IMG/VR virus record: IMGVR_UViG_3300033069_001022
Span: 26,960-90,959 of that record
DNA from: a virus
Lineage: Duplodnaviria > Heunggongvirae > Uroviricota > Caudoviricetes
Strand: one strand, 5' to 3'
DNA: 64,000 nt
Made by a program: the position numbers and the translations under genes
The notes under the pieces: generated by a model
Seen by the model: the letters and a program-made list of their open reading frames with translations, nothing else
The model's database searches: none
What the model was told of the DNA's origin: nothing
Shown here: positions 1 to 64,000 of the stretch, in pieces
How positions within the stretch are numbered: position 1 is the first letter of the stretch
Layout of the letters: every line of letters starts with the position of its first letter

Positions 1-300
1 GGGAATGCAGCTTAAAACCTTTGGCTTATATTTACTCAAAATATGGTTTACTGATTTTGCGTTAATATAATACTGTAACCTGTTAGCATCTGGCAAGTAC
101 TCGCTATCTAAATCACATTCGTCTATAATAGCTTCTGCAAGTTCTTCAAACAGAGCACTTATACTTTCCTCCACCTGCTCCGCACTCATTCCCTGGGGAT
201 GGGAGGCGTATTCTTCCATTGCTCGTAAAATTGCGGCATGAGGCGGATTTCTGTCGAATTTAGAAATGTGCTTATATAGTATTTCTTCTGCTGTCTTCAT
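1..300 (-). CDS. hypothetical protein, 5'-partial relative to window (ATG at 300, open to position 1)
   Basis: Manual translation MKTAEEILYKHISKFDRNPPHAAILRAMEEYASHPQGMSAEQVEE... has no stop before the window edge. Local GC is higher than the rest of the window. Confidence 0.45.
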   Translation of the reverse strand, partial: MKTAEEILYKHISKFDRNPPHAAILRAMEEYASHPQGMSAEQVEESISALFEELAEAIIDECDLDSEYLPDANRLQYYINAKSVNHILSKYKPKVLSCIP

Positions 301-301
301 T

Positions 302-317
302 GTATATGTTTTATGCC
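302..317 (-). promoter_or_regulatory. 16-nt element GTATATGTTTTATGCC immediately 5' of the start codon (copy 1 of 2)
   Basis: Identical 16-mer at 1385-1400, likewise 1-8 nt upstream of a minus-strand ATG. Confidence 0.3.
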
Positions 318-321
318 CGGT

Positions 322-670
322 TTAAAACGGGAGGTTTTTGTTTTCAGGTTTCTTAAATAGTAGGTTATTATACGCACTTACTTTACGAGGTGCCCTGTTA
401 TAGAACATACGCAAGTGTAAATTTTTCCACTCAAATACCTTGTCTTTCATTCTGCGAAATGCGTTGTCAGTCCAACCAAGGCAAATCACTTTCCTTTGGT
501 ATGTGTCCTTCGTAATTTGGTTTTGAAGCCTTACCCCATTTGTCATATCGCCACGGTGGGTCAACAACAATAGTAGAATATCGTTTCAAATCCGCAACGG
601 CATATAACAAGGTATTGCCAAAATGCGGGGTTTCGTTTTCCAATTTATCTTTTGTGCTATTATCAATCAT
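322..670 (-). pseudogene. DNA N6-adenine methyltransferase (MT-A70/DPPW type) split over two frames
   Basis: ORF 467..670 contains IVVDPPWRYDKWG (DPPW catalytic motif). ORF 322..570 in another frame continues with ICLGWTDNAFRRMKDKVFEWKN (LflW-like motif). Removing one nt near ccttgg (about 468-475) fuses them as ...KESDLPGWTDNAF... Confidence 0.45.
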
Positions 671-842
671 TTGTCTTTCAATTAAAGTTTAGCGCTGTTA
701 TGCCCGCACTTCGGCAATACCCAAAACGTTATTTTAAGACACGTTGCCCTTTAGCAACTAATGCTTTTTTAATATCTTCCCCTACTTCATCAATTGACAG
801 AGGAATACTTGTATAAATGTCTTTTCCTGTTTTTGTAACGTT

Positions 843-1087
843 TCACAAAATCATAGTAGAGCCGCTTGCAGAATAATAAGTAAATGCACCTTTAGGGGGG
901 GGGGAATCCCACATATTAACAACGCTTTCTTGCAAATAGCTTTCACCAATATTGACATCTTTGCCATATCCTACACCAATTATTTCAATTTTGTTTGACA
1001 TATTAAAAACAACGCCCAACATCGGTTTTGCAATAGCAGGGCTGACGTTTAAACCATCAAGTTCAGCAGGTTTACGTTTAAATTTCA
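843..1087 (-). CDS. hypothetical protein; probable start at the internal MKFKRKPAELDG (the track ORF extends to 1199)
   Basis: ORF track. ATG at 1087 overlaps the stop of the upstream gene. A C10 homopolymer (G10 on the plus strand, 895-904) encodes PPP near the C-terminus. Confidence 0.4.
895..904. repeat. G10/C10 homopolymeric tract inside a CDS
   Basis: tttaGGGGGGGGGGaatccc. A 10-nt G run in a roughly 30% GC genome. Confidence 0.9.
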
Positions 1088-1098
1088 TCGTTTTTAAT

Positions 1099-1377
1099 TT
1101 ATAAATAATACGGGTTGTTAATCGCTGTATAAGCAATGCCACATTTAGAACAGGTGCATTCACCCATTGTGGTTCCCTTGCCTTTGTGCCATTCAACAAC
1201 AGATTCTCGTGTAGTTAATGTATCAAGTATTTTACGGTATTCATTTTCTTTAAAAGTTTCTCCATTGCCAAATGTGATTAAGCCATCTCCATTCCATTGA
1301 TGTTCACAGCCGCTATCATCTTTACAACCTGTAATAAAGGCTGTTCCTCCATCGGGTAATTGAATAAATTTTTCCAT
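1099..1377 (-). CDS. hypothetical Cys-rich (zinc-ribbon-like) protein
   Basis: ORF track. C..C ... CTCSKC motifs. Confidence 0.5.
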   Translation of the reverse strand: MEKFIQLPDGGTAFITGCKDDSGCEHQWNGDGLITFGNGETFKENEYRKILDTLTTRESVVEWHKGKGTTMGECTCSKCGIAYTAINNPYYL

Positions 1378-1384
1378 GACTTGT

Positions 1385-1400
1385 ATATGTTTTATGCCAG
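1385..1400 (-). promoter_or_regulatory. 16-nt element GTATATGTTTTATGCC 5' of the start codon (copy 2 of 2)
   Basis: Identical to 302-317. Confidence 0.3.
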
Positions 1401-1432
1401 TAGGCGGTTATAAATCACTCTACCATAATACA

Positions 1433-1447
1433 GGTGAGGGATGGGGG
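1433..1447 (-). promoter_or_regulatory. G-rich intergenic motif GGTGAGGGATGGGGG (C-rich on the coding strand), family copy
   Basis: Sits directly after the stop of 1448..1651 and about 56 nt upstream of the ATG at 1377. Related motifs at 2033-2045, 2617-2633 and 20948-20966. Confidence 0.35.
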
Positions 1448-1651
1448 TTACCGCTTGTTTTGCTTATTTTCCCAATGCTTAATAAAAGTTTGCTTCATTA
1501 ATTCACCGTATTCAATAGCTTCATCCTTTGTAAATTTTTCAATCGGGAAACCCTCATCAACTTTAAATCCATCTTGCCTCAACCCTGCTTCTTTTTTAAA
1601 CCGGACAAAGTTGGGCATCGTTGGCGGCAGGACTTCAAATTTCTTTTCCAT
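1448..1651 (-). CDS. hypothetical protein (67 aa)
   Basis: ORF track. The antisense ORF 1434..1670 is judged spurious. Confidence 0.45.
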   Translation of the reverse strand: MEKKFEVLPPTMPNFVRFKKEAGLRQDGFKVDEGFPIEKFTKDEAIEYGELMKQTFIKHWENKQNKR

Positions 1652-1678
1652 AATCTTATATCTGTTTTAGTATCACCT

Positions 1679-1999
1679 TTAGGGGTGAGTGGTTAAAATT
1701 CCGGCTTTAATAGCGCATCCAAAATCATGACAAGCATCATGCCCATCACAATCAGAACAAGGTTGCCAATTATCTTCTTCGTCATCTTCCGCACTCGGTA
1801 AATTTTGTAATTCAATGCTTTCTTTTTCTTGGTTTTCATAATACCTCATTCTATTGTCTGATAATTCCATTTCTTCAAAAGGAGCAATGTGTTTACAGCC
1901 AGCACATAGATAATGTCCGTCTGTTTGGCAATCTCCGCAATCGTGTTCCCAGCGTTTCATTTCAAAACAATCGCAATCTGTTCTTTTTTCGATACTCAT
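1679..1999 (-). CDS. hypothetical Cys/His-rich acidic protein (metal-binding?)
   Basis: ORF track. CDC, CGDC, CAGC, CSDCDGHDACHDFGC motifs. Confidence 0.5.
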   Translation of the reverse strand: MSIEKRTDCDCFEMKRWEHDCGDCQTDGHYLCAGCKHIAPFEEMELSDNRMRYYENQEKESIELQNLPSAEDDEEDNWQPCSDCDGHDACHDFGCAIKAGILTTHP

Positions 2000-2032
2000 A
2001 CTACTTTCTTTTATTTAACCTCCTTATTACAG

Positions 2033-2045
2033 GAGGATGGGTGAT
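2033..2045 (-). promoter_or_regulatory. G-rich intergenic motif GGAGGATGGGTGA, family copy
   Basis: Between the stop at 2053 and the ATG at 1999. Confidence 0.3.
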
Positions 2046-2052
2046 TAAATGG

Positions 2053-2229
2053 TTATCCGCCACAAGCCTCATCAACAGCATCACTTAAATCTTCACCTGC
2101 TGATGTTAATAAGTCTTTTGTGTTGTCTGGTTCATCACCTTTTACAATTGCTACTGCATCTGCAACAATAGCAACAGGCGTTAATGCAGCCTTAACAGTT
2201 GCGCTTATAATGTTTGAAAAGAATCCCAT
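2053..2229 (-). CDS. small hypothetical protein (58 aa, below the track cutoff)
   Basis: Manual translation MGFFSNIISATVKAALTPVAIVADAVAIVKGDEPDNTKDLLTSAGEDLSDAVDEACGG. GC-rich codon usage like its neighbours. Confidence 0.3.
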   Translation of the reverse strand: MGFFSNIISATVKAALTPVAIVADAVAIVKGDEPDNTKDLLTSAGEDLSDAVDEACGG

Positions 2230-2301
2230 TTTATTTATTTTTAATTGTTAGAAAATACTTTCTTTTCCACCACCACACACCAGTACGGTGTATCATGGTT
2301 G

Positions 2302-2595
2302 TTAATCTTTAGGTTGGTCATGGGGTTGGGGTTGGGGCTTATAAAATGATTTGTTGAAATAAAGTATTGCCAAGTACGGTGTATTTCCGAACCCACAAAT
2401 GCCGGTTTGTAAATTTTCGCCAAGCAAGCAGCACCATTGATTCCCGTCTTTTGATAACACAGGATTAAGTGTTGAAAACAAAGCCATTTCGTTTTTTAAT
2501 ATCAGTTCATTCATTATGGCTTCATGTTGCAAGTCAGAATAAATCCTTTCCTGCGATGCTTTATTGTAATAGTAATCTGATTCAGTCATGCTCAT
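2302..2595 (-). CDS. hypothetical protein (97 aa)
   Basis: ORF track. Confidence 0.45.
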   Translation of the reverse strand: MSMTESDYYYNKASQERIYSDLQHEAIMNELILKNEMALFSTLNPVLSKDGNQWCCLLGENLQTGICGFGNTPYLAILYFNKSFYKPQPQPHDQPKD

Positions 2596-2616
2596 ATCTC
2601 ATTTATTTAATCTCCC

Positions 2617-2633
2617 TGGGGAGTGGTGAGGGA
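2617..2633 (-). promoter_or_regulatory. G-rich intergenic motif GGGGAGTGGTGAGGGA, family copy
   Basis: Directly after the stop of 2635..3168 and 22 nt upstream of the ATG at 2595. Shares GGTGGTGAGGGA with 20948-20966. Confidence 0.35.
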
Positions 2634-2634
2634 A

Positions 2635-3168
2635 TTATTTTTTTGTACCAATTACCCGGTTAAGGGAATATGGTTTTGGATTAAAACGGTAAATCATCTC
2701 CGAATCTTGTATTATTACAGGCTCTAATGGCCTAACACCTGTTTCAATAACAATCAAATCGTACTCGTGCTTTTTAACACCTTTATTTGCATATTTCTTT
2801 TTCCAAAACAGTATATCTCGTAATTTGGATACGTTGTAATTAACGCCATTAAACTCTATGGTGTCAAATGATGGTTCCGGGCATACTCTTATATCAATTT
2901 TTACATAAGCCTCACCATTAGCATACACTTTTTTTATTACGTAATCGAAATCATTAGTGTCGCTTCTTTGTTCAATAGCGTCAATTGTGTTTTTACTTAA
3001 ATCGTATTCATCAATCGTAATATCTAGATCTGAATTAAATAAATCCCGTTTCAAATCAATTCCCCTTATCATCAATCCAATACTCCCACCTACATGTGAT
3101 GTTGGGTAGTTATCCTGAAACTCTTTCAGTGTTTTTAGTTTTAGCGATTCATAATATTTTTTTTCCAT
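2635..3168 (-). CDS. hypothetical protein (177 aa)
   Basis: ORF track. Confidence 0.5.
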   Translation of the reverse strand: MEKKYYESLKLKTLKEFQDNYPTSHVGGSIGLMIRGIDLKRDLFNSDLDITIDEYDLSKNTIDAIEQRSDTNDFDYVIKKVYANGEAYVKIDIRVCPEPSFDTIEFNGVNYNVSKLRDILFWKKKYANKGVKKHEYDLIVIETGVRPLEPVIIQDSEMIYRFNPKPYSLNRVIGTKK

Positions 3169-3217
3169 ACATTTTTAATTTTAACAGATTGCATCCGACA
3201 ATCTGGGTTAAGGAATT

Positions 3218-3466
3218 TCATTGTTTATAATTTTCGATTATTGCCTGCAGTTCAACCCGGCTCCACTTCTTTACGCCGCCCGGATTGTTTTCTAATAACA
3301 TTACTTTTTGTTCCTCATCAGAAATACTATCAAAATACTCATTCAAAATATTAAAACCCTTTTTGTATTTAGATAACTCATCTTTAAGTTTCTTAATTTC
3401 TTTATTTTGACGTTCAATAATATCTGCATTATCTCTATCGTCTGACCAATTACTTATTGTCATCAT
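3218..3466 (-). CDS. hypothetical protein (82 aa)
   Basis: ORF track. First of a chain of tightly overlapping leftward genes. Confidence 0.5.
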   Translation of the reverse strand: MMTISNWSDDRDNADIIERQNKEIKKLKDELSKYKKGFNILNEYFDSISDEEQKVMLLENNPGGVKKWSRVELQAIIENYKQ

Positions 3467-3725
3467 TATATATTTTTAATATTTCCTTAAAAGCATCAAC
3501 TAAGAATTTATGACCATGTGGACCAGTGGTATTAGCAGCTTTTCTACTATATACTTTAATAAGAGCATCTAAATCTTCTTTTGTATCACAATAAGAAGCA
3601 AGTTCAGCCCCAATAGCCATACTGGATAATCCATTCATTATTTTACCTGGATTACTCACACACCATGCTGTATAGTCATTTTTGTATTCTGCTTTTTTCT
3701 GTAAAGCTATTTCTTTTATATTCAT
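3450..3725 (-). CDS. hypothetical protein (91 aa)
   Basis: ORF track; overlapping stop/start. Confidence 0.5.
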   Translation of the reverse strand: MNIKEIALQKKAEYKNDYTAWCVSNPGKIMNGLSSMAIGAELASYCDTKEDLDALIKVYSRKAANTTGPHGHKFLVDAFKEILKIYNDDNK

Positions 3726-4072
3726 TTCTTTTGTTTTAAGTATTGAGAGAACTGAAATAGTGCTTCAAATATGGCATCTTTCTTATTTTTTCCTTCATAT
3801 CCTATAATTTGATTATAAGGTTGAGAATTAGTATCAATTTGACAATATTCTTGACATATAGTTACTGGATAACCTTGTTTTTCCAAAAAATCTATTGCTT
3901 CAAACTGCCAATTAGCATCTGAATGAAAATTTAATCCAAAAGGTGGTATAATATTAACCATTCCTTCTTTATCAGCTTTAGTATCAGATTTTACAAATTC
4001 TCCTAACATACCTTTTTTCCACCCAAGCATTTCAGCTATCTCAATATTTTTTTCAATTGTTGTCATTTCCAA
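3722..4072 (-). CDS. hypothetical protein (116 aa)
   Basis: ORF track; ATGA-type overlap. Confidence 0.5.
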   Translation of the reverse strand: MEMTTIEKNIEIAEMLGWKKGMLGEFVKSDTKADKEGMVNIIPPFGLNFHSDANWQFEAIDFLEKQGYPVTICQEYCQIDTNSQPYNQIIGYEGKNKKDAIFEALFQFSQYLKQKK

Positions 4073-4281
4073 ATATATTTACCTTTAACAATATTGTTAA
4101 CTACCTTTGGTATATCTTCTATTCCTTCTTCTTTCCAATCTGTTAAAGTTGGTATCATCCCCACTTCAAAAGCTATTGGAAATGGTTTTAATGATTGAAG
4201 GACTTGTTCCCAAGTAGGCATATCTTCTTTTTTAACAGAAGTACCTACATTCTGCACTGTACCTTCATAGAGTTCTTTCAT
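4063..4281 (-). CDS. hypothetical protein (72 aa)
   Basis: ORF track. Confidence 0.5.
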   Translation of the reverse strand: MKELYEGTVQNVGTSVKKEDMPTWEQVLQSLKPFPIAFEVGMIPTLTDWKEEGIEDIPKVVNNIVKGKYIWK

Positions 4282-4472
4282 TTTTCTGTAAGTTTTTCAA
4301 GAGTATCAATTTGGTCGTTAACTCTCACTATTTTGGAAGTAACTTCTTCTATATAAGCCTTGAATTCTTTATCAGCTACTAAATGTATATCACAACTAAC
4401 CATTAATCTAGACATCCACATTTTCTTATCCTCTTTTAACTTTTTAAGTAAAAGGTCATATTTCTTTTTCAT
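4278..4472 (-). CDS. hypothetical protein (64 aa)
   Basis: ORF track. Confidence 0.45.
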   Translation of the reverse strand: MKKKYDLLLKKLKEDKKMWMSRLMVSCDIHLVADKEFKAYIEEVTSKIVRVNDQIDTLEKLTEK

Positions 4473-4475
4473 AAT

Positions 4476-4709
4476 TTAATATATTTCAGGTTCTGAAAAT
4501 CTTTGCCCCTCTATCCATTTCCCATTAATTTGTATAACTTCAACCCAATTATTACTATTCAATTCTCGTAGTATATTTTCTACAGAATAACCATTTACTC
4601 TTGATAGACCTCTGGTATCTTCACAATTAGGGTCTATTATGTATATAGCAGTACCCTGCTTACCTACTCTAAAAGTAACTCCATTTATATTATCTTTAGT
4701 ATATCTCAT
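4476..4709 (-). CDS. hypothetical protein (77 aa)
   Basis: ORF track. Confidence 0.5.
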   Translation of the reverse strand: MRYTKDNINGVTFRVGKQGTAIYIIDPNCEDTRGLSRVNGYSVENILRELNSNNWVEVIQINGKWIEGQRFSEPEIY

Positions 4710-5314
4710 ATATCTACAGCATTTCCAACCTGTTCAGATTGTTTATTAACATTTTGTTTATAAATCTCAATAAACGGCTGAAAAGATTTTTCTCTTAAGT
4801 ATCTCTCTGAATTAGGGATAAAACTTAACTGATTTTTACCTTCTTTAAAAGATAAATCTTTTGCCATTTGTATATGATACTCTGTTGCATTAATTATATC
4901 ATCAGCAGTAAAACCTTCATTGATATACTTATTAAATAACTGTCTGCACTCAGTCTTCTTTATTCTCTTACTCTGTGTACCTTTAAAAGTCTTGTTTTTA
5001 TACAGAAACATATTTGATGCAGGATAAGTCACCCACCATTTCTCAAAATCATTGGTCTTTAATTTCTTAACAATTTCTTTGGGATTCTCATCGTTTTCTA
5101 TATAAGATAATAATTCATCTCCCGACATAGTAACTTGATTATCTTCTGTTACAAGCTGTTTCCTCAATAACATCTGATTAATAGCTCCAATTTTAGGAAG
5201 AAGAATAGCATCTGTTATATCTACTTTATCTTTAATAAGTTTTAACAAGTATAATATATCCAATGAAAATCCTGCATTAAGTACTTTTATGTATTTTTCT
5301 AATGTTATATTCAT
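4706..5314 (-). CDS. hypothetical protein (202 aa)
   Basis: ORF track. Confidence 0.55.
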   Translation of the reverse strand: MNITLEKYIKVLNAGFSLDILYLLKLIKDKVDITDAILLPKIGAINQMLLRKQLVTEDNQVTMSGDELLSYIENDENPKEIVKKLKTNDFEKWWVTYPASNMFLYKNKTFKGTQSKRIKKTECRQLFNKYINEGFTADDIINATEYHIQMAKDLSFKEGKNQLSFIPNSERYLREKSFQPFIEIYKQNVNKQSEQVGNAVDI

Positions 5315-5622
5315 TTACAGGTTTTTAGTATTTTTTTCATTTTATCAACTCTAAATTGTAAGCAATCAATAATTTCAGCTTTACTAGTTACCTCATTGGG
5401 ATAAGTATGCCAATAGAAATTATCTGTTTTTTCTCTATTTACCCATGCTTTATTATATATGCTTACATTAAAATTGGCATCAGTCACAGTACATATTCCC
5501 ATTCCACAATTATGATTATCAACAATTCTAAGTATCTCTCTATAGTCTTTAACAGGTTTTATTTCACGTAAAACTAAGTTATATTTTCTAATTAGTTTTG
5601 TTAAGATTTCTTTCTTTGTCAT
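5311..5622 (-). CDS. hypothetical protein; paralog of 17656..18033 (shared C-terminal F/YRVDKMKxxL)
   Basis: ORF track. C-terminus IIDCLQFRVDKMKKILK compares with AIEALQYRVDKMKQLLEKY. Confidence 0.5.
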   Translation of the reverse strand: MTKKEILTKLIRKYNLVLREIKPVKDYREILRIVDNHNCGMGICTVTDANFNVSIYNKAWVNREKTDNFYWHTYPNEVTSKAEIIDCLQFRVDKMKKILKTCK

Positions 5623-5770
5623 AAATTAAACAATTTTATAAATTTCCTTTTATAACCACTATTATTGAACCATAAGAGTACTTCTTTTTCAGTAGTAATG
5701 TCTATATTTGGTTCAAATACAATAATGGTAGCAACTATAATAGCTATTAATATAATTAAAACTAACATGG

Positions 5771-6019
5771 TTAAATATTTTTATTCCATAAAATACCAGA
5801 AAAGGTTTTTACAGTATGTTTTTGAATAAAATTAAAATAAGCTCTGGATGGTGTATAATTATACCCACCATGTAAATTCTTTCTGATACGTTTTTTAGCA
5901 TCTTGTAATTCACAATTATTGCGATTATTGGCAAGTTTTCTAAAAAACCCAGGTTCGCCTACTTTTGGTTTAGGAAAATCTTTGTAATTAGAGGATTGAT
6001 AAACAAGTTGATATTTCAT
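5771..6019 (-). CDS. hypothetical basic protein (82 aa)
   Basis: ORF track. Confidence 0.45.
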   Translation of the reverse strand: MKYQLVYQSSNYKDFPKPKVGEPGFFRKLANNRNNCELQDAKKRIRKNLHGGYNYTPSRAYFNFIQKHTVKTFSGILWNKNI

Positions 6020-6038
6020 GGCATTAAGTTTAAATTAT

Positions 6039-6350
6039 TTAATAAATTTCATAAGCTCTTATTTGAGTGGCTTTTACGGGTCCATTATTTCTTATATAGT
6101 CCTCTATTTCATAGGATGTGGCAAATCTGACTCTCATTTTACCATGACTCTCCTTATTCTCTTCCGTGTCACTTATTGTCCAACCATTTCCTGTAGAACT
6201 GTTTAAATCTTTCTCCACACGAAAACAATTCCAATCAAAATCATCTCTTAATCGGTATACATAATCTATTGGCATACAATTTGCCCAAAGATCTATCTCA
6301 TTTATGCAGTTACTTAACAGTACTACATAATCTCCTTTAATAAATTTCAT
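6039..6350 (-). CDS. YEIY-tail small-protein family member
   Basis: Starts MKFIK. Ends ...ATSYEIEDYIRNN...RAYEIY. The junction tATGAAATTTATTAA holds the upstream gene's YEIY-stop overlapping this gene's ATG. Confidence 0.55.
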   Translation of the reverse strand: MKFIKGDYVVLLSNCINEIDLWANCMPIDYVYRLRDDFDWNCFRVEKDLNSSTGNGWTISDTEENKESHGKMRVRFATSYEIEDYIRNNGPVKATQIRAYEIY

Positions 6351-6672
6351 ATTGATAAATTTGATAGTTTAAAAAATTATCCTCTTTAAAACGACTAAAT
6401 GGTATTATTTCAAAACCATTTTTACTATAATAGTGATCATGATTATTTTCTGTATGACATAATGCTGAGCTGTGTACATCGTAAATACCTACAATATAGT
6501 TATTTCTAAGTTTAACTGGAACGGATTGTGTGACTTTTGAACATTTTAGTGCTCCAAATCTTAATTCTTCTCTGGCTTCTCCCAACATATGAATAACTTC
6601 TAGTTGTTCTTCTACTGTATTACAGTTAACTGCTACCTTATTATTAGCCACATATTCCTTAGTATATTTCAT
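6337..6672 (-). CDS. YEIY-tail family member (start trimmed to MKYTKEY; the track ORF extends to 6840)
   Basis: Ends ...YQYEIY. Its ATG lies inside the YEIY-stop of 6659..6904. Confidence 0.5.
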   Translation of the reverse strand: MKYTKEYVANNKVAVNCNTVEEQLEVIHMLGEAREELRFGALKCSKVTQSVPVKLRNNYIVGIYDVHSSALCHTENNHDHYYSKNGFEIIPFSRFKEDNFLNYQIYQYEIY

Positions 6673-6904
6673 ATTCAATAATTTCTTTTTGGTTATAAAC
6701 TTTTTTAAATTCTTCAAAAGAGATTTCTTTATAACGTCTTTGTTTTCCAAGAAATATACACTTATTATTACATAAAGGATAATGATAATAATAATAGTCA
6801 CCCTCATAGGAAGAACAAATAGAAAAATAGTTTCTTCCAATTAATTTTGTAAAGAATTTATTCATTTCTGGAATATTTCCCACTCTTTTAATACAATATT
6901 TCAT
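6659..6904 (-). CDS. YEIY-tail family member
   Basis: MKYCIKR...EIIEYEIY. Confidence 0.55.
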   Translation of the reverse strand: MKYCIKRVGNIPEMNKFFTKLIGRNYFSICSSYEGDYYYYHYPLCNNKCIFLGKQRRYKEISFEEFKKVYNQKEIIEYEIY

Positions 6905-7154
6905 ACATATTTAGTTTAAAATCTTCAAAACTACTTTTTAATCCACCTTTTACAGCCTCAAAATACTGTATTTCATGATAATCAGCCAATCTGTGGTTTG
7001 TAAAAGAAAATAATGGTTGCTTATTACCAATTTTACCATTTTTTATCCTCATAGGTACGCCCTCTATTTCTTCCTCAGAATCTTTTATGTTATAGACTAT
7101 AAAATTATCAAAACTATATTCCACAAAATAGTAAGTATTTTTAATATATTTCAT
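6888..7154 (-). CDS. YEIY-tail family member (start trimmed to MKYIKNTYY)
   Basis: Ends ...NMYEILY. Its ATG overlaps the YEIY-stop of the next gene upstream. Confidence 0.5.
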   Translation of the reverse strand: MKYIKNTYYFVEYSFDNFIVYNIKDSEEEIEGVPMRIKNGKIGNKQPLFSFTNHRLADYHEIQYFEAVKGGLKSSFEDFKLNMYEILY

Positions 7155-7406
7155 AAACAATTGCTTTATTAAATAATTTAATTTCTTCTGGTGTAGCTTC
7201 TTCAAATGTCCAATCATTTTTAAAATGATGTAATCTATTTTTACTAGGTTTTCTATATCTACCTTCACTTTGATAAATACAATCACCATAAAAAATATCT
7301 GATTTAGAAGCTTCTTTAGTAAAATGAATTACCCATCCCCATCAAAAAATCCAGAACCAAACCAGCATCTATAGTATTTTCCTATAACTAAATCAGTATA
7401 TTTCAT
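7141..7406 (-). pseudogene. YEIY-tail family member interrupted by a frameshift in a G4 run (plus-strand cccc at 7337-7340)
   Basis: MKYTDLVIGKYYRCWFGSGFFDGDG-stop, then in another frame ...WVIHFTKEASKSDIFYGDCIYQSEGRYRKPSKNRLHHFKNDWTFEEATPEEIKLFNKAIVYEIY-stop. One extra G restores a single 88-aa family member. Confidence 0.45.
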
Positions 7407-7599
7407 AACTTGTAATATTTTGAGGTATAGAAATAATTTTCCAATTTCCTGTATTTAACCTTCTCAAAGTTTCATCTATTCTCCAACCAATTGCTTCTTT
7501 ATCAAAAAATATCTTATCTTTGACAATCTTCGTTATTGTATGATTAGTTGCTATTTTTATAATAGTACCAATTACAATGTCTGTATTAGTATATTCCAT
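7393..7599 (-). CDS. YEIY-tail family member
   Basis: MEYTNTDIVIGT...NITSYEIY. Its N-terminus resembles the frameshifted neighbour (TDLVIGKYY vs TDIVIGTII). Confidence 0.55.
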   Translation of the reverse strand: MEYTNTDIVIGTIIKIATNHTITKIVKDKIFFDKEAIGWRIDETLRRLNTGNWKIISIPQNITSYEIY

Positions 7600-7840
7600 A
7601 GATATCTTCTTTATTTAAATCTGCATAATTACAATAGAACTTATAATGTAATTTCATATACTTTATATCAGTACAATAAGTTCCATCAGCAGCAATAGTA
7701 GTTTCCGGGAGTTGAAAATGAGATTTACTTAAATAGAGTGGATTAAATTCTTTCAAAAAACTCGTAAAATCATCTATATTATTAAATACAATATAGTGTT
7801 TTTCATCACTTTTAAATTCTTCAATAGATTTCATAATCAA
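7586..7840 (-). CDS. YEIY-tail family member (divergent tail ...EDIYGIY)
   Basis: ORF track; junction overlap. Confidence 0.5.
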   Translation of the reverse strand: MIMKSIEEFKSDEKHYIVFNNIDDFTSFLKEFNPLYLSKSHFQLPETTIAADGTYCTDIKYMKLHYKFYCNYADLNKEDIYGIY

Positions 7841-8096
7841 TTATTTTAATTTTTTGATATTTTCCAAATTTTTCACAAGCTTCAAGCTGTAAAATTTCTT
7901 CTTGGGTAGGTAATCTTAGATTAGAAAATAATGCTGAACCAAAAGTACTATTTTTAGCGTATCTATCTGATTCTCTAGTAAACATTGCTAATCTTGTTAA
8001 ATATTTATCACCTCCGCCAGACCTAAATATATAAGGTTCTTTTCCTTCTCCATAAGTAGTATAAATATTTCCTGGTATTAAATCTTTTAATGTCAT
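7821..8096 (-). CDS. YEIY-tail family member (KDLIPGNIY N-terminal motif, PTQEEILQLEACEKFGKY, ...DYEIY)
   Basis: Shares N-terminal and C-terminal motifs with 13462..13713, 9886..10149 and 9260..9502. Confidence 0.55.
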   Translation of the reverse strand: MTLKDLIPGNIYTTYGEGKEPYIFRSGGGDKYLTRLAMFTRESDRYAKNSTFGSALFSNLRLPTQEEILQLEACEKFGKYQKIKIIDYEIY

Positions 8097-8112
8097 GAGT
8101 GTATTATTTTAA

Positions 8113-8150
8113 AAATAATAACCCCTTACAATTAAGTAAGGGGTTATTAT
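8113..8150 (-). terminator. rho-independent terminator-like hairpin
   Basis: Perfect inverted repeat AATAACCCCTTAC/GTAAGGGGTTATT, followed on the minus strand by a T-rich run. Sits just after the stop of 8163..8630. Confidence 0.55.
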
Positions 8151-8162
8151 CAATTAAAGAAA

Positions 8163-8630
8163 TTAAGAGAAAATATCCATGATATTCCTCATACTTGCCT
8201 GGAACTTCTGTTCTCCACTCAGGTTTTCTTCCAGAAGTTTCTTAGCTTCTTTCAGTTTAGCCAGTTTAGATTCAAAAGTGGTAGCCCTGTACTGTGCTAC
8301 AATTTCTTCCTGCCATACTTTCAAACCATGGCCACCTTCAGTAAAGCCTTTCAGCTTGGTTAAAGGATCAATTGCCTGAAATACAGATGAGAATTCATCA
8401 TAAGCTGCTGCTTTCCTGCTGATAAAAGCATAGGCATCCATTAAACGGGCAGGGTCCTTAATATCGGAAACTATCCCAAATGCTCCCAAAGGGGTGGTTA
8501 TCTTAGCAGCCCTCTCTTTGTCGCCTTCCAAATCTTTAATCTTCTGATTAACTTGAGCCAATAATTCAGGTACATTTTCTAATGTAAATTGTCCTGCTGT
8601 TGCTACTTCCATGTTTTTTACTTTTGACAT
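8163..8630 (-). CDS. hypothetical protein (155 aa), Ala/Lys-rich with higher GC
   Basis: ORF track. The antisense ORF 8179..8379 is judged spurious. Confidence 0.55.
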   Translation of the reverse strand: MSKVKNMEVATAGQFTLENVPELLAQVNQKIKDLEGDKERAAKITTPLGAFGIVSDIKDPARLMDAYAFISRKAAAYDEFSSVFQAIDPLTKLKGFTEGGHGLKVWQEEIVAQYRATTFESKLAKLKEAKKLLEENLSGEQKFQASMRNIMDIFS

Positions 8631-8648
8631 TTTGTTTTGTTTTAATTA

Positions 8649-8897
8649 TTAATAATAAAATTCTTGATTTAAATTTTCATCTAATATAATTAGATCTTCT
8701 CCTATTTTATAACAATTGTTATGTCTCTTATTATCCCATAAAACTGAATAAGTAATATCATCATCATAACCATCTATAGTACCTTTAATATTTAAAGGAT
8801 TACTACTATCAGGGTCATTTGATCCATAACCAGCATATTGAGATGTAGGATTTAACAATACTCTTGTTCCAATTGGAATTTCATTTTCTTTCTTCAT
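8649..8897 (-). CDS. hypothetical small protein (ends ...QEFYY)
   Basis: ORF track. Confidence 0.5.
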   Translation of the reverse strand: MKKENEIPIGTRVLLNPTSQYAGYGSNDPDSSNPLNIKGTIDGYDDDITYSVLWDNKRHNNCYKIGEDLIILDENLNQEFYY

Positions 8898-8912
8898 ATA
8901 TGGTTTATTTGT

Positions 8913-9101
8913 TTAATATATTTCTTCAGAAGGAATTACTTTAACTTCTTCATACCATTCCTTATAATACCCATAACTACCAAAATTTCTCTCAGGAAAA
9001 GTATCTTCTGTTATATAATCTCCTTTTGTATAAGTGAAAAGAATCTCCTTATCCTTTTCATCTTTATAATCCCAGCTTTGTAATACTTTATAATATTTCA
9101 T
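8913..9101 (-). CDS. YEIY-tail family member (ends ...PSEEIY)
   Basis: MKYYKVLQ... Its ATG is in an ATGA overlap with the gene upstream. Confidence 0.5.
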   Translation of the reverse strand: MKYYKVLQSWDYKDEKDKEILFTYTKGDYITEDTFPERNFGSYGYYKEWYEEVKVIPSEEIY

Positions 9102-9273
9102 GATAACTGTTTTGTTTTAAAACCATATAGAATTTTACCTGATGTAGGTGGACTATTACTATAATATGGAACTACGTAATTTTTCCCATTATAGGACTCA
9201 ATATAAGTAATCTTACATCTTTGTCCAGCCTTAATTCTTCAGGACAAAGATAATAAAATTTAGTAGATTTCAT
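9102..9273 (-). pseudogene. small family-type gene interrupted by a frameshift at an A5 run (plus-strand ttttt at 9180-9184)
   Basis: MKSTKFYYLCPEELRLDKDVRLLILSPIMGKIT-stop; the other frame continues ...NYVVPYYSNSPPTSGKILYGFKTKQLS-stop. One extra A gives a contiguous 58-aa ORF. Its ATG sits inside the YEIY-stop of 9260..9502. Confidence 0.3.
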
Positions 9274-9502
9274 AATTAATAAATTTATCTATAGGAACAA
9301 AGTTTTTTCGTACTCTAGATATTAATAATTGTTGTAATTCTTCATTTGTTGCTTGTCTATAATGATAATATTGATAGTAAGTTAACTCTCTATCAAGGTA
9401 CACTCCTTCTGAAAGTCTTAAAAACCCATTTTCTTTATATTGAAATACCATATTATCTTGAGCAACATAACAAACATTTTCTATTAAATCAGTAGATTTC
9501 AT
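9260..9502 (-). CDS. YEIY-tail family member (MKSTDLIENV..., ATNEELQQLL, ...NYEIY)
   Basis: ORF track; conserved motifs. Confidence 0.55.
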   Translation of the reverse strand: MKSTDLIENVCYVAQDNMVFQYKENGFLRLSEGVYLDRELTYYQYYHYRQATNEELQQLLISRVRKNFVPIDKFINYEIY

Positions 9503-9722
9503 AATTAGGATTTTTTATTTCATTTATAATGTCGTAAGGACCTATATGCTCTAAGGAAAAACCATAATCACCAATATTGATATCATCTCTTTCTATTTGT
9601 TTTACAACTCCTATAAATGGGTACTTTAAAGAAAAAGGACAATTATTTATTAAGCCACTACTCCAAAAGTTAGGCTTTGTGTGAATAACTATCTGATCTC
9701 CAACCGATATCTTTCTTCTCAT
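9489..9722 (-). CDS. YEIY-tail family member (start trimmed to MRRKISVGDQ; the track ORF extends to 9761)
   Basis: Ends ...NPNYEIY. An A10 tract on the coding strand lies 3 nt upstream of the ATG. Confidence 0.45.
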   Translation of the reverse strand: MRRKISVGDQIVIHTKPNFWSSGLINNCPFSLKYPFIGVVKQIERDDINIGDYGFSLEHIGPYDIINEIKNPNYEIY

Positions 9723-9882
9723 ATATTTTTTTTTTAAAATTATATCTTTTTTCATCCTCAATTAGAGGAGGGTAATTTTTCAATAACCTATTTAATTCGG
9801 CTATTTTTTCAGAGTTAGCAGGGAACTTAGCTTGTTCCATATATATCTGTCTCTTAATCTTTTGTCTTTCTGATATATTCAT
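9670..9882 (-). CDS. hypothetical protein (70 aa); overlaps 9489..9722 in another frame
   Basis: ORF track; contains the A10 tract at 9726-9735. Confidence 0.4.
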   Translation of the reverse strand: MNISERQKIKRQIYMEQAKFPANSEKIAELNRLLKNYPPLIEDEKRYNFKKKIYEKKDIGWRSDSYSHKA

Positions 9883-9885
9883 AAG

Positions 9886-10149
9886 TTAGTATATTTCTTC
9901 TTCAGAAACAGATCTCTCTACATATCTACCTTCTCGTTTACATAACTCAAACCATAATATTTCATCTGGAGTAGCCAATCTAATATCTTTGGCTTTAGCA
10001 ATTCCGTTAAAATCTCCGGAAGCTTTATAAAATAATTTTTCTGTTATAGACAAATTATCGCAATTTCCTAAGTTTTTAGTAGCTTTAAATATATAAGTAT
10101 ATTTATTACTCCATTCAGAATAATAATATTGATCTTTAATAAATTTCAT
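9886..10149 (-). CDS. YEIY-tail family member (ATPDEILWFELCKREGRY, ...SEEEIY)
   Basis: ORF track; conserved C-terminal block. Confidence 0.55.
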   Translation of the reverse strand: MKFIKDQYYYSEWSNKYTYIFKATKNLGNCDNLSITEKLFYKASGDFNGIAKAKDIRLATPDEILWFELCKREGRYVERSVSEEEIY

Positions 10150-10387
10150 AATTAGCGTCTTTAATGTAAGGTAATAAATCTTGTTCTTTTACCATATAAT
10201 AATTACTTGCTTTATAGTTGGGACTTTCTATACAGTAATAGTAATCACCTTTAAAAGTCTTCTTTGAAAATATTTTATAAATTCCCTTTTTAAAAATTCT
10301 TAATTCATTATTTGAACTATCTAACCAATGAGAGCATCTGAATTTTAAAATTACATTTGAGAGAATTTCAATAGTATTCTGGTTCAT
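10136..10387 (-). CDS. YEIY-tail family member (...DANYEIY)
   Basis: ORF track. Confidence 0.55.
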   Translation of the reverse strand: MNQNTIEILSNVILKFRCSHWLDSSNNELRIFKKGIYKIFSKKTFKGDYYYCIESPNYKASNYYMVKEQDLLPYIKDANYEIY

Positions 10388-10688
10388 AAATTATATTTTT
10401 TATATTTGTAATACCTTTTTCAAAGGCTTGAATCTCTATATCTGTAGCAAGTCTTACTGCTTGTGTCCAAATACCACGATCATCTTCTACAGTCCAAATA
10501 ATTCTATTATTATCAGTAAAATATTTTATCTGACATACAAGTCCTTCTTCATAACCTGTGCCACCTTTTAAAAGTATTTCTTCATCTTCATCTGAATTAT
10601 TAAATCCAGGTAAACAAACAACTATATCTTTTTCTTTCATAACAATAAGTTTTAAAAACCCTCTCCCCAATAAAGGAGAGAGGGACAC
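10368..10688 (-). CDS. small protein, possible family member (ends ...EPEYY)
   Basis: ORF track. Confidence 0.5.
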   Translation of the reverse strand: MSLSPLLGRGFLKLIVMKEKDIVVCLPGFNNSDEDEEILLKGGTGYEEGLVCQIKYFTDNNRIIWTVEDDRGIWTQAVRLATDIEIQAFEKGITNIKNIIYEPEYY

Positions 10689-10690
10689 AC
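10655..10690 (-). terminator. terminator-like hairpin
   Basis: CCCTCTCCCC ... GGAGAGAGGG inverted repeat plus a T-run on the minus strand, just after the stop of 10698..11024. Confidence 0.45.
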
Positions 10691-10697
10691 TGCAAAA

Positions 10698-11024
10698 CTA
10701 ACAAACCTTATTCAAAACTGAATCAACAACCAAATATTCACCTTGTATATGAAACAAAATTACACCCTTTTGAGTAACTATCATTCCATCAGTAAGGGAA
10801 GCAAAGGAAACTGTACAGGTTCCTAGTCCCAATGCAGATAAAGGATATATAAATACAGGCAACCCCCTATCAAAACCATATTTTGGCTTAACAGCTTGAC
10901 AAAGACTCTCAATTTTTAATTTGAGATACAATTTAGGATTAATAGGATTGATAAAGAACTTATTAACTCCTTCCATAGGATTTACTTCTTTACCTTCCGT
11001 AAAGTTGAAAAACATTGTTTTCAT
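10698..11024 (-). CDS. hypothetical protein (108 aa)
   Basis: ORF track. Confidence 0.5.
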   Translation of the reverse strand: MKTMFFNFTEGKEVNPMEGVNKFFINPINPKLYLKLKIESLCQAVKPKYGFDRGLPVFIYPLSALGLGTCTVSFASLTDGMIVTQKGVILFHIQGEYLVVDSVLNKVC

Positions 11025-11039
11025 TTTTATATTTATTTA

Positions 11040-11348
11040 TTAGTGAAAAATTAAAACCCCCCTACCAAATGGTAAGGGGATTAATCCCAGTTTCGTAGGA
11101 ATTACTTCGCATTAGGCAACCATTCTCATAGCTGACCTTCTGAAGGAGATTACTCTGCCTTTTAGGTTTACTGATAATCTCTTATTACTGTTATATTGCT
11201 GTCAAAGCCGGTCAGCCCCACCATACCTTACTCAAGGGTATGGTACTTTTAAATGTACACCATGACTAAACATATGGTGGAGCTGTCGGGAATCGAACCC
11301 GAGTCCAAACAATCACCTGATAATAAGTGTCTACGACTATCATTTATT
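11040..11348 (-). ncRNA. tmRNA-like (ssrA-like) element with circularly permuted order: acceptor-like 3' piece (11275-11348), 54-nt hairpin spacer, then 5'-GGGGCUGA... piece running to a terminator (11040-11219)
   Basis: Minus strand reads ...GGACTCGGGTTCGATTCCCGACAGCTCCACCA (T-arm 5-7-5, acceptor 3' strand, encoded CCA; essentially the canonical tmRNA 3' end). After 54 nt (hairpin ccatacc/ggtatgg) comes GGGGCTGACCGGCTTTGACAGC... (the canonical tmRNA 5' start; GGGGCTG pairs with CAGCTCC including a G3:U70 wobble), ending in the hairpin CCCCTTACCA/TGGTAGGGGG plus TTTTAATTTTT. Confidence 0.4.
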
Positions 11349-11524
11349 TTAAGCTTCCTGCATAGCAGGCTCAGCTATTATTTCATAATTTACATAAGAT
11401 AAATTAAGTTCTTTTCTTAATTCATCTCCAGCTCTGAGAGCTATTTCTTCATTATGATAAGGAGTTTTAGAATCATAAACACTTTCCTTAGTTACTTTGC
11501 TTATAATTTTAAAGAAATGTTCCA
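11349..11524 (-). CDS. small hypothetical protein (58 aa) immediately upstream of the tmRNA-like element
   Basis: Manual translation MEHFFKIISKVTKESVYDSKTPYHNEEIALRAGDELRKELNLSYVNYEIIAEPAMQEA. Confidence 0.35.
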
Positions 11525-11537
11525 TGTTTAAGTAGTT

Positions 11538-11723
11538 TTAAGTGATTAATAATTCTTTTACTCTGTATATTCTATTATGGCGATCTATCCATAAAGAATG
11601 ACAATTCAAATGATTTATACCATCTTCATATATATTACGAAAATGTCTTAGTTTAAGTCTATTGGCTTTTTCTAAACTAATAATTTTAAACCACCTGATG
11701 TACCATAGTTCTATATTTCTCAT
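11538..11723 (-). CDS. hypothetical basic protein (61 aa)
   Basis: ORF track. Confidence 0.4.
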   Translation of the reverse strand: MRNIELWYIRWFKIISLEKANRLKLRHFRNIYEDGINHLNCHSLWIDRHNRIYRVKELLIT

Positions 11724-11922
11724 ATTTTAGGACATTTTACTTGCCTTAAATGTGGATGAACAGGTTTTCCCCATACCAATTTATAATTACAAGAGCTAAT
11801 CAGTAATGAAATGCATACAAATATAAATAGTTTTTTCATAATTTTAAAATTTAAAAAGGAGAAAAGATTACTCTTCTCTCCTTATATTACCACCTGAACC
11901 TATGTTTTATAGTTAAATTTGT

Positions 11923-12129
11923 TTATTCAGACTCTAAGTGATTAAAATTATACACAATTTCCTGTCCAGTTTTATCAAAAAACCTGGCATGAGACATACT
12001 TTTATCCGGTCTACGGGCTATGATTTTATCAGCACCTGCTTCAGATGTGCATCTCATTGATTCATTAACTGTTTTATACTTTGAAGGAGTAGTATCCCAG
12101 AAAGTAATAATTAAACGATTTTTTGGCAT
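11923..12129 (-). CDS. hypothetical protein (68 aa)
   Basis: ORF track. Confidence 0.45.
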   Translation of the reverse strand: MPKNRLIITFWDTTPSKYKTVNESMRCTSEAGADKIIARRPDKSMSHARFFDKTGQEIVYNFNHLESE

Positions 12130-12140
12130 GATGAATGGTT

Positions 12141-12311
12141 TAAATACGTGATTGTAAAGTGGTTATTTCTATTTTTATTCTTTTTATATCTGTATCAGAT
12201 AAAGGAATTAGACCTTCTTTAGTAGGTTTTTGACCTGTTTTTAACTGATTTTGCAGATAGTACAGAGATCTTTTTCTTCTTGAAAAAACTCCACCTGATG
12301 TTCTTTGTGCC
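12141..12311 (-). CDS. small basic hypothetical protein (about 57 aa)
   Basis: Manual translation MAQRTSGGVFSRRKRSLYYLQNQLKTGQKPTKEGLIPLSDTDIKRIKIEITTLQSRI. Confidence 0.3.
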
Positions 12312-12320
12312 ATTGGCTTC

Positions 12321-13097
12321 TTAGTTTTTAGTTAATTCGTTAAATAATTGTTGTAATTTTCCTTCTTCTTGTGTGGCTAAAACAAATTTTACCTTTTTCT
12401 CTTCAAGCCTTCCTAAAAATTTTGAATGTATTTTCTCATAATTCTTGGTAGAATTGATGAATTTAATATATTCAGAACATAAGTAATTATTTTCATACCT
12501 GTTCATCCTGGGAACTATTTTAAGAATATCTGTCAAATAATCTAGAATTTTTACTGAATCATTCTCATTGATAATCTTAAATTTACCACTTTTTATTCTT
12601 TTTGTAACAGACCCACTACTACCTACTCCACCACTCATAATTCCAGCAATGGTACTCAATTCAATGTCATATACCTGATAATAATGATTAAGTTTAACAT
12701 AATCAGGTATTAATGAAGACCAAGCTGTTATATAGTCTAACATAGACCAAGATTTTGAGGAAGCATTAAGTAAAGCAATAGTTTCTACAAGATCCTGTTT
12801 ATCCTTAATTTTAATGTCTGTATAAGGAATAGACATATTATTTCTAATCATTGCATTAAATAAATGCTGACCATCTATTATATATCTTTCTGGTTTTCCA
12901 GTAATAAAACTTATTACTGCTGTAGTAATAGGTCTTATACTTTTCATTCTATCTAATGAATAAGATAATTTAGTTACCTGAGCAGGATAAATGGATCTAT
13001 TTATACCAGCTAAGTATTTAAATCCAGTTTTTGAATTTTCTTTTAACCACTTTATATTTTTTAGTGGTTCATTTGACAACTTCATAGTTACCTCCAT
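12321..13097 (-). CDS. ParB/Srx-like or DGQHR-type nuclease-domain protein (258 aa)
   Basis: ERYIIDGQHLFNAMIRNN resembles the ParB N-terminal/DndB DGQHR motif. Confidence 0.45.
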   Translation of the reverse strand: MEVTMKLSNEPLKNIKWLKENSKTGFKYLAGINRSIYPAQVTKLSYSLDRMKSIRPITTAVISFITGKPERYIIDGQHLFNAMIRNNMSIPYTDIKIKDKQDLVETIALLNASSKSWSMLDYITAWSSLIPDYVKLNHYYQVYDIELSTIAGIMSGGVGSSGSVTKRIKSGKFKIINENDSVKILDYLTDILKIVPRMNRYENNYLCSEYIKFINSTKNYEKIHSKFLGRLEEKKVKFVLATQEEGKLQQLFNELTKN

Positions 13098-13189
13098 TGT
13101 TTTTTAGTTAATTAAAATTGGTTTATGTATATGTGTTTCTACTTCCCAAACATCACATTCAGGACAGTAGATAAGATCTGTTATCATAA

Positions 13190-13459
13190 TTAGTAAATTT
13201 CAGGTGATTCATCTAAAAACTGTATATTTTCCACTGCTATATTACTATCTTTTAGTTTTTTTAAAGTACCATTACTCATTCCCCAAGAGTTTCTGTATCC
13301 TTGCCAATCTTTCGGATAAGGATCTCCACTATATGCTGTATTATGTAATAGATAATATCTACCGCTATCATACATAATCATAGCGTTATTTGCAAAATTA
13401 CCTTTTATAGTACATGATATCTTTTTACCATGCATATCTGGTGTTAAATTTGTTATCAT
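13190..13459 (-). CDS. YEIY-tail family member (...DESPEIY)
   Basis: ORF track. Confidence 0.55.
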   Translation of the reverse strand: MITNLTPDMHGKKISCTIKGNFANNAMIMYDSGRYYLLHNTAYSGDPYPKDWQGYRNSWGMSNGTLKKLKDSNIAVENIQFLDESPEIY

Positions 13460-13461
13460 TT

Positions 13462-13713
13462 TTAATAAATTTCATATTGAAAATTAATTGCTTCTTCAGG
13501 GAATAACCTCATAACTTCTTGCATATTAGCTAATTCATAAGGACCACAAGAATTATCTATATAATCTTCTTCTTCTCTTGTTAATTGTCCATTATACATT
13601 CTAGCCTTACTGAAGTAAGTGAAATAATCATCATTCCTGGTAAATTTTATTAACCAATCATCTCCATCCATTAATTTATACCATATTCCAGGTATTAAGT
13701 CTTTTGCTTCCAT
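13462..13713 (-). CDS. YEIY-tail family member (MEAKDLIPGIWY..., ...NFQYEIY)
   Basis: N-terminal KDLIPG motif shared with 7821..8096. Confidence 0.55.
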   Translation of the reverse strand: MEAKDLIPGIWYKLMDGDDWLIKFTRNDDYFTYFSKARMYNGQLTREEEDYIDNSCGPYELANMQEVMRLFPEEAINFQYEIY

Positions 13714-13714
13714 A

Positions 13715-14062
13715 TTAATAAATTTCAGGTGAATTAAATATTATTGGAATATATTGAGGACCATCTTCTCCCTTTTTAGCAGCCCAGTATCCTTGTTTAT
13801 AAACTAAACCAATGCCTCTTCCCCACACACATAGAGTATCTGCTTTTTCATCATAATGAAATCCTTCATCTTGTATATTACTAGAAGGTAGTGACATATT
13901 TACTTTTGGACTACCTACTCTATTATTACCGTCATAAGCCATAAATTCTCCTTCTAAACAGGTAATTTTTTCCTCCTCTACATATCTTTTTCTTAAAATT
14001 TTAAGTAATTTATCAATTTTCTGTTGCATAATTTTATTTTTAGTGATCTGGATTGGATTCAA
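13715..14062 (-). CDS. YEIY-tail family member (...NSPEIY); true start may be the internal MQQKIDKL at about 14029 because the annotated 5' end overlaps the tRNA-like gene
   Basis: ORF track. Confidence 0.5.
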   Translation of the reverse strand: MNPIQITKNKIMQQKIDKLLKILRKRYVEEEKITCLEGEFMAYDGNNRVGSPKVNMSLPSSNIQDEGFHYDEKADTLCVWGRGIGLVYKQGYWAAKKGEDGPQYIPIIFNSPEIY

Positions 14063-14117
14063 ACCAATGACCCACGGTTTAGAGGACCGTTGCTCTGTTC
14101 TGCTGAGCTACCAGACC
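14044..14117 (-). tRNA. tRNA-like gene, anticodon UCU (Arg) if functional; non-canonical D-loop (no GG), C33, T-loop TTTGAAT; no encoded CCA
   Basis: Manual fold: GGTCTGG/CCAGATC acceptor (7 bp, one GU), D stem GCTC/GAGC, anticodon stem ACGGT/ACCGT with loop CCTCTAA, T stem ATTGG/CCAAT. Confidence 0.45.
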
Positions 14118-14247
14118 ATTGGTTTCTAATAATTACCAGAAAGATATGTCTCAAGACATTCTTCCCTTAATTCTTCTTCCATTTTAAGAAGTTCTTCTTC
14201 AGTGTAATCAATTTCCGACATGATATAATTTTTTAAAATGAAAAATA

Positions 14248-14283
14248 AGGTGACTCCCACCCCTTTTACAGGATGAGAGTCCA
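14248..14283 (-). promoter_or_regulatory. conserved 5'-UTR hairpin motif (copy 1): GTGACTCCCAC...ATGAGAGTCCAC
   Basis: Same architecture as 18397-18430 (stem GTGA(A)CTC, loop beginning CCAC and ending ATGA, stem GAGT(T)CAC). About 25 nt upstream of a minus-strand start. Confidence 0.4.
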
Positions 14284-14290
14284 CCATACA

Positions 14291-14488
14291 CTAAAATTTT
14301 CTTACTGTTACTACAACGTATTTACAGTATTTCCTGAGAAAATCAATTTTTCCCTTACTACGGATACCTATATCATTCTTAGCAGAATTTCCTGTTAAAA
14401 CTGATACAATACCATTAGAGATCTGGATGTCATGTTTTTTCTTAAGTTGTACTACAACTTCATGCTCTACATAATTACGAGTTTTCAT
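14291..14488 (-). CDS. hypothetical basic protein (65 aa)
   Basis: ORF track. Confidence 0.45.
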   Translation of the reverse strand: MKTRNYVEHEVVVQLKKKHDIQISNGIVSVLTGNSAKNDIGIRSKGKIDFLRKYCKYVVVTVRKF

Positions 14489-14780
14489 TGTTTTTGTTTT
14501 TTATATTAATAATGTTTTTGAATTCTCTAATGTATACTATTAACTCTTTATTCACAGCATAAGCCAGAGTCTTGCGTAATCTATAATAGTCTACATATAG
14601 AGAATAGTTATTTAGCAGATACAACCCATTCCTAAATATTTTTGCTTCTTACAATGCTGACATTCGTGCAGCTCTGACCAACAAATTATTTCTCCTTCCA
14701 TAGGATTAGGTGTTGAATTTGTATCAATATTTTTCCATTTATGAAATCCAAAGAAACATAATATTTTTCTCATAATATAT

Positions 14781-14799
14781 TTAGATTTAATTAGTTAAA
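14781..14799. repeat. direct repeat TTAGATTTAATTAGTTAAA (copy 1; copy 2 at 15128-15146)
   Basis: Exact 19-nt match seen by eye. Confidence 0.6.
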
Positions 14800-15043
14800 G
14801 AACCCTATGAAGAGGTACAAAATAACTACTTCCCACTTCATTATCTACATCAAGAACAGCCTCATCTTCAAACCAATCTTCCTCCATAAGATCTTGACTT
14901 TCAGGCCATAGTACAAGAACATAAGACTCTCTTATATTAGAAAGTAATGAAAATACCTCAGGAGTATCTTTCTGATTTATATCTTCTCTATCGTCTATGG
15001 CTTGGCCAATGGCCTCCATTGCTTTATCAAAATTTGTTATCAT
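14795..15043 (-). CDS. hypothetical acidic protein (82 aa)
   Basis: ORF track. Confidence 0.45.
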   Translation of the reverse strand: MITNFDKAMEAIGQAIDDREDINQKDTPEVFSLLSNIRESYVLVLWPESQDLMEEDWFEDEAVLDVDNEVGSSYFVPLHRVL

Positions 15044-15127
15044 TTTATTAGTTTTAAAAATTTAAAAATAGAGATTTTACACGCTAGATTTCTCCTACTA
15101 CCTTCAACCATTTGTGATGGTTTATTC

Positions 15128-15146
15128 TTAGATTTAATTAGTTAAA
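15128..15146. repeat. direct repeat TTAGATTTAATTAGTTAAA (copy 2)
   Basis: Exact match to 14781-14799. Lies in the 600-bp non-coding gap 15060-15670. Confidence 0.6.
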
Positions 15147-15670
15147 AAAATAAAGACTACCCACTTCCCCCATATTGCTACAAGAGATATATGATTTTTT
15201 TAGGGTAGTCTTTAAAAGGTTTAAAAGATAACTGGGATAAAGCATGGCAAAACCCTAATACCAATTTTGATTTTTTTAGTTATCTAAGAAGTTTAAAGGA
15301 AGAGCTATTCAATCATTAGATATTTTCAGGAGACTAACAATTTATTCACTCTTCCTAGGCATCATCTTTGGTTATCTTACTCTATTTCAGATGTACAGTA
15401 TGATGTTATTACCTACTTGTACATAGCTATAATAGAGTTGGAAACCAGATTCGACTTGGTTGGTATTACTACCCATCTATCATAACTATAATTGAGAAAT
15501 GACCTTGTCCAGGTAGTCATAGTTAACATTTGACTGTAAGTTTCTAAACTTAATAGGTAAAAGCTTCTTTCGATAGCATAACTTCCTATTGCACCCCAAT
15601 TTCGGTTATTAACATTTTTTGATAAGGTACACAGTAGAAGTCCAAAGTGGAGACTACCATGTACCTGTGA

Positions 15671-16309
15671 TTACAATTTATTATATAATTCTAAAGCTTT
15701 TTCTGCCTCATTTCTTGTAAATGTTATACAACCTATTTTCCAGGATTGTGAACTAAGAGTGTAACCATCTAGTATGTATTGAGGTCTAAAAGTAATAAGT
15801 AAAGAAGTATAAGACATAATATGTCCTTCAAAATGAAAGCCTGTCTTATCAATTCTAATTGTTTTACCACAAGCAAGTCCCAATTCATATGAAGATGGTT
15901 TATCTTCTTCATATACAGGTTCAAAAAATAAGTCAAGAACTCCTAATTCTTTGGCTTTGTTATAGGTATTACTATTTTTTTGAAAACATATTTCAGGAGT
16001 TAGAAAATAATTACAGCTTAGTAAAGAATAAGCTTGTTGAGCAGTGATTTTACCATTAAGTTTATATCCTATGAGTTTCTTTCCCTCTTTAGGAAAAACA
16101 ATATCAAAGAATTTTGTTGCAGAAATTACCAAACCACTTCCTGTAAAACACCCCTTCCAATGTTCTTCTTCTCCTAAATAAAAAGTAGCACTTCCCCTTG
16201 GTAAGGTTCTTTCTGGATAGATTTTTCCCATTATTGCAATAAGTTTATCAACATTATTGTTTTCAATGATAAATAAACCTTTTTTGAAGTTTTCGATTGA
16301 ATAAGTCAT
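15671..16309 (-). CDS. hypothetical protein (212 aa)
   Basis: ORF track. Confidence 0.5.
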   Translation of the reverse strand: MTYSIENFKKGLFIIENNNVDKLIAIMGKIYPERTLPRGSATFYLGEEEHWKGCFTGSGLVISATKFFDIVFPKEGKKLIGYKLNGKITAQQAYSLLSCNYFLTPEICFQKNSNTYNKAKELGVLDLFFEPVYEEDKPSSYELGLACGKTIRIDKTGFHFEGHIMSYTSLLITFRPQYILDGYTLSSQSWKIGCITFTRNEAEKALELYNKL

Positions 16310-16314
16310 TTGTT

Positions 16315-16545
16315 TTAAGTTAAGGTGTTATAAATATGTATAGCATCTTCCAGGTTAAGGGAAAAACCCACTCTTCTGATATGTTCTTCTCCCAATGATG
16401 TACCATTATATATTTCATAAAGGTAATTTACTTGACCATCACTACTTATAGTAATAGTCAGAAATAACTTTTTCCCTCCAGAAACATGGGAATCTTCACC
16501 AAATAATATTTGATGAGTTTTTCTTGTCAAATTAGCTAAAATCAT
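16315..16545 (-). CDS. hypothetical protein (76 aa)
   Basis: ORF track. Confidence 0.45.
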   Translation of the reverse strand: MILANLTRKTHQILFGEDSHVSGGKKLFLTITISSDGQVNYLYEIYNGTSLGEEHIRRVGFSLNLEDAIHIYNTLT

Positions 16546-16569
16546 GATAATGCTATTTAAAGGTGATTT

Positions 16570-16821
16570 CTAATATTGTTCAGGAATAATTAATAATTTA
16601 TTCCACTCTTCAATCATATGTTGAGCTAACTCTGATTTTTCAATAGCTGTAAATTCTCTTGACCTCTCTTTACCCTGTTCATCTATATAATCCACATAAA
16701 CTTGATCTCCATCTCTATCACAAACATTTAGATCAGGGTCTAAAGTAAAAGGAGTATAATCAGTGTATAATGTACCACCTGTCGAAAAAACAAGGCATCC
16801 ATCATTATTTGTTTTTAACAT
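16570..16821 (-). CDS. hypothetical acidic protein (83 aa)
   Basis: ORF track. Confidence 0.45.
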   Translation of the reverse strand: MLKTNNDGCLVFSTGGTLYTDYTPFTLDPDLNVCDRDGDQVYVDYIDEQGKERSREFTAIEKSELAQHMIEEWNKLLIIPEQY

Positions 16822-16832
16822 AATAAATTTAT

Positions 16833-17255
16833 TTAAAGATCAGTTAATTTTATTCCAATTGCAGTTTCCATTTTAGGAACCCATTCTCTATCAAATGTAC
16901 AATTCCATACATTTTTATTCTTCAAAGCTTTTAAAACAAATTTAGGATCTTCAATGCAATGATATTTTGCATAATGACTAATATCTACGACACCTTTACA
17001 ATCCACATATTTATTCTCAATTTGTAAAAAAGCATGACTACATGAACTTATTGAAGTATGTATACCTTTAAAATATGCCTCATTAGTTTCATAAGCATCT
17101 GATAACCAACTATAAGCAAAAACAATTTTCACTTTTACTTTTGGTTTGTATACTTTTAACCATTGATACATAAATAATGTAGCATAACCACATCCACCAT
17201 AACTTATATATGGTATTTTATTAAGGTAACTTCTTAATTGTTTAAAATTTTTCAT
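16833..17255 (-). CDS. hypothetical protein (140 aa) with conserved Cys/His (YGGCGY...CSHAF); possible thiol peptidase-like fold
   Basis: ORF track. Motif read by eye only. Confidence 0.45.
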   Translation of the reverse strand: MKNFKQLRSYLNKIPYISYGGCGYATLFMYQWLKVYKPKVKVKIVFAYSWLSDAYETNEAYFKGIHTSISSCSHAFLQIENKYVDCKGVVDISHYAKYHCIEDPKFVLKALKNKNVWNCTFDREWVPKMETAIGIKLTDL

Positions 17256-17256
17256 A

Positions 17257-17652
17257 TTATAAAAACATGGATGATATATCCTTTTGGTTTACAATTGATT
17301 CTTTTTTAAAAACTATTTGATAAGGTGATTCATAGTAATCCGTTACATCCAACATAAGTACTTGAAAACCAAGGACTTCAATACATTCTTTAAGTTCTTC
17401 CCTGGTTAAAGCTGTTTCAAGTTGAGCAAGGTCTTTAAATGCAAAATTGTATTGTTGCACATCTTCCCAAGATATTTGACAATTTAACTGAGTGTCATTA
17501 CAATATGTCGGATATAAATTAGAATTAGCGTGTCTTTCTGCTATATCATCATACTTTGAATGTTTTGCTAACAATGGTTCCGCTTCTTTAAAAGTTCTCC
17601 ATAAACCCAAACCATTAGAAGGATGCTGAATTCTAATAATATTGTGTCTCAT
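17257..17652 (-). CDS. hypothetical protein (131 aa)
   Basis: ORF track. Confidence 0.5.
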   Translation of the reverse strand: MRHNIIRIQHPSNGLGLWRTFKEAEPLLAKHSKYDDIAERHANSNLYPTYCNDTQLNCQISWEDVQQYNFAFKDLAQLETALTREELKECIEVLGFQVLMLDVTDYYESPYQIVFKKESIVNQKDISSMFL

Positions 17653-17655
17653 AAC

Positions 17656-18033
17656 TTAATATTTTTCAAGTAATTGTTTCATTTTATCTACCCTGTATTG
17701 TAAAGCTTCAATAGCACCATGTCTGTTATAACATCTCATAGGAGGCCTAAACCAAAACTTATAATATATATTGGGTACTTTCTTAATCCACTTTTTTAAC
17801 TTTGGTGGTATACCTTTTATATCTAAATAATAACATAATCCACCATGTACTCCATTTGTATGCATTAACATATACCAATCATCTGTTACTTCAGCTATCT
17901 GAATTACATCTTCGTAGTGTTTAATACAACCTTGAATTACTTCTTTTTCTTGCTTGGATAATCCTGATTTTGTGGATAACCGCCAAGTAAAAAAAACTAC
18001 AGCTATAGCTGAAAATATAATATATAGTATCAT
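17656..18033 (-). CDS. hypothetical protein with N-terminal TM helix; paralog of 5311..5622
   Basis: Shared C-terminal YRVDKMKQLLEKY. Confidence 0.5.
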   Translation of the reverse strand: MILYIIFSAIAVVFFTWRLSTKSGLSKQEKEVIQGCIKHYEDVIQIAEVTDDWYMLMHTNGVHGGLCYYLDIKGIPPKLKKWIKKVPNIYYKFWFRPPMRCYNRHGAIEALQYRVDKMKQLLEKY

Positions 18034-18148
18034 TGTTTTTATTTTAATATTGTTCAGGAATGGGATAAAAATGGTTAAAAATCATTAATATATTATTTTA
18101 AAAATAAATTCCTGCTCATCAATTAAGACAAACAGGAGTTCACAATTA

Positions 18149-18367
18149 CTATTTTGAATTAAAATTCTCATCAAAACAATCATTAAAAATTGCTCCCCAA
18201 ACAGTACATCCTAAAATTATCATAGGCATTAAATGGGCAGGAGATTGTAATACACTAACAAATTCTCCTCCAAATAACCATGATATTGAAGGGATTATCA
18301 ATAAAGTAAATATCATTAACAATATAAATATTATTGCTAACAAAGTAAAACGAAATAATTTTTCCAT
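18149..18367 (-). CDS. small membrane protein (start trimmed to MEKLFRFTLLAIIF...)
   Basis: The track ORF 18149..18430 begins with GTG inside the hairpin. The ATG at 18367 is followed by a hydrophobic helix. Confidence 0.45.
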   Translation of the reverse strand: MEKLFRFTLLAIIFILLMIFTLLIIPSISWLFGGEFVSVLQSPAHLMPMIILGCTVWGAIFNDCFDENFNSK

Positions 18368-18396
18368 TTTTATTAGTTTTTTAGTGTTGGTTAAAA

Positions 18397-18430
18397 GTGA
18401 ACTCCCACAAACTAAACCATGAGAGTTCAC
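18397..18430 (-). promoter_or_regulatory. conserved 5'-UTR hairpin motif (copy 2): GTGAACTCCCAC...ATGAGAGTTCAC
   Basis: 8-bp perfect stem GTGAACTC/GAGTTCAC, about 30 nt upstream of the ATG at 18367. Confidence 0.4.
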
Positions 18431-18550
18431 AAATTATTATTTACAATATTCAGAAATATCAGGACAAGAATGATAATCCCACCACTCAATACCATCATAT
18501 TCCCCTCTATCTGCCCATGTACCATCTTTAAACCAAATAGTTCCAAAAAG

Positions 18551-18781
18551 TTACTGTATACCATAACCATCATTATAACCAAAGTCTAATTCTGACAGGA
18601 ATTTATCCAAATCTCCTGTATTAAAATTCTCTTTAAGTGCTATTATTGGAACATCATCCAAAGTAGGGTTATATTCAACTTCAGCACATTTCAGTTTTTC
18701 TATCCCTATTCTGTTAACAAGAGATAAAAATTCAGTTTTTGCATTCATAACAAATAATTTTAATTGTGACCCAATAATCAA
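18551..18781 (-). CDS. hypothetical protein (76 aa)
   Basis: ORF track. Confidence 0.4.
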   Translation of the reverse strand: MIIGSQLKLFVMNAKTEFLSLVNRIGIEKLKCAEVEYNPTLDDVPIIALKENFNTGDLDKFLSELDFGYNDGYGIQ

Positions 18782-19247
18782 TTAGTTATATGTCCAGCGA
18801 ATGGAATAGTCAGACTCTATTATGTTTCCACTCTCTATAACTAATTAATTATTAACGCCTTGCACTTAACACATATTTCATCCACTGTTGCAAGCCAGTT
18901 ATATTATAAATTCGGTGAGACTATCCTGGTGACTCATAAATTCAATCATATCATCTTCATCACAATAAGCATATTCATCACAATAAGCATAATGACACTC
19001 ACCTGATTCATCAACTGTATTGTTGCCACAGTTAGGGCATTTGCTATGATATATTGTACCGGTATTCATGATATAATAATTTAATTGGTTTTGTAGATTG
19101 ATAATAAAATAAGGCTGCTAATCCATCATAAGCCCGACATATTAAGTTAGTATAGTTGTCAAAAGACTTCTATTGAATACCTCAACAATTTAAGAGGCCA
19201 ACTAATTAATGTTCATCTTATAATATAGCACTTGTAGCACCTTATTT

Positions 19248-19454
19248 TCAAGATTTTAAAGGTAAGGGGTAATCTTCCCAACTCCAAATATTCTCTCCAT
19301 ATTCCACATCCTCTATAAATGGAACTTTAATAGTATTACTATAAAGACTTATAATGATAATCTTATCACCCCTCTCTAATTCTTCATACATATCAGGAAA
19401 GTTACCTAAGTATTTCACAGTTTTATTCTGTGTTTTATTAATAATTAAATACAT
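19248..19454 (-). CDS. hypothetical protein (68 aa); last leftward gene before the control region
   Basis: ORF track. Confidence 0.4.
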   Translation of the reverse strand: MYLIINKTQNKTVKYLGNFPDMYEELERGDKIIIISLYSNTIKVPFIEDVEYGENIWSWEDYPLPLKS

Positions 19455-19488
19455 TGTAATGCTATTTAAGGGTTAATTTATTGATATT

Positions 19489-19507
19489 CGATAAATATTT
19501 ATTAGTA
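19489..19507. promoter_or_regulatory. palindromic operator-like site CGATAAATATTTATTAG (core ATAAATATTTAT)
   Basis: Core palindrome repeated at 20038-20049. Confidence 0.35.
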
Positions 19508-19560
19508 GTCAACATATGGCAAAGGAATAGATAATCTATTGATTATCAATTAATTATAAA

Positions 19561-19605
19561 TAATATAGCTAGGTACACATCTACAATAAACCTAGCTATA
19601 TTATT
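19561..19605. repeat. perfect 15-bp inverted repeat ATAATATAGCTAGGT / ACCTAGCTATATTAT with a 15-nt loop
   Basis: Seen directly; reverse complements match exactly. Confidence 0.8.
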
Positions 19606-19960
19606 AACATATTCCAGGTAACACCAGTCTATATGTTAGAACCTTAGGATAATCTTAATTTGTTAAGCATTATCTGCTTCAGGAAAGTCATGACCTAGTT
19701 ATTCCACTAAATTTTGTCATCATAACTTATATCCTTAGTATCTCAGGACAGAATGAATATTTGCAGGAGTATTTCCTGTAATATATCCTTGACTGCTATA
19801 ACATACTAATTAGAACTATATGCTATAATATACTCTTTACAATGATAAGTTAATAACCCACGACAGATTATCAGAGCTTATTTATTAGAGCTTATACTAC
19901 TTATTCATGACTAAGTAATACGGATACAACCTATCTCTTAATGCTATTTAAGTACTAAAG

Positions 19961-20000
19961 TTGATTGATTTACATTGTTTGATTAAATTGTTATTAAACC
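19961..20000. repeat. cluster of TTGATT/TTGTT iteron-like repeats (TTGATTGATTTACATTGTTTGATTAAATTGTTATTAAACC)
   Basis: Seen in the long non-coding stretch. Confidence 0.35.
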
Positions 20001-20034
20001 ATAGATGTGTTTACTCCACCTCTTTTATCGTTAT

Positions 20035-20052
20035 TCAATAAATATTTATTGA
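20035..20052. promoter_or_regulatory. perfect 18-bp palindrome TCAATAAATATTTATTGA (operator-like)
   Basis: Self-complementary. Shares the ATAAATATTTAT core with 19489-19507. Confidence 0.45.
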
Positions 20053-20356
20053 TAATTAATCTAATGTATGTCCATTATCAATATCTTTCCACATTATTGG
20101 AAGTAATATAGCTGCTTCAATGAATAATAATATAATAAGTATCTGTCCCATAGCTAAAAATTATAATATGTTATAATTAATTGATTTATAATACATTACA
20201 AAATCCTTAGTATGGTTTCAAAGCCGTAGGATACAAAGAAAAATAGGGTGAGATATAGATTATTTGAACTATATGGAACTTATTAGTCCCTTTCAAGCTC
20301 TCAACAAAAGTATATAGCCCACCCTAAGTTGTTATTTACAACCCACCCAGATATAT

Positions 20357-20390
20357 AAAAGAAAGAGAGTAACCGAAGTTACTCTCTTTC
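20357..20390 (-). terminator. terminator hairpin after the stop of 20397..20882
   Basis: AAAGAGAGTAAC cgaa GTTACTCTCTTT, followed by T-rich sequence on the minus strand. Confidence 0.55.
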
Positions 20391-20396
20391 AATTAA

Positions 20397-20882
20397 TTAT
20401 GCTGCAACCAGTTCACTGGTAAAAGCAATGGTTTGAATACCAGTTGCCTCTCCTGGAGCATTGGGGCTTAAAACCACAAACTTTTTACCTTCTTCAGTTT
20501 TACCTGCATAAACGTAAGTGTCTTCAGAGTCAAAGGTTTCAGTAACCCAAGCCTGTACAACAGGACTGTTCTTGGTAATAGCAGCTTTGGCTTGCTTATT
20601 ATCCGGAGTGACAGCTAATACTTTGGCTGCATTATTCAGTGCCTCAGCAGCATCTTGAACAGCCTTCGGAACATCAATACCTGCTTTAGTAGCAGTAGTT
20701 GGCAACAACTTCATTGCAAACCTTTCGTTGGTAGTGCCATTTACCAAAGCCATTCTCCACGCATCATACAGGAAATACAGTTGTACACCATTGGGCTTTA
20801 CATCATTTATGATGTCTTCTTTTGTAAAATTCACGATGTTAGTAGCCCGTACACCGCTTAAAAACTCTTTAGTGTTAAACAT
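20397..20882 (-). CDS. hypothetical Ala-rich protein (161 aa), higher GC
   Basis: ORF track. The two antisense plus-strand ORFs are judged spurious. Confidence 0.5.
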   Translation of the reverse strand: MFNTKEFLSGVRATNIVNFTKEDIINDVKPNGVQLYFLYDAWRMALVNGTTNERFAMKLLPTTATKAGIDVPKAVQDAAEALNNAAKVLAVTPDNKQAKAAITKNSPVVQAWVTETFDSEDTYVYAGKTEEGKKFVVLSPNAPGEATGIQTIAFTSELVAA

Positions 20883-20947
20883 TGTTTTTAAATTTAAATA
20901 TCAATTAATAAGTTAATGACGGGGATAACACCCATCCACAAATTATA

Positions 20948-20966
20948 GAGGGGGTGGTGAGGGAGG
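20948..20966 (-). promoter_or_regulatory. G-rich motif GAGGGGGTGGTGAGGGAGG plus small hairpin GAGGG/CCCTC in the divergent region
   Basis: About 66 nt upstream of the ATG at 20882. Family with 1433, 2033 and 2617. Confidence 0.35.
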
Positions 20967-21017
20967 ATTCACCCTCTTTCCCATAGATATTTTTCAAAAA
21001 ATAAATTTAAAAAAAAT

Positions 21018-21048
21018 TTTGGAAAAACATTTTAAAGTTGTATCTTTG
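21018..21048 (+). promoter_or_regulatory. candidate Bacteroidetes-type promoter (TTTG ... TATCTTTG = TAnnTTTG) for the rightward genes
   Basis: TTTG at 21018-21021; TAtcTTTG at 21041-21048; ATG at 21053. Confidence 0.3.
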
Positions 21049-21052
21049 TATT

Positions 21053-21445
21053 ATGAAAAAAGTTACATTAGAAGAAGCAAAGTCTTTAGGGCTTAATCAG
21101 GATAATCATATATCCCTTGCTTCTAAGGAAGAGTTTAAAACCATATATGAGTTGGCTATAGTAGAGAGTTTTAAAGGACCCCATAATGGGGAGGATATAA
21201 CTATAACATCCTGGAGTGATCCTGGAAAGGAAGTTGATATAGTTGTTTATAAGGTAGATAATAAGTTCTTCTGGGAACCAAATATTGAGAGATTAGCTAG
21301 ACTAAGGGTTATAAAGGATTATAAACCTACTGAATATATGTTTGGATATATAGATGGTAGAATGTCTCATTTAGGACAATTCACAAAAGGAATGGTATCT
21401 GCTAACCTGAATGTGGGTTATGTGTTTTGGCACGAATTTAAATAA
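21053..21445 (+). CDS. hypothetical protein carrying a copy of the C-terminal motif of the putative major capsid protein
   Basis: EYMFGYIDGRMSHLGQFTKGMVSANLNVGYVFWHEF aligns with NMQWGYIDGRRSHLGAFKSQGFNAANKFPGYEIWMED at the C-terminus of 33576..35126. The track start at 21038 is a TTG; ATG at 21053 is preferred. Confidence 0.5.
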   Translation: MKKVTLEEAKSLGLNQDNHISLASKEEFKTIYELAIVESFKGPHNGEDITITSWSDPGKEVDIVVYKVDNKFFWEPNIERLARLRVIKDYKPTEYMFGYIDGRMSHLGQFTKGMVSANLNVGYVFWHEFK

Positions 21446-21453
21446 TTTATAAT

Positions 21454-21834
21454 ATGGAAATTAAACATGCGACTTTAGAGAATATTCTTAATAGGGTTAA
21501 AACGAAATCTAACTGGGAACAGTTATCTGATGGTTCTAGATTATACTGGAAAGAAGAAGGGGATGGTCTGTTAGGAGATAAATGTGGTTTCTCTTTTGTA
21601 CAGGTTAATAGGGTATCTCACCCGATGGATTCAGATTTCCTTGATGAGAATACAGAGTATGAGATACTTCTACATGGAACAGCTTATTTTGATGGTATAA
21701 GGCACTTACACTTTGGAGATGAAACTTCTGATAATCTTGGATACTTCTATTATCCAGAAATAGATGATATTATAGAAGTTCTTAATGTATTGAAAACCTT
21801 AGAAGATAAATATTGTACAATGGGTAGCTATTAA
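21454..21834 (+). CDS. hypothetical protein (126 aa)
   Basis: ORF track. Confidence 0.5.
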   Translation: MEIKHATLENILNRVKTKSNWEQLSDGSRLYWKEEGDGLLGDKCGFSFVQVNRVSHPMDSDFLDENTEYEILLHGTAYFDGIRHLHFGDETSDNLGYFYYPEIDDIIEVLNVLKTLEDKYCTMGSY

Positions 21835-21864
21835 AGCTGAATTAAAAAAAGGAGGATATATAAA

Positions 21865-22125
21865 ATGAAATATAAATTAATAAATGCAGACAAGGATGGT
21901 AATCCTTATCAACACACTCCTGTAGGAGAAGAGTTATACATAAATAACCCTAAGTGTTATACACTTCTAATTTCTGAAGAAATTTCTGATTTTATGGAAT
22001 CCATGTGTGATGTAGAAGTCCATAATGGATACACTAAAGTATATATTCTTAATAATCAACGGTTTATAAAAGAGCCTTTACTATTTAACAATTCATTAAC
22101 AAATGATACAGAGAAAAAACCCTAA
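21865..22125 (+). CDS. hypothetical protein (86 aa)
   Basis: ORF track. Confidence 0.45.
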   Translation: MKYKLINADKDGNPYQHTPVGEELYINNPKCYTLLISEEISDFMESMCDVEVHNGYTKVYILNNQRFIKEPLLFNNSLTNDTEKKP

Positions 22126-22155
22126 CTTTGTGTATAATTTAAACTGGAAACTTAT

Positions 22156-22689
22156 ATGATGGAAAATAAATACTTTACCCCTTCTATAGAAGATGAAATA
22201 TGGAAAGATATTCCTGGTTATGAAGAATATTATGAAGTATCTAATACTGGACTTATAAGAAGAAAAGCTTACATAATGAAATGTAGATTAACTAATGATG
22301 GTTATCCAGCAATTACTTTATGTGGAGGAGGAAAGCAATTATCTAAGACTATACATAGAATAGTTGCAGAAGTATTTTTAAAGAATCCTGAGAATAAAGC
22401 ACAGGTAAATCATAAAGATGGAATAAAAGCAAATGCTATGGTTTCAAATTTAGAATGGGTAACACCTTCTGAGAATATAAATCATGCATTGAATTTGGGA
22501 TTAAAAGACAAAACTTGGCAGGATGGGGAGAAAAATATAAACTCTAAATTAACAAAAGAACAAGTTTTAGATATAAGAGAAAAGTGTAAAACTATGAAAA
22601 TTTCTGAAGTTCATAAAAACTTTTATCCAAATATGAATTACAATACTATTTATGGAATTAAAACAAAAAGATTATGGAAGACAATTTAA
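22156..22689 (+). mobile_element. HNH homing endonuclease (NUMOD4 + HNH_3), free-standing
   Basis: EIWKDIPGYEEYYEVSNTGLIRR matches the NUMOD4 motif. HRIVAEVFLKNPENKAQVNHKDGIKANAMVSNLEWVTPSENINHA matches the HNH core. Confidence 0.75.
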
Positions 22690-23096
22690 AATATTTTCAG
22701 CCTGAAATTTCAGATATAAGAGTTGGATATGAATGTGAAGTGGAATCAAATTCAAAATGGAGGCATATTACAGTAACTGCAATAGATTCTGAGGAAAATT
22801 CAATAGGTACTGATAATGGTAGTTATTGGTTAACTGCCCAAAATTTAAGAGTTCCATATCTTACTAAAGAACAAATAGAAGCTGAAGGATGGAAAAGTGA
22901 TGGTATTCATTATTTTAAAAATGAAAGTGCTATTAATACTAAGTTATATATAAGTCCTATTATAAGAAGTGCTAATAAGAAATTCTTTATAAATATATAT
23001 AGAGTAACTAACACTAATCAACTAACTAATTTATTTTCGGGTGAATGTAAAGACATAAACACATTTAGATATATAACAAAACTATTAGGTATATGA
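22674..23096 (+). CDS. hypothetical protein (140 aa)
   Basis: ORF track. Confidence 0.45.
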   Translation: MEDNLKYFQPEISDIRVGYECEVESNSKWRHITVTAIDSEENSIGTDNGSYWLTAQNLRVPYLTKEQIEAEGWKSDGIHYFKNESAINTKLYISPIIRSANKKFFINIYRVTNTNQLTNLFSGECKDINTFRYITKLLGI

Positions 23097-23878
23097 GTGA
23101 AGTATATACAGATTTAGAAAAGAAAAATATGAAAAAAACTTGGTTTACAAAAGAAAGGATTATTACATATACTATTATAGTAGGGTTGATAATTGGATTG
23201 GTTACACTGGACCAGTGTAGAAAAGGACAATATAGATCACAACAAAGTAAGCTAGATTCTACTACTCTGCTTCTACAGACTATGGTTATTGAGAAGAATA
23301 AATTAGGAGACGAAGTTGTAAGGCAGAATGTGATTATCACTGATAAGCAAGGGGATATAAAACAATTGGCACTGGATAATATGAACTTAAAGAAAGGTTT
23401 AGCAGCTAGTGTAAGGAAAGTAAAAGCTTATGCTAAAGTAAAAACAAATACCAGTGTGGTTAATATAGATGTTCCGTATGAAGAGGAAGAACCTGATTAC
23501 TATATACCACCTATACAATATGATAGTTGTGATACAAATGTAATTAAGATTCCTAAAGTAGCTGTGCTTGATACAACAGATCTTTACTTCAAAGGAACAA
23601 TAACAAAAGAAAAGTTCAGGATTGACTCACTTAGTTTTCCTGATACACAGAATATAGTGTTTGCTGAGACAGGGGGATGGTTCAAGAAAGATATAAATGG
23701 TAAACTAAAAATATATAAGAAACCAAAGCTTGAGGTTATTATAACCCATACTAATAATTATATAAAGACAACTGGATTATCATCAAGCTTTTATCAACCA
23801 CCACCTAAACCTAGATGGTTGGAAAGAATAGCTATAGCTGCTGGAGCAGTGGCTGCAACAATATTATTATTAAAATAA
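23093..23878 (+). CDS. membrane protein with N-terminal and C-terminal TM helices (261 aa)
   Basis: Hydrophobic segments ITYTIIVGLIIGLVTL and IAIAAGAVAATILLL. Confidence 0.5.
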   Translation: MSEVYTDLEKKNMKKTWFTKERIITYTIIVGLIIGLVTLDQCRKGQYRSQQSKLDSTTLLLQTMVIEKNKLGDEVVRQNVIITDKQGDIKQLALDNMNLKKGLAASVRKVKAYAKVKTNTSVVNIDVPYEEEEPDYYIPPIQYDSCDTNVIKIPKVAVLDTTDLYFKGTITKEKFRIDSLSFPDTQNIVFAETGGWFKKDINGKLKIYKKPKLEVIITHTNNYIKTTGLSSSFYQPPPKPRWLERIAIAAGAVAATILLLK

Positions 23879-23890
23879 AAAACAAAATAT

Positions 23891-24217
23891 ATGTATACTG
23901 ATGAAGTTAAAATTGGTTGTGAGTCAAAGACTTATAATGAGTCTGAATTAATAAAGGGGTCCGAAGCAAAGTTGATATTTGCATTAGAGAAATTTAAAGA
24001 ACAAAATAACTATGCAGAAGATATCATATCTTCAATAAAGAATAGATTAGATACTATCTATATACCACAGGGAAAAAAAGTAGATCCTACAGGAGATAAA
24101 ATACCTGAAGTTATAGTTAATTGTGCTATGGATGAGTTTAATTCACAATTTAACAGGCTTTATAAAAATAATAAAGCTTTATCAGATATTCTTTCACATT
24201 TAAAAGAGATTATATAA
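23891..24217 (+). CDS. hypothetical protein (108 aa)
   Basis: ORF track. Confidence 0.45.
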   Translation: MYTDEVKIGCESKTYNESELIKGSEAKLIFALEKFKEQNNYAEDIISSIKNRLDTIYIPQGKKVDPTGDKIPEVIVNCAMDEFNSQFNRLYKNNKALSDILSHLKEII

Positions 24218-24750
24218 TGGCACATCCAGAACAAGTAGTTTTCTGTAATTCAGTTAAGCATAAATTTCCACAGAAATTCATTAATGCTGATATATTGGAT
24301 ATTGGTTCCCTTGATATTAATGGTAACAATAGATACTTGTTTTCTAATTGTACCTATACAGGAGTAGATATTGGAGCAGGAAGAAATGTGGATGTGGTAT
24401 CTAAAGGCCATGAATTCAAACCTGGTAAGCAATATGATATTGTAATCTCAACAGAGTGCTTTGAACATGATATGTATTGGAAAGAGACTATACAAAATTG
24501 TATAGATTTAACCAAGTCGGGAGGATTATTTATGTTTACCTGTGCTACAACTGGTAGACAGGAACATGGTACAACTAGAACCACACCACAAGATTCTCCT
24601 TTTACGCATACCCAGTTCAATGATTACTATATGAACCTGACTGAGTATGATATAAGGCAGATATCAGGTTTTGACAATTCATTTACAGAATTTAAATTTT
24701 CAACAAACCAAAATACAAAAGATTTGTATTTCTATGGTATAAAACAATAA
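24217..24750 (+). CDS. class I SAM-dependent methyltransferase
   Basis: ILDIGSLDINGN (motif I), YDIVISTECFEHD, LTKSGGLFMFT (post-I/II motifs). Confidence 0.6.
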   Translation: MAHPEQVVFCNSVKHKFPQKFINADILDIGSLDINGNNRYLFSNCTYTGVDIGAGRNVDVVSKGHEFKPGKQYDIVISTECFEHDMYWKETIQNCIDLTKSGGLFMFTCATTGRQEHGTTRTTPQDSPFTHTQFNDYYMNLTEYDIRQISGFDNSFTEFKFSTNQNTKDLYFYGIKQ

Positions 24751-24751
24751 T

Positions 24752-25114
24752 ATGAAATATTCAGAAAGATTTTTTAAATTTCCAGTAAGAGTTACAGATG
24801 CCTACCTTGCTGACCTAAAAGAAAAAGAAGCAGAATTATCAGATAGCAGGAGTTTAGATATTCCAACTATAGACAGTTGGATAAAACTACCATATAGTGA
24901 AATTGAAGGGTGGCAAGAAATGTACCCTCCAGAAACTGCTTTTGAAGATGTGTTTGCTAAAGGATTTCAGTGTACTTTAGTATTTACCAAAAAGCATGGT
25001 GATATCTTATGTTCATGGAATGTTAAGAAATTTGAAGAGAGATTAGATGCCTTTGAAGCTAAATTGGCAGAGTTTGTAAAAAATTCTAGCTTAAATAGCA
25101 TTAAAAAAGATTAA
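24752..25114 (+). CDS. hypothetical protein (120 aa)
   Basis: ORF track. Confidence 0.45.
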   Translation: MKYSERFFKFPVRVTDAYLADLKEKEAELSDSRSLDIPTIDSWIKLPYSEIEGWQEMYPPETAFEDVFAKGFQCTLVFTKKHGDILCSWNVKKFEERLDAFEAKLAEFVKNSSLNSIKKD

Positions 25115-25145
25115 TTTTAAAAAACCACTTTGTTATTAATTAAAT

Positions 25146-25493
25146 ATGACTAATTTTGTAGCTATAAAGATAAAGAAAAAGTTTAAAGATGAGTTTGAAC
25201 TAGCTGTAAAGTTCTATAGTATATTGGATGTACTAAACGACTTTAAGTTAAGTCCATTGGAAATAAGGTTAATAGCCTTTACAGCTATAAAAGGAAATAT
25301 AGCTAGAGGGGACCAAAGAAATGATTTTATAGAAGTATATAAAAGTACCTATAAATCAGTGAGGAAAACTGTAACTAAGTTAGTTAAACAAGGTTATCTA
25401 AAAAAGGATAATAGGAAAATAGTAGTTACACCACAACTACTATTTGGAATTAAAGATGATGTATTGTTACAACTAAATATGGGACATGGATAA
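25146..25493 (+). CDS. hypothetical protein (115 aa)
   Basis: ORF track. Confidence 0.45.
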   Translation: MTNFVAIKIKKKFKDEFELAVKFYSILDVLNDFKLSPLEIRLIAFTAIKGNIARGDQRNDFIEVYKSTYKSVRKTVTKLVKQGYLKKDNRKIVVTPQLLFGIKDDVLLQLNMGHG

Positions 25494-25776
25494 GGACACA
25501 CTTATAAAACAAGTATCTGAAAACCTTGGAATTAGTGAAGATATTATTTTTAAAGTGGTAGCTTTCCAAGGAGAAGATGCTTTGAAAGCTGTTAAAATTC
25601 ATAATGAGATAGAGTTTTCTGGTTTTGGAAAGTTTTACTTATCTCAAAGAAAGTTAAAAAACTATATAACAGGTATTTCTAAAGGTGTAGAAAAACTAAG
25701 AAACCAACCTGATAAAGAGGAAAAGGTTAATCAACTGGATACATTATTAGAGAATTTAAATAAAAAGGTAAGATGA
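25486..25776 (+). CDS. hypothetical protein (96 aa)
   Basis: ORF track. Confidence 0.45.
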   Translation: MDKDTLIKQVSENLGISEDIIFKVVAFQGEDALKAVKIHNEIEFSGFGKFYLSQRKLKNYITGISKGVEKLRNQPDKEEKVNQLDTLLENLNKKVR

Positions 25777-26135
25777 GTTTATTTACAGAATACTTTGAAA
25801 TGGCTAAGCAAGGGTTAAAAAACCCTTCTGCTGTTCTGGAAGGAATAATGAATGAGTTAAACCATGAGAATTTAGCAGAAGATGTTAAAGAAGTTATTCT
25901 ACAAAGAAGAGTAATTTGTGCTGCCTGTCCATTTATGTCAAAGAATGCCGAAGCTATATCTGGACATAAATATTCAAGAATAGAAGATTTTTGTACATTA
26001 TGTTCATGCCCTATAAAAACAAAAACAGCATCTCTATCTAGCTCCTGCGGAGCAGATATATATAACAGATCTCACCCTGATAATAAACAAGAAGTTAAAT
26101 GGATAAGCTATGATAAAGAAAGTAAGCCTACTTGA
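25773..26135 (+). CDS. hypothetical Cys-rich protein (120 aa)
   Basis: CAACPF...CTLCSCP motifs. Confidence 0.45.
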   Translation: MSLFTEYFEMAKQGLKNPSAVLEGIMNELNHENLAEDVKEVILQRRVICAACPFMSKNAEAISGHKYSRIEDFCTLCSCPIKTKTASLSSSCGADIYNRSHPDNKQEVKWISYDKESKPT

Positions 26136-26282
26136 ACTAAAGAAATCTCTTGACACAATAAAAACAGAATTTGTGAATGTTGAGATTGATGAGAAGAATA
26201 ATAAGATAAAGTTCTTACCTATAAAAGAAGAAGAAATAGTTGATTTTGATAATGAATTTAATATAAACGAAATAGTAGTATA

Positions 26283-26465
26283 ATGGGAAAAATAGATGCA
26301 ATTGTAGATTTTGAGGTAGCTGAAATGATACGGTTTTATGGAAGTATAGTAGGAACAGAAGGGGTTTCTGATAAAGTGAAGAAAACCTGTAATGATAATA
26401 TTGAAGCTTTACTAAAAGTAGTACAGCCCAAAGTCACACAAATAACAAGTGGTATTATAGTATGA
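26283..26465 (+). CDS. hypothetical protein (60 aa)
   Basis: ORF track. Confidence 0.35.
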   Translation: MGKIDAIVDFEVAEMIRFYGSIVGTEGVSDKVKKTCNDNIEALLKVVQPKVTQITSGIIV

Positions 26466-26737
26466 GAACAGATTTCAAAAAAGTTCTAACTCTTTTAGAA
26501 CAACTACATAAAGAATATCCTGGCTATTCTATAGCTAAACATATTTCAACGGCTACCATAGATTATGGAGATATATGGACTTTAACAGATAAAGAACTTG
26601 TTATTTTGTTAAAATCTTATAAGTCTATACTTCCACCAGAGCCTAAAGAAGCTTTTGACAAATTTGTTAATGAGATAGAAGAAGATGGTAAACATGTATT
26701 TGAGGATGATTATCTAAATGAAGAGGAGGAAGATTAA
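26462..26737 (+). CDS. hypothetical protein (91 aa)
   Basis: ORF track. Confidence 0.4.
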   Translation: MRTDFKKVLTLLEQLHKEYPGYSIAKHISTATIDYGDIWTLTDKELVILLKSYKSILPPEPKEAFDKFVNEIEEDGKHVFEDDYLNEEEED

Positions 26738-27057
26738 TGGCAGCTAAAAAGAGTGTATTTACTGAGGCAGAGTTGGAATGGGCTGAAACTCAATTACTTA
26801 GCTGGAAAGCTTATGTAGATAATAATCCTCTCCATGAGTTAAAGGATAGAATAGAGTGGAAACCAACTGCTAAAGGTGGTTTATTACCAATGGTAATAGC
26901 TTCTATAGAATCCCAGGGAAAATTTATTCAGGAAACTATGAAGAATTACCTTGCTCTATTAAAAGAAGTAGAGATAATGAGAGAAAAAGAAGAGGCTAAA
27001 AAAATTGCATCAAGAGGCGATAAAGATGTTACTCCTTTTGAAGAGGGACTTATATAA
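26737..27057 (+). CDS. hypothetical protein; positional candidate for the terminase small subunit
   Basis: Directly upstream of the terminase large subunit with a coupled start. No motif support. Confidence 0.35.
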   Translation: MAAKKSVFTEAELEWAETQLLSWKAYVDNNPLHELKDRIEWKPTAKGGLLPMVIASIESQGKFIQETMKNYLALLKEVEIMREKEEAKKIASRGDKDVTPFEEGLI

Positions 27058-29133
27058 ATGCAAACAACTACAAATATCTGGTTTAAAGATCAGGTAGAAC
27101 CTATTTTAACTGAAGACCCAGAAGATAAACAACTTTACATTGATTATTGGAGGAGAGAGAAGGATAGATGTATGAATGGGTTTTATCTAGCTGACGGAGC
27201 TGTACATGTTCCTGGTAGACTGTATTTTCATACGGTCTATTGGAAAATTGCAATGTATGTAGAACTTCCTAATAAGAAGAAAGTAAGGAAAATAGAAACT
27301 CCTTTATTAAGGGATATAGACTGGGACATATTTAATGACTTGGAAAGGTGTAATGAGGAAGGTAAATTCTATCCATTAGTTGGTAGTAGGGACTTTGGTA
27401 AATCAGTTATTGCTGGATCTTGTGCTGGACATCAATACACATTCTACAGTAATAGTGAGTGTGTAATATCTGGTGGAGCAGCTAACTATATAAAACTAGC
27501 CACTGACAAGATAGAGGATGGGTTACTTAATATACATTCAATTTTTAAAAAGCAAAGACTTGTATCAGATTGGAAGAAGGAGATTAAGGCTGGGTGGAAA
27601 GATAAATCTTCTAACCTTCCTAATCCAAAATCCTCTAATTCAAAAATACTTGTTAGGAATTATCAGGCTGGCACTGATACTATGGCTGCTAATGGTACTA
27701 GACCTTCTTTTCACCTTATTGATGAGATTGGTACTTTACCTAATCTTATTGGTTGTATAAAAGATAGTGATGGTTGCTGGTGGTCCGGAGGAGGTAATAA
27801 ACCATCTTGTCTGGTAATGTTATGTGGAACAGGTGGTGATATGGAAGTTGGTGCTGAAGCAGCAGAAGTTTTCTACCATCCATACTCTTATAACATGCTA
27901 GAGTTTGAAAATGAATGGGAAGGTGGTGGAAAGATAGGAAGATTCATAGCTGCTACTAGGGCCAAGATGGCTTATAAAGAACCAAAGACATTGGCAGAAT
28001 ATCTTGGTATAGACCATCCTGATTTAAAGGCTATAACCATACTTGTTTCAAATGAAGAAAGGGCTTTAAGAGAGTGGTGGGAACCAGAGTATGATAAAGC
28101 TGTTAAGTCTGGTAACTCAAAGACAATACTGAAATTTAAAGCCTATTGGCCTCTTAAGCCTTCAGATAGTTTTCTAGTTTTAACACATAATGATTTTAAT
28201 GTTGAGGCTGCTAAAGCTCAACAGACCAGGTTAAGGGATTTGGGAGTAACAGGAACTCCAGTGAAAATCTTTCATGATGGTGAAAAATTAGTTCATGAAT
28301 TTTCCGATAAACCATTTATTACAGAGTTCCCAGTAAAGACTCAGGATACAGATGCTCCAATACAGATATGGGAGTTCCCCGTGGAACATCCACCATTTGG
28401 ATTGTATGTAGCTGGGGTAGACCCATACAGACAAGGGGAAGCAGAGTACTCAGATTCACTCGGAGTGGTTTATATTTACAAAAGAATGCATGGTATATCC
28501 TCTGAGAAATATCAGAATATGTTTGTAGCTTGCTATGCTGCAAGACCACAAAGTAAGGAAAAATGGAATGAAAATGCCAGAAACCTTATTAAATATTACA
28601 ATGCAAGAACCTTATGTGAGAATGATGAAATGTCCTTTATAGATTTCATGCTTGCTAAGAATGACGGGCATTATTTAGAGGACCAACCAGAATGGCTTAA
28701 AGAGTATGTTCCTAATACAACTGTAAAAAGAAAGAAAGGAATACATAGGTCTGCTACAGCAATCAGGAATTTCCTGGATGGCACATTTAAATCTTATCTT
28801 GATGAGGTTATTGATATAGAGAAAGATGAGAATGGTAGTATTATAAAGGAAACAACAGGTGTTTCCAGAGTACCTGACCCAATGCTTTTGGAAGAGATTA
28901 CCAAATTTTCCAAAGACCCTAAACATAAAGTAAATACAGATAGGGTAATTGCTGCTGAACTAGCAGTTGCTTTGGCTTATAAACTAGACCCTATTATAGG
29001 AGCAGTAGGAAATGATACTACTGATCCAAGGATGAAATCTTATTATTCAAAAAATCCAATTAAAGGAAACTCAAAGATCTTTACTGGTAGAACAAATTTT
29101 GCTGGAAAAAAACAATCAAAAATATTCGGATGA
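27058..29133 (+). CDS. terL: terminase large subunit (ATPase + nuclease)
   Basis: Walker A-like VGSRDFGKSVIAG, Walker B FHLIDEIGTL, nuclease-region acidic motif YVAGVDPYRQGE. At 691 aa, and followed by the putative portal gene. Confidence 0.7.
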   Translation: MQTTTNIWFKDQVEPILTEDPEDKQLYIDYWRREKDRCMNGFYLADGAVHVPGRLYFHTVYWKIAMYVELPNKKKVRKIETPLLRDIDWDIFNDLERCNEEGKFYPLVGSRDFGKSVIAGSCAGHQYTFYSNSECVISGGAANYIKLATDKIEDGLLNIHSIFKKQRLVSDWKKEIKAGWKDKSSNLPNPKSSNSKILVRNYQAGTDTMAANGTRPSFHLIDEIGTLPNLIGCIKDSDGCWWSGGGNKPSCLVMLCGTGGDMEVGAEAAEVFYHPYSYNMLEFENEWEGGGKIGRFIAATRAKMAYKEPKTLAEYLGIDHPDLKAITILVSNEERALREWWEPEYDKAVKSGNSKTILKFKAYWPLKPSDSFLVLTHNDFNVEAAKAQQTRLRDLGVTGTPVKIFHDGEKLVHEFSDKPFITEFPVKTQDTDAPIQIWEFPVEHPPFGLYVAGVDPYRQGEAEYSDSLGVVYIYKRMHGISSEKYQNMFVACYAARPQSKEKWNENARNLIKYYNARTLCENDEMSFIDFMLAKNDGHYLEDQPEWLKEYVPNTTVKRKKGIHRSATAIRNFLDGTFKSYLDEVIDIEKDENGSIIKETTGVSRVPDPMLLEEITKFSKDPKHKVNTDRVIAAELAVALAYKLDPIIGAVGNDTTDPRMKSYYSKNPIKGNSKIFTGRTNFAGKKQSKIFG

Positions 29134-31730
29134 TTATTACAAGAGTATCAAAAGAAGAAAATGTTAGGTTCGCCTATTTAAATATATTTCCTGATCAATT
29201 CAAAACTGATAAGGAGAAAGAAGATCCATCCTGGATAAAAAACACTATGGATTATTTTGCTAATGTTGCTTATGCCCAATATAAAAAACATAGGAGAACA
29301 TTTGTAAAAAATTATGACCTGATGAAGGGAATAATTGATTATACTGATTTTTATCAGGAACAACCAGAAGTTCAGTCTTTTACAGAGGTTCTAATGGCTA
29401 ATACAGAACTTCCTAAATATGTAAAGCATTATCCAATACTCAATCCACCTGTTAATACAATGATAGGGGAACTATCTAAAAGACCTGATTTACACAAAGT
29501 CAGAGCTTTTGATGATGATTCCAAGGATGAAGAGTTACAATTCAAAACAGGGATTATGCAACAACTTATTATCCAAGAGGGTAAGAAGTTATTAATCAAT
29601 GAATTAGCTATGAAAGGGGAGGATGTTAGTAATATTCCCCAGGAACAATTTGAACAATTATCAATAGAGAAAGTTCAGGAGTATATGAATACCTTTACTA
29701 CCGAGGGAGAAAAGTGGGGTAATCATGTACTAACTGCTTTGAAAGTACAATTTAACTGTAAAGAAAAAGGGGAAGATGCCTTTAGAGATTTGCTAATATC
29801 CTCCAGGGAATATCTACATATATTTGAAGACAACTCGAAAACTGGGTTTAATGTTGAAGTAGTTAATCCTAAAAACTATTGGCAATTAGGTACACCTGAT
29901 GCTAAGTATACTTCAGGTATATCTGGTGAGCAAAATGTCCCTTATGCTAATGGATTAGTAAATGTAATGGAAATCTCAGAGATAATTGAGAAATTTCCAA
30001 AACTTTCTCTCGAAGAAATAGAGCATCTAAGAAAAGCCCATCAGGATTATGGTCTTATAAATGTAAGAGAATCCAATCTTTACTCTGGTAAAGTAGGCAC
30101 AGATAGTATTATATATGATACTTATAATAGACTTGTTCTTCAGGAAAGGATGATGATTGAGTCTGAGATGAAGGAAAATAATGATGAACTAAGGGATTGG
30201 CTGGGTTTAACAAATACAACTGCTTCTTTTGGTTATAAATACACAGTTGTTCAGTCTTACCATTTGTCAAAGAAGAAAACAGGGTTACTAACTTATCTGG
30301 ATGAAGAAGGAATTCCTCAACAGATATTAGTGGATGAGAATTATAAAGAAGGAAGTCCAAATGAAATAGACATTCAATGGGGATGGATAAACCAATGGTA
30401 TAAAGGAACAAAGATTGGCCCAGACATTTTCTTCATGGAGCCATTTAAACTTTTAGATTATTCTCCCATTATAGGGGTAACACATGAGTTAAAAAATACA
30501 ACCGCTAAATCACTGGTTGACCTTATGAAACCTTTCCAGGTATTGTATAATATCTGTATGAACCAGTTGTATGAACTGCTGGAGAAAGAAAAAGGTGTTG
30601 TACAAGCTATGTCTATCAGGCATATACCTACACCTAAAGATGGGGATGGGCAGGATGCTTTAGAGATATGGGAAGAGGCAGCAAAGAAAAGAGGTGTTAT
30701 ATTTGTGGATGATTCTCCCGAAAATACTAAAGGAGGTACTGCTTTTGGAAGTCAATATGGAAGATTGGATTTAACCAGAACTGGTGAGATAGAATCCAGA
30801 TATAGATTGGCTGCACAACTAAAGAGTGAATGTTGGGAATTAATAGGTATGAACAGGCAAAGGCTTGGTGGAGCTTTAGCAACTGAAACTGCTACTGCTA
30901 ACCAGAATGCTCTTGTACAATCCTTTGCACAAACTGAGCCATATTTTGCAGCACATAATTATGTAATGGACCAATTTTACCAGGCTTTACTGGATGCTGC
31001 CCAATACATAGAAAGTAATAAAGAAGAAAGTACAATATCTTATATAACTAATCTTGGAGAACAGGCTTTTATTAAGGTTCTTGGTAAAGACTTAAAGCTC
31101 AAAGATTTAAAGATATTCGCAACTTCTAGGTCTGAAGACCAACAATTATTGAATGAATTCAGGCAGTTATCTCAAGCTATGATGCAGAATGGTGCTTCTA
31201 TATATGATGTTAGTGTATTATACAGTACTAACTCACTTAGACAAATGCAGAAAATATTTAAAGATTTGCGTGACAAGCAGGAAGAGATGAAGAAACAGGA
31301 GATGCAGATTGAACAGTCTAAAATTCAGTTTGAGAATCAAAGAGTTGCTGCTACTTTGGAACAGGAAGAAGCACACTTCCAGCAGGATATGGAAATGAGG
31401 AAATATGAAGCAGATTTAAAAGCTAACACCTCTATTACAGAAGCGCAGATAAAGACCTATTTCCAAGCTCCTACAACTGATACTGATGCAGATGGTACTC
31501 CAGATATTATGGAAATAGCTAATCTAGCTACAAAGAATCAGGAAATATTAACAAAGAGGGATATAGAAAATAAGAAGGTTTCTCTTGAAATGCAGAAAAT
31601 GTTGAATGAGAATAAACAAAAAGCAGAAGATAGGAAGGTAGAAAGAGAGAATATGAAAAATGACTTAGCTATCTCAAACAATCAATTAAAGGCTGCCAAA
31701 TCAAAGAAACCTGTTGCTAAAAAGAAATAA
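29130..31730 (+). CDS. putative portal protein with a long C-terminal coiled-coil/helical extension (866 aa)
   Basis: Position right after the terminase large subunit. The C-terminal 200 aa is highly charged alpha-helical (QEEMKKQEMQIEQSKIQFENQR...), reminiscent of P22-type portal barrels. No motif confirmation. Confidence 0.45.
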   Translation: MIITRVSKEENVRFAYLNIFPDQFKTDKEKEDPSWIKNTMDYFANVAYAQYKKHRRTFVKNYDLMKGIIDYTDFYQEQPEVQSFTEVLMANTELPKYVKHYPILNPPVNTMIGELSKRPDLHKVRAFDDDSKDEELQFKTGIMQQLIIQEGKKLLINELAMKGEDVSNIPQEQFEQLSIEKVQEYMNTFTTEGEKWGNHVLTALKVQFNCKEKGEDAFRDLLISSREYLHIFEDNSKTGFNVEVVNPKNYWQLGTPDAKYTSGISGEQNVPYANGLVNVMEISEIIEKFPKLSLEEIEHLRKAHQDYGLINVRESNLYSGKVGTDSIIYDTYNRLVLQERMMIESEMKENNDELRDWLGLTNTTASFGYKYTVVQSYHLSKKKTGLLTYLDEEGIPQQILVDENYKEGSPNEIDIQWGWINQWYKGTKIGPDIFFMEPFKLLDYSPIIGVTHELKNTTAKSLVDLMKPFQVLYNICMNQLYELLEKEKGVVQAMSIRHIPTPKDGDGQDALEIWEEAAKKRGVIFVDDSPENTKGGTAFGSQYGRLDLTRTGEIESRYRLAAQLKSECWELIGMNRQRLGGALATETATANQNALVQSFAQTEPYFAAHNYVMDQFYQALLDAAQYIESNKEESTISYITNLGEQAFIKVLGKDLKLKDLKIFATSRSEDQQLLNEFRQLSQAMMQNGASIYDVSVLYSTNSLRQMQKIFKDLRDKQEEMKKQEMQIEQSKIQFENQRVAATLEQEEAHFQQDMEMRKYEADLKANTSITEAQIKTYFQAPTTDTDADGTPDIMEIANLATKNQEILTKRDIENKKVSLEMQKMLNENKQKAEDRKVERENMKNDLAISNNQLKAAKSKKPVAKKK

Positions 31731-31733
31731 TTT

Positions 31734-32273
31734 ATGGGAATTTCTGAATTTGGACAATGGCTTGCCAGTACAATAGATAGGTTTGCAGATTATATAAAAC
31801 CTTGGGTTGTAGTTAATGGTTATGAAGAGGCAGTTATTTTGAGATGGGGGAAGTACCATAGAACTCTAAAACCTGGTACTTATCCCAAATTCCCTATAGC
31901 AGATTATGCCTTGACAGAGCATGTCAAACCAGATACAATGGAAATACCACCAATAACAATAACCACAGCAGACGGGAAACCTGTATCTATAGGTATGATT
32001 ATACATTATGATATTACTAATGTAGAAAAGTTTCTTATAGAAAATAATGATAGTCGGTCCAATATGTTGCAACTTGGCTCAGCAGAATTGTCAGATCATT
32101 TAGAAGATATTCCCTGGATAGATATAAAAAAGAAGACGACTAAAAATGCTGTACAAAGGAAAATTGCACCTTACTTTGACGCTATGGGTGTTAGAATTTT
32201 AGACCTCAAATTTAAAGATAAAGTTGAGGTTAGACCTTATAAATTGTTCACTGACAAAGAAAAAATAATTTAA
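31734..32273 (+). CDS. SPFH/band-7 (stomatin/prohibitin-like) domain protein
   Basis: VVVNGYEEAVILRWGKYHRTLKPGTYPKFPIADYALTEHVKPDTMEIPPITITTADGKPVSIGMIIHYDITNVEKF fits the SPFH core. Confidence 0.5.
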   Translation: MGISEFGQWLASTIDRFADYIKPWVVVNGYEEAVILRWGKYHRTLKPGTYPKFPIADYALTEHVKPDTMEIPPITITTADGKPVSIGMIIHYDITNVEKFLIENNDSRSNMLQLGSAELSDHLEDIPWIDIKKKTTKNAVQRKIAPYFDAMGVRILDLKFKDKVEVRPYKLFTDKEKII

Positions 32274-32315
32274 TGCTATATAAGTGGAAAAACTTTTTAA
32301 ATATATAAAAGTGTC

Positions 32316-33560
32316 TTGGTTTTTCCAAATATAGGTTTTACTTTTACACCAGATTTAATAAAAAAACTACATATGGCTGACGAAACTATACCAGTTCCAT
32401 CCTTTGATTTAGGAGTGGAATCTTCTGGCTCTTATGGTAATTTAGATGCTGCTGAAGCATTTCTATCAGGGGCTGACCCAAAGGAAATTGAAAAGATTGA
32501 GGAAGAGGAAGAGGTCATTCCTAAAAAAGAAGCAAAGAAAGAGCTTCCCAAGAAAGAGGTTAAAAAAGAAGAGGATGAAGTTAATAAGGAAGAACTTATT
32601 AATTCTTTACTATCTTCTGAAGAAAAAGACGAGGAGAACAAGGAAGAAGAAGAGGTTAGTGAAAAGGACTCCGAAAAAGGAGAACTTAATCATTTTGAAG
32701 TCTTCTCTGAAGAGCTTTATAAACTCGGTTCTTTTACTGTTGACGAAGGAGAAGAACCTATTATAGCTAAAACCCCCGAAGAATTTCTTGAACTGTTTAA
32801 TGCACAAAAACAAAAAGGTGCTACAGAATGGTTAGACAATTTTCTATCTAAACATGGTGATGACAGGAGAGAATTGTTTGATGCTATTTTCATAAATGGT
32901 GCAAATCCAAATGAGTATTTACCTGTATATAACGAAGTTGAGAATTTTGAAAATCTGGATTTAGATACAGAGGATAATCAAGAGTCAGTCATTAGGTCCT
33001 ATTATACAAAAATGGGATGGGATAAAGAAGAAGTAGATTTAAAAGTAGAAAAACTAAAACAATACGCTGATTTAGAAGATGAAGCTAAAAGAGTACATCC
33101 TAAATTAGTTTTACAAGAAAAGAAAAAGCTTGAGCAATTAAATGAAGATGCTAAAAATAAGCAACTTGCAGCAGCTCAAGCAGATCAAGAGTATAAACAA
33201 CACGTATCTGCATTACTACAAGAAAAGTTAAAAACTAAAGATTTTGATGGTATTCCATTAGATATTAAAAAAGCAGAGAAAGCCTTTGATTTTTTATATA
33301 CTAAGAAATGGAAATTACCTTCGGGAGAACTTTTAACAGATTGGGATAAATTTGTTTTGGAAACTAAAAATCCAGAAAATATATCCAAAAGAGTTAAAAT
33401 GGCTCTTTTAGCAATAAATGATTTTGATTTTACAAATATAAAGAAAACAGCCATATCAGGAAAGTCCTCTGAGTTATTTTCTAAACTAGTTGTAAAAGAT
33501 GCTAAACAATCCAATACTAAAAAACAAGTAGATAATTCTACTTGGGCTAATATAAAATAA
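32316..33560 (+). CDS. acidic Glu/Lys-rich protein; putative scaffolding protein
   Basis: EEEEVIPKKEAKKELPKKEVKKEEDEVNKEEL... low complexity. Located between the portal and capsid genes. Confidence 0.45.
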   Translation: MVFPNIGFTFTPDLIKKLHMADETIPVPSFDLGVESSGSYGNLDAAEAFLSGADPKEIEKIEEEEEVIPKKEAKKELPKKEVKKEEDEVNKEELINSLLSSEEKDEENKEEEEVSEKDSEKGELNHFEVFSEELYKLGSFTVDEGEEPIIAKTPEEFLELFNAQKQKGATEWLDNFLSKHGDDRRELFDAIFINGANPNEYLPVYNEVENFENLDLDTEDNQESVIRSYYTKMGWDKEEVDLKVEKLKQYADLEDEAKRVHPKLVLQEKKKLEQLNEDAKNKQLAAAQADQEYKQHVSALLQEKLKTKDFDGIPLDIKKAEKAFDFLYTKKWKLPSGELLTDWDKFVLETKNPENISKRVKMALLAINDFDFTNIKKTAISGKSSELFSKLVVKDAKQSNTKKQVDNSTWANIK

Positions 33561-33575
33561 AAAAACGAAAATAAA

Positions 33576-35126
33576 ATGGGATTACAAACAATACCTGGAC
33601 TTACCGGATTAACCTATGGAAGAGTATCATCTATGGATGGTAGAGCTATTGGTAAATTAACTGATTCAAACCACTTAGAGTCTTTCCATGATCTGGCTCC
33701 TTCAGATTATGACAAGAAAATTATATCTATCTATACTCAGAGTACTTTGTATAGTAATGATTTTCTTGATATGATTAATAAAAGTACTCCTTACTACCTT
33801 GATGGTTTAAGTGATACTTGGAAATGGCAGGTAGAAATGCCTTTCAGATTTCCTAAAATCATTGATGTACCAGATAGTACTCTAAATCAGTCAACTATTG
33901 GTATTGATGGTAAAACATTTGAAATAGTTCTTGATACTATTGTATCTAAGAATATGATTATATCAGTTGGTCATAAGATGTATGGTCAAAACTTTTACAT
34001 CGCTTCTGACCCTACACAATATGGTAGGGGATGGTTACACCAGTGTACTTTAGTATCTGCTAATCCACAAGTGGATTATGTTAATCGTACTCTTTTACAA
34101 CCTGGTATTGATGTAGATCCAATTGACGTTTCTATTGGAGAATTTGACCAGGATTTGGGTGGTCTTCAAAAATTGGCTGATAAAATCACCATGTTTGAAA
34201 CATTGGGTGCAGGTTATGGTTTTGAGCATAAAATCACTGCTTGGGCAGATGATAAAATGTTAAAAGACGAGAATGGTAAACCAAAAGATATTATGGTTTA
34301 CATGCAGAATAGAAGGGGTGAAACAGCTACTACTCGTAATGACATTAAATGGGAACCATTTATTGAGTTTATGATGAGGAAGCAAATGCTGGAAACCAAA
34401 GTTAAGCGTATGATCTGGTCTAAACCAGGTATAGTTAGGACTCATGGTGCAAAGCAAGAACTTAAAAAAGTATCCGCAGGTGTGTATTACAGAATGCGTA
34501 ATTCTGGTAACTATGTACCTTATAATAGGGGAGAACTCTCTGCGAATTTAATTCGTAACGTATTTGGTGATTTGTTTTATCGTAGGGTTGATGTAAAAGA
34601 CCGTAGGGTTAAGATGTACACCAATGAAGCAGGTTTTGACGCATTCCAACAAGCAATTAAAGAAGACGCTTTCAATAGTGGATTAACATTTAATGTTGGT
34701 GATAATGATAAATTTGTTAATGGTAATGGCCAACACCTTCAGCTTAACTTCGCATTTGATTCTTTTGTAACAAGGGAAACTGGTAAAGTGGAACTTGTTC
34801 ACCTGAAAGAATTGGATTTACCTCAAACAAATTTGGAATTTGGACAGAATAAAAAATCAACCCCTATATTTATGGTGTTTGATGTTTCTCCAACTTCAGA
34901 TGGTTCACTGGTAAACAATATCAGAGAAGTTCGTAGGTCTGGTACTCCTAACATGCAGTGGGGTTATATTGATGGTCGTAGGAGTCACTTAGGAGCTTTT
35001 AAATCTCAAGGTTTTAATGCAGCTAATAAATTTCCTGGATACGAAATCTGGATGGAAGACCGTTCAGATGTATTCATCGAAGATCTTAGTCGTTGTGTTC
35101 TTATAGAGGAACTACCTCAGTTTTAA
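33576..35126 (+). CDS. putative major capsid protein (516 aa)
   Basis: Size and position after the scaffold-like gene. Strong double hairpin terminator downstream. Confidence 0.5.
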   Translation: MGLQTIPGLTGLTYGRVSSMDGRAIGKLTDSNHLESFHDLAPSDYDKKIISIYTQSTLYSNDFLDMINKSTPYYLDGLSDTWKWQVEMPFRFPKIIDVPDSTLNQSTIGIDGKTFEIVLDTIVSKNMIISVGHKMYGQNFYIASDPTQYGRGWLHQCTLVSANPQVDYVNRTLLQPGIDVDPIDVSIGEFDQDLGGLQKLADKITMFETLGAGYGFEHKITAWADDKMLKDENGKPKDIMVYMQNRRGETATTRNDIKWEPFIEFMMRKQMLETKVKRMIWSKPGIVRTHGAKQELKKVSAGVYYRMRNSGNYVPYNRGELSANLIRNVFGDLFYRRVDVKDRRVKMYTNEAGFDAFQQAIKEDAFNSGLTFNVGDNDKFVNGNGQHLQLNFAFDSFVTRETGKVELVHLKELDLPQTNLEFGQNKKSTPIFMVFDVSPTSDGSLVNNIREVRRSGTPNMQWGYIDGRRSHLGAFKSQGFNAANKFPGYEIWMEDRSDVFIEDLSRCVLIEELPQF

Positions 35127-35131
35127 TTTCC

Positions 35132-35192
35132 GAAGAGGGTTTGCTTTATATCCTTCCTTTGCAAACCCTCTTCAAATTCTTTAAAGGAAGGA
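35132..35192 (+). terminator. nested inverted repeats after the capsid gene (GAAGAGGGTTTGC...GCAAACCCTCTTC and TCCTTCCTTT...AAAGGAAGGA)
   Basis: Seen directly. Confidence 0.55.
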
Positions 35193-35210
35193 TAAAAAAA
35201 TAACTACATC

Positions 35211-36191
35211 ATGGGCAAGGCAGGTAAAATAGCACCTATTAAGAAATCTTATAGTAGCACACTTAATACAATAGATCAACAACTTGATAAACATGGGTTT
35301 ACAAGGTTTCCAGGAACAAGTGAAATGTTTTTACCTTATAAAGAAATATCAGGTAAATATAGAACAGGATTAGATCCTTATGCTCCGTATTTAGATAGAA
35401 TGTCTTTAGAAGATAAAGAAGCTGAAGTAAAAAGAATCACAGAAGATAAAAAGAGGTTAGAAAAAAATCTTGGAGTCCCTGGTATACTGGAGCCAACATC
35501 TCTATTTTGGAATTTTTCATCTGCAAAAGAACAACTTATAGCTAAGTTTGGTGCTGAACTAAGGGTTTCACCTATAAAAATAGGAAACGATGAGGAGTAT
35601 TTTGATACTTCAGATCCAATGAAAGAAATTGCTTGGAACTGGATTAAAGTTCATCCAAGAATTGCACCCTCTTTAGATGCTTGGAAAAGAGGAGAAGTAC
35701 CTGCCGAGGTTAAATATTATATAGTAGACGATGAGGCTGAACAAAGAGATACTTATAGTAGGAAGAAAGAAATTAATAAAGCTATTGTAGCTTTTGAAAA
35801 TCTCTCACCAACTAAGAAGAAACAAATTGCTCGGTTAATGGGATTACCTGTTACTGAAAGTACTAAAGAAGAAATGGTATACAATCTAATTGATACCCAA
35901 CTTAAAGAAACAGAATTCCGTGAAGGTAAAAATAAAGGTCTAGCACCTGTTAAACTTTTTAATGAGTTAATAAACACAACTGATGAAAGGATTAAGGTTA
36001 AGGATTTAGTTGAACAAGCCTTTACTCATTCTATTTATAGACCTGGACAAGGTGGTAAAGTATTGGAAGGCGGTGTAACTATAGCTACTTCAAGAGAAGA
36101 GCTGGTAGAAGAGCTGCTGGATGAGAAAAACCAGCTTGATTTAATTGCCCTTGAGAAAAAATTAACAAGTAAAAAACTAGAGAAACAGTGA
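35211..36191 (+). CDS. hypothetical virion-module protein (326 aa)
   Basis: ORF track. Confidence 0.5.
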   Translation: MGKAGKIAPIKKSYSSTLNTIDQQLDKHGFTRFPGTSEMFLPYKEISGKYRTGLDPYAPYLDRMSLEDKEAEVKRITEDKKRLEKNLGVPGILEPTSLFWNFSSAKEQLIAKFGAELRVSPIKIGNDEEYFDTSDPMKEIAWNWIKVHPRIAPSLDAWKRGEVPAEVKYYIVDDEAEQRDTYSRKKEINKAIVAFENLSPTKKKQIARLMGLPVTESTKEEMVYNLIDTQLKETEFREGKNKGLAPVKLFNELINTTDERIKVKDLVEQAFTHSIYRPGQGGKVLEGGVTIATSREELVEELLDEKNQLDLIALEKKLTSKKLEKQ

Positions 36192-36922
36192 TAAGTGTAG
36201 ATAGTTTACTTTATGGAATAGACCAAAGGCTTAATAAGCTATCTACAAATGCTCACCAGGAAATTCCAGTAGAAGATAAACTGTTGGCTTTAAATGAGGG
36301 GCAGATAAAACTGATAAAAATAAAGGTAAGTCCTAACAATGTATACAAACTAGGTTTAGATGCATTTAAGAAACGGTATCAAGATCTACAGTTCCTTGTA
36401 GAGAATTTTGAAGACCATCCTTTGGACTTAATACTTGGAGATAAATACATGCATAAATACATAGTGAAGGTTGATGAACAAAGTTTAAAACCTCATTTTA
36501 TGTTTTATCTAGACAGTTACTTACTTGCTGATAAAGGAAAATGCTTAGATAGGGTTATAAGTTGTAATCCAGATTTGATAAAACACTCTGATATTCAACT
36601 TCTTTTAAAAAACAATAATTTTAAACCCTCTTTTGAGTTTCAAGAAACAGTAGTAGATATAGCCTCTGATGAATTACATGTTTATACAGATGGAACTTTT
36701 ACTCCTAAGAAATTATACTTATCATATATAAGATATCCAAAAGAAATTGATAAAGCAGGGTATATTAAATTTGATGGTTCACCTAGTATAGATCAAGATT
36801 GTGAGTTGGAAGATTATTTAAAAGATGAGCTTTTAGACATAACAGTTGAGAAACTAGCAATGTATACAGAAAATATTTCCGCAGCACAGTCTGCACAGAA
36901 CAGAATTCAAACAACAGAATAA
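36188..36922 (+). CDS. hypothetical virion-module protein (244 aa)
   Basis: ORF track. Confidence 0.5.
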   Translation: MISVDSLLYGIDQRLNKLSTNAHQEIPVEDKLLALNEGQIKLIKIKVSPNNVYKLGLDAFKKRYQDLQFLVENFEDHPLDLILGDKYMHKYIVKVDEQSLKPHFMFYLDSYLLADKGKCLDRVISCNPDLIKHSDIQLLLKNNNFKPSFEFQETVVDIASDELHVYTDGTFTPKKLYLSYIRYPKEIDKAGYIKFDGSPSIDQDCELEDYLKDELLDITVEKLAMYTENISAAQSAQNRIQTTE

Positions 36923-36940
36923 ATAAAAAAATAAATAAAA

Positions 36941-38080
36941 ATGAGTGAATTTTCTTTAACAACCGTATTTGTAGTTCCAGTAGGAAATACTTTACCTGCC
37001 TCTGGTGGTACAGAATCATTAGCTGATGGTGTTTTTAGCATCAGAAAAGATGAAGCCAGGACTATTGCAAATAATGGTAATATTGCTACAGCCAAATTTA
37101 TACAATTCTTTCAGGGTAGGGACTCCAGTTTAAACTTAGGTTCTAAACCATCAGACAGGATTAAAGCCTCTAAGGTAAAACGCTGGTATAAAGTAACAGG
37201 ATCAGCTACGGCTGTAAATGAAATTTGGCAAGTTTCTGATTTTAGAGCAAAGTGTGGTGAAGATGTAACTTTTACTCTTCGTGGACACTCAGCTTATATG
37301 GATACTATTTCATATAACGGTTTAACAAGGTCAGTAACTGTAAAAGCACCATGTTGTGAATGTGGAGAAGATCCTTGTACAGATGTAGATAATGAAGCTT
37401 TGATTGATTTAATCATAGCAAAAATCTCAACAACTGCTGCTGTACAAAATGGAACTGCTTCTCTTACATTAAGTTCTTTCTTTAATTTCTCTAAATCAGG
37501 AACAGGAGCAGACGCAGTATTACTGGTAGAGTCCAAACCTCTTACAGTATATGGTCAACCATGTGATTTAGCTATTAATCCATACCTTTTTGACCGTGTT
37601 TGGTTCAGGGTTTGGGTAAGTAATGGCCCAGCAACAACTGTTGATTTTGAAGTGTATGATGGTTGTGATATCACTGCTACAACTACCTTGCTTCAGCGTA
37701 GCTCATTCCCTCAGTTAACTTCCAAAGAAGTTGCTCAAATGGAACTTGATTATTATTCTTATCAGTCTCCATATAAGCATCTGTATAGAATGAGTGGTTA
37801 TAACCCATACTTCCAGAGCTATGTAACTGATGGTGAGATTTATGACCAATACGTTATTCAGTTTGATGAGTATAATCAAAATGATTCTTTTGTAGCTAAT
37901 TTGAAAGAAGACGAAAAAGTAATTTTGTATATTCCTCAAGGAGAGACTTCTACCATAGAAACTATGTTAGTAACTTATCTTGGAGCTATAGAAGATTCTT
38001 CTTCAACTGGACCGACTACAACTACTACAACTAGTACAACCAGTACTTCTACTACAACTACAACTACTCTAATCCCTTAA
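36941..38080 (+). CDS. Cys-containing structural protein with C-terminal poly-Thr tail (...PTTTTTTSTTSTSTTTTTTLIP)
   Basis: ORF track. Tail encoded by ACTACAACT-type repeats at 38014-38068. Confidence 0.5.
   Translation: MSEFSLTTVFVVPVGNTLPASGGTESLADGVFSIRKDEARTIANNGNIATAKFIQFFQGRDSSLNLGSKPSDRIKASKVKRWYKVTGSATAVNEIWQVSDFRAKCGEDVTFTLRGHSAYMDTISYNGLTRSVTVKAPCCECGEDPCTDVDNEALIDLIIAKISTTAAVQNGTASLTLSSFFNFSKSGTGADAVLLVESKPLTVYGQPCDLAINPYLFDRVWFRVWVSNGPATTVDFEVYDGCDITATTTLLQRSSFPQLTSKEVAQMELDYYSYQSPYKHLYRMSGYNPYFQSYVTDGEIYDQYVIQFDEYNQNDSFVANLKEDEKVILYIPQGETSTIETMLVTYLGAIEDSSSTGPTTTTTTSTTSTSTTTTTTLIP
38014..38068 (+). repeat. poly-Thr-encoding ACTAC(A/T)AC nucleotide repeat (copy 1 of 3)
   Basis: Near-identical tracts at 39094-39153 and 41993-42025. 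Confidence 0.7.
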
Positions 38081-38111
38081 GGAATAGATAGAAATAAATT
38101 ATAAACCACAA

Positions 38112-38157
38112 GGGGAGCAAAAGAGCAGTCCAAAAGCTCTCTTGCTCCCCTTTTTTA
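38112..38157 (+). terminator. rho-independent terminator GGGGAGCAA...TTGCTCCCC + TTTTTT
   Basis: Seen directly. Confidence 0.65.
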
Positions 38158-38168
38158 GTTTTTAAAAT

Positions 38169-38705
38169 ATGCCAATATTAAAATTAGATTTAGTGTATAT
38201 GGATACGCATAGGGCTGATAGCTTTGCTATTGCTGATACTTCTGTATATCCAACTGGTTTTATAAAGGTAAACCCTACATTAGAAGTAACAGTTCCAGGG
38301 TTTTCCCCTAAAAGTATTACTTTTACACCATCCTCTATACAGGTATATAATAGTAATACTTTAGGAATTACCTGTGATGACTGTGAACTAAGTAATCTAC
38401 CAGATGGAATATACACAGTTAAATATACACTTACTCCTGCATACCAATATTATGTAGAAAGAAGTTTTATGAGAACTAATATGATCTATTCAAAATTAGA
38501 CAGTTACTTCTTAAAACTAGATTTTATGCAATGTGACCAAGCCTTAAAGGAGTCTCAAAAAAAGGTACTAGACACAATAGAGTTCTTTATAGAGGGAGCA
38601 ATTGCGGCTGCTGATAAGTGTATGCCTGGTAAAGCAATGGATTTGTATAACACAGCTAATGACATGCTGAATAAATTTAATAAAAATGGGATGCCAAGTT
38701 GCTAA
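38169..38705 (+). CDS. hypothetical structural protein (178 aa)
   Basis: ORF track. Confidence 0.5.
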   Translation: MPILKLDLVYMDTHRADSFAIADTSVYPTGFIKVNPTLEVTVPGFSPKSITFTPSSIQVYNSNTLGITCDDCELSNLPDGIYTVKYTLTPAYQYYVERSFMRTNMIYSKLDSYFLKLDFMQCDQALKESQKKVLDTIEFFIEGAIAAADKCMPGKAMDLYNTANDMLNKFNKNGMPSC

Positions 38706-38790
38706 ATGTAAAGAATGTCCTGTAAAGATGAAAGCTTGTAAATTAATAGATGGTTTATGCCCTTCATGTAATGCAAAGAAAAAGAAATGA
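38686..38790 (+). CDS. possible 34-aa Cys-rich peptide (MGCQVAKCKECPVKMKACKLIDGLCPSCNAKKKK)
   Basis: Manual translation. Overlaps the stop of the previous gene, and its TGA overlaps the ATG of the next gene. Confidence 0.25.
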   Translation: MGCQVAKCKECPVKMKACKLIDGLCPSCNAKKKK

Positions 38791-39377
38791 AATTAACAAA
38801 CTGTACTACTTGTGGCTCACTAGAAGAATTACTATCAGACATTGATTGTACTATTATATACAATGCCTCAAAAAAATATAACTCAATAGCTTATAATTTA
38901 GGTATATGTTTAAATAGTAGGTTGCTAAGGGATCTATTAAGGTATAAAAGAATATTGAATAATAGATTATATGATGCTACGTATCCTTGTTCTTCTATAC
39001 CTGTTAATAAAATCATCAATCAAGCTTCTTTTATTGTAAGGGAAGAAGATTGCTCACGTTGTAAAGAATGTGATATAGAAGTGTTGGAAAGCACTACCAC
39101 TACAAGTACTACAACCAGCACAACTACTACAACAACCAGTACTACAACTACTTCTTATCCATCAAATTGTTCAAGATATAGAGTAGGTGTTTTTCCTGAG
39201 ATTCCTTTTTCTGCTACATTTAATCTGACTTATTCTCCTTGTGGAATAGATAGACCAACTCCTGTAACTATAACTATAAACACTAAAGAAGTTATAGATT
39301 TGTGTTGTGTACCAGATAGTATATCAGTAGATAGTTTATTTAGTGTTATTTTACTTAACGAAATTTGTATCCCTTAA
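38787..39377 (+). CDS. Cys-rich two-domain protein with an internal poly-Thr linker
   Basis: MKLTNCTTCGS...CSRCKECD...ESTTTTSTTTSTTTTTTSTTTTSYP... Confidence 0.5.
   Translation: MKLTNCTTCGSLEELLSDIDCTIIYNASKKYNSIAYNLGICLNSRLLRDLLRYKRILNNRLYDATYPCSSIPVNKIINQASFIVREEDCSRCKECDIEVLESTTTTSTTTSTTTTTTSTTTTSYPSNCSRYRVGVFPEIPFSATFNLTYSPCGIDRPTPVTITINTKEVIDLCCVPDSISVDSLFSVILLNEICIP
39094..39153 (+). repeat. poly-Thr-encoding repeat (copy 2 of 3)
   Basis: Seen directly. Confidence 0.7.
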
Positions 39378-39388
39378 AATATTAAAAT

Positions 39389-40459
39389 ATGGTTTGTGTA
39401 GATTGTTTAAAAAGTTGTAATGGAATTATCACTCCAGATAAATGTATATCATATACAAATGGTGTTTATCCTCTGTTAGGTATTTGTGGAGATGAATCTT
39501 TGTTTGAAATAGAGGGAATTATCCTAGATAAGTTATTAACTTTGATGGATGGAACTTCTATTACGATAGAAGGCTTAAATACTACTTGTTCCCTAATAGC
39601 TAATATTCAAAGTACTCTTCCTACAACTGTTCCGAATTTATTTCAAACTCTTATAACTGCTTCTTGTAGTTTGCAGAATCAAATTACAAATTTATCAGCT
39701 ATTGTTACAGCAGGATATTCTTTTAATGTAAGCTGTTTATCTGGGATTACTCCTAATTCAAGTAGAGACCAAATAACCCAAGCTGTAATAAATAAGGCTT
39801 GTGATAATGCTTCAAGAATAACAGCAATTGAGAATGATTATGTAAAAGCATCAGATTTATGTGATTTAGTAAATGATTGTATAAATCCTGGTGGAGGCGG
39901 TGGTGGCTCTACTGATACCCAATTTAACACTAGGATGGTTCCATATGCCCCTATACCATATATAGGTTCTTTGTCAAATTTTGATAATACAGGAAAAGGA
40001 TTATCATCTGCTGGTTTTGAAAAAGTATATTTGATGAATGGTTTAAATGGGACTCAGGATTGGAGAGGTAGAAGTCCTATAGGAGCTATTCAAAATGTTC
40101 CTGGTGGAGTATTAGATGCTTCTGTTGACCCATCTCTCCCACAAAATGTAGGTACTAATTATGTTTTAAATCAAAAGGTAGGTGTGTCTTCTGTTGCTCT
40201 TGTAATAAGCCAGATGCCTTCACATACCCATGCTATTTCAGATCCAGGTCATAAACATGGCTATACCCAAGTTAATGGTAATAGCTATACTGGAGGAACG
40301 AGTTCTATTAATGGTAGTGGTGCTAACAATCCTGTAAATACAACTAAAAATACAAATGTATCTAATACAGGTATAACTATAGGATATTCAGGTTCTGGTT
40401 TAGCCCACACTAACTTGCAGCCATCAGCAGCTTGTTACTATATTGTATACATTCCATAA
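39389..40459 (+). CDS. tail fiber-like protein with phage tail-collar (MdpB-type) domain and His-rich HTHxxxxxHKH tip
   Basis: WRGRSPIG...VALVISQMPSHTHAISDPGHKHGYTQ fits the tail-collar core (LRGRxPvG ... QMPxHtH). Gly-rich GGGGGGS hinge. Confidence 0.55.
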   Translation: MVCVDCLKSCNGIITPDKCISYTNGVYPLLGICGDESLFEIEGIILDKLLTLMDGTSITIEGLNTTCSLIANIQSTLPTTVPNLFQTLITASCSLQNQITNLSAIVTAGYSFNVSCLSGITPNSSRDQITQAVINKACDNASRITAIENDYVKASDLCDLVNDCINPGGGGGGSTDTQFNTRMVPYAPIPYIGSLSNFDNTGKGLSSAGFEKVYLMNGLNGTQDWRGRSPIGAIQNVPGGVLDASVDPSLPQNVGTNYVLNQKVGVSSVALVISQMPSHTHAISDPGHKHGYTQVNGNSYTGGTSSINGSGANNPVNTTKNTNVSNTGITIGYSGSGLAHTNLQPSAACYYIVYIP

Positions 40460-40471
40460 AATAATTTAAAT

Positions 40472-42037
40472 ATGTCTTGTCCAGATTGTTCATCAACACT
40501 TCCTTTAACATTTGATATTCAAGCATTTGTGAACAACAGTTGCTCAGAATGTCAGCAACAAAACTGTTTACCTGTAAAATATTTATGTTATACAGGTCCT
40601 GCATTACCTTGTTCTGGAATAGTTACTGGTGATACATTAGAAGTTGCTCTTCAAAAAATTGATGAACAAATCTGTTCAGCAACAGGAGATTACTCTGCTT
40701 ATCAGTTTAATTGCTTACCAACTTGGTGGGGAGAAGCTATAACAAGTGAAGCTGAATTTGTTGATGCTATTACTTTATATGCTTGTGAAATAACTGATAA
40801 TCTTCAGACATTCACAGGTGTAACTTTTCCAGCATATCAATCTGAAGTTGAAGCCCAACTAGATGATATAACTGGACCATCTTTAACATGTACTTCGGCA
40901 GGAGTTACCAGTGTTGATAGTCTATACACTGTTTTAACTAAATATTGTACTAAATTCGGAAGTATAGACACAGCTCTTGATATATCTTCTGTAACATGGA
41001 ATAGTTGTTTTACAGTAGTAAGTCCCCCAACTACAATTGCTGGGGGTTTTAATGAACTTATTACGCAAATATGTGCTGTTAAAACATTAGCAAGTTCTGC
41101 TGCTGTTTTACCTACTTTTAATAACAGTCTAAACTGTTTAGCTGGAACAACTGCTGATACCCTGGTTGAAACTATAGGACTATTAACTGATAAAGTTTGT
41201 GAACCATTCCCTTTTGATCCCTCTCTTATTACATGGGACTGTCTGGATGATACAGCAACTGATTTACAAGAGGCTGTAGAAGTGATTGTAGATGAGGTAA
41301 ATGTAATTAAAAAAGGTCTGATTACAGCAGTATCTGCGGATTTTGTTCTATCACAAACAGATCCAATGGATGCATGTGCAGGATTAACCATAGAACTTGC
41401 TACACCACTAGTAAACAGTGATAGGTTGGTAGCTAGTAATGTATCTGATTTAAGTCCTGGTACTCTTATAGATAAGCTTACAGCAGGTACTAATATTACT
41501 CTGGATGATACCACAACTCCAGGACAAGTTATTATAAATGCAGATAATGACCATTTATTAATTGCTGGTCCAGGGGATGCAAACCCTAATACCTTAATAG
41601 AGAAATTAAATGGAGATACAGAGTCAGGTATAGCAATTACACCTACTTATAATGCTTTTACTGAACAAGTTGATTTAGATTTAACGATAGACCTTCAATC
41701 TTTTCTATCTACCGCTATGACTTTCATAGCTAGTAGTCCTGCTTTACTTGCTCAATTCTGTGCTTTAGTAAGCTCTTGTGGAGCAACTTGTGCTACATTT
41801 GTATACACTATATTTAATGACTCAGGTTCTGATCAAGGTATAACTTGGTTACAATGTGGTAATGCTACCCCAATCGAGATTAACTTACCAAATGGCGACA
41901 CTATTCAAGTATGTGCTGTTCAGGATAGTGTGACTGCCCCAGTTGGGGTTGTAGTTACTCTGGGAGATGCTTGTAGTATAAGTGAAGTACCTACCACAAC
42001 AACTAGTACCACAACTACAACAACATTAAGCCCTTAA
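40472..42037 (+). CDS. Cys-rich Ser/Thr-rich structural protein (521 aa) ending in a poly-Thr tail (...PTTTTSTTTTTTLSP)
   Basis: ORF track. The 225-aa antisense ORF is judged spurious. Confidence 0.5.
   Translation: MSCPDCSSTLPLTFDIQAFVNNSCSECQQQNCLPVKYLCYTGPALPCSGIVTGDTLEVALQKIDEQICSATGDYSAYQFNCLPTWWGEAITSEAEFVDAITLYACEITDNLQTFTGVTFPAYQSEVEAQLDDITGPSLTCTSAGVTSVDSLYTVLTKYCTKFGSIDTALDISSVTWNSCFTVVSPPTTIAGGFNELITQICAVKTLASSAAVLPTFNNSLNCLAGTTADTLVETIGLLTDKVCEPFPFDPSLITWDCLDDTATDLQEAVEVIVDEVNVIKKGLITAVSADFVLSQTDPMDACAGLTIELATPLVNSDRLVASNVSDLSPGTLIDKLTAGTNITLDDTTTPGQVIINADNDHLLIAGPGDANPNTLIEKLNGDTESGIAITPTYNAFTEQVDLDLTIDLQSFLSTAMTFIASSPALLAQFCALVSSCGATCATFVYTIFNDSGSDQGITWLQCGNATPIEINLPNGDTIQVCAVQDSVTAPVGVVVTLGDACSISEVPTTTTSTTTTTTLSP
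41993..42025 (+). repeat. poly-Thr-encoding repeat (copy 3 of 3)
   Basis: Seen directly. Confidence 0.7.
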
Positions 42038-42054
42038 TATAATAATCAATATAC

Positions 42055-42088
42055 AAACCTCCTCTCCATTGGATTGGAGGTTTTTTTG
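42055..42088 (+). terminator. rho-independent terminator AAACCTCC...GGAGGTTT + TTTTTTG
   Basis: Seen directly. Confidence 0.65.
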
Positions 42089-42140
42089 TTTATAAACTAT
42101 AATAGTTACATTATTTTGTTAATGAACAAAAAAAGTTATA

Positions 42141-42180
42141 CTTTTATTTGGTTATGTAAAAAAGGTTTTGTAACTTTGTT
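42141..42180 (+). promoter_or_regulatory. candidate Bacteroidetes-type promoter (TTTG ... TAACTTTG)
   Basis: TAnnTTTG at about 42170-42177, about 28 nt upstream of the ATG at 42205. Confidence 0.3.
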
Positions 42181-42204
42181 TCAATTTTTAACTAAAACAT
42201 TATT

Positions 42205-43401
42205 ATGTTAGAGGAATTAAAAGGGTTATTAAAGCATAAAAAGTCTAATTCTTATTATGCAGAAAAATTAGGAATAAGTGTGGAAGAGGTAAAGAAGCTT
42301 AAAAAGCAAATTTCCAAAGTAGTTGGTAAACAAGCTCTTATAGAAGATTTTGTAAGAAAAGTAAATGTTGAGAAAGGTACTTTAGAATCTTCTGTTGAAA
42401 CAACCTTTGAACCAAAAGATGATATTGAACTAGCTGAATTACATAAGATAGATTTAAATAAATACAAGATTTCTACTTACTGGTCCAAGTTAAAACCTAA
42501 TGGACACTTTACTTCCTCTGTATTAGCTTCCTTGAAAAAACCAGAAGATTACTCAGCTAAAGACTTTGCTAAGTTTTTAGAAACTTATGAGCCTCCAAAA
42601 GTATTAATTTCAACAGTTTCTGTAATTGACGGGTTTAATAGAGAAGAAGTAGATGCTGTTCTTTCAATAGCTGATTTTCATCTTGCAAAGAAAACCCTTG
42701 AAGGAGAATCAATACAAGATAAAAAAAATCATTATATATCTGTTGTAACCGATTTGGTTAGAAAAGCCTCTTCTCCTTATCTTAATCTTAGAAAACTAGT
42801 ATTTGTTTTATCAAATGACTTTTTCCACACAGATAATATCCATAACCAAACTACAAATGGCACTCCACAGGAAACACTAGTAGAATATCACAATGAGTAT
42901 GAAGAGGGTTTTGAACTTATAACAAGTACTCTTGTATTTTTAAAACAACATTTCAAAGAAATAGAAGTAGTATTAGTTCAAGGTAATCATGATAGAACTA
43001 AATCATTTTATTTTGCTCATGCACTTGAGATATTCTTTAAAAATGAATCCAGAATAACTTTTCAGAGAGAACACTCTATTACTAAATGTGTAACTCTAGG
43101 AAATACATTCATAGGTTTTCATCATGGTAATTGTAAAATAGATGATTTACCGTTACTATTTGCAACTGGTAAAGACTCCTCTCAATTTGGAAATGCTAAG
43201 TATAGAGAGGTTCACACAGGAGATAAGCACCATTATATGGCTAAAGAAATAAAAGGAGTAAGAATTCAACAAATGCCCTCTTTATCTGGTAAAGATAATT
43301 GGCATAATGACCATAATTTTGTCAATAATATAAGAGCAGGATTAATACTCTTATATCACCCATTAACAGGTAAAATTGGAGAATTTGAAGCAAGAATCTA
43401 A
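42205..43401 (+). CDS. calcineurin-like metallophosphoesterase
   Basis: LSNDFFHTD, VQGNHDRT, GFHHGN, HTGDKHH motifs. Confidence 0.6.
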   Translation: MLEELKGLLKHKKSNSYYAEKLGISVEEVKKLKKQISKVVGKQALIEDFVRKVNVEKGTLESSVETTFEPKDDIELAELHKIDLNKYKISTYWSKLKPNGHFTSSVLASLKKPEDYSAKDFAKFLETYEPPKVLISTVSVIDGFNREEVDAVLSIADFHLAKKTLEGESIQDKKNHYISVVTDLVRKASSPYLNLRKLVFVLSNDFFHTDNIHNQTTNGTPQETLVEYHNEYEEGFELITSTLVFLKQHFKEIEVVLVQGNHDRTKSFYFAHALEIFFKNESRITFQREHSITKCVTLGNTFIGFHHGNCKIDDLPLLFATGKDSSQFGNAKYREVHTGDKHHYMAKEIKGVRIQQMPSLSGKDNWHNDHNFVNNIRAGLILLYHPLTGKIGEFEARI

Positions 43402-43597
43402 AGTAATTTGGATGTCTTTAGAAATGCAAACAGCTTTAAATTTTATTAAAGACATAGTCGATAAAAACTTTGAATACAGTATATTGTATGCAACAGATTT
43501 TAGTAAAGATAATATGTACAATATAGCAAAAGAGATATATGAAAAATCTTATAAAGATACATTACCAATATCATATTTAGAATACTATAAACCATGA
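43376..43597 (+). CDS. hypothetical protein (73 aa)
   Basis: ORF track. Confidence 0.35.
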   Translation: MENLKQESKVIWMSLEMQTALNFIKDIVDKNFEYSILYATDFSKDNMYNIAKEIYEKSYKDTLPISYLEYYKP

Positions 43598-44301
43598 GTT
43601 ACACCAATAGAGATTTTGTCAGCCAGGTAAGGTCAATGTCTAAGTTATTAAGCTCTGACCAGATGATTACTGATAGAGCTATTCTAAGAGAGGGAAAAGA
43701 CGTTGCTAATTTACTGATTAAGCAGTCAATGGATAAAAGGAAATTATGGCAATCACCAAATGTGTTTGCCTTTTTTCCATGTCTGGAAATGGAGAAAGTT
43801 CCTATCTCTGAATGTTGCGAATACATATCTGAAACTATGGTTGCTAAGTCTAAGAAGAAACTTCCTAAGATTGGTGAAGGAACTTGGGGGCTGGCAATAC
43901 AGGGAGTATATGGTCTGGATATGACAAAGAAACTTAAAGAAGTTAATCCAAATAGGTATGCTAATATTCTAAAACTTAAACTAAATGTCAATGATGTATA
44001 TTACTGGGTCTTAAATGATCATCTTTATATATCTAATCCAGATACAAAAGCTGCCAATATGTTTTTATATCCGGCAGAAATTGTAAGTAATGATTTACTT
44101 TTCCCTGGTGAAGATTGTGATTGCATGGTTAAACCACATATTAGTGATTTATGTGCTAACCCTCTAGACCAACCCTTTTATGCCCCATCAGACCGTATGA
44201 CTGATATTAAAAACATAGTTTATGCCTCTTTAATGAAGACATATTTTGGTATAAAATCGGATGAAACTTCAAATAATTTAGATGAATCTACAAGAAAATA
44301 A
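43594..44301 (+). CDS. hypothetical protein (235 aa)
   Basis: ORF track. The antisense ORF 43599..43991 is judged spurious. Confidence 0.45.
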   Translation: MSYTNRDFVSQVRSMSKLLSSDQMITDRAILREGKDVANLLIKQSMDKRKLWQSPNVFAFFPCLEMEKVPISECCEYISETMVAKSKKKLPKIGEGTWGLAIQGVYGLDMTKKLKEVNPNRYANILKLKLNVNDVYYWVLNDHLYISNPDTKAANMFLYPAEIVSNDLLFPGEDCDCMVKPHISDLCANPLDQPFYAPSDRMTDIKNIVYASLMKTYFGIKSDETSNNLDESTRK

Positions 44302-45058
44302 ATACTATTTATATCGTCATATTAGATTAGACAAAAATGAAGTCTTTTATGTAGGTGTAGGTCAAAAGACTAAACATTATACTTCATATAAGAAAGAATA
44401 TAGAAGAGCTTTTGAAAAGAATACCAATAGAACTAATTATTGGAAAAACATAATTAATCAGACAGATTATGAAGTAGAAATAGTATTGGAGTCTAATAAT
44501 TATGATTTTATATTAGAAAAAGAAAAAGAGTTTATAAAACTGTATGGTAGAAAAGATTTGGGATTAGGCGTATTAGTAAATTTAAATAATGGTGGAGGAG
44601 GGAATAAAGGGTATAAATTGCCTAATGACAAAAGAAAACTCCTTTCTGAAAATAGAAAAAATGAATTTAAAAATGGAACCAGGTCTAAAGCATCTTTTAG
44701 TAAAATTGTTTTTAGATATAATCTAGATGGTAAATTTATAGATGAATTTCCTAGTGTAGTGGCAGCAAGTATTTTTACACATATATCTAAAGAGTCTATT
44801 TATAAAGCCACAACTAATAAATCAAAAATATGTGGAGGTTATTACTGGAGTTATAATAAAATGGATATTATTTCTATACCTTGTAGAAGAAAAAATACAA
44901 AAAAAGTGTGTCAGTATGATCTAAAAGGTAACTTTATTAAAGAGTGGGAAGACTTATACGCTATTACTCACTCATTAAATGTAGATAGAGATAGGATTAA
45001 TAATAATTTAATAAATAAATCTAAAAGTTCTTGTGGGTTTATTTGGAAATATAAATAG
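44282..45058 (+). mobile_element. GIY-YIG homing endonuclease (free-standing, with C-terminal DNA-binding region)
   Basis: YYLYRHIRLDKNEVFYVGVGQ ... YKKEYRRAFEKNTNRTNYWKNII ... EKEFIKLYG fits the GIY-YIG core. Confidence 0.75.
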
Positions 45059-45094
45059 TTACTAATAGTACCATTATATAAACATATTTAAACT

Positions 45095-45571
45095 ATGCCG
45101 AGAGTCAAGGTCGCCTACCGAACTACCGAAAAAGATGTCTTTAAAAGATTTAAAGAAAAGCATCCTGATATCAAGATAGATTACACTACTTGGTGTAATA
45201 TAATATATAGTTTTAATTATGCTTTTCGAGATTCTGTCTTGGAAACTGGTAAAAAGATTAAGTTTCCATATGGTTTTGGAGACTTTGCTATAACTAAGTT
45301 TAAACCAAGAAAAAATAAAACACTTCCAGATGGTAGAGAAATTATAGGACTGCCTATAAACTGGAAAAAAACAAAAGAACTAGGTAAGTTTGTGTATCAC
45401 ATGAATTACAATACAGAAGGTTTTAAGTTTAAGTGGCAATGGGATAAGAAGAATGCTAGGTTCCTATACTCTTCTTTATGGTGTTTTAAACCTTCCAGAA
45501 TTACTTCTAGATTATTAAGTCATTATTTATTAGAACCAGAACAACAATATAAATACCAAGAGTGGAGTTAA
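45095..45571 (+). CDS. hypothetical protein (158 aa)
   Basis: ORF track. Confidence 0.45.
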   Translation: MPRVKVAYRTTEKDVFKRFKEKHPDIKIDYTTWCNIIYSFNYAFRDSVLETGKKIKFPYGFGDFAITKFKPRKNKTLPDGREIIGLPINWKKTKELGKFVYHMNYNTEGFKFKWQWDKKNARFLYSSLWCFKPSRITSRLLSHYLLEPEQQYKYQEWS

Positions 45572-45572
45572 T

Positions 45573-46430
45573 ATGCATTACTATAAATATACTTTTGAAA
45601 GCCCAGAAAAACTAATAGCTATTGTCAAAGAAGAGTTTAAATCTTTCTTTGATACAGGGGCTATTGACGATACCATGTTTCCAATATACCTTTCTAAATG
45701 TTTAGATAGACTTGGAAGAGGTTCCTATAGAATAAATTCTGCTATTCTTACAATGGATGATTTTCAAGCAAGATTACCAGATGATTTTTATGCTGTGAGA
45801 GAAGCTTGGTTATGTACTGATGTAACTTCTGCCTATAGACTCCCTGGAGCAGATTACCAACAAGTGGAATCTGTATCTACTAGGTTAGATACACCAGATG
45901 TATATTGTGATAAATGTAGTGAATGTGCTTTACCAGATATTATCAAAGCTGTATATAAAACTACTCACACGGCTTTTGCACACTATAAAAAACAATATCT
46001 TTTAAAACCAGGCACTATATGGAGTAAAGGAGAATGCTCAGAGGATTGTGCAAATTTCCATTCACATGGTCCAGAATCATTTGATATACATGACAATAAA
46101 TTCACAGTAACTTTTAGAGAGGGTAAAGTATATCTTGTCTATTACTCAAAATCATATGATTGTAATGGGTATGAAATGATACCAGATAATTATAGATTAA
46201 AGGAATTTATTGAAGCTTTTCTTAAAATGAAAGTGTGGGAACAGGTTGTTAACAACAATACAGACGAAGGCTTAACTAAGTACTACCTGAATCAATTAGA
46301 TAGGTATACAAGAATGGCTGATGAGGCTTACATTATAGCAGATATAGAAAAGAAGAAAGAGACTGTTTATGATATAAACAGAAAAATTATAAGGGATTTG
46401 AATCGTTTTCAAAAATATGAGATAAGATAA
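45573..46430 (+). CDS. hypothetical Cys-containing protein (285 aa)
   Basis: ORF track. Confidence 0.5.
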   Translation: MHYYKYTFESPEKLIAIVKEEFKSFFDTGAIDDTMFPIYLSKCLDRLGRGSYRINSAILTMDDFQARLPDDFYAVREAWLCTDVTSAYRLPGADYQQVESVSTRLDTPDVYCDKCSECALPDIIKAVYKTTHTAFAHYKKQYLLKPGTIWSKGECSEDCANFHSHGPESFDIHDNKFTVTFREGKVYLVYYSKSYDCNGYEMIPDNYRLKEFIEAFLKMKVWEQVVNNNTDEGLTKYYLNQLDRYTRMADEAYIIADIEKKKETVYDINRKIIRDLNRFQKYEIR

Positions 46431-46431
46431 T

Positions 46432-49400
46432 ATGGCTGAAGAAATTTCACTAAATCCTAAACAACTTTATTACGGTTTAAATCCTGACTCAATAACTTCA
46501 CAGTTAAAGCCTGGACAATATCCTTATGCTTTAAACGCAGTTGTAGAAGGTTGGGATGGTAATATACTGACTATTCAGAATGAGCAGGGTAATGTATTTT
46601 GTTTTGATTTCCCTGCTGGTTATAAAGTAATAGGTGGTAAGAATATACCACAATTAGGAAAGATATTCTTTATACTTACTAATCCAGAAACTGGAGATAG
46701 TGAAGTAGGACTAGGTACAAATGATACTTGTGAATATAAAACTTTGATAACCGATGTTGGAAATGGTTGTAAATTCGGATTTAGTGTACATTTTCCCATT
46801 CATAAAATGGTTGTTAAAACCACTAACTGTTCAACACAAGTCTATTTTACAGATGGTCAACCAGGTCACAGGATGTATATTGACTTGGATGATTTACCTT
46901 GGGTGGAAGAAATTGATCCTAATAATTCGTTCAAAAGAATTAAAAAAGTAGGACAACTGGATTGTAATAAATTAAGAGTACAACCTGATTTTAGTATACC
47001 AGAAATTAAAGGAACAGAAGTAACTATTGGTGGAAGTTTAATAACTGGTGTATATCAGGGAGTTATACAGTATGCAAACTCTTTAGGGGAAGGACTTACT
47101 GGTATGTACAATGCTACTAATCCTATAGGTATTTTTGAACAAAAAGAATCTCCGGATTTTAATCTTCCTACTTCTAAAGCTATTACTTTTGAGATAACTA
47201 ATTTAGACCAGAGTGGGTTATATGAATATTTTAATCTGGTTATCATTAAAACAATTAATAATATTGTATCAGTTGAGCAGGTAGGGACTTTTCCTATAGC
47301 AAATACTACATATACATATACATATACTGGAACAAATAAGACAGATAAAGCTCTTAATATAGAAGATGTTTTTCAGAAATATCCTTATTATGATGTTGCA
47401 GAGGATATTTTTGTAGTGGATAATGTGCTGGGCTGGGACCAATTAAAAGAAACAGAAGAGAAAAATTATCAACCTTTCTGGAGTAAAGTATCTCTTTTAT
47501 GGGAGTCATATAAAATACCATATAATCAATTTCAGGGTTATAATAATGGTGTAAATGGGGAAAAATTCAAAGGATATATGAGAGATGAGGTATATCCATT
47601 TGAAGGTTGTTTCCTTTTTACTAATGGTAAACAATCAAGATCTTATCATATTCCTGCTAGACAATCTAATATGCAGGATGTTCAAATAGTACAACCTGAT
47701 AATCCGGATAATAGTTTTTCTACAATAGATCCTTGTAACCCTCCTGAGCCTAAATTCTACTGGCAAGTATATAACACTGCTAGTGTAATAGCTACACCGT
47801 ACACCACTACTCCTGGAGATTGTTATATAGGACCATATCAATATGGAGAAATGGCTTTCTGGGAAAGTGAAGAGAGATATCCTAATAATACTGAAATATG
47901 GGGAACTTTAGCCAATAAAAGAATAAGGCATCATAAAATGCCTGATGTACTGGTTAGTCCCATTCATGATAATAATGATTTAAATGACCCTTCTTTTGAG
48001 CATTCTATATTTCCACTGGGAGTAAAAATTAATCCTATATCCTTTCTTCAGGCTTTAAAGGAGACACTTACTCCTGAAGAGATTTCACAAATAGCTGGTT
48101 TTAAAATAACAAGAGGTAATAGAGTTAATAATAAAAGTATTATTGCTAAAGGACTTATACACAATGTTGGAACAACTCTTTATGAAGATAAAAGTTACTT
48201 TTATCCAAATTATCCATTTAATGATTTAAGAGAAGACCCTTATTATGTTACTACAAAATTAGAGAGCCATGCTGGTTTTTCTAATTTAGAGTCTTTAAAA
48301 GGTTTTGATAATAGTGATGCCAAGAGTCATTTTACATTTCATTCACCAGATACTCATTTTTATCAACCTTCTTTGGGTAATACAGGACAGTTCTTAAAAA
48401 TGGAAACTATAGAATATGGTCAGGCTAAAGGACACTTTGTTAAAGTAACAGATAATGCTGAATATAAATTCCTTACAACCAGGGCTATACAAGCTGCTGC
48501 TGGACTGGGTATATCTGGTGGTGTAGTTATAGGAGCAGGTATGATGGGTTGGCCGGAATATACAATGGCTAATGTAGTTCCAACATATGTAGCTGCTGTA
48601 GATTTATTTGAAAGATTGGCTCCATTTACTAACTTTGCTTATAACTTTAACTCAGTTGGTAACTATAATAAATCATTTGGTATTCCTAATGAAGGTTTTA
48701 AACAACGAGGTATTAACTATAATAAATACATTATAGATGGTTTAAATGCTGTTGAGAATGGTAAAGTCATAAATAATTTTAGAAGAGAGAGTTCTGTTTA
48801 TATTGCTACAAGTGGGGAATTACAATTCCCTACTGAATATTCTGTAACAATTCCTATAGATGACTCACGATATAATATGGCATCTCTTGGGGATGATTTT
48901 TTAACACCAGAAACTATAAGGACTTCTAATATTAGTTCTTACTATGGCTCTATTAAAAGAGATTTAACTAATCAATGGGGATATATGTATTCCTATGAAA
49001 CTATTGATACAGGTTATTATCAAAGCTTAAGAGATTTACAAGGTAACTTCCTATATGAATACCCTACAATATTTGGAGGAGATATATTTATTAATAGATT
49101 TGGTTATAAGTCTAAGCTACCTTTCTTCAGGGATAATACAGTTGGAAATCCTAATTCTACTGATATAGCATATGATGAAATAGGAAATATTAATTTTCCG
49201 ATGTTCTGGATGTCTACAAAAGCAGAAAGATATGATGTACAACTGGATGAAGAAATAGAAGATGTTAGGGGTGAATTCTTAGCACCTTCATTTTTTGATA
49301 TTATAGCCAATCTGGTAGGAGGTGGGGCAAGAGGTTCTCAAAAGGCTATGGCACTAGTAGCTAAATTGTTTGAAGAGATTAGCACTAAAATAGGTATCAA

Positions 49401-51063
49401 GAATTTAAATCTAGACAGGGCAGATACTTCAAAACTGTTTGAACAAGGATTATTCTATTTATTTGCATATGGTATACCATACTTCTTTTGTGAATCAGAA
49501 GTGAATGTAGACTTTAGACAAGCTACTAATACAAGAGAAGGTAATTTCTATCCAAATGTTGGGGGCGATATACCAGATGATTGGTTACAAGAAGTGTCTG
49601 TACCAATTATTGAAGATAATAAATATGTATACAATAAGACCTACTCAAAGCAAAATAAAGAAAATTATTTTGCACATTTGAGGGAGGACTATGATCCAAA
49701 TAAATTATGTAACTCTGAGTTTCAAAATAGAGCTATTTGGTCTGAGAAATCTAATCTGGAAGAAACAAAAAATAACTGGTTAGTTTATAAACCTATTAGT
49801 AGAATAGATTTTCCAAAGAATTACGGATTACTTGTTTCTGTAGATGGTATTGAAAATACTCAAGTACTGGTAAGATTTGAGAATAAAACACAGTTATATA
49901 ACACTTTATTAACTGCTCCTACAAGTGTGGCAGATGTATATCTTGGTAAGAGTTTATTCACAACTACTGTACCACCTTGGGATTATGCAGATACAGATTT
50001 AGGTTATATAGGTACACAGAATAAATTCTTATTAAAAACAGAGCATGGAGATATTACTATAGATGCTTTAAGAGGTCAGATATTCTTAATTAAAGGGCAG
50101 CAAAGTAAAGAATTAAGTGCTGAAGGTGCTAGTAAATTCTTTACAGAGTATCTTCCATTTACAATAAAGAAAGCCTTCCCAGATTATCCTATTGATAATC
50201 ATTTTAATGGAGCTGGTTTACATGGGGTTTATGACCCTAAATATGACAGATTTATAATAACTAAGTTAGATTATAAACCATTACTGGATACTATAGTTTA
50301 TGATGGAAAAGTATTTAAAATTGGTGATAAAATAGTAGAACTAACAGATACTAAATATTTCTGTAATACTTCTTTTACCATATCTTATTCTTTTTCAACT
50401 AATTCATGGACTTCTTATCATTCTTATTTACCAAATTATTATATAGGAAATAACAATTTCTTCTATTCTGGTAAACAAAATGGTATATGGAAACATGATA
50501 CAGCATTTACTCTTTATAATAACTTCTATGGAGAGATTGCTCCATATATTATAGAGTATCCTTATTCATATAAATACTTAGATGAAATATTACAAAATGT
50601 ACAGGACTATTCAAAAATATTACAGTACGATAATTGGCAGTCCTTCGTTGAGACAGATGATTACTATTTTAACAAATGTATAGTATATTCAAACCAACAA
50701 TGTTCTGGAGTATTAGAACTGGATAAAAAACCAAAGAATAATTTATTCACACAGAAAGAATATCCAAAGTATAACACTGAATCAAAAACTATTTTATACA
50801 CAAAGTCAGGTAGTTTTTATCAATTTAATACATTCTGGGACTTGATTAAGAATAATAAACAACCTATGTGGTTGCCTTCTTGTGAATCAGTTTCTATTTT
50901 CAAAGAACTTAATCAAGAGAACATGTCTTATAACAAAAGGTCTTTTAATAAAGCCCCTATTAGGTCTAAAGACTTAAAAATAAGACTTATTAATGATAAG
51001 TATGATAATCTTAAATTTGTAAGTTCATTTTTTATCACCCAAACACAGAAGTCATATAAATAA
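46432..51063 (+). CDS. very large virion-type protein (1543 aa), function unknown
   Basis: ORF track. All internal antisense or alternate-frame ORFs are short. Confidence 0.6.
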   Translation: MAEEISLNPKQLYYGLNPDSITSQLKPGQYPYALNAVVEGWDGNILTIQNEQGNVFCFDFPAGYKVIGGKNIPQLGKIFFILTNPETGDSEVGLGTNDTCEYKTLITDVGNGCKFGFSVHFPIHKMVVKTTNCSTQVYFTDGQPGHRMYIDLDDLPWVEEIDPNNSFKRIKKVGQLDCNKLRVQPDFSIPEIKGTEVTIGGSLITGVYQGVIQYANSLGEGLTGMYNATNPIGIFEQKESPDFNLPTSKAITFEITNLDQSGLYEYFNLVIIKTINNIVSVEQVGTFPIANTTYTYTYTGTNKTDKALNIEDVFQKYPYYDVAEDIFVVDNVLGWDQLKETEEKNYQPFWSKVSLLWESYKIPYNQFQGYNNGVNGEKFKGYMRDEVYPFEGCFLFTNGKQSRSYHIPARQSNMQDVQIVQPDNPDNSFSTIDPCNPPEPKFYWQVYNTASVIATPYTTTPGDCYIGPYQYGEMAFWESEERYPNNTEIWGTLANKRIRHHKMPDVLVSPIHDNNDLNDPSFEHSIFPLGVKINPISFLQALKETLTPEEISQIAGFKITRGNRVNNKSIIAKGLIHNVGTTLYEDKSYFYPNYPFNDLREDPYYVTTKLESHAGFSNLESLKGFDNSDAKSHFTFHSPDTHFYQPSLGNTGQFLKMETIEYGQAKGHFVKVTDNAEYKFLTTRAIQAAAGLGISGGVVIGAGMMGWPEYTMANVVPTYVAAVDLFERLAPFTNFAYNFNSVGNYNKSFGIPNEGFKQRGINYNKYIIDGLNAVENGKVINNFRRESSVYIATSGELQFPTEYSVTIPIDDSRYNMASLGDDFLTPETIRTSNISSYYGSIKRDLTNQWGYMYSYETIDTGYYQSLRDLQGNFLYEYPTIFGGDIFINRFGYKSKLPFFRDNTVGNPNSTDIAYDEIGNINFPMFWMSTKAERYDVQLDEEIEDVRGEFLAPSFFDIIANLVGGGARGSQKAMALVAKLFEEISTKIGIKNLNLDRADTSKLFEQGLFYLFAYGIPYFFCESEVNVDFRQATNTREGNFYPNVGGDIPDDWLQEVSVPIIEDNKYVYNKTYSKQNKENYFAHLREDYDPNKLCNSEFQNRAIWSEKSNLEETKNNWLVYKPISRIDFPKNYGLLVSVDGIENTQVLVRFENKTQLYNTLLTAPTSVADVYLGKSLFTTTVPPWDYADTDLGYIGTQNKFLLKTEHGDITIDALRGQIFLIKGQQSKELSAEGASKFFTEYLPFTIKKAFPDYPIDNHFNGAGLHGVYDPKYDRFIITKLDYKPLLDTIVYDGKVFKIGDKIVELTDTKYFCNTSFTISYSFSTNSWTSYHSYLPNYYIGNNNFFYSGKQNGIWKHDTAFTLYNNFYGEIAPYIIEYPYSYKYLDEILQNVQDYSKILQYDNWQSFVETDDYYFNKCIVYSNQQCSGVLELDKKPKNNLFTQKEYPKYNTESKTILYTKSGSFYQFNTFWDLIKNNKQPMWLPSCESVSIFKELNQENMSYNKRSFNKAPIRSKDLKIRLINDKYDNLKFVSSFFITQTQKSYK

Positions 51064-51064
51064 T

Positions 51065-51136
51065 ATGGGTGATTATTTTAAATATTATCTTTATATACAT
51101 ATCCGTTTAGATAAAAATGAAGTATTTTATAAATAA
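51065..51136 (+). pseudogene. decayed N-terminal fragment of a GIY-YIG endonuclease gene (MGDYFKYYLYIHIRLDKNEVFYK-stop)
   Basis: About 50 nt nearly identical to the start of 44282..45058 (YYLYRHIRLDKNEVFYVGVG). Confidence 0.5.
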
Positions 51137-51209
51137 AAATCTATATAGAAAAAGATTTAAGCTAGAATATTTATTAACAGAAACACAAAAATCTTTCAAA
51201 TAAAATACT

Positions 51210-51728
51210 ATGGAACTGTTTAAAATTACACAAAGTAAAAACCCTTTTGCAACAGAATCTGTAATTAAAATACTTAATTATAGAATAGAACAAGAAGAAC
51301 AATCTTCTAGATTATATCACTCAATGTCCCTATGGTTAAATGATAATGGGTTTATGGGGGCAGCTAAAGCTTGGCAAAAGGATGCTGATGGGGAAATGGA
51401 ACACGCTAACTGGGCTAAAGAATATCTTCTAGATATGGGTGTTAAACCTACACTACCAGCTCTTCAAAAACCACCACATGATTTTACTGGATTATGTGAT
51501 ATAATAAGAATGTCTTTTGAACATGAAATAGTGGTTACGAAACAATGTAATGATTTAGCTAACAATGCTTTGAAGACAGGTGATAATCTTCTGTATCAGT
51601 TGGCTAATAAATTCCTACAAGAACAACAGGAAGAACTAGGTAAATTACAAACTTTACTTGATAAACTAGAAGCTTTTGGAGAAGACAAAATTGCACTTAG
51701 ATTACTTGATAATGAATTAGGCTCTTAA
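51210..51728 (+). CDS. ferritin-like (non-heme ferritin/Dps superfamily) protein
   Basis: Four-helix-bundle pattern with ferroxidase-site-like residues: ...EEQSSRLYHSM...EMEHANWAKEYL...FEHEIVVTKQ...FLQEQQEELGKL. Confidence 0.6.
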   Translation: MELFKITQSKNPFATESVIKILNYRIEQEEQSSRLYHSMSLWLNDNGFMGAAKAWQKDADGEMEHANWAKEYLLDMGVKPTLPALQKPPHDFTGLCDIIRMSFEHEIVVTKQCNDLANNALKTGDNLLYQLANKFLQEQQEELGKLQTLLDKLEAFGEDKIALRLLDNELGS

Positions 51729-51729
51729 T

Positions 51730-54700
51730 ATGGTAAAGAAAAAACTTATACCCAAGAAAGGTACACTGGTGAATGGTAAAAAGGTTACTGAAAAACAACG
51801 CAAGTTTTTCACAGATATGTGTTCTATGGAAGATGGTGGAACTATTCTACCTATAGCAGATTCTGGTATACACATAAAACCTGAGAACAAAGGGAAATTT
51901 ACAGCCACTAAAAAAAGGACTGGTAAATCCACTGAAGAACTTACCCATAGTAAAAACCCTCTTACCAGAAAAAGAGCTATTTTTGCACAGAATGCAAAGA
52001 AATGGAAACATGAAGATGGTGGTAGTATAGCTATTACTCCGTTGGAGCAATATCAGGGCCTAAATAATTCAACAAAAGACCAGATGATTTTTCCTATGAC
52101 TGGAAAGAATATATTCAGAGGTCTGGATAATGGTCAACCTGTTATGCTGCAAGATACTACTGGCAAGCAGAAAATACTTACTGGCCCACAAGATACTGCC
52201 ATGATGAAGGGAACTGTTAAAGAAAAAAGAATTAAAGCACAGCAAGGTGCTTCAGTAGATTGGAATAGTGATTGGCTTAAATCTCCTATGGCTCAGAAGA
52301 TGAATCAGGGGGAGCAGGATTTCACTACTGAGAGATTGCAGTCTCTTAAAGATTTATCTCCTACAAATATAATGCCACAAAAACAACTAGAAGCTATGAC
52401 TGGTAATAAGTCAAAACATCTGGGAGTTTATGATAGTAATAAACATACTGTAAATATAAATAGTAAAATAAAAGACCCTTCCTTATTTAATGTAGTCGAA
52501 ACACATGAGAAAAGTCATGCTGCTGACAAAGGTGGAAAACTTATGTCTAAAGAAGATTTAAACATGACAGACTCAGAAGGAAGGGCTTTACTGAATCAAG
52601 CAAGATATGAGTATCAGAATAATGGTACTTATGACCCTTTTACACAACCTTTTAAATCAGAATACTTGAAAGACAAAAACAACGGTATCAGAAATTTAAA
52701 GAAAAAATATTCTGATGACCAAATAACAAACTTAATGAATTCTGTATCCTCTATAGATTCTAAAGGAACTCCTATAGCTAAATGTGGTAAGTCTGTAAAG
52801 GGAAAGATGAAAAAGGCACAACAAGGTTTAATCACTCAAGAGGAGAAAGACAGAAGATTATGGGGTGAACAAAATCAGCAAGTTGTAACTAACCCTGATG
52901 CACAACCACTTCAAGCAAACCCTGACTATAATCCTAATCAGCAGACACAGTTCATTGATAAGGGTATAGCAGAGCCTATTTCTACTTCAAGTGTAAAAAC
53001 TACTTTTCAAACCAATAATAATAAACCTAAGACAGTTGGTAAAACTGATAAGAAAAATGATCATCCTTCCTTTGGCGTTGGCGAAGCTTTAACTGCTGGT
53101 ATTGGAATGGCACAAATGTTACTTGGTCCAGAGGGAGAAAGAAGGAGAATAGATAATACTTTAGCTTACAATCCATATGCTTATGGAACTGGCTCTCAAG
53201 CTCTTGCAAAGAAAGGTAAATCTGTTAAACCTTCTCATCAAGGACAAGGACTTATGACCTATGAAGGAGGTAATGCCCCTAAAGTGTCTGAAAATATATT
53301 TGATGGTGGCACACACTTATTCACTGGAGATTCCCATAAAGATGGAGGTATAATATCCTCTTTTAATGGTACACCATTTGAAGCTGAAGGTGGAGAACCT
53401 TTTGCTAAAATAGAGGGAAAAGGTGTTGTTTTTGGAGATTTAGTAAATCCAGTAACTGGAAGAACCTACAAAAAAGACGCCAAAGAAATAATGAAAAAAG
53501 AATTAAAGATTAGTAAATACCTGGATAAAGGTACTGAATTGGTTAATGAAAAAGATCCTACAGATAAGTTTGAAAGATTAGCTTTTAACTCTGGTAGAGT
53601 TATGATAGAAGGGGCAGCAACTAAGTTAAAACAAATAGCAGATTCAAAAGCCCATCTTGCTGAATTACAGGAAGCACAACTTGAAATAGAAGGGGAAGAA
53701 GCTTTTGCTAAACATGGTAAGATAATCAAAGCCCAATCAGGTGTTACAGCCCCTGTTAGACCTACTATCGAAGGTTCAAAATATTCGCTATACCCAAATG
53801 CTCTAGAGGGATTAGCCAGAAAGGTGGCAGATGAAGTTGGTTTAGACCCTAATCTATTTCATAAAGTGGTCACACAAGAAAGTCAGTACAACCCAAAAGC
53901 AGAGTCTAGACCAAATAGGAGAACTGGTGAAAATGCCTTGGGGTTGGCTATGTTAACTCCTAAAGTAGCAAAAGAATATGGATTATCAAAAAAGGATTTA
54001 GTAGATGATAGTTTTGAAGGATATTCTAAGAATCTATTTGCAGGAGCCACAGAGTTGAAAAAAAGAATAGATAAATATAATGGAGACACTAAACTTGGTC
54101 TTCTTGATTATAATGGAGGAGAAGGAGCTGTAGCTTCTGCAAGAAGAAATGCTAAAAAACAAGGTCTGATAAAAACAGATAGTGAGTTTACAGGAGATAT
54201 AGGTGTCACTGCTTTATCCAATAAAAGGAAAAAAAGAGGTTCTACAAACCCTGATTTGTGGGAAGTACAGAGTGTAGACTATGTTAATAATATAATGGAT
54301 GCAGATGAAGCTGCTTTCCCACAAAAAGCTGCTAATTTTAATAAAAATTTCTATCAGCAACCTACTCCTGATTTTAGTTTACCCACTCCACAACTACAGG
54401 GTTTAACTCCTGAAGAGATAGCTACTATGGATGGTAAGAAACCAAATGTACCTAACCAACCAGCTACAGGTTCAGCTCCTTTTGAATGGAAAAAAGTAGA
54501 ACCTTTTGGTATAAAACCTACTAATGATAAACTTCAGTTATCTCAGATAATGGGAGAAACTGCTGCATTGTTTGATAGACCAGATTTTGTACAAGGGCAA
54601 AGATATAATCCAGACTTATACACACCTTATCAGGTGTCTTTCCAGGATAGGATTAACCAGAACTCAAAGACATTCAATGCTTTACAAAGTACTATGGCTG

Positions 54701-55272
54701 GTAATCCAGAAGCTTTAGCTACTATGGCTGGACAACAGTACTCTGCTAATGATGCTGTATTAGCTGAAGAATTCAGGACTAACCAAGCTATATCTAATGA
54801 TATAACTAATAAGAATGTAGCTTTATTAAATGATGCAAAACTAAAAAATATATCTCTGATTGATCAACAGTATGTTAGACAAAACCAAGCTAAGAGTATA
54901 ACTAAGCAGAATAGGACAAATGCTCTTAACTCCATATCTTCAAAAATATTACAGAAGAAAGCTTCTAATAATCTGTTGAATACATATAAAAATATGTTCC
55001 CTCACTATGACTTTGATGGTAATTATCAAGTAGTTAAACAAGGTCCAGGAGGAGAAGAATATGTTAATTTTCCTGGACAAGTGGGAACTAATCCTTTTGC
55101 AACTACTGATAATAAAGTTCAAACCACTTATGAAAATGGCGTTGAAAAATCAAAAAAAGTAACTACTGAACCTTCTTATGTAAGGGATAAAAAATACCTA
55201 GAATTGCAGAAACAACTTAATGATTTGAAATTTAATGGTAGTATTGTTAAAAAATATAGAGGCTCAAATTAA
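51730..55272 (+). CDS. large virion protein (1180 aa) with an internal SLT-type lytic transglycosylase domain
   Basis: TQESQYNPKAESRPNRRTGENALGLAMLTPKVAKEYGL ... LLDYNGGEGAV matches SLT catalytic motifs. Confidence 0.6.
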   Translation: MVKKKLIPKKGTLVNGKKVTEKQRKFFTDMCSMEDGGTILPIADSGIHIKPENKGKFTATKKRTGKSTEELTHSKNPLTRKRAIFAQNAKKWKHEDGGSIAITPLEQYQGLNNSTKDQMIFPMTGKNIFRGLDNGQPVMLQDTTGKQKILTGPQDTAMMKGTVKEKRIKAQQGASVDWNSDWLKSPMAQKMNQGEQDFTTERLQSLKDLSPTNIMPQKQLEAMTGNKSKHLGVYDSNKHTVNINSKIKDPSLFNVVETHEKSHAADKGGKLMSKEDLNMTDSEGRALLNQARYEYQNNGTYDPFTQPFKSEYLKDKNNGIRNLKKKYSDDQITNLMNSVSSIDSKGTPIAKCGKSVKGKMKKAQQGLITQEEKDRRLWGEQNQQVVTNPDAQPLQANPDYNPNQQTQFIDKGIAEPISTSSVKTTFQTNNNKPKTVGKTDKKNDHPSFGVGEALTAGIGMAQMLLGPEGERRRIDNTLAYNPYAYGTGSQALAKKGKSVKPSHQGQGLMTYEGGNAPKVSENIFDGGTHLFTGDSHKDGGIISSFNGTPFEAEGGEPFAKIEGKGVVFGDLVNPVTGRTYKKDAKEIMKKELKISKYLDKGTELVNEKDPTDKFERLAFNSGRVMIEGAATKLKQIADSKAHLAELQEAQLEIEGEEAFAKHGKIIKAQSGVTAPVRPTIEGSKYSLYPNALEGLARKVADEVGLDPNLFHKVVTQESQYNPKAESRPNRRTGENALGLAMLTPKVAKEYGLSKKDLVDDSFEGYSKNLFAGATELKKRIDKYNGDTKLGLLDYNGGEGAVASARRNAKKQGLIKTDSEFTGDIGVTALSNKRKKRGSTNPDLWEVQSVDYVNNIMDADEAAFPQKAANFNKNFYQQPTPDFSLPTPQLQGLTPEEIATMDGKKPNVPNQPATGSAPFEWKKVEPFGIKPTNDKLQLSQIMGETAALFDRPDFVQGQRYNPDLYTPYQVSFQDRINQNSKTFNALQSTMAGNPEALATMAGQQYSANDAVLAEEFRTNQAISNDITNKNVALLNDAKLKNISLIDQQYVRQNQAKSITKQNRTNALNSISSKILQKKASNNLLNTYKNMFPHYDFDGNYQVVKQGPGGEEYVNFPGQVGTNPFATTDNKVQTTYENGVEKSKKVTTEPSYVRDKKYLELQKQLNDLKFNGSIVKKYRGSN

Positions 55273-55358
55273 ACTATAAAAGTTACACTTTTTTCACTAA
55301 TTAGGTAGAAAAATTTGGAAATGTCATATTTCCTTTCTATCTTTGTTAATTATTACTA

Positions 55359-58007
55359 ATGGCAAGTTTTACAGATCAACCAATTCAGTTCAACCCCTAC
55401 GTGGAAACTACCCCTGTTCAGGCAATGGTAGCTGTAGGTATGCAGAAGGAACAAGACTTTAAGCAAGGAATTGCTAAGGTACAATCCTATGTGGATACCA
55501 TAGCTGGATTAGATATAGCTAAAGAAGAGGATAAGCAATATGTATCTACTAAACTCAATGAGGTTAAAGAGGGTATTGCTAAGAATTTATCTGGAGATTT
55601 CTCTGATAGTAGAATAACTAACCAAATTGGTGGAGCTGCTGTGCATATTTATAAAGATCCTGTAGTACAAAATGCTACAGTATCTACTGCTAATTATAGA
55701 AAAGGAATAGCAGATATAGAAGCTGCACAAAAAGCTGGTAAATCAGATAAAAACAATGAGGATTACTACTATAATGAGGCTAATAAATGGTTAACAGATA
55801 AGACTCCTGGCACAAAGTTCTCTGGTTCTTTTATTGAGTATACAGATATAATGAAAAGAATTAGGGAAAATGTATCTGCTGCTGGTATAGATAGTAGGTA
55901 TGTAGAACAAATGTATGAAACAGATGGTAATGGTAAGTTATTACTGGATAAAAATAACCATTTAATACCTGCACTTACTATGAGTGCTTTAACCACAGAT
56001 TCTAATGCCAAACAAGTACAATCCATTGTAGCTAATGTTTTAAAGGAAGGTAATATCCAACAGCAAATTCAGGTTGATGGTTGGGCAAATACAAGGAATA
56101 TTCAACCAAGTGCTATCTATGAATCTTTTTTAATGGATTTTGCAGCCAGAGATGTGGATGCTCAGGAAGCATTATTAAAAATACAATCATCTCTTGGTAG
56201 TCCGGAATTATCTACAGAGAAAAGAGCAGAATTAGAAAAACAAAAATTAGAATTACAAACTTATCAAAATAGTAACTCTACAAAATTAAAGCAGTTAAAA
56301 GAGCTAGCTCTTGTAGATCCTGATAAATTTAAACAGAATTATTATCAAGATAATTATGTTAATAATTTGTTAATGGGTTTTTCCACAGTTAAAGAAAAAC
56401 AGGAGAATAAAGAAAACCCTCTTAGAAAACAGTATAACTGGTTTGAGGAGATGAATTTTAAAAGGGAGAATGAAAACTGGAATAGAAATTTAGAGGCTCA
56501 GAAAATGAGGAACCAGGTTTCTCAGTTTGAACTTACTTTTAAAGCAGACCATGAGCAAGACCCTGTTACTGGAGAATGGAGTCCCAAAGCTACTGGGTCT
56601 AAGAAAAAAGGGTCTGTAACTACAACAACTCCAACTGAGGTTTCAGCACCTGCTCCAGGTACACCCATAGATGCTGTATCACAAGTAATGGCAACCACTG
56701 AAAATATTAAAACAGAAGCTTTTAAAATGGGCTTCGGTTTGTTTTATCAGAATTTAAGAAAACTTAATGGTGAAACTATTACAGATTTAAAGGGTAAAAA
56801 AGTTCCATTAGATGAAAATAGGGCTTTGGAATTAATAGGACAATATGCCAAAGCTAGAGGACAATCTAGGGAAGAGTATATAGCTGCTTATATGGGAGGC
56901 ATGGATCAAAACAGTGAAAACTCTAATGTACCATTAAATGCCCAAGATGCTGCTGTTGTAGCTGATTATAAAAAACTTAACAACTCTCTGGGAAATATTA
57001 CAGCAACTACTGCTGAGATATATAGACAAGTAGAAAAAGAAACAGGTGTTGATCCTAGAACTTTTTCAAAATCTTTAAAACCAGATGTAGTTAGAGAAGG
57101 TAGTCAAACTTATAATATAAGTGTACAAGATCAGATAGATTATGCTACTATAGTTGGTGGTAGAAAGAACAATATAAATGACGCAACAGTTAAAGCAGCC
57201 GAAGATAATTTAAAGAAAAAATTTGGTATTCAGTATTCAAGAATACTAGAATTATCTGGTGAACCAGGTAAATATGTAAAGCTATCAAGTCAGGGAAACT
57301 TTACTAAAGCATTAAATCTTGCTGCTGAGAAATTTAAGAAAGTTAATATAGTACAAGATCCCTTTGCTGGATCAGTTATGGCTTCTCCAGAAGAGCAAGC
57401 TAATGCTAGAAATCAAGTAATGGCTATACTTACTCCAGATTCTCCAGGGAGATTGGATAGTGACGATAGGAGAAAGGCACTGGCTGTCTTAGCCAGAAAC
57501 AAAGATGCAGCAATTACCTATATTGCTAATAGACCAACACAACTTGGACAACCTTGGACTGGGAAAGTTACTATTGTAGATGATAAAGACGGTAAGCCTT
57601 ATTCTATAGATGTTAATGAAAAAGAACTGGAAGCAGTAACTGGTAGAGATTTTAAAGAGTCTGATGAAAGAGGTTATGCCGCAAGGAGCAATGTTAGTAG
57701 ATTTGGTTCTACAAACTTAGCTACTTGGACAACTGACCCAAATGCATGGCAAACTGCTGCTATAGGTAAAGAACATTTCAGTGGTTTAAAAAATTCTGGT
57801 ATATCTGCCAGTGCTGATATTATAACTCTACCAGATGGTTCTAAAGGATTATCCTTATATTATAAAGAAAAGGGAGCAGATAAATTCAGTAGACTTGAAG
57901 TTATGCCATCTACACCTATATATACTTTTAATGGTATAGCTAATATTGTGCCTATGATTACAGAAGCCGATATTAAAAAACAATTAGAAAAAAATAAGAA
58001 GAAATAA
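55359..58007 (+). CDS. large virion-type protein (882 aa), unknown
   Basis: ORF track. Confidence 0.55.
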   Translation: MASFTDQPIQFNPYVETTPVQAMVAVGMQKEQDFKQGIAKVQSYVDTIAGLDIAKEEDKQYVSTKLNEVKEGIAKNLSGDFSDSRITNQIGGAAVHIYKDPVVQNATVSTANYRKGIADIEAAQKAGKSDKNNEDYYYNEANKWLTDKTPGTKFSGSFIEYTDIMKRIRENVSAAGIDSRYVEQMYETDGNGKLLLDKNNHLIPALTMSALTTDSNAKQVQSIVANVLKEGNIQQQIQVDGWANTRNIQPSAIYESFLMDFAARDVDAQEALLKIQSSLGSPELSTEKRAELEKQKLELQTYQNSNSTKLKQLKELALVDPDKFKQNYYQDNYVNNLLMGFSTVKEKQENKENPLRKQYNWFEEMNFKRENENWNRNLEAQKMRNQVSQFELTFKADHEQDPVTGEWSPKATGSKKKGSVTTTTPTEVSAPAPGTPIDAVSQVMATTENIKTEAFKMGFGLFYQNLRKLNGETITDLKGKKVPLDENRALELIGQYAKARGQSREEYIAAYMGGMDQNSENSNVPLNAQDAAVVADYKKLNNSLGNITATTAEIYRQVEKETGVDPRTFSKSLKPDVVREGSQTYNISVQDQIDYATIVGGRKNNINDATVKAAEDNLKKKFGIQYSRILELSGEPGKYVKLSSQGNFTKALNLAAEKFKKVNIVQDPFAGSVMASPEEQANARNQVMAILTPDSPGRLDSDDRRKALAVLARNKDAAITYIANRPTQLGQPWTGKVTIVDDKDGKPYSIDVNEKELEAVTGRDFKESDERGYAARSNVSRFGSTNLATWTTDPNAWQTAAIGKEHFSGLKNSGISASADIITLPDGSKGLSLYYKEKGADKFSRLEVMPSTPIYTFNGIANIVPMITEADIKKQLEKNKKK

Positions 58008-58013
58008 TAATAT

Positions 58014-61000
58014 ATGCCCGAAGAAAAATTACCTGTAAATTTATCTGGACCAACACATCTTGGTGAAAATGGATTAGTACCTTTGGTTACACCAGATTTA
58101 CCATCTATTAGTACAGGAACAAGAGCTTACCAGGAATCTAAATCTGGATTTGATGCATTATTTAATAGTGTCAATCCAAAACCTGGTTTTGAAGCATCTT
58201 CTAAAATGCAATCAGAAGTAGACCCTTTACTTTCTGGCAGATACAATAATGTGTATTATGATGCTAATAATGAGGATTTATATGGTAGAGAACAAGGGTT
58301 CATGGATAAAGCTGTTAATGGCACACTAAAAGGTTTAAATCTTGCAGCCACTACTTTTGTGGGTGGCTTAGGTACTGTATATGGTATTGGTAAATCTATC
58401 AGTACAGGGAAGTTATCTGATGTGTGGGATAACGAAATATTAAGAGGTATAGACGACTGGAATAAGAAAGTAGATAATGAATACCTACCTAACTATTACA
58501 CAGATAATGAATCTAATGCAGCCTGGTATTCTTCTGACAATTTTACAACCAACTTTTTATTCGATAAACTGGTAAAGAATTTAGGATTTGCTGTGGGAGC
58601 TATCTACTCAGGTAACTTAATGGCTAAAGGACTAAGCTTTGCTGGAGAAGGGATAGGAACAATGTTCTCTTCTTTAGGTAAATACACTGAAGCTTGGAAG
58701 AGCTTTTCAGATGTTAACAAATATACTGCCAGATTATTTTCACAAGGTAAGAATATAGAAGCAGCAGAAGTTTTGCAGAAAGGTATTAAATCTATATCTG
58801 ATATAGAAGATGTAAGTGCTAATATGCTTAAAATATCTAAGCAGTTTAACAATATAGCTGGTGCTCAAGATTTTACAAGAAGGTCTTTAATGGCTTTATA
58901 TTCTTCTGCTGGAGAATCTTCTTTTGAATCTATTGGTACAGCAAGAGCTTTTAGAGAAAAAGAAATACAATCTTTTAAAGATAAGTATGGCTTTGATCCT
59001 TCTGCTGAGGAAATAGCTAAAATAGATGCACTAGCCTCTAAAGCAGGAAATTTTTCTTTCTTGGCTAATATGGCTGTTTTATCTGCTACAGAGTTTACAC
59101 AATTACCATATTTAATGGGAAGTTCTTATAGAACATCTAAAGCAGCTTCTAATGCCTTTAGAACTACTGAAGATGTAGCTGTTAGAGAAGGTAAATATGT
59201 AGCTAAGGAATTGGGAAAAGTAGGTAAGACAACTAAGTTTTTAAAGACTTATGTTTTTGACCCTAAAGAATCTCTTCAGGAATATTTACAAACATCCATA
59301 GATGTTGGTGTGCAGGATTATTATGACAAAGCATATAAAGGAACCGAAGCCAAAGACTTAACTCGGGCTTTTATTGATACTAGTTTAGATGCTTTGGGGC
59401 ATACTTTAACATCTAAAGAAGGTGGTGAAAGTATATTACTTGGTGGTATATCTGGTGGCCTTATGCAGATAAAAGGAAATAGACAAGCCAATAAATATAA
59501 GAAAACAAATACAAATTCTTTTCTTGCTGAATTGAATGTGCCTGAAAATACATTTACAAATGCTTTTGCTGACAGAGTTAATTCTTTGCAAAGAAGTATA
59601 AGTATTCAACAAGAAGCAGAAGGAGCTATAGAATCTGATGATAAGAAAGGATTCTTGGATAAGAAATTTGATCAGACTCATAACTATATTTCTACTAGAG
59701 TAAAATATGGTAGGGCAGATATGGTATATGATGAAATTGAAGCAAGAAGGTTACAATCTGTCAGTGAAACAGATTATAAAGCTTTACAGGCTAAAGGTGG
59801 AGCACCTATGGGTTTATCCCGTATTGATTATATTAAGAAATTAGATGATTTTGAAAAACACACTAAAGCTGTGGAATCTCTGTATGAGTCTATGACTTTA
59901 AGGTATCAAGGTCAGTTAAATACTGACGGCACACGGAAGTATTCTGATGAGGTTATTGACAAGATGATATATGGTGCAGCTAAGGTAAATGATTATGACA
60001 AGAGGTTAATTGAAATAAGTAATGAAATATCTACACATGGTATTGATACTACCAGTATTAATGAGTCTTTAAAACAATCAGCTTCTTGGCAGGAAGGTAA
60101 GCAAGAAGATGATATTAGAGAAGGAGGAGTTGTAAAATCTATAACAGATACAGTAGCTAATATAGAAGCTTTAGATGTTACACCAGATATAAAGCAAGAC
60201 CTTAAAGATAGTTTTTCTGATTATATTGAGGTAGCTTTAAGTAGGAAGAAAATCCTAGGGGAACTTAATGAGATTATAAAAACACCTGAAGTATTTAATG
60301 AGCCTATAGTAGATATAGTTGCAGCTACTAGCGAAGGTGAAGTGGGTAAACCTAAAACCATTAAAATCACTACTAAAGATGGTGAAGAAGATATCGAGAT
60401 AGGTACTGAATACTACTTAGGAGATTATGTTAAAAAAGATGCTAAAGGAAGAGATGTATATTTATTCCCTAAATTTACTGTGCTTGGAGAAAATCCAGAT
60501 GGTACTATACAGGTAAAAGATAAGGATGGTGTGAGAAATGTGTCTAAGGAAGAATTTATAAAGTATAAACCAGGTAAGGTATCTGATACACTCAATAATA
60601 AGAAAGCAAAGTTTTATCTGGAGAATATTAATAATGTATTTGAGTTCAATTTTGGTAAAGGTAAAAAAAGAAAAGGTAGATTAAGGTATTCAACAAAGGA
60701 TAGGATACTTGAATTTGTATATGTTGACGGGAAGAAAACAAAAGCAATAGAAGTTACAGGAGATCAGTTTATAGCTAAAGAAGGGTTTAAACAAGCTCTT
60801 ATTACTAAAGTAGGTACATTAACTGCTGCTGAAGAAAAGACTTTACAGGACTTTGCCAAAGAAAAAGATGATAGAATACAAGCTAAAAGAGCTGTAAGGA
60901 TACAGATTATAGAATCTCTTATAGATGAAACTGGAACAAGAATTGAGAAGATTCAAAAGGATTTAGTTGCTAAGCATGAGCAGTTATCTAAAACTGTAGA

Positions 61001-64000
61001 AGAGCTGGATAAACTATCTAAAAAGATAGAGTCTGGGGATATGACTAAAAGAGGTAACTTTAAAGCTACCACTAGAAATGCTATCAGGGCAGCTAATAAA
61101 TTATCTAATTTAAGAGATAACCTCACTACAGAGATACAAGCTTTGGAAAGTGAAAAAGAAGAGTTGGAATTTAATTTAGAATACTTCTATGATCTTGCTC
61201 AGAATATTGATGAATTACCAACTGGATCTGCTGATTTTCAGGAGGAGATAAATAATCAGGCTATTGATTTAGGTATCCTTATAGAGGAGACGGGTAAATC
61301 TATTAATCAAGTCACCAGTTTATTAGAAAAGACAGAAAGTGCTTTAGATACTGCTATTGCTTGGATACAAGAAAATATAAGATTATTTGAAAATGTATAT
61401 CCTAATGTACCTACTGACATATACAGTCAGGAGTTCATTGATTTCATAAAAACCAATCCCAATTTCTTAAAAATAAGACCAGATTTTAAACAAGATTTGG
61501 CTGAACTTGAGAACATGATTGGGGAAATGGAAGAGTCCGAAATAAAACCAAGTGAAAAACTAATATCTGAACTACAGGAAAAACTTAAAACTCTATTACC
61601 AGAACTTTTAGATTTAGAGAAACAATATAAAGCAAAGGAAGCTATTGTACAAAGATTTGCAGATATAGCCGAAGAATATAGAAGAGCTGAAGCAGCTAAA
61701 AAACAAGCTGAAGCAGATGCTAAATTCTTACAAGGTATCTTTGGAACAAAGGTAAATCAACCCTCCAGTGATAATACTGATACTAAAGGAGATATAAAAA
61801 GTGAAGAGGAATCTCCTAAAAAGAGAATAACTTCTATTGCGTCTACAGTGGATGAAAGTAAATCAGTTAACCAAACTGTTTTAGAAAATGTAAGAAGACA
61901 CAATAGTTTCCTGAATAATCTATCCAGAATGCCATCGGAGAAAGCCTCTGAAATAAGGGTAACTTTGGTGAATAAAGATAATGCTCCTGCTGGTGTAATA
62001 GATAAAGCTTTAGCAGGTTATGATGTTCCTGATGTAGACAATACAGTTGTAGCCATATACTCCAATACAGATGGTAAATTTGTAGATGTAAATGGTAAGG
62101 CTACTGAAAATCCTGATGAGTATGTTATATCCGTAATGGCTTCAGATAAACTAACTTCTACAAGAGGAGATAGATATTCTGTACCTAAAGATGTAAATGA
62201 AGAGGATTGGCATAATTGGTATAAAGGTATGAGAGCTAAATGGTTAGCTGCTACTGAACCAGAGATATATGAATTCACAGTTAGTGGAGGTATCCCTCAA
62301 AGGAACAAAACTAATATAGCTTACAATGTAACTGAAAATCTTATAAGCCAAGAACAAATAGGACAAAAGGGACTTGTTCAGGTATCTATAGATGGTACAA
62401 TAAATGTTAATGGTATAGCTAAGAAATATACTCCTGGCAGAGTTGTACTTGTAAATGGAAATTCTACAGCTTTCCTGAATAACAGAAACTTTACAGACCA
62501 GGAAGCAGAGGTTATATATAAGTCATTCCAAACATTAGCTGCCACAAAGAAAGGAGAAAAATGGAATTCTTCTGTAGTTAAATTCTTAAGGGATGTGATG
62601 TTATTTGGAGACCCTACCACAGGGGATAAACCAAAAGCTGCTGCAAGGAATCAGTTCTGGATTGATAATAAAGGGCAACTGAATATTGGACCAGAAGGTT
62701 TTAAAGCATCATTTACTCCAGAATTCCTTGCTCTACCAGAAGTAAAGGCAGGGCTTATTAAAATCATAAAAGGGGCTTATCAAAATGTAAATGCAGCTAC
62801 TCTAAAGAGTAATGATAAATTCGTAGAGATAACTGGCTTCAACAAAGAAGGTGTTCCCCAAACAAGGACTTGGCAATCTTATCAGCATTACTTGCTTTCT
62901 CCTACTTTTGAACTGGATGAAACTCTGGATGACAAAGAAGAGAATGGTAAGAAGAGGTCTGATGTTCCTTTAACAAATAATTTACAATTACCTATAGATG
63001 GTTCTGAACCATTTGTACAAAAGTATTCTACTATAGTTCCAAGGGAAGATGAAGTTGTGGAAACCACTAAGAAGAAAAAAGCTGCGTCTAAAAAGAATGT
63101 TGAAGAACCAGAAGAAGATACTTTTACCAGTGATGAAGAGATTGTAAAAGAGGAACCAAAGTCTAAACCTAAAACCAAGAAAGTAGGTTTACTAGCTGCT
63201 GCACTAGATGAGGCACAAAAAGGAGAGTCTATTGAACCAAAGAAATCTGCTAGTGTCAGAGATTTTACAGATGAGATAGAAGATGCTGCCCAAGCTTTTG
63301 TTATGCAAATTCCTGGAACTAAAGGAAGTTCCCAGAATGATATGGCTTTAAGGTTAATGACAAAAACTGAAGTAGAAAGAATGTCAGATGAAGACTATAC
63401 CTACTTTAAAGAATGGATGAAGACTAATCTACCTGGTGTACCGGTTACTATAACTGATCAACTTATTCAGGTAATGGGGACAAGTAGATTAGCTTGGGGA
63501 AGATTTACAAATGCTGGTATTGAAATATTTGAGAGAGCAGAAAAGGGTACAGAATTTCATGAAGCCTTTGAAGCTGTTTGGAATACACTTTTAGATGATG
63601 TGCAACAAATTGATTTATATGAAGAGTTCTCCAATCAGGAAGGTACTATATTTGATAGAGATACCCTAACTACTGTACCAAAAAGTGAAGCCTCTTTCCA
63701 GCAAGCTAAAGAAGCTATAGCTGATGAATTTGGGGAATTTATGAGAGATGTAAAATCTACTCCTCCAAAAGGTATTATCGGTAAATTCTTTAAAATGTTA
63801 AAGGATTTACTTAAGTACTGGATTGGTTCAAAGAAGTATAGATTATTTACAGATATACATAATGGTAAATTTGCTAAAAAGCAAAAGGTAAGAGAATTTA
63901 ATGGTAATGCTTATAGCCAGGTTATTCCTGGAACAGACTCATTAACTACCAGAGAGATAGTAGAAGATATGTCTGCACAGGTGGCTTTTGTTCTATTAGG
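58014..64000 (+). CDS. giant ORF, open from the ATG at 58014 to the window end (at least 1995 aa, 3'-truncated)
   Basis: Manual translation MPEEKLPVNLSGPTHLGENGLVPLVTPDLP... continues without a stop in that frame. All track ORFs in this span are short minus-strand antisense ORFs. Confidence 0.6.
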   Translation, partial: MPEEKLPVNLSGPTHLGENGLVPLVTPDLPSISTGTRAYQESKSGFDALFNSVNPKPGFEASSKMQSEVDPLLSGRYNNVYYDANNEDLYGREQGFMDKAVNGTLKGLNLAATTFVGGLGTVYGIGKSISTGKLSDVWDNEILRGIDDWNKKVDNEYLPNYYTDNESNAAWYSSDNFTTNFLFDKLVKNLGFAVGAIYSGNLMAKGLSFAGEGIGTMFSSLGKYTEAWKSFSDVNKYTARLFSQGKNIEAAEVLQKGIKSISDIEDVSANMLKISKQFNNIAGAQDFTRRSLMALYSSAGESSFESIGTARAFREKEIQSFKDKYGFDPSAEEIAKIDALASKAGNFSFLANMAVLSATEFTQLPYLMGSSYRTSKAASNAFRTTEDVAVREGKYVAKELGKVGKTTKFLKTYVFDPKESLQEYLQTSIDVGVQDYYDKAYKGTEAKDLTRAFIDTSLDALGHTLTSKEGGESILLGGISGGLMQIKGNRQANKYKKTNTNSFLAELNVPENTFTNAFADRVNSLQRSISIQQEAEGAIESDDKKGFLDKKFDQTHNYISTRVKYGRADMVYDEIEARRLQSVSETDYKALQAKGGAPMGLSRIDYIKKLDDFEKHTKAVESLYESMTLRYQGQLNTDGTRKYSDEVIDKMIYGAAKVNDYDKRLIEISNEISTHGIDTTSINESLKQSASWQEGKQEDDIREGGVVKSITDTVANIEALDVTPDIKQDLKDSFSDYIEVALSRKKILGELNEIIKTPEVFNEPIVDIVAATSEGEVGKPKTIKITTKDGEEDIEIGTEYYLGDYVKKDAKGRDVYLFPKFTVLGENPDGTIQVKDKDGVRNVSKEEFIKYKPGKVSDTLNNKKAKFYLENINNVFEFNFGKGKKRKGRLRYSTKDRILEFVYVDGKKTKAIEVTGDQFIAKEGFKQALITKVGTLTAAEEKTLQDFAKEKDDRIQAKRAVRIQIIESLIDETGTRIEKIQKDLVAKHEQLSKTVEELDKLSKKIESGDMTKRGNFKATTRNAIRAANKLSNLRDNLTTEIQALESEKEELEFNLEYFYDLAQNIDELPTGSADFQEEINNQAIDLGILIEETGKSINQVTSLLEKTESALDTAIAWIQENIRLFENVYPNVPTDIYSQEFIDFIKTNPNFLKIRPDFKQDLAELENMIGEMEESEIKPSEKLISELQEKLKTLLPELLDLEKQYKAKEAIVQRFADIAEEYRRAEAAKKQAEADAKFLQGIFGTKVNQPSSDNTDTKGDIKSEEESPKKRITSIASTVDESKSVNQTVLENVRRHNSFLNNLSRMPSEKASEIRVTLVNKDNAPAGVIDKALAGYDVPDVDNTVVAIYSNTDGKFVDVNGKATENPDEYVISVMASDKLTSTRGDRYSVPKDVNEEDWHNWYKGMRAKWLAATEPEIYEFTVSGGIPQRNKTNIAYNVTENLISQEQIGQKGLVQVSIDGTINVNGIAKKYTPGRVVLVNGNSTAFLNNRNFTDQEAEVIYKSFQTLAATKKGEKWNSSVVKFLRDVMLFGDPTTGDKPKAAARNQFWIDNKGQLNIGPEGFKASFTPEFLALPEVKAGLIKIIKGAYQNVNAATLKSNDKFVEITGFNKEGVPQTRTWQSYQHYLLSPTFELDETLDDKEENGKKRSDVPLTNNLQLPIDGSEPFVQKYSTIVPREDEVVETTKKKKAASKKNVEEPEEDTFTSDEEIVKEEPKSKPKTKKVGLLAAALDEAQKGESIEPKKSASVRDFTDEIEDAAQAFVMQIPGTKGSSQNDMALRLMTKTEVERMSDEDYTYFKEWMKTNLPGVPVTITDQLIQVMGTSRLAWGRFTNAGIEIFERAEKGTEFHEAFEAVWNTLLDDVQQIDLYEEFSNQEGTIFDRDTLTTVPKSEASFQQAKEAIADEFGEFMRDVKSTPPKGIIGKFFKMLKDLLKYWIGSKKYRLFTDIHNGKFAKKQKVREFNGNAYSQVIPGTDSLTTREIVEDMSAQVAFVLL

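Follow-up and report, generated by a model that had tools for sequence, protein, structure and literature searches.

G-rich sites ahead of leftward genes in a crAss-like phage: a conserved candidate early control element and accessory hairpins

The four G-rich sites that precede leftward genes in the 64-kb stretch of phage DNA analysed here (the window) do not constitute a genome-wide promoter family. They may well represent two different things, a reading that we favor tentatively from the sequence comparisons: one conserved early control element, and a set of accessory-cassette hairpins resembling the promoter-early stem-loops (PeSLs) of T4-type phages. Early transcription in crAss-like phages depends on an unusual virion-packaged polymerase, and the phi14:2 study detected no common motif ahead of early transcripts. 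A single-copy element escapes a motif search within one genome, and comparison across genomes reveals such an element here. Lying directly upstream of the first early gene and conserved as far as phi14:2, this ~85-nt sequence is a concrete candidate that can be tested in the phi14:2 system. The accessory hairpins are of more modest interest; they suggest that crAss-like phages, in the manner of T4-type phages, assemble their variable early regions from small cassettes whose spacers are duplicated.

Results

The window derives from a crAss-like phage of a Bacteroidota-type host. Its major capsid protein matches the Pfam family Crass_capsid, and its terminase and portal proteins match crAss-type PHROGs. 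The host type is indicated by the phage genes, which lack Shine-Dalgarno (SD) sequences and, in the rightward direction, are preceded by TAnnTTTG promoters. The 64 kb searched belong to a genome of ~120 kb, and the part to the left of window position 1 may carry further copies of the motif. For comparison, we examined ~44 kb of DNA from the closest relative and one locus of 12-23 kb from each other relative. Searches against Rfam 15 at the gathering score returned only a tRNA and a permuted tmRNA in the window and no family at the motif sites; between 20850 and 21070, no match rose above noise.

The initial annotation described four copies of one element, each in a spacer between a stop codon and the next leftward start. 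Its sequences and coordinates are correct, as is the placement 20-70 nt upstream of an ATG, with distances of 55, 33, 21 and 65 nt for the sites at 1433, 2033, 2625 and 20948-20966. The stop-to-start location applies to the first three, and the fourth lies in a divergent control region with no leftward gene upstream. The relationship among the copies is likewise only partly as described. The word GGTGAGGGA occurs exactly at 1433, 2625 and 20956 on the + strand, each time in intergenic DNA and antisense to leftward genes, and the copies at 2625 and 20956 have the 11-mer GTGGTGAGGGA in common. The copy at 2033-2045 (GGAGGATGGGTGA) lacks the word and is only loosely related, with just CCCATCC and CCTGTAWTAWGG in common with the 1433 site. 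Additional related sequences were found at 1673-1692, 318-346 and 187-207; the last is inside coding sequence. The four original sites are all intergenic.

Three copies of GGTGAGGGA were observed compared to 0.16 expected, and 0 of 100 shuffles reached three. Because many GC-rich 9-mers recur (21 are present at least three times in the window, compared to 7 in shuffles), repetition of a 9-mer is weak evidence by itself; GC-rich 11-mers that recur number 15. The signal is instead that all three exact copies are intergenic and have a single orientation, with intergenic DNA representing ~9-17% of the sequence by our own estimate from the gap list. Searches of the 64-kb window with mismatches allowed gave no enrichment (6 matches compared to 5.7 expected, and 8 compared to 6.5) and no extra intergenic copies. 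Outside the window, the 16-mer of the copy E type was found only in unrelated, mostly GC-rich phage contigs.

The site at 20948-20966 is part of a longer conserved element (Table 1). Read in the sense of the leftward genes, this element consists of a TATCTATGGG box, a GAGGG...CCCTC hairpin, the C-box CCTCCCTCACCACCCCCTC, an A/T-rich linker TATAATTTG and a hairpin GGGTGTTATCCCC; the ATG of the first leftward gene, at 20882, is 38 nt beyond it. The element occupies the divergent region between the leftward and rightward blocks. In the closest relative it is near-identical, yet both flanking genes differ. Using a simple pattern, we located it once apiece in 8 more loci, the most distant having 43% terminase identity. 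In Cellulophaga phage phi14:2 it lies between g111 and g110. A profile HMM of the element gave one match per phage (E 3e-10 to 3e-17), and its orientation with respect to the leftward block never changed; in every relative examined, phi14:2 among them, the element is single-copy and keeps its place. The C-box is conserved in relatives as (G)GTGGGG(G/T)TGTGAGGG(A/T)GG. The GGGG-loop-CCCC hairpin is kept in nine lineages and lies 33-39 nt from the first leftward (early) ATG in six; the element and the rightward promoter lie anywhere between 67 and 296 nt apart. No covariation was found in the element stems, which are invariant across the aligned lineages; since they never vary, there is none to show pairing.

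This comparison gave no support to the proposal that the motif recurs as a family and marks certain genes. The relatives' version of the box occurs once each in the DNA examined (~44 kb for the closest relative and 12-23 kb loci for the others), three of the four sites are in accessory DNA, and the profile HMM, even at E <= 100, misses all other motif sites of the window. A narrower part of the proposal, a cis element such as a promoter or factor site ahead of leftward genes, fared better: the sites are non-coding, and 20948-20966 belongs to the conserved control region that precedes the first leftward gene, as would suit such a site.

Table 1. Positions of the motif sites, duplicated spacer modules and neighboring signals in the window.
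Feature	Position	Strand	Remarks
Accessory segment	1..3450	-	GC 0.33-0.38, compared to 0.27-0.30 in the rest of the leftward block
Coding-sequence word GCCTCCCATCCCCAGGGAATG	187..207	-	TCCCCAGGGA in common with copy E; CCCATCC with copies A and C
Leader module 1 (GGCATAAAACATATACAA), first copy	300..317	-	Abuts the ATG at 300; exact (100%) second copy at 1381-1398
Copy G, AACCTCCCGTTTTAAACCGGG	318..346	-	Small hairpin across stop codon, then the 18-mer of copy A's spacer; absent from initial annotation
Leader module 1, second copy	1381..1398	-	3 nt before the ATG at 1377
Copy A, CCCCCATCCCTCACC, loop TGTATTAT, G-arm GGTAGAGTG	1416..1447	-	Directly after stop 1448-1450
Copy B, CCACTCACCCC-TAA-AGGTGA	1673..1692	-	5-bp hairpin; overlaps the ORF 1679-1999 stop codon; absent from initial annotation
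Leader module 2 (GGAGGTTAAATAAAAGA)	2007..2023	-	Downstream of copy C; 88% partner at 2599-2615
Copy C, divergent: TCACCCATCCTCC, loop TGTAATAA, GGAGG	2020..2045	-	CCCATCC and CCTGTAWTAWGG as in copy A; lacks GGTGAGGGA
Leader module 2, second copy (GGAGATTAAATAAATGA)	2599..2615	-	Downstream of copy E
Copy E, TTCCCTCACCACTCCCCAGGGAG	2612..2634	-	Directly after stop 2635-2637; 14/16 positions identical to the copy F C-box
Canonical intrinsic terminator	20361..20390	-	Closes the first leftward gene
Conserved candidate early control element	20913..20998	-	~85 nt; profile HMM match 20998-20913, E 2.8e-17; alignments
Hairpin H1, GGGG-loop-CCC(C)	20921..20933	.	G and C tracts kept in 9/9 lineages; loop varies
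C-box (copy F, fourth site of initial annotation)	20948..20966	- (G-rich box on + strand)	Inside the ~85-nt element
Host-type (Bacteroidota) promoter TTTG-N19-TATCTTTG	21018..21048	+	Serves the rightward block

All remaining sites are in an accessory segment of ~3.4 kb, which holds copies A-E and G and the coding-sequence word. Synteny with the closest relative ends at window position 3452; the 20.6-kb syntenic locus of that relative (L024) has no match to the segment, no DNA or protein counterpart was found in the relatives' DNA examined, and 0 of 12 ORFs tested from window positions 322-3466 have homologues in related loci. Genes 1679-1999 and 2302-2595 have homologues in unrelated phage contexts, where the motif is absent. 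The sites are placed 0-12 nt after stop codons, with stems of 5-6 bp in copies B and C, a bulged stem in copy A and one of 4-5 bp in copy E. Small hairpins do form, as described initially, but in copies A, B, C and E they are mostly no stabler than shuffled sequence (z -0.2 to -1.7). The spacers are mosaics of short duplicated modules, with an exact 18-mer and a 17-mer matching at 15/17 positions in common between spacers. The segment thus has the features of PeSL-like cassettes, namely a stem-loop in each spacer, common modules and no match in the closest relative's DNA examined; no host-type promoter was recognised in the cassettes.

Several standard signals were considered at the sites and not supported. 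Intrinsic terminators have a GC-rich stem of at least 5 bp and a loop of 3-8 nt shortly past a stop codon, with a U-rich tract right behind the stem. The accessory hairpins lack this U-tract (their tails are TGATTTAT, TTAAATAA and ATTAAATA), and a terminator scan made no call on the gene strand between 300 and 2700; over 1-20000, the same scan identified 17 sites on the two strands, mostly on the gene strand. As for Bacteroidota sigma-A promoters, in which a TTTG precedes the TAnnTTTG -7 box by about 19-21 nt, no TAnnTTTG is present on the gene strand below 4077, and copy F offers only the near-match TATAATTTG, with no -33 TTTG. A sigma-70-type promoter (TTGACA-N16-18-TATAAT) was called at no site; copy F has TATAAT and no -35 element. 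A phage-specific promoter family of the T7 or N4 kind does not fit one site for the 85-nt element per phage and only 9-11 nt in common within the window (64 of ~120 kb searched). The translation-control role suggested initially is not upheld either, as GGAGG or GGGAG in copies C and E is 18-21 nt from the ATG, compared to the 5-10 nt expected of an SD sequence or an SD-sequestering hairpin, and the phage genes generally lack SD sequences.

Discussion

The anatomy, conservation, copy number and mosaicism of these sites are established, and from them we infer each functional step of the mechanism that we favor. The leftward block headed by the element corresponds by arrangement to the early genes of phi14:2, which are transcribed by the virion polymerase and for which no common promoter motif was found (10.1101/2020.03.07.982082). 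The element that contains the C-box at 20948-20966 would most likely control the first early transcription unit, as its promoter or as a leader region, and its invariant G and C tracts could form one of two mutually exclusive hairpins. An intrinsic terminator closes the first leftward gene, suggesting a one-gene unit behind the element. The sites at 1433, 2033, 2625, 318-346 and 1673-1692 are short hairpins in which an A/T loop separates a C-rich arm from a G-rich one, set right after stop codons in a strain-specific array of small genes whose spacers are mosaic in the manner of T4-type PeSLs. Common descent or recombination most likely accounts for the 9-11 nt that they have in common with the conserved element. 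We predict that these hairpins, rather than serving as promoters, act in cis on polycistronic early RNA; as stem-loops preceding an A/T-rich start region free of structure, they would define 3' ends, direct processing or insulate.

PeSLs were reportedly described by Arbiol and colleagues in 2010 as mobile regulatory cassettes in the hyperplastic regions of T4-type phages. Points of likeness are the short, repeated intergenic stem-loop cassettes that separate small novel early ORFs, the difference of the segment between close relatives, and the mosaic sharing of modules. Unlike PeSLs, the cassettes described here have no recognisable promoter, the family is tiny (5-6 sites), similarity extends over only 9-18 nt, and no recombination products were seen.

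One alternative is that early transcription involves recognition of the C-box (TCCCTCACC...) itself by the virion RNA polymerase or an early factor, with 1433 and 2625 as extra functional start or operator sites for accessory early genes. We consider this unlikely, although several observations are consistent with it: three exact 9-mers are intergenic and in the same orientation 21-65 nt from an ATG, one of them within the conserved region that precedes the first early gene, and early promoters have yet to be described for this phage group. In addition, no host-type promoter is present in the accessory segment, so the accessory genes need another signal or read-through. Copies E and F match at 14/16 positions in AT-rich intergenic DNA, and reuse of the box at E and A as a functional module could explain this equally well. 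However, the box is single in the relatives' DNA examined, it alone is common to the sites and not the hairpin or linker, it lies at widely differing distances from the A/T hexamer and the ATG, and mismatch-tolerant searches gave no enrichment. A more specific version, which we regard as doubtful, is that element 20913-20998 would be the early promoter or entry site of the virion RNA polymerase in Flavobacteriia-type crAss-like phages, acting through an extruded N4-type hairpin, and that the C-boxes at 1433 and 2625 would be extra early starts gained by accessory genes. The virion RNA polymerase of coliphage N4 recognises hairpin promoters, three similar ones with the loop fixed at 3 nt. Both systems have a virion-packaged polymerase and a small conserved hairpin with a G/C stem just upstream of the first early gene; in contrast to N4, one element is present per genome instead of three promoters, its loops are 3-6 nt long and the polymerases are unrelated. 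A further likeness concerns the template. The phi14:2 polymerase is active on single-stranded or denatured DNA (10.1101/2020.03.07.982082).

At the other extreme, the resemblance of the accessory sites to the conserved element may be chance or a neutral recombination scar, and their hairpins may have no sequence-specific function. The abundance of recurring GC-rich 9-mers and 11-mers in the window, the related word in coding sequence at 187-207, the unrelated and mostly GC-rich contigs that carry the E-type 16-mer, and the ordinary stability of the hairpins all point this way. We nonetheless find this explanation doubtful as well, given that the three exact copies all fall in the small intergenic fraction (~9-17%, an estimate), that the spacers have further duplicated modules in common and that placement past stop codons is consistent.

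The conserved element could instead be a DNA-level site, such as a replication origin or a packaging or terminus signal. It coincides with the minimum of cumulative GC skew, its G/C tracts are invariant without covariation, long A/T runs adjoin it, and the terminase gene lies ~6 kb downstream. The skew minimum also coincides with the switch in gene direction, which makes it uninformative on an origin; moreover, no iterons were found, and the tight link of 33-39 nt to the first leftward ATG, set against the variable distance to the rightward promoter, fits gene expression better. We judge a DNA-level role very unlikely. Still more improbable is that the C-rich, G-poor tracts after stop codons are rut-like loading sites for host Rho that cause polarity between cistrons. 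Tracts of 15-19 nt such as CCCCCATCCCTCACC do stand out in RNA with about 12% C, but known rut regions are far longer, complementary G-rich arms follow the tracts immediately, the spacers as a whole do not favor C over G, and the host polymerase may not transcribe the early block at all.

Resemblances to host-type signals are also partial. With intrinsic terminators, the accessory hairpins have in common a C-rich 5' arm and a G-rich 3' arm right after stop codons, and true terminators of the clade use a similar 5' arm, one in a relative even containing CCCTCAC; the accessory stems differ in their length of 4-6 bp, their lack of a U-tract and their absence from the scan calls. In some lineages the element linker (L020, TATTTTTG; window, TATAATTTG) resembles the -7 box of Bacteroidota primary-sigma promoters (TTTG at -33, TAnnTTTG at -7) and of the phi14:2 middle promoters, but it has no -33 TTTG; at least three lineages lack the box or carry a degenerate form, and it is absent from all accessory sites. 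The box type of the rightward promoter also precedes phi14:2 g110, whose promoter is one of the four mapped middle promoters of that phage. For a G-quadruplex, which would need four G-tracts conserved as such, a self-written G4Hunter-type score is 1.24-1.56 at copies A, E and F, and the box scores below 1.2 in L021, L022, L029 and phi14:2.

Results

The G-rich sequence at 20948-20966 belongs to an element of about 85 nt that was recognized in relatives found via the terminase. It lies in the divergent region between the leftward block of minus-strand genes, from 20882, and the rightward structural genes, from 21053. On the plus strand its G-rich box reads (G)GTGGGG(G/T)TGTGAGGG(A/T)GG. The core of the element is nearly unchanged in the closest relative, whereas the flanking genes are replaced or only 35% identical. 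The same element is found between g111 and g110 of Cellulophaga phage phi14:2. A profile HMM of nine lineages gave exactly one match per phage, with E values of 3e-10 to 3e-17, and nothing else better than E = 2.5. These matches all face the same way with respect to the leftward block.

Six lineages have the hairpin 33-39 nt from the first leftward ATG; the distance is 67 nt in phi14:2 and 175 nt in locus L021, and locus L022 has no leftward gene within 400 nt of the hairpin. Because this distance is tight in six lineages, whereas that to the rightward promoter varies (67 to 296 nt), we associate the element with the first early gene, which has a terminator of its own. The GGGG at the center, read on the gene-sense strand, can pair with either the upstream C-box or the downstream CCCC. 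Consensus RNA folding yielded only invariant G-C pairs, and therefore does not discriminate between an RNA and a DNA structure. The element matched no family in an Rfam search, and promoter and terminator calling classified it as neither. In the closest relative (L017, 3665-3706), the element is immediately followed by a 42-bp insertion that adds a second, rightward-strand TAnnTTTG box (TATCTTTG).

Coordinates of the main features in the window
Feature	Position	Strand	Remarks
Copy G	318-346		accessory segment
Homopolymer tract	895-904		G10 (C10 on coding strand, inside ORF 843-1199)
Copy A	1416-1447		accessory segment
Copy B	1673-1692		accessory segment
Copy C	2020-2045		accessory segment
Copy E	2612-2634		accessory segment
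Permuted tmRNA	11112-11327	-	leftward block; Rfam RF04321, 65 bits (gathering score 47)
tRNA-Arg (anticodon TCT)	14043-14117	-	leftward block
Non-coding stretch	19455-20396		942 nt, after first leftward gene
GGGTGGG box pair	20310-20352	-	boxes 13-17 nt apart
Conserved element	20913-20998		order on + strand: GGGG-loop-CCCC; A/T-rich linker of 13-18 nt; G-rich box (copy F, 20948-20966); small hairpin; CTCATAGATA; TTTTCAAAAA
Terminase	27058-29133	+	crAss-type
Portal	29130-31730	+	crAss-type
Capsid	33576-35126	+	match to Crassvirus capsid family

The layout of the window matches the map of phi14:2, in which the early genes occupy the block opposite the capsid genes and are transcribed by a virion-packaged polymerase, middle and late genes have host-type promoters, and heavy transcription covers long non-coding stretches near where the early block begins (10.1101/2020.03.07.982082). 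A literature search on early promoters of crAss-like phages returned nothing besides that paper (10.1101/2020.03.07.982082). The leftward block comprises about sixty small genes together with a tRNA and a permuted tmRNA, the latter not called by ARAGORN, and a megablast search of this block against known phages gave no match. Rightward are terminase, portal, capsid and tail genes; several rightward genes have upstream of them TTTG-N19-TAnnTTTG, the Bacteroidota promoter type. The window has a GC content of about 30%, and Shine-Dalgarno sequences are absent from the phage's genes. The readable DNA amounts to 64 kb of a genome of about 120 kb; protein look-ups for the rest returned solely a near-identical 2.1-kb contig.

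The initial annotation had grouped four G-rich sequences into one motif family, and all four are located where it placed them. GGTGAGGGA occurs exactly at 1433, 2625 and 20956 (0.16 expected) and is missing from the 2033 site; the 2625 and 20956 sites have an 11-mer in common, and copies A, E and F all contain TCCCTCACC. The suggested enrichment did not hold up, as one- or two-mismatch searches of the window gave no excess of copies. Of the extra matches, those at 35801 and 54998 are within ORFs 35211-36191 and 51730-55272, and none precedes a leftward gene. The described position between a stop codon and the next start fits the accessory sites and fails for 20948-20966. Copies B and G, and an in-gene site at 187-207, had been overlooked. 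The unusual feature of the three exact copies is their placement, each of them being intergenic and antisense to the genes. Among viral contigs, a scan for TCCCTCACCACNCCCC, a pattern that fits copy E and not copy F, gave 26 matches in unrelated, mostly GC-rich contigs. A Shine-Dalgarno or anti-Shine-Dalgarno reading is rejected because of the spacing; a G-quadruplex motif is not conserved. The top G-quadruplex score in the window (2.12) belongs to GGGGTTGGGGTTGGGG at 2322-2337, inside ORF 2302-2595, where it encodes PQPQP near the C-terminus.

The 1433, 2033 and 2625 sites all fall within the opening 3.4 kb of the window, where the GC content is higher. Synteny with the closest relative runs from 14356 down to 3452 and then gives way to complete divergence, and none of 12 ORFs tested in 322-3466 has a homologue in related loci. 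Genes 1679-1999 and 2302-2595 have homologues in unrelated phages, where the motif is absent; several of these have C-rich spacers after stop codons. Gene 2635-3168, assigned to one PHROG of unknown function, has a single related locus, non-syntenic and without the motif; 20397-20882 and 1099-1377 have none in viral contigs. Pfam and PHROGs gave no functional information on the neighboring small proteins.

This segment has mosaic spacers: an identical 18-mer (300-317 and 1381-1398) abuts two start codons, 2007-2023 and 2599-2615 agree at 15 of 17 positions, and CCCATCC...CCTGTAWTAWGG is found in both copy A and copy C. Each spacer has a C-rich arm 0-12 nt after the stop codon, an A/T loop, a G-rich arm and an A/T-rich stretch to the ATG. 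These hairpins have short stems, with stability no greater than that of shuffled sequence, and no U-tract follows them. Genuine terminators of the leftward block have the same C-then-G polarity, and one in the relative uses CCCTCAC as an arm.

Discussion

The simplest account, which we favor tentatively and at somewhat less than even confidence, joins a conserved early control element with accessory hairpin cassettes that share a short word by descent or recombination. The conserved element would control the first early transcription unit, and the accessory sites would be hairpin cassettes between the genes of a hypervariable accessory array, for which the PeSL elements of T4-type phages are the closest known parallel.

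The main rival is that the C-box itself is a recognition module for early transcription, reused before accessory genes. With no host-type promoter box in the accessory segment, there is room for such a module. Against it stand the single occurrence of the box in the fetched DNA of relatives and its variable spacing, and we consider it unlikely. Somewhat less probable again is that the accessory sites resemble the box by chance or as a neutral scar; GC-rich nine-mers occurring at least three times in the window number 21, compared with 7 in shuffles. That the conserved element serves as an origin or in packaging seems improbable. Rho loading sites are the least credible reading, and spacers generally have no excess of C over G.

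Several other features were observed. The homopolymer tract at 895-904 is 12 long in contig L002, which is otherwise 99.9% identical, and this difference, which changes the reading frame, could reflect slippage, phase variation or assembly error. Two overlapping minus-strand ORFs in different frames at 322-670, the first with a DPPW motif, suggest by eye a putative DNA methyltransferase split by a frameshift; neither fragment matched Pfam. Three unrelated Bacteroidota-type phage contigs with homologues of gene 1679-1999 (L003, L013, L014) have spacers of 70-300 nt with their own repeated element (AACG.T...GGCTTTGCG...) directly after stop codons. Just past the end of synteny, the closest relative (L024, 14694-14921) has a 228-nt spacer that on the gene-sense strand starts with TCCCCACC and ends with GGTGAGAGGGGATGG, a G-rich word resembling copy A in opposite orientation; related contig L023 ends within this spacer. 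In the closest relatives, L015 and L017 (10001-13099), an uninterrupted ORF of about 1030 codons encodes the terminase, compared to 691 in the window, with 97% identity elsewhere; the extra stretch of about 1 kb may be an intein-like insertion.

A second conserved signal, TATATA-N-GGGTGGG...GGGTGGG on the gene-sense strand, comes immediately after the first leftward gene's terminator and stands at the head of the long non-coding stretch. It may be where a long non-coding RNA of the kind described for phi14:2 starts, and is kept in five lineages: the window, L017 (~3035-3057), L027 (~2911-2933), L021 (~6720-6740) and L029 (~921-942).

Follow-up and report, generated by a model that had tools for sequence, protein, structure and literature searches.

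A C-terminal Tyr-Glu-Ile-Tyr peptide shared by unrelated small early-region proteins of an uncultured crAss-like phage

About nineteen small genes, variants included, in the early region of this uncultured phage encode products that end in the same few residues. This tail, [Y/P/E]-E-[I/L]-Y-COOH, is maintained by purifying selection as a short peptide motif and is carried by many unrelated stand-alone single-domain proteins. The genes were analyzed in a 64-kb stretch of DNA, hereafter the window, and in related loci, designated by L numbers. A Crass-type major capsid protein encoded at 33576-35126 (PF23898 Crass_capsid, E = 5e-26) identifies the phage as Crassvirales-like, although its closest match among GenBank phages shares no more than 25% identity.

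The tail and the genes that carry it

Within the window, the pattern GAAATHTAYTRA occurs 15 times, compared to 0.63 in shuffled sequence, and every match lies in frame at an ORF end on the minus strand, within positions 4476-13726. Of the 31 minus-strand genes in the 4.4-14.1 kb interval, 15 are terminated by E-I-Y-stop (binomial P about 2e-41, a value that overstates the significance since tails, like the ortholog pairs used below, are phylogenetically non-independent); internal EIY was found once in the same genes, with 1.5 occurrences expected. Four further genes carry the variant tails EPEYY, QEFYY, YGIY and YEILY. The YEIY tail pattern is real and far above chance, and the dense run of small minus-strand genes that share an end and overlap at their starts, as described in the original prediction, was confirmed. 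The upper limit of 14062 given there had to be corrected, as it derives from a TTG-extended ORF overlapping tRNA-Arg (14043-14117); orthologs instead conserve an ATG start at 14029. The range considered previously also misses one tailed gene, at 4476-4709.

All carriers are on the minus strand and are described here from high to low coordinates. A 104-aa gene (13715..14029, MQQKIDKLLK...NSPEIY), with the next ATG 1 nt past its stop, belongs to family 3, and its orthologs in L011, L013 and L015 all have the SPEIY end. The 83-aa product of 13462..13713 (MEAKDLIPG...FQYEIY) is a member of a beta-barrel plus helix superfamily; hhalign ties its cluster 5 to cluster 0, and its orthologs end in PEIY, so that position -4 alternates between Tyr and Pro. 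The 89-aa product of 13190..13459 (...ESPEIY) combines the tail with homology to residues 342-417 of P0045, a fused protein of 596 aa. A variant-tail gene (10368..10640, 90 aa, ...YEPEYY), with E[PS]EYY ends in all orthologs, contains the embedded ATG of the next gene in an overlap of 20 nt, and is followed by genes of 83 aa (10136..10387, ...NYEIY), overlapping its neighbor by 14 nt, and 87 aa (9886..10149, MKFIKDQYYY...EEEIY), the latter from cluster 0, the largest family. A 77-aa member of cluster 6 (9489..9722, ...NYEIY, stop TGA), which appears SH3-like in sequence, has a 14-nt overlap with the next gene, an 80-aa member of cluster 0 (9260..9502, MKSTDLIEN...NYEIY). A 62-aa gene (8913..9101, ...SEEIY) has the next ATG 15 nt past its stop, and the 82-aa gene at 8649..8897 is a borderline member with a QEFYY end, of which EFYY is kept in orthologs. 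This borderline gene provided the only PHROG matches in the array, to PHROG families of unknown function, and no Pfam matches were obtained among the array members.

An untailed all-helical protein of 155 aa (8163..8630), which accompanies tailed arrays, precedes the remaining carriers. These include a 91-aa gene modelled with AlphaFold2 (7821..8096, MTLKDLIPG...DYEIY); a variant-tail gene (7586..7834, 82 aa, ...IYGIY) with Glu replaced by Gly, whose orthologs in L015 and L016 end in SYEIY; a 68-aa tailed gene (7393..7599, ...SYEIY, stop TGA); and a tailed gene with a 1-nt deletion (7141..7406, MKYTDLVIGKYY.../...VYEIY), which has an intact ortholog, P0010, and whose lesion recurs in two other assemblies. 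A variant-tail gene with one extra codon (6888..7154, 88 aa, ...MYEILY) overlaps the next gene by 17 nt, followed by an 81-aa gene of cluster 1 (6659..6904, ...EYEIY), a 111-aa gene with an L011 homolog at another position (6337..6672, MKYTKEYVANN...QYEIY), and the final gene of the run, of 103 aa (6039..6350, MKFIKGDYVV...AYEIY). The additional 77-aa gene at 4476..4709 (MRYTKDNING...EPEIY) starts with ATGAGATATACTAA, which is a remnant junction.

Originally these genes had been taken for 17 diverged paralogs. After removal of the tails, BLAST grouped the tailed proteins of 14 loci into 57 clusters, of which the 17 that have at least three members formed 14 profile-level groups (hhalign, tails removed), that is, at least 14 profile-distinct families across 14 loci. 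Within the window, only a few pairs reached E < 1e-3. The proposed N- and C-terminal blocks are shared by about 5-8 window genes, which constitute one superfamily with DLIPG...RLATxEEI...C...G.Y blocks, but not by the rest. As detectable homology outside the tail does not extend across the array, it is not a single family of tandem duplicates. The similarity is largely that of a short tail without a common fold, an outcome which the original prediction had named as its own refutation, but this tail is a selected peptide and not a regulatory by-product.

Peptide conservation and its consequences at gene junctions

The codons of the tail are variable. Among 138 distinct tails, Ile is encoded by ATA (60), ATT (39) or ATC (17) and the final Tyr by TAT (81) or TAC (51); at Tyr -4, TAT (80) and TAC (29) match the 84% background share of TAT. 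As stop codons, TAA and TGA are used in the window, and TAG as well in related loci. Junction variation is restricted to wobble positions in the upstream frame and follows background codon frequencies. The residue at -5 is most often N (26), E (26) or S (22 of 138), and different lineages have E, D, S or Q at -3. Comparison of 74 ortholog pairs gave 65 synonymous vs 37 non-synonymous differences in the tail, whereas the ten codons upstream have 80 vs 418 in the same pairs (Fisher P = 2e-21, overstated as above). Substitutions at the junction are synonymous when read in the upstream frame but non-synonymous in that of the downstream gene, and the tail is retained also where no ATG is embedded. 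Free wobble positions, the synonymous excess and the retention of the tail without an embedded ATG together indicate conservation at the peptide level. Distant lineages have the same type of peptide in different nucleotides, such as FEIF written TTTGAAATATTT, YELY and YSII. L072 encodes PVINNxYSII three times and YSIT once, with differing codons and on unrelated neighboring genes, while YDLW in L080 and YDIF in L049 each occur twice on unrelated neighbors. A signal in the form of a fixed nucleotide junction is therefore not supported; the exact string TATGAAATTTATTAA is confined to a few junctions, and every wobble position varies. For genome scans this is a caution, as an apparent DNA-signal repeat proved to be a protein motif.

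Because the genome is AT-rich, nearly every Tyr-Glu is encoded as TAT-GAA, and the embedded ATG follows automatically from this codon pair. At 11 window junctions the ATG of the next gene lies within the Tyr-Glu codons (TATGAA), with overlaps of 14-20 nt, and independent gene callers made the same overlapping-start calls. Junctions without an embedded ATG have CCT or GAA as the -4 codon in the window and TAC in related loci. The next start is then 1-20 nt past the stop in the window, and in related loci the next ATG is 1-3 nt past the stop at about 40 of 56 such junctions. Starts near or overlapping the upstream stop are the geometry of stop/start coupling. Because the embedded ATG serves as the next start, translational coupling is plausible judging from this arrangement; downstream genes start at the tail-created ATG, giving 14-nt overlaps and probably coupled translation.

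Gene-order comparison revealed that the gene content of relatives differs by whole cassettes. One gene is missing from the window compared to L011, exactly between ATGAAATATAC and ATGAGATATAC, two genes are missing from L013 compared to L011 between two copies of TATGAAATATATTAAAGG, and one family occupies different positions in the window and in L011. The 12-18-nt junction, repeated at each gene boundary, provides microhomology for the in-frame loss, gain and movement of cassettes. Of the proposal that the junction is a coupling signal or cassette site, plausible coupling, real cassette differences and, in the two worked examples, breakpoints inside the junction are retained, and its role as a fixed nucleotide signal is not. 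In our best reading, coupled translation and the exchange of cassettes by gain or loss at the junction are real by-products of the tail.

Split and fused proteins and the 155-aa protein

A profile of cluster 0 retrieved 1,143 cluster representatives, a large uncatalogued domain family absent from Pfam. The best 144 of these 1,143 comprise 61 single-domain and 83 multidomain proteins. At least 38 of the 61 single-domain homologs carry the canonical tail and most others carry variants; only one of the 83 multidomain homologs has a tail-like end. The fused homologs are multidomain proteins of 130-5,100 aa, the long ones having 2-8 copies or kinds of array domains, and no Pfam domains were found in ten long homologs. 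Eleven of the 17 tailed clusters with at least three members also match multidomain proteins retrieved with the cluster 0 profile, and single multidomain proteins combine up to four tailed clusters (e.g., c0-c0-c1-c10-c3). This co-fusion is a Rosetta-stone link between the tailed clusters, and the tail accompanies the split gene architecture. The arrays represent a natural case of gene splitting, in which a multidomain family became separate genes with a common end, and bear on the building and reshuffling of variable gene sets in phages.

The AlphaFold2 model of the 7821..8096 product (pLDDT 79.8) predicts a small beta-barrel plus a helix at residues 65-77, with residues 78-91 as coil and residues 87-91 at pLDDT <50; in this model the tail is a flexible extension outside the fold. 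For the 155-aa protein (AlphaFold2 pLDDT 77), fold matches were to uncharacterised phage proteins only. Its family is conserved next to the tailed genes, as an HMM matched 11 of 11 tail-bearing loci or locus groups with enough flanking DNA; three of these loci, L068-L070, were retrieved through the 155-aa protein itself and support the co-occurrence in a single direction. No match was detected in about 50 tail-less loci, and the family is absent from both fused-protein loci examined (n=2). Shared ancestry or synteny of related phages, instead of function, could account for the co-occurrence. As a guess, the 155-aa protein is the most plausible candidate partner of the tails.

Possible roles of the tail and comparison with known systems

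We suggest that YEIY may be a C-terminal docking tag assembling separate modules on a shared putative partner, an interpretation whose chances we judge to be even. Such a tag would hold the modules on one partner, recreating non-covalently the fused multidomain proteins of other phages. It is possible, if rather doubtful, that dozens of interchangeable single-domain proteins plug into the 155-aa helical protein as a hub through Y-E-[IL]-Y-COOH, with the tag DNA acting as an in-frame joint for module swaps. If true, this would be a combinatorially variable, non-covalent counterpart of the fused proteins, with a single 12-15-nt element coupling protein assembly, co-translation and cassette exchange. 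In uncultured phages, crAss-like ones included, the majority of genes are small and lack a known function; a four-residue tag on a large share of the early proteins of one phage offers a handle, as a single peptide pull-down could find the common partner and reveal the role of the entire set.

A constraint on the peptide would be just as expected if the tail were a degron or if it affected the ribosome as part of the nascent chain. A degron or stability determinant, with YEIY-COOH being read by a host or phage protease or adaptor that sets a common lifetime for all these small early proteins (short or protected), would agree with a conserved, flexible and exposed peptide common to many unrelated proteins, and its lineage-specific variants could follow the host protease. 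Precedents are ssrA-type LAA ends, the C-terminal tag of lambda CII read by FtsH and the SulA C-terminus read by Lon. We regard a degron as unlikely, since the tail does not resemble known C-degrons and ends in E-I-Y, in contrast to the (A/V)-L-A-A or similar non-polar end of the ssrA type. (As a separate observation, the tag encoded by the phage's own tmRNA-like gene seems to end in MVA.) The near absence of such ends from fused homologs would be odd if timed turnover mattered, and the co-occurrence of the 155-aa protein is left unexplained. Quite unlikely, in our view, is a role in translation itself, whereby the nascent-chain end or termination context would favor retention of the ribosome for a new start at the neighboring or embedded ATG, co-expressing split modules without Shine-Dalgarno sites. 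Nearly every tailed gene is indeed accompanied by a start codon, located within the tail 11 nt ahead of the stop or else 1-3 nt past it. The tail codons fill the space upstream of these starts and leave no room for a Shine-Dalgarno-like sequence, and the tail accompanies the split architecture. Nevertheless, untailed genes of the same arrays are packed equally tightly, the start ranges from -20 to +20 nt relative to the tail, and the genome-shared YSII and YDLW variants fit co-evolution with a binding partner more easily; re-initiation that depends on the nascent peptide is not known to us from bacteria.

Mimicry of a host hub-binding peptide, tethering each small protein to a host machine, is very unlikely. 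Candidate models are the beta-clamp motif QL[SD]LF (a conserved Gln at position 1 together with hydrophobic residues at 2 and 4 and either Phe or Leu at 5) and the class III PDZ ligand [DE]-x-hydrophobic-COOH. The flexible, terminal tail has a fitting physico-chemical pattern of hydrophobic, acidic or Ser, aliphatic and aromatic residues with a free carboxylate (N-Y-E-I-Y, N-Y-D-L-W), including Asn among the commonest -5 residues and the E, D, S or Q at -3. Positions 2-5 are similar to the clamp motif (Y, E/D/S, I/L, Y/F/W), but position 1 is variable and the defining Gln is not conserved; the motif is missing from fused homologs, and there is no evident need for about 20 different proteins of one phage to share a hub. 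Least credible is that the junction is kept mainly as a DNA recombination linker or cassette site, with the peptide as a by-product. Whole-cassette differences, both indels bounded by junction repeats and the relocated family would suit it, yet as a sole cause it is already contradicted: selection for recombination alone predicts non-synonymous changes as fast as synonymous ones, while wobble positions are free, amino acids are retained and distant lineages keep the peptide in quite different nucleotides.

The docking-tag reading has parallels in peptides found on unrelated proteins, such as encapsulin cargo-loading peptides, the SSB C-terminal tip, clamp-binding motifs and the T4 capsid-targeting sequence. 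Like these, which direct their carriers to one partner, the tail is a very short C-terminal stretch, borne on a flexible extension, that otherwise unrelated proteins have in common. It differs in sequence, in having dozens of small early-region carriers in one phage group, and in being tied to split vs fused gene architecture.

Polyvalent proteins of phages and conjugative elements have the same domains in one long polypeptide or as adjacent solo genes (PMC5512222), and the array domains are likewise fused or solo in related elements. However, the known polyvalent domains (MPTase, ART, methylase and others) were not detected by Pfam in the ten long homologs, and a shared terminal tag on solo versions is not described there. 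PeSLs of T4-type phages are composites of an intergenic early promoter and a stem-loop (PMC2839356, PMC4122927). Variable small early genes are bordered in both systems by copies of a short conserved motif, within which related phages have their indel or replacement breakpoints, as in our two worked examples. In contrast to PeSLs, the repeat here is a 12-18-nt coding sequence in which a gene end overlaps the next start, without promoter or hairpin (78 promoter-like sites vs 66 expected, and the hairpins found lie away from junctions), and it is conserved as peptide and not as nucleotides. Finally, as in ATGA/TAATG coupling, stops and starts along the array overlap or are 1-3 nt apart; the commonest arrangement here, however, is a 14-nt overlap arising from the conserved Tyr-Glu, and it is the upstream peptide, not the spacing, that is conserved.

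Genome setting and extent of the tailed genes

The window comes from an uncultured AT-rich phage (~30% G+C) with a crAss-type major capsid protein at 33576-35126 (PF23898, E = 5e-26), the best GenBank match of which is 25% identical and belongs to a Leptolyngbya phage. GC skew and ORF orientation delimit a minus-strand block of small genes from position 1 to ~21 kb, followed by a plus-strand structural block. Neither megablast of the region nor tblastn of two array proteins returned a match among GenBank phages; one JGI metagenome contains contigs near-identical to the window, as does one public sequencing run.

The pattern GAAATHTAYTRA was matched 15 times in the window, compared with 0.63 times in shuffles. 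All 15 matches lie within 4476-13726 on the minus strand, each at the end of an ORF. Within this stretch, 15 of 31 genes end in Glu-Ile-Tyr (binomial P = 2e-41 given the amino-acid composition), while EIY occurs internally once, against 1.5 expected. The YEIY-type ends, hereafter tails, that the original prediction had reported for an array at 6039-14062 are therefore real. Four more genes carry the variant ends EPEYY, QEFYY, YGIY and YEILY, the last two of which are YEIY in orthologs. The limits of the array have to be redrawn, with a tailed gene at 4476-4709 lying outside the predicted range and position 14062 belonging to a TTG-extended ORF that runs into a tRNA-Arg gene (anticodon TCT; 14043-14117, minus strand) at the upstream array edge; the start conserved among orthologs is the ATG at 14029.

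Several other features were observed in the region. A permuted (two-piece) tmRNA gene at 11112-11327 (minus strand), in the gap separating both array parts, matches Rfam RF04321 with 65.4 bits (gathering score 47); GGGGCUG and CAGCUCC form its perfect acceptor stem of 7 bp, and a CCA end is present. It was not called by ARAGORN, its tag frame seems to end ...SAMRMVA-stop, and a host search with its exact T-arm gave matches in unrelated Actinobacteria only. The region contains 12 terminator-like hairpins versus 3.3 expected; those at 10659-10684, 11055-11082, 11856-11883 and 14252-14281 (minus strand), G+C-rich and with T runs, flank the untailed block that runs from a ParB-like gene to the tmRNA gene, and they seem to divide the array into distinct transcription units. 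The ORFs 9670-9882 and 9489-9761 (minus strand) overlap by ~50-90 nt depending on the start chosen, an overlap conserved in relatives (11204-11377 and 11325-11597 in the related locus L011). The tailed gene 7141-7406 (minus strand) has a 1-nt deletion relative to intact orthologs (P0010; 9751-10020 in L015), with no convincing slippery site; assemblies L009 and L010 carry the same lesion, so that a sequencing error confined to the window does not explain it. Unusual C-termini were also seen outside the array: a small ORF at 322-546 (minus strand) ends ...NLPF, resembling the tip of single-stranded-DNA-binding proteins (DDLPF-type), one ORF in locus L071, which encodes fused proteins, ends ...KDDLPF, and two structural-module proteins at 36941-38080 and 40472-42037 (plus strand) have near-identical poly-threonine ends (...STTTTTTLIP and ...STTTTTTLSP).

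Peptide rather than nucleotide constraint on the tail

Across the window and 13 related loci we collected 138 distinct tailed ORFs, with the consensus [Y 79%, P, E]-E-[I 84%, L 13%]-[Y 96%, F]. Wobble positions vary throughout the tail: isoleucine is encoded by ATA (60), ATT (39) or ATC (17), leucine by five codons, the final tyrosine by TAT (81) or TAC (51), and all three stop codons occur; codon diversity equals or exceeds background. When the four tail codons were compared in 74 ortholog pairs, 65 synonymous and 37 non-synonymous differences were counted, against 80 and 418 in the ten codons upstream (odds ratio 9, P = 2e-21), a large contrast, albeit among pairs that are not independent of one another. 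Nucleotide variation in the junction is silent for the upstream frame but alters the amino acids that the downstream frame encodes (MK[F/Y/S][I/T]K). Judged by these codon comparisons, the junction is conserved as a peptide and not as nucleotides, contrary to the fixed nucleotide junction first proposed. The embedding of the next ATG was upheld at 11 junctions, inside TAT-GAA and with the same calls from independent gene callers; elsewhere the tail is kept without it (CCT, GAA or TAC at codon -4), with the next gene starting 1-3 nt past the stop. Since Tyr(-4) is TAT in 73% of tails versus 84% genome-wide, the embedded ATG reflects Tyr-Glu in an AT-rich genome and is not itself selected. At the junction itself, programmed frameshifting and hopping were both rejected: AAATTTA in the ATT variant sits in neither gene's frame, neither the ATA nor the ATC variant is slippery, and the downstream frame differs by junction type.

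The proteins bearing this peptide are diverse. Few pairs of window array members share significant similarity, and with tails removed the 138 proteins formed 57 BLAST clusters, of which the 17 with at least three members collapsed into 14 groups by profile-profile comparison. The tailed proteins thus represent many families instead of the 17 or more diverged paralogs originally envisaged. The N- and C-terminal blocks described for all members characterize the largest family (GxYYY...RLATxEEIxWLExCxKxGKYV), which accounts for about 5-8 window genes, and do not extend to the remaining members. Pfam gave no match for array members or for ten long homologs, PHROGs matched families of unknown function only (significant, E <= 0.001, for 8649-8897 alone), and one array protein searched against viral contigs had no match. 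In the AlphaFold2 model of 7821-8096 (pLDDT 79.8, pTM 0.73), a small beta-barrel and one helix (residues 65-77) are followed by coil, and the last five residues (DYEIY) have pLDDT < 50; the tail is therefore predicted to be a flexible extension and not a component of the fold. The fold matches were weak, to Sm-/SH3-like small barrels with E ~0.1 or worse. Literature searches returned no prior description of the motif: they gave no paper in which 'YEIY' and 'phage' occur together, and no relevant work on C-terminal motifs in early proteins of crAss-like phages. Overall, the tail is a flexible C-terminal peptide that is kept by selection and borne by many stand-alone modules unrelated to one another.

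Split architecture, tail variants and a helical protein

A full search by HMMER using the largest family as query returned 1,143 cluster representatives, the best 144 of which were scored for architecture. Sixty-one are single-domain proteins (<=130 aa), 38 with the canonical tail and the others mostly with variant ends such as YQIW, YSIF or YELW. The other 83 are long proteins with several domain copies, roughly 130-1,100 aa and in one case 5,137 aa; just one of them ends like a tail, and words resembling YEIY occur only twice within their 50,813 residues. Of the 17 tailed clusters with at least three members, 11 have HMMs that also match these long proteins. One of the latter, P0054, has the order c0-c0-c1-c10-c3 (c0 being the largest family and the others further clusters of tailed proteins), and 7821-8096 and 13190-13459 match separate parts of one 596-aa protein. 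No tailed genes were present in the two fused-protein loci inspected (L071, 41% G+C; L084, 29% G+C). From this comparison, the array represents a combinatorial multidomain protein family divided into separate genes, and the tail is a property of that split state. Because the same domains are fused elsewhere (the Rosetta-stone argument), the separate tailed proteins probably work together.

Close relatives (L011, L013, L015, L016) carry 12-19 tailed genes each and the more distant L068, L069 and L070 carry 11-23, including L069 with tails on 23 of 58 ORFs and YELY beside YEIY. Very distant contigs (91-175 kb; L018/L025, L019, L023, L049) use YEIY, YEIF, FEIF and YDIF. Some lineages carry a variant of their own on adjacent genes that are unrelated: L072 has three PVINN-x-YSII ends and one YSIT, with differing codons, and L080 has two YDLW. 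The backbone-only relatives L001-L008 (ParB-like protein ~60% identical) have neither tails nor tailed families. Downstream of the arrays in L068 (13460-14704, 414 aa) and L069 (14741-16564, 607 aa), larger proteins end in K-I-Y-F and K-I-L-F, which are hydrophobic, aromatic and somewhat tail-like.

One untailed protein of 155 aa (8163-8630, minus strand), all-helical (AlphaFold2 pLDDT 77) and highly conserved, accompanies the tails. Its family HMM matched 11 of 11 tail-bearing loci or locus groups with sufficient flanking DNA, four of these lineages having been retrieved via the tail or a tailed family and not via this protein; it matched none of ~50 tail-less loci and neither fused-protein locus. 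The tail is tied to the split architecture, with lineage-specific variants and co-occurrence with one helical protein. The protein had no sequence or fold match in the PDB, its BFVD fold matches were uncharacterised phage proteins only, and viral and metagenome contig searches with the family gave no contigs beyond those known. It is 98% identical to its L015 and L016 counterparts, amid flanking small genes that are far more diverged and in many cases unalignable between the three phages, which points to very strong constraint or recent exchange.

Concerted peptide change across non-homologous proteins is the expected product of co-evolution with one tail reader, and we infer, with belief evenly balanced, that the tail is a docking tag gathering the modules on a common partner. 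The 155-aa protein is the obvious candidate for that partner, an identification that we consider rather unlikely; shared ancestry could also be the source of its association with the tail. Three rival readings also fit constraint at the peptide level: a degron or stability tag, an influence of the nascent chain on how translation terminates and re-initiates, and mimicry of a host hub ligand. For the last of these, a candidate parallel is the clamp-binding motif QL[SD]LF, which the tail pattern may resemble.

Cassette gain and loss at junctions

Gene-order maps of the relatives differ by whole cassettes, and two cases could be resolved to the nucleotide. L011 reads ...gatatATGAAATATAC[gene]aattATGAGATATACTAAAG... 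where the window has ...gatatATGAGATATACTAAAG... only, a difference that corresponds to one gene cleanly lost or gained between two copies of the junction; a homolog of this gene lies elsewhere in the window, at 6337-6672. In the other case, two L011 genes between two TATGAAATATATTAAAGG copies are both missing from L013. Tailed cassettes also decay in place, as shown by L013 10741-10904, an apparently non-coding stretch in which the degraded 3' end of a tailed gene survives (...PINVNYEIC-stop, Tyr to Cys). The idea of a recombination site finds support as a consequence of the junction and is refuted as the cause of its conservation, which lies at the peptide level. Bounded as they are by junction copies, the two indels show that the junction behaves like linkers in modular phage evolution and the PeSLs of T4 (PMC2839356, PMC4122927); unlike these, the junction here consists of coding sequence, and the peptide accounts for its conservation.

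Follow-up and report, generated by a model that had tools for sequence, protein, structure and literature searches.

The window, that is, the whole 64,000-nt stretch of viral DNA analyzed here, carries on its minus strand (11342-11053) a phage-borne element which the Rfam covariance model, the covariation among five variants and a tag frame conserved in 35 genes support as a real tmRNA gene in the circularly permuted, two-piece order. The gene, whose span is ~290 nt with the spacer, runs from an acceptor piece through a spacer hairpin and a coding piece to a terminator. It is quite probably a functional permuted ssrA of a distant crAss-like phage, within a lineage of Bacteroidota type in which the permutation came from a one-piece gene. 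tmRNA is the RNA that frees stalled ribosomes, and its permutation has counted as a rare event, linked to three bacterial lineages and mitochondria. The group of two-piece genes in question, in viruses of Bacteroidota, is so far undescribed, and the bacteria themselves keep their own gene in the normal order.

The features of the gene are the following, all of them on the minus strand.

11328..11342 (-), 5′ extension of the acceptor piece, UGAUAGUCGUAGACA; near-invariant in five variants though non-coding
11342-11335 (-), 5′ strand of the tentative helix X, UGAUAGUC; 8/8 pairs with GAUUAUCA in all five variants
11321..11327 (-), P2b 5′ strand CUUAUUA, in the acceptor piece; 7 pairs with 11187-11181 (RNAalifold)
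11306..11313 (-), P2a 5′ strand AUUGUUUG, with one bulged U; 7 pairs with 11201-11195, in agreement with the RF04321 alignment
11305-11303 (-), GAC after the P2a 5′ strand
11286..11302 (-), T-arm UCGGG UUCGAUU CCCGA (RF04321 and covariation)
11285-11279 (-), acceptor stem 3′ strand CAGCUCC; 3/7 pairs double-changed among the variants
11278 (-), discriminator A
11277-11275 (-), encoded CCA
11220..11274 (-), spacer of 55 nt, presumed to be excised, with the hairpin CAUACC-CUUGAGUAA-GGUAUG (RNAalifold; three pairs double-changed)
11213..11219 (-), acceptor stem 5′ strand GGGGCUG, with RNase P presumed to cut at G1, where the coding piece starts
11202..11212 (-), D-loop analogue ACCGGCUUUGA, within the 21-mer GGGGCTGACCGGCTTTGACAG
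11195..11201 (-), P2a 3′ strand CAGCAAU (covariation)
11181..11187 (-), P2b 3′ strand UAAUAAG (covariation)
11172..11179 (-), 3′ strand of the tentative helix X, GAUUAUCA; excludes the local hairpin GAGAUUA/UAAUCUC
11160..11171 (-), A-rich single-stranded linker GUAAACCUAAAA before the resume codon; aligns with the ...AUAAC(U/C) box of the lineage
11112..11159 (-), tag frame of 15 codons, GRVISFRRSAMRMVA; resume codon GGC at 11159-11157, stop UAA at 11114-11112
11053..11082 (-), intrinsic terminator CCCCUUACC-AUUU-GGUAGGGG and U-run; stem-loop 11082-11055 of 12 pairs

The first-pass annotation had read in these letters a near-canonical tmRNA 3′ end with encoded CCA, followed by a canonical 5′ start, and both are in place (11302-11275, and GGGGCUG at 11219-11213). 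The acceptor strands pair as it had proposed, GGGGCUG with CAGCUCC at 7/7 positions including G3:U70, and the terminator that it placed ~170 nt downstream has a U-run ending at 11053, 167 nt past G1. The hairpin of the spacer also holds, but the spacer is 55 nt long (11274-11220) and not 54. The tRNA-like domain is complete, with a 7-bp acceptor stem carrying G3:U70, a T-arm with a UUCGAnn loop, the discriminator A and CCA.

The Rfam model RF04321 (tmRNA_permuted) matches 11327-11112 (-) at full length (model positions 1-213 of 213) with 65.4 bits, well above its gathering score of 47 (E = 2.4e-10), so that the annotation's proposal of a covariance search is answered in favor of a tmRNA. The models alpha_tmRNA, beta_tmRNA and cyano_tmRNA, which had been named for the same purpose, gave no match at the gathering threshold in the window; at E ≤ 10, the best overlapping clan member is a partial match of the standard model RF00023 (46.3 bits). 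ARAGORN, also proposed there, made no call at the locus. We also scanned the two strands of the 64-kb window for a T-arm plus a 7-bp acceptor stem carrying G3:U70, arranged in the permuted order, and exactly one match came up. The precursor folds at -93.2 kcal/mol, with z = -4.4 against shuffles.

At least 35 phage genes make up the lineage of this gene; beyond the window family they were chosen by a pattern that fixes the D-loop analogue. The window family has five variants from related phage contigs, namely the window (identical to L080), L049 (identical to L050), L053, L081 and L083. The helices of the RNA are under selection. In detail, 36/36 modelled base pairs form in all five variants, and 13 pairs are changed on both sides, all of them in P2b, P2a, the T-arm or the acceptor stem. 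Shuffles never reached the observed pairing or covariation score (0/500) and slid controls pair at 40-51%; a chance match is thus ruled out by the pairing and covariation among the variants. The 14 pairs of P2a and P2b are 100% paired in 5/5 variants and eight are double-changed (five in P2a and three in P2b). The acceptor stem reads GGGGCUG/CAGCUCC in the window versus GGGGGAC/GUCCUCC in L049 and L053, and this co-variation of both strands leaves unsupported the annotation's suggestion that the 5′ piece is a mimic or decoy. G3:U70 is invariant in 5/5 variants and in 34/34 lineage members, and all five T-stem pairs are canonical in 34 members, with at most four pair types per position.

Run on the five variants, RNAalifold arrives independently at P2a and P2b, at the T-arm, and also at the spacer hairpin and the terminator. 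The MAFFT and RNAalifold consensus of 34 lineage genes contains the T-arm and the acceptor stem only, as the P2 regions are not alignable at the sequence level. Outside the tRNA-like domain and P2, the terminator stem shows compensated changes in L049, L053 and L081, and in L083 the terminator differs while its position is unchanged. The spacer ranges from 45 to 67 nt across the lineage.

The permuted order itself is constant, with the 3′ half of the tRNA-like domain placed ahead of the 5′ half in 5/5 variants and in 30 further genes. This recurrence of one architecture in 35 genes bears on the idea of an attP remnant, in which the 3′ piece would be a copy of a host ssrA 3′ end kept for integration and the GGGG... 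segment fortuitous. tmRNA genes are indeed common integration sites and their 3′ ends are often carried by phages (PMC9004378; PMC11590407). However, the acceptor 5′ strand co-varies with the 3′ strand at three double changes, and P2a and P2b do so too, while none of the 23 host genes examined has the T-stem UCGGG/CCCGA. The absence of an integrase, which the annotation had already held against an attP copy, extends to the 30 window ORFs screened (10 ORFs of ≥200 aa and 20 of 115-179 aa). The covariation, together with the lack of an integrase in the ORFs tested, refutes the attP alternative and leaves it next to no probability.

A further helix, X, is proposed tentatively to join the 5′ extension and the coding piece. 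It shows a compensatory change in L122 (UGGUA/UACCA versus UGAUA/UAUCA), and its duplex has z = -2.0 to -3.0 in the window family. RNAfold prefers instead a PK1-like hairpin, GAGAUUA/UAAUCUC, which was rejected: its 3′ strand lies inside the tag frame (GUA AUC UCC) and it competes with helix X. A closing helix C between UCGUA of the 5′ extension and UGCGA past the stop was predicted by RNAalifold and cofolding and was also dropped, being unsupported lineage-wide with 0/34 genes at z < -2 in a duplex test of low power, where even P2 reaches a median z of only -1.05.

The annotation had also asked for P2 and pseudoknot pairing; P2a and P2b answer the first part, whereas no PK1 or PK2 in the coding piece is supported by folding without pseudoknot prediction. 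The distance from G1 to the resume codon is 60 nt in the window and 56-65 nt across the lineage. In the window, the D-loop analogue, P2a, P2b, helix X and the 12-nt linker take up this stretch, and in the whole lineage a canonical PK1, normally important to tmRNA function, would have too little room.

The annotation had found no convincing tag frame by eye. The frame exists, from GGC through 14 further codons ending in GCC to UAA, and encodes GRVISFRRSAMRMVA; it was missed because the peptide ends in -MVA and not in -LAA. In 35/35 lineage genes the frame is colinear, opens from the same alignment column and is closed by a stop; 23 of the 35 tags have exactly 15 codons. The lineage tags share xKVIxLxxxPLRMxA with hydrophobic ends, and the peptide is under selection. 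Within the window family the tags vary by R7K, S9P, M13I, V14A, synonymous GCU/GCC and a UAA or UAG stop, and between helix X and the stop the five variants carry indels in the A-rich linker only, the frame being free of them. The 3′ half of the frame can also form a GNRA-capped hairpin, whose pairs are kept by AUG/AUA and GUU/GCU. Since some tag substitutions thereby preserve structure, the coding signal in the five-member family is confounded with it, and the coding argument therefore rests on the peptide conservation across the lineage. A 6-codon mini-frame, GCU AUG AGA AUG GUU GCC (AMRMVA), which would have implied a "miniaturised" gene, was rejected, as alignment with L111, L122 and the lineage sets the start at GGC with 15 codons; the coding piece has a normal size for the lineage. 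The tag is basic, with three Arg, unlike typical tags, and its hydrophobic -RMVA end is similar to -RMAA, the degron found in some tmRNAs of Bacteroidota.

This conservation also speaks against an SmpB-titrating decoy, that is, an RNA that mimics the host tRNA-like domain and inhibits host trans-translation, which we give a slim chance. Strong inhibition of tmRNA, perhaps through titration of SmpB, is reported for an RNA that resembles the DS6A sequence and amounts to hardly more than a tRNA-like domain (PMC4131195; PMC11915505), and the window gene shares with a decoy of this kind the absence of a supported canonical PK1/PK2, an atypically basic putative tag and no phage SmpB among the same 30 ORFs. 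However, a pure decoy needs no tag frame, and the 15-codon frame, the peptide pattern, the hydrophobic C-terminus and the stop are kept in 35/35 genes, with indels outside the frame only. Conservation likewise extends to G3:U70, to the discriminator A and to CCA or its position, which fits charging. The mycobacteriophage DS6A gene is, as the window gene, a phage-borne and strongly reduced tmRNA derivative, but it has the standard order and no tag frame, and a DS6A-like RNA is inhibitory (PMC4131195), while the window gene retains its frame.

For a functional permuted ssrA, the following course may be envisaged. The gene would be transcribed from the minus strand, probably in one transcript with two small ORFs upstream, since they are not separated from the gene by any promoter-like site: no sigma-70-like promoter was found directly upstream, and the nearest (11848-11820) follows a terminator at 11883-11856. 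The 5′ extension begins 7 nt past the stop of the upstream ORF. In the precursor, the 3′ half (P2 strands, T-arm, acceptor 3′ strand and ACCA) would pair with the 5′ half that follows it. RNase P would cut before G1 (11219) and the 3′ end would be trimmed to the CCA at 11275, with loss of the 55-nt spacer, so that the predicted acceptor piece ends in ...CUCCACCA at 11275 and the coding piece starts with GGGGCUG at 11219. The products would be an acceptor piece of ~65 nt and a coding piece of ~110-167 nt, joined through the acceptor stem, P2a and P2b, and probably through helix X as well. Host AlaRS would charge the RNA with alanine via G3:U70, and entry into stalled ribosomes would take place with host SmpB and EF-Tu. 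Translation would resume at GGC, add (A)GRVISFRRSAMRMVA and release the ribosome at UAA. The likely gain is extra ribosome rescue in infection, when mRNA decay produces non-stop messages, and the phage-specific tag body may contribute something more.

The type of the tRNA-like domain points to Bacteroidota. An exact copy of the 21-mer GGGGCTGACCGGCTTTGACAG is present in 26 of 185,579 species genomes, and 24 of the 26 are Bacteroidota; no cyanobacterium or proteobacterium among these species has a match. A recognisable one-piece 3′ end accompanies 24 of the matches, one is cut by the end of its locus and one, in an Actinomycetota MAG, has none, and the permuted order is found in 0/26 of the matching genomes. 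The 25-nt 5′ half agrees at 23-25/25 positions with the hosts, a set itself chosen on the 5′ 21-mer, versus 17-21/25 with 30 classical or marine permuted genes. Translation resumes at GGC in 21/23 hosts, nearly all classical permuted genes have GCA at this place, and three hosts have the tag end RMAA with the same codons (AGA AUG GCN GCC UAA). Since the tRNA-like domain, the resume codon and the tag end are all of Bacteroidota type, the permutation arose, most simply, from a one-piece gene of that type, independently of the alpha-proteobacterial, beta-proteobacterial and cyanobacterial lineages, an argument built on short, constrained sequences.

The alternative is descent from a known two-piece lineage (alpha, beta, cyano or their phages), the host-like character having been gained, once the gene had moved into phages of Bacteroidota, by gene conversion with host ssrA or by convergence on SmpB, AlaRS and proteases of the host. 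We consider it unlikely, yet with a real share of the probability. The tRNA-like domain is short and highly constrained, as seen in the 17-21/25 positions of the 5′ half that classical permuted genes share, and all groups have a ...UAAAY box ahead of the resume codon. Moreover, alpha_tmRNA reaches 45.9 against 50 on L083, the closest cultured phage has a cyanobacterial host, and the mRNA-like part shows no significant similarity to host and one-piece phage tmRNAs beyond the last 14-19 nt of the tag. Against this descent stand both tRNA-like halves, the GGC resume codon and the RMAA-type end, all of them of Bacteroidota type, and the tags of xKVIxLxxxPLRMxA form are unrelated to ANDxxxALAA. The alpha and cyano models score below threshold and match nothing outside the tRNA-like domain: alpha_tmRNA covers model positions 82-177 on L083, and on the gene of the Maribacter phage Panino alpha_tmRNA gives 29.9 and cyano_tmRNA 30.2 against 70. 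The alpha, beta and cyano tags have a GCA resume codon and AND...ALAA or ...VAA, whereas the window has GGC and GRVISFRRSAMRMVA. Finally, the family-level relatives of the window phage carry one-piece, Bacteroidota-like genes. A comparison of the spacer with the flanks of one-piece phage genes gave no trace of a tandem duplication.

There is about an even chance that these genes represent a further independent permutation that spread to Bacteroidota phages unrelated to each other (crAss-like phages, Panino-like podoviruses and phiST-like siphoviruses) whose hosts all have the standard gene, with a compact RNA lacking canonical PK1/PK2 and a tag made of a phage body and a host-type degron. The 2025 tmRNA database assigns every permuted gene to alpha, beta or cyano; among the 97,179 tmRNAs of the database, 48 entries marked "permuted" are attributed to MAGs of Bacteroidota.

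Compared with the bacterial two-piece tmRNAs (RF01849, RF01850 and RF01851, merged in RF04321), the window gene shares the order of acceptor piece, intervening segment and coding piece, the tRNA-like domain built from two RNAs, G3:U70, the T-arm, P2 and the downstream tag frame. It differs from those of Alphaproteobacteria, some Betaproteobacteria and some Cyanobacteria, with GCA and ANDxxxALAA, in its GGC and GRVISFRRSAMRMVA, and in a tRNA-like domain of Bacteroidota type with a D-loop analogue of about 12 nt ending in UUUGAC. Known two-piece coding pieces typically keep PK1 and PK2 (PMC3985003), none being detectable here, and unlike the bacterial two-piece lineages, the likely hosts of the window phage have one-piece genes.

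The two-piece architecture noted by the first-pass annotation stands, but its premise of a restriction to a few bacterial lineages is out of date, since such genes have already been reported in phages: of 133 unique phage tmRNAs, 53 had been classed as two-piece, most of them from marine phages, and the marine genes have been proposed to help or reprogram the hijacked translation apparatus (PMC9004378). The marine myophages (OM43 phage Melnitz, the Pelagibacter phages HTVC008M and Mosig, and cyanomyophages) resemble the window phage in a permuted ssrA in a lytic phage without integrase. Their genes resemble the alpha and cyano lineages, with GCA (nearly all) and ...ALAA tags in 30 distinct examples, which is not the case for the window gene. 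In contrast to theirs, the window gene has no associated riboswitch, none being found near it in Rfam scans.

The gene of the cultured phage Panino (PP540027.1, 27557-27889), annotated only as "SsrA", is a member of the lineage with 62.2 bits for RF04321. It is permuted, with the tRNA-like domain GGGGGUGAUUGGAUUUGAC..., a GGU resume codon 60 nt from G1 and the tag GKVMNVSFAPTVRQFA, and its host is a cultured member of the Flavobacteriaceae (Bacteroidota). Panino is unrelated to the window phage, being a 77-kb podovirus with 20 tRNAs and an integrase, and its gene lies inside the tRNA cluster and is detected by ARAGORN, which misses the window gene.

One-piece tmRNAs of Bacteroidota (e.g. Porphyromonas, Muribaculaceae, Sphingobacteriales and Chitinophagales) have their first 21-25 nt identical to the window, a 3′ half alike at 25-33/36 positions and the GGC resume codon, with the RMAA end in the same codons in three species. 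They are 365-409 nt long, with pseudoknots and tags of 9-10 residues (mostly GENNYALAA), against ~290 nt and 15 residues in the window. The crAss-like contigs L041-L044, L046 and L048 belong to the same phage group, with a ParB-like protein ~60% identical and the two-arm genome, and their one-piece tmRNA genes lie in the same arm downstream of ParB and share the GGCUUUGAC motif. These genes have the standard order, 397-414 nt and tags of 26-27 residues, and no similarity to the mRNA-like part and flanks of the window gene was detectable.

If the separate lineage is true, it would offer an independent case for why permutation arises and persists, with compactness of phage genomes as one candidate. 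It would also provide a natural minimal tmRNA (~60 nt from G1 to the resume codon, no canonical PK1) with which to test the parts that trans-translation needs, and its tRNA-like domain and degron type would serve as a host-linked marker for uncultured phages of Bacteroidota, including distant crAss-like ones. With an independent origin, tagging of stalled host and phage proteins by the phage would be distinguishable from tagging by the host. The phage-specific tag makes the role of the phage tmRNA testable by mass spectrometry; with a VA-to-DD tag variant, peptides would end in ...GRVISFRRSAMRMDD.

A gap in detection by ARAGORN and the Rfam threshold would be exposed as well. ARAGORN misses 5/5 genes of the window family and 9/29 lineage genes of IMG/VR, and the RF04321 threshold misses three of the five family genes (L083 has 64.8 bits, L081 42.7, L053 30.8 and L049 29.7). 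Scans with the invariant blocks of the window family returned only the L049/L050 contigs in IMG/VR and one metagenome contig, and a first pattern scan gave 40 permuted genes of classical marine type, none close to the window gene. BLAST of the element and of the flanking 15 kb against deposited phages gave no relative, nor did the one-piece crAss-type tmRNA gene have a match there. Table S1 of PMC9004378 gives the tmRNA of Cellulophaga phage phi14:2 as "linear". The same work lists that of Cellulophaga phage phi4:1 as "Permuted", a probable artefact, since what ARAGORN called there extends across a tRNA cluster and lacks a valid tRNA-like domain.

As to the phage, no tmRNA was found in the nearest cultured relative, Leptolyngbya phage Lbo-JY46, or in the syntenic region of phi13:1, while the family-level relatives have their one-piece tmRNA in the same genome arm. 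The closest cultured phage by terminase (35%) infects a cyanobacterium, and the Bacteroidota host of the window phage is for this reason a presumed one. The terminase and portal of the window match Crassvirales of Bacteroides, Flavobacterium and Cellulophaga, and the DNA polymerase III alpha of L120 is 63% identical to that of Cellulophaga phages.

The element on the minus strand of the window (11342-11053) is a circularly permuted tmRNA gene, under selection both in its helices and in its tag peptide. Its acceptor piece precedes its coding piece, and the two pieces are joined by the helices P2a and P2b.

11342-11328 (-), conserved 5' extension
11327-11321 (-), P2b 5' strand
11313-11306 (-), P2a 5' strand, then GAC
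11302-11286 (-), T-arm
11285-11279 (-), acceptor 3' strand CAGCUCC
11278-11275 (-), ACCA
11274-11220 (-), spacer, 55 nt
11219-11213 (-), acceptor 5' strand GGGGCUG, followed by the D-loop analogue
11201-11195 (-), P2a 3' strand
11187-11181 (-), P2b 3' strand, followed by the mRNA-like part
11082-11053 (-), intrinsic terminator

The Rfam model RF04321 (tmRNA_permuted) matched 11327-11112 over its full length with 65.4 bits (E = 2.4e-10; threshold 47 bits). This agrees with the permuted order proposed in the first-pass annotation, except that the spacer is 55 and not 54 nt long. Of the two detection routes suggested there, Rfam thus recovered the element above threshold, whereas ARAGORN made no tmRNA call on it. 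In our own scan of both strands, a T-arm with a 7-bp acceptor stem carrying G3:U70 in permuted order was located at a single site of the window. The element has a G+C content of 42%, against 32% for the genome, and a folding z of -4.4. The main reading of that annotation, i.e., a two-piece tmRNA gene in a phage, is upheld by the RF04321 match, by covariation and by a tag frame conserved throughout the lineage.

Close relatives with a homologous element were reached via the flanking genes. These are the IMG/VR contigs L049 and L050 (identical here), the JGI metagenome contig L053 and the Logan assemblies L081 and L083, so that five distinct sequences were compared, including the window (identical to L080). 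In the spacer-excised alignment, all 36 modelled pairs are formed in 5/5 sequences. Both-sided changes are found in 13 pairs (P2b 3, P2a 5, T-stem 2 and acceptor stem 3), while G3:U70 is invariant. The observed pairing or covariation was reached by 0/500 shuffles, and pairing falls to 40-51% when the partners are slid as a control. When run on the full precursors, RNAalifold independently recovered both P2 helices (P2a and P2b), the T-arm and the terminator, as well as a spacer hairpin that co-varies. Two versions of the acceptor stem occur: L049 and L053 have GGGGGAC/GUCCUCC, and the window, like L081 and L083, has GGGGCUG/CAGCUCC. Since the stem differs on both strands between variants, a chance GGGG is excluded, as is the attP copy or remnant considered initially. 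Three of the five family members score below the RF04321 threshold (L081 42.7, L053 30.8 and L049 29.7 bits).

The T-stem is UCGGG/CCCGA, with an encoded CCA, in the window, L081 and L083. In L049 (5714-5740) and at the equivalent site of L053 it is AGGGG/CCCCU, with a 3' ACAA and no encoded CCA, and both features recur in L041 and L042, two related phages with one-piece genes. This likeness would reflect either an exchange of the tRNA-like domain between phage tmRNA genes or convergence.

No convincing tag frame had been seen by eye, but one emerged from comparison across the lineage. A degenerate IMG/VR scan that required permuted order and a D-loop analogue of the window type retrieved 38 loci, 29 of which have a valid permuted tRNA-like domain. 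ARAGORN reports a permuted tmRNA in 20 of these 29, with tags including DKVINLFNAPLRMVA, AKVIQLNRTPLRMAA and AKVINLFNAPMRLAA. All coding pieces of the lineage align colinearly from their first nucleotide (G1, 11219 in the window) to the stop. The frame starting at the shared resume-codon column is open and stop-closed in 35/35 sequences, with 15 codons in 23/35. In the window it runs from GGC (11159) to GCC (11115), followed by UAA (11114-11112), and encodes GRVISFRRSAMRMVA. The respective tags are GRVISFKRSAMRIAA in L049, GRVISFRRPAMRMAA in L053, GRVISFRRPAMRIAA in L081 and GRVISFRRSAMRMAA, with the stop UAG, in L083. Indels among the five variants are confined to the linker before GGC and the region after the stop. 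A shorter frame read initially, AMRMVA, was rejected because the alignment places the start at the shared column. A GNRA-capped hairpin can also fold from the 3' half of this frame, with its pairs preserved by some of the substitutions, so the case for coding rests more on the peptide pattern seen across the lineage.

Two-piece tmRNAs had been regarded in the first-pass annotation as tied to a few bacterial lineages. Phage-borne cases are documented, with two-piece calls in 53 of 133 unique phage tmRNAs, mostly from marine phages (PMC9004378), and the present gene is not the first of its kind in a phage. The novelty is its lineage, for which no description was found in the literature searched. 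Classical permuted phage genes (40 loci, first scan) have GCA resume codons and ANDxxxALAA tags, unlike the window gene. Of 185,579 species genomes, 26 contain an exact match to the first 21 nt of its coding piece, GGGGCTGACCGGCTTTGACAG, and 24 of these genomes belong to Bacteroidota. In 24/26 matches a recognisable one-piece 3' end lies 365-407 nt downstream; the remaining ones are a match cut by the locus end and an Actinomycetota MAG without recognisable 3' end. Permuted order was found in 0/26. The 25-nt 5' half of the window gene agrees at 23-25/25 positions with these hosts, but at 17-21/25 with the classical permuted genes. The resume codon GGC is shared with 21 of 23 hosts examined. 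In three hosts, two Sphingobacteriales and Bacteroidetes bacterium RIFCSPLOWO2_12_FULL_37_12, the tag ends in RMAA; the codons, AGA AUG GCN GCC UAA, are those seen in the phage family. The alpha and cyano models, also proposed as a check, match only the tRNA-like domain of the relatives, below threshold. In the tmRNA database every permuted gene is classed as alpha, beta or cyano, and Bacteroidota have 24,380 standard vs 48 permuted genes. Whether the permutation arose anew from a one-piece gene of Bacteroidota type, apart from these three lineages, is evenly balanced.

In Cellulophaga phage phi4:1 (NC_021788.1, 89919-90580; L132 39919-40580), listed as "Permuted" in Table S1 (PMC9004378), ARAGORN reports a "permuted tmRNA" consisting of 662 nt of tRNA cluster with an implausible tag. 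No permuted arrangement of a T-arm and a G3:U70 acceptor stem is present at this locus, and the call is probably a false positive.

The stretch from G1 to the resume codon is 60 nt in the window and 56-65 nt across the lineage. Its length is taken up by the D-loop analogue, the strands of P2a and P2b with an internal loop between them, the 8-nt GAUUAUCA and a 12-nt A-rich linker, so that a canonical PK1 does not fit. Standard tools detect this lineage poorly; it is of Bacteroidota type and apparently without pseudoknots. The 5' extension UGAUAGUC hardly varies, and in 5/5 variants it can form an 8/8 pairing with GAUUAUCA (duplex z of -2 to -3 in the window family), and the related locus L122 shows a double compensatory change. 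Tentatively, this "helix X" is proposed to extend P2 by a third segment. Neither the local hairpins nor a closing helix downstream of the stop codon found support. In L083 an unrelated terminator takes the place of everything past the stop codon, so the hairpin that follows the stop is dispensable. Immediately 3' of that tmRNA gene, on the other strand, lies a 192-aa ORF (L083 2162-2740).

The lineage includes Maribacter phage Panino, a cultured podovirus of a flavobacterium (62.2 bits, tag GKVMNVSFAPTVRQFA). The annotation of the gene says no more than SsrA, and the permutation is not mentioned in the paper on this phage. Relatives of contig L120 are Cellulophaga phages phiST and phi13:1 and Tenacibaculum phage Larrie (DNA polymerase III alpha 57-63% identical), and the terminase and portal of L103 are crAss-like. 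L111, aligning at 69% over 193 nt, and L122 connect the window family to the remaining lineage. Judging from these contexts, the lineage is present in unrelated phage types, and its predicted hosts are Bacteroidota wherever inferable.

Family-level relatives of the window phage have its two-arm architecture and a ParB-like protein that is ~60% identical. Their tmRNA gene, where there is one, lies downstream of ParB and is a one-piece gene of 397-414 nt (RF00023, 63-88 bits); others have none.

L041 7285-7698, one-piece tmRNA
L042, L043 and L048 7249-7662, one-piece tmRNA
L044 5766-6179, one-piece tmRNA
L046 8006-8402, one-piece tmRNA

As a tmRNA is absent from the relatives L045 and L047, its carriage is variable in the crAss-like group. 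The one-piece genes lie 0.5-1.3 kb from the ParB-like gene, and their tags are unusually long (26-27 residues, e.g., VKSQSERVEEGASIIAMAFASELALAA). The crAss-like Cellulophaga phage phi14:2 is given a "linear" tmRNA in Table S1 (PMC9004378).

The window element has the alanine identity elements, the discriminator base and CCA. By analogy with known two-piece tmRNAs (PMC3985003), RNase P would cleave at G1, the 3' end would mature at CCA with loss of the spacer, and the alanylated molecule would be delivered by host SmpB and EF-Tu. Translation would then resume at GGC, with the tag added and release at UAA. The proposed gain for the phage is extra ribosome rescue in infected cells, with a tag whose body is phage-specific and whose end is a degron of host type. 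The chief functional alternative is a DS6A-type decoy that titrates SmpB; the conserved tag frame makes it less likely. The tmRNA gene is real and conserved and very probably functional.

The window is part of a phage genome (G+C ~32%) with two divergent arms. Terminase, portal and a major capsid protein of Crassvirus type (PF23898, E = 5e-26) are encoded in the plus-strand arm, and small ORFs densely fill the minus-strand arm. The tmRNA gene is located in the latter, between a 58-aa ORF (11525-11349) and a 108-aa ORF (11024-10698). Neither SmpB nor an integrase was found among 30 window ORFs screened. A terminator (11883-11856, -) directly upstream of a promoter-like site (11848-11820, -) suggests a single transcription unit of a 61-aa ORF, the 58-aa ORF and the tmRNA gene. 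The sole tRNA of the window, tRNA-Arg (UCU) at 14043-14117 (-) (ARAGORN; Rfam 59.3 bits), lies in the same arm ~2.7 kb upstream of the tmRNA gene, and L049 has a tRNA-Cys at the corresponding position.

Leptolyngbya phage Lbo-JY46 (PP438436.1) shows 35% identity in the terminase, 30% in the portal and 25% in the capsid, and Crassvirales of Bacteroides, Flavobacterium, Cellulophaga and Azobacteroides show 23-29%. By protein similarity, the closest deposited relatives are very distant. Lbo-JY46, the closest cultured one, has ~20 tRNAs and no tmRNA; as it is a cyanophage, protein similarity does not decide which hosts this deep crAss-like branch infects.

Other genes of the plus strand are the following.

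22156-22689 (+), HNH + NUMOD4 homing endonuclease
24217-24750 (+), methyltransferase
31734-32273 (+), SPFH/Band-7 gene adjoining the portal gene; an SPFH protein is also encoded by phi4:1
51210-51728 (+), ferritin-like protein gene between virion structural genes

A 283-bp segment of the window (1996-2274) is 88% identical to L111 4543-4823, a viral contig otherwise unrelated, where it lies just downstream of that contig's own permuted tmRNA. The product of its 58-aa ORF (2053-2229, -) is 100% identical to the L111 counterpart. The segment may be a small mobile gene travelling with or near these tmRNA genes.
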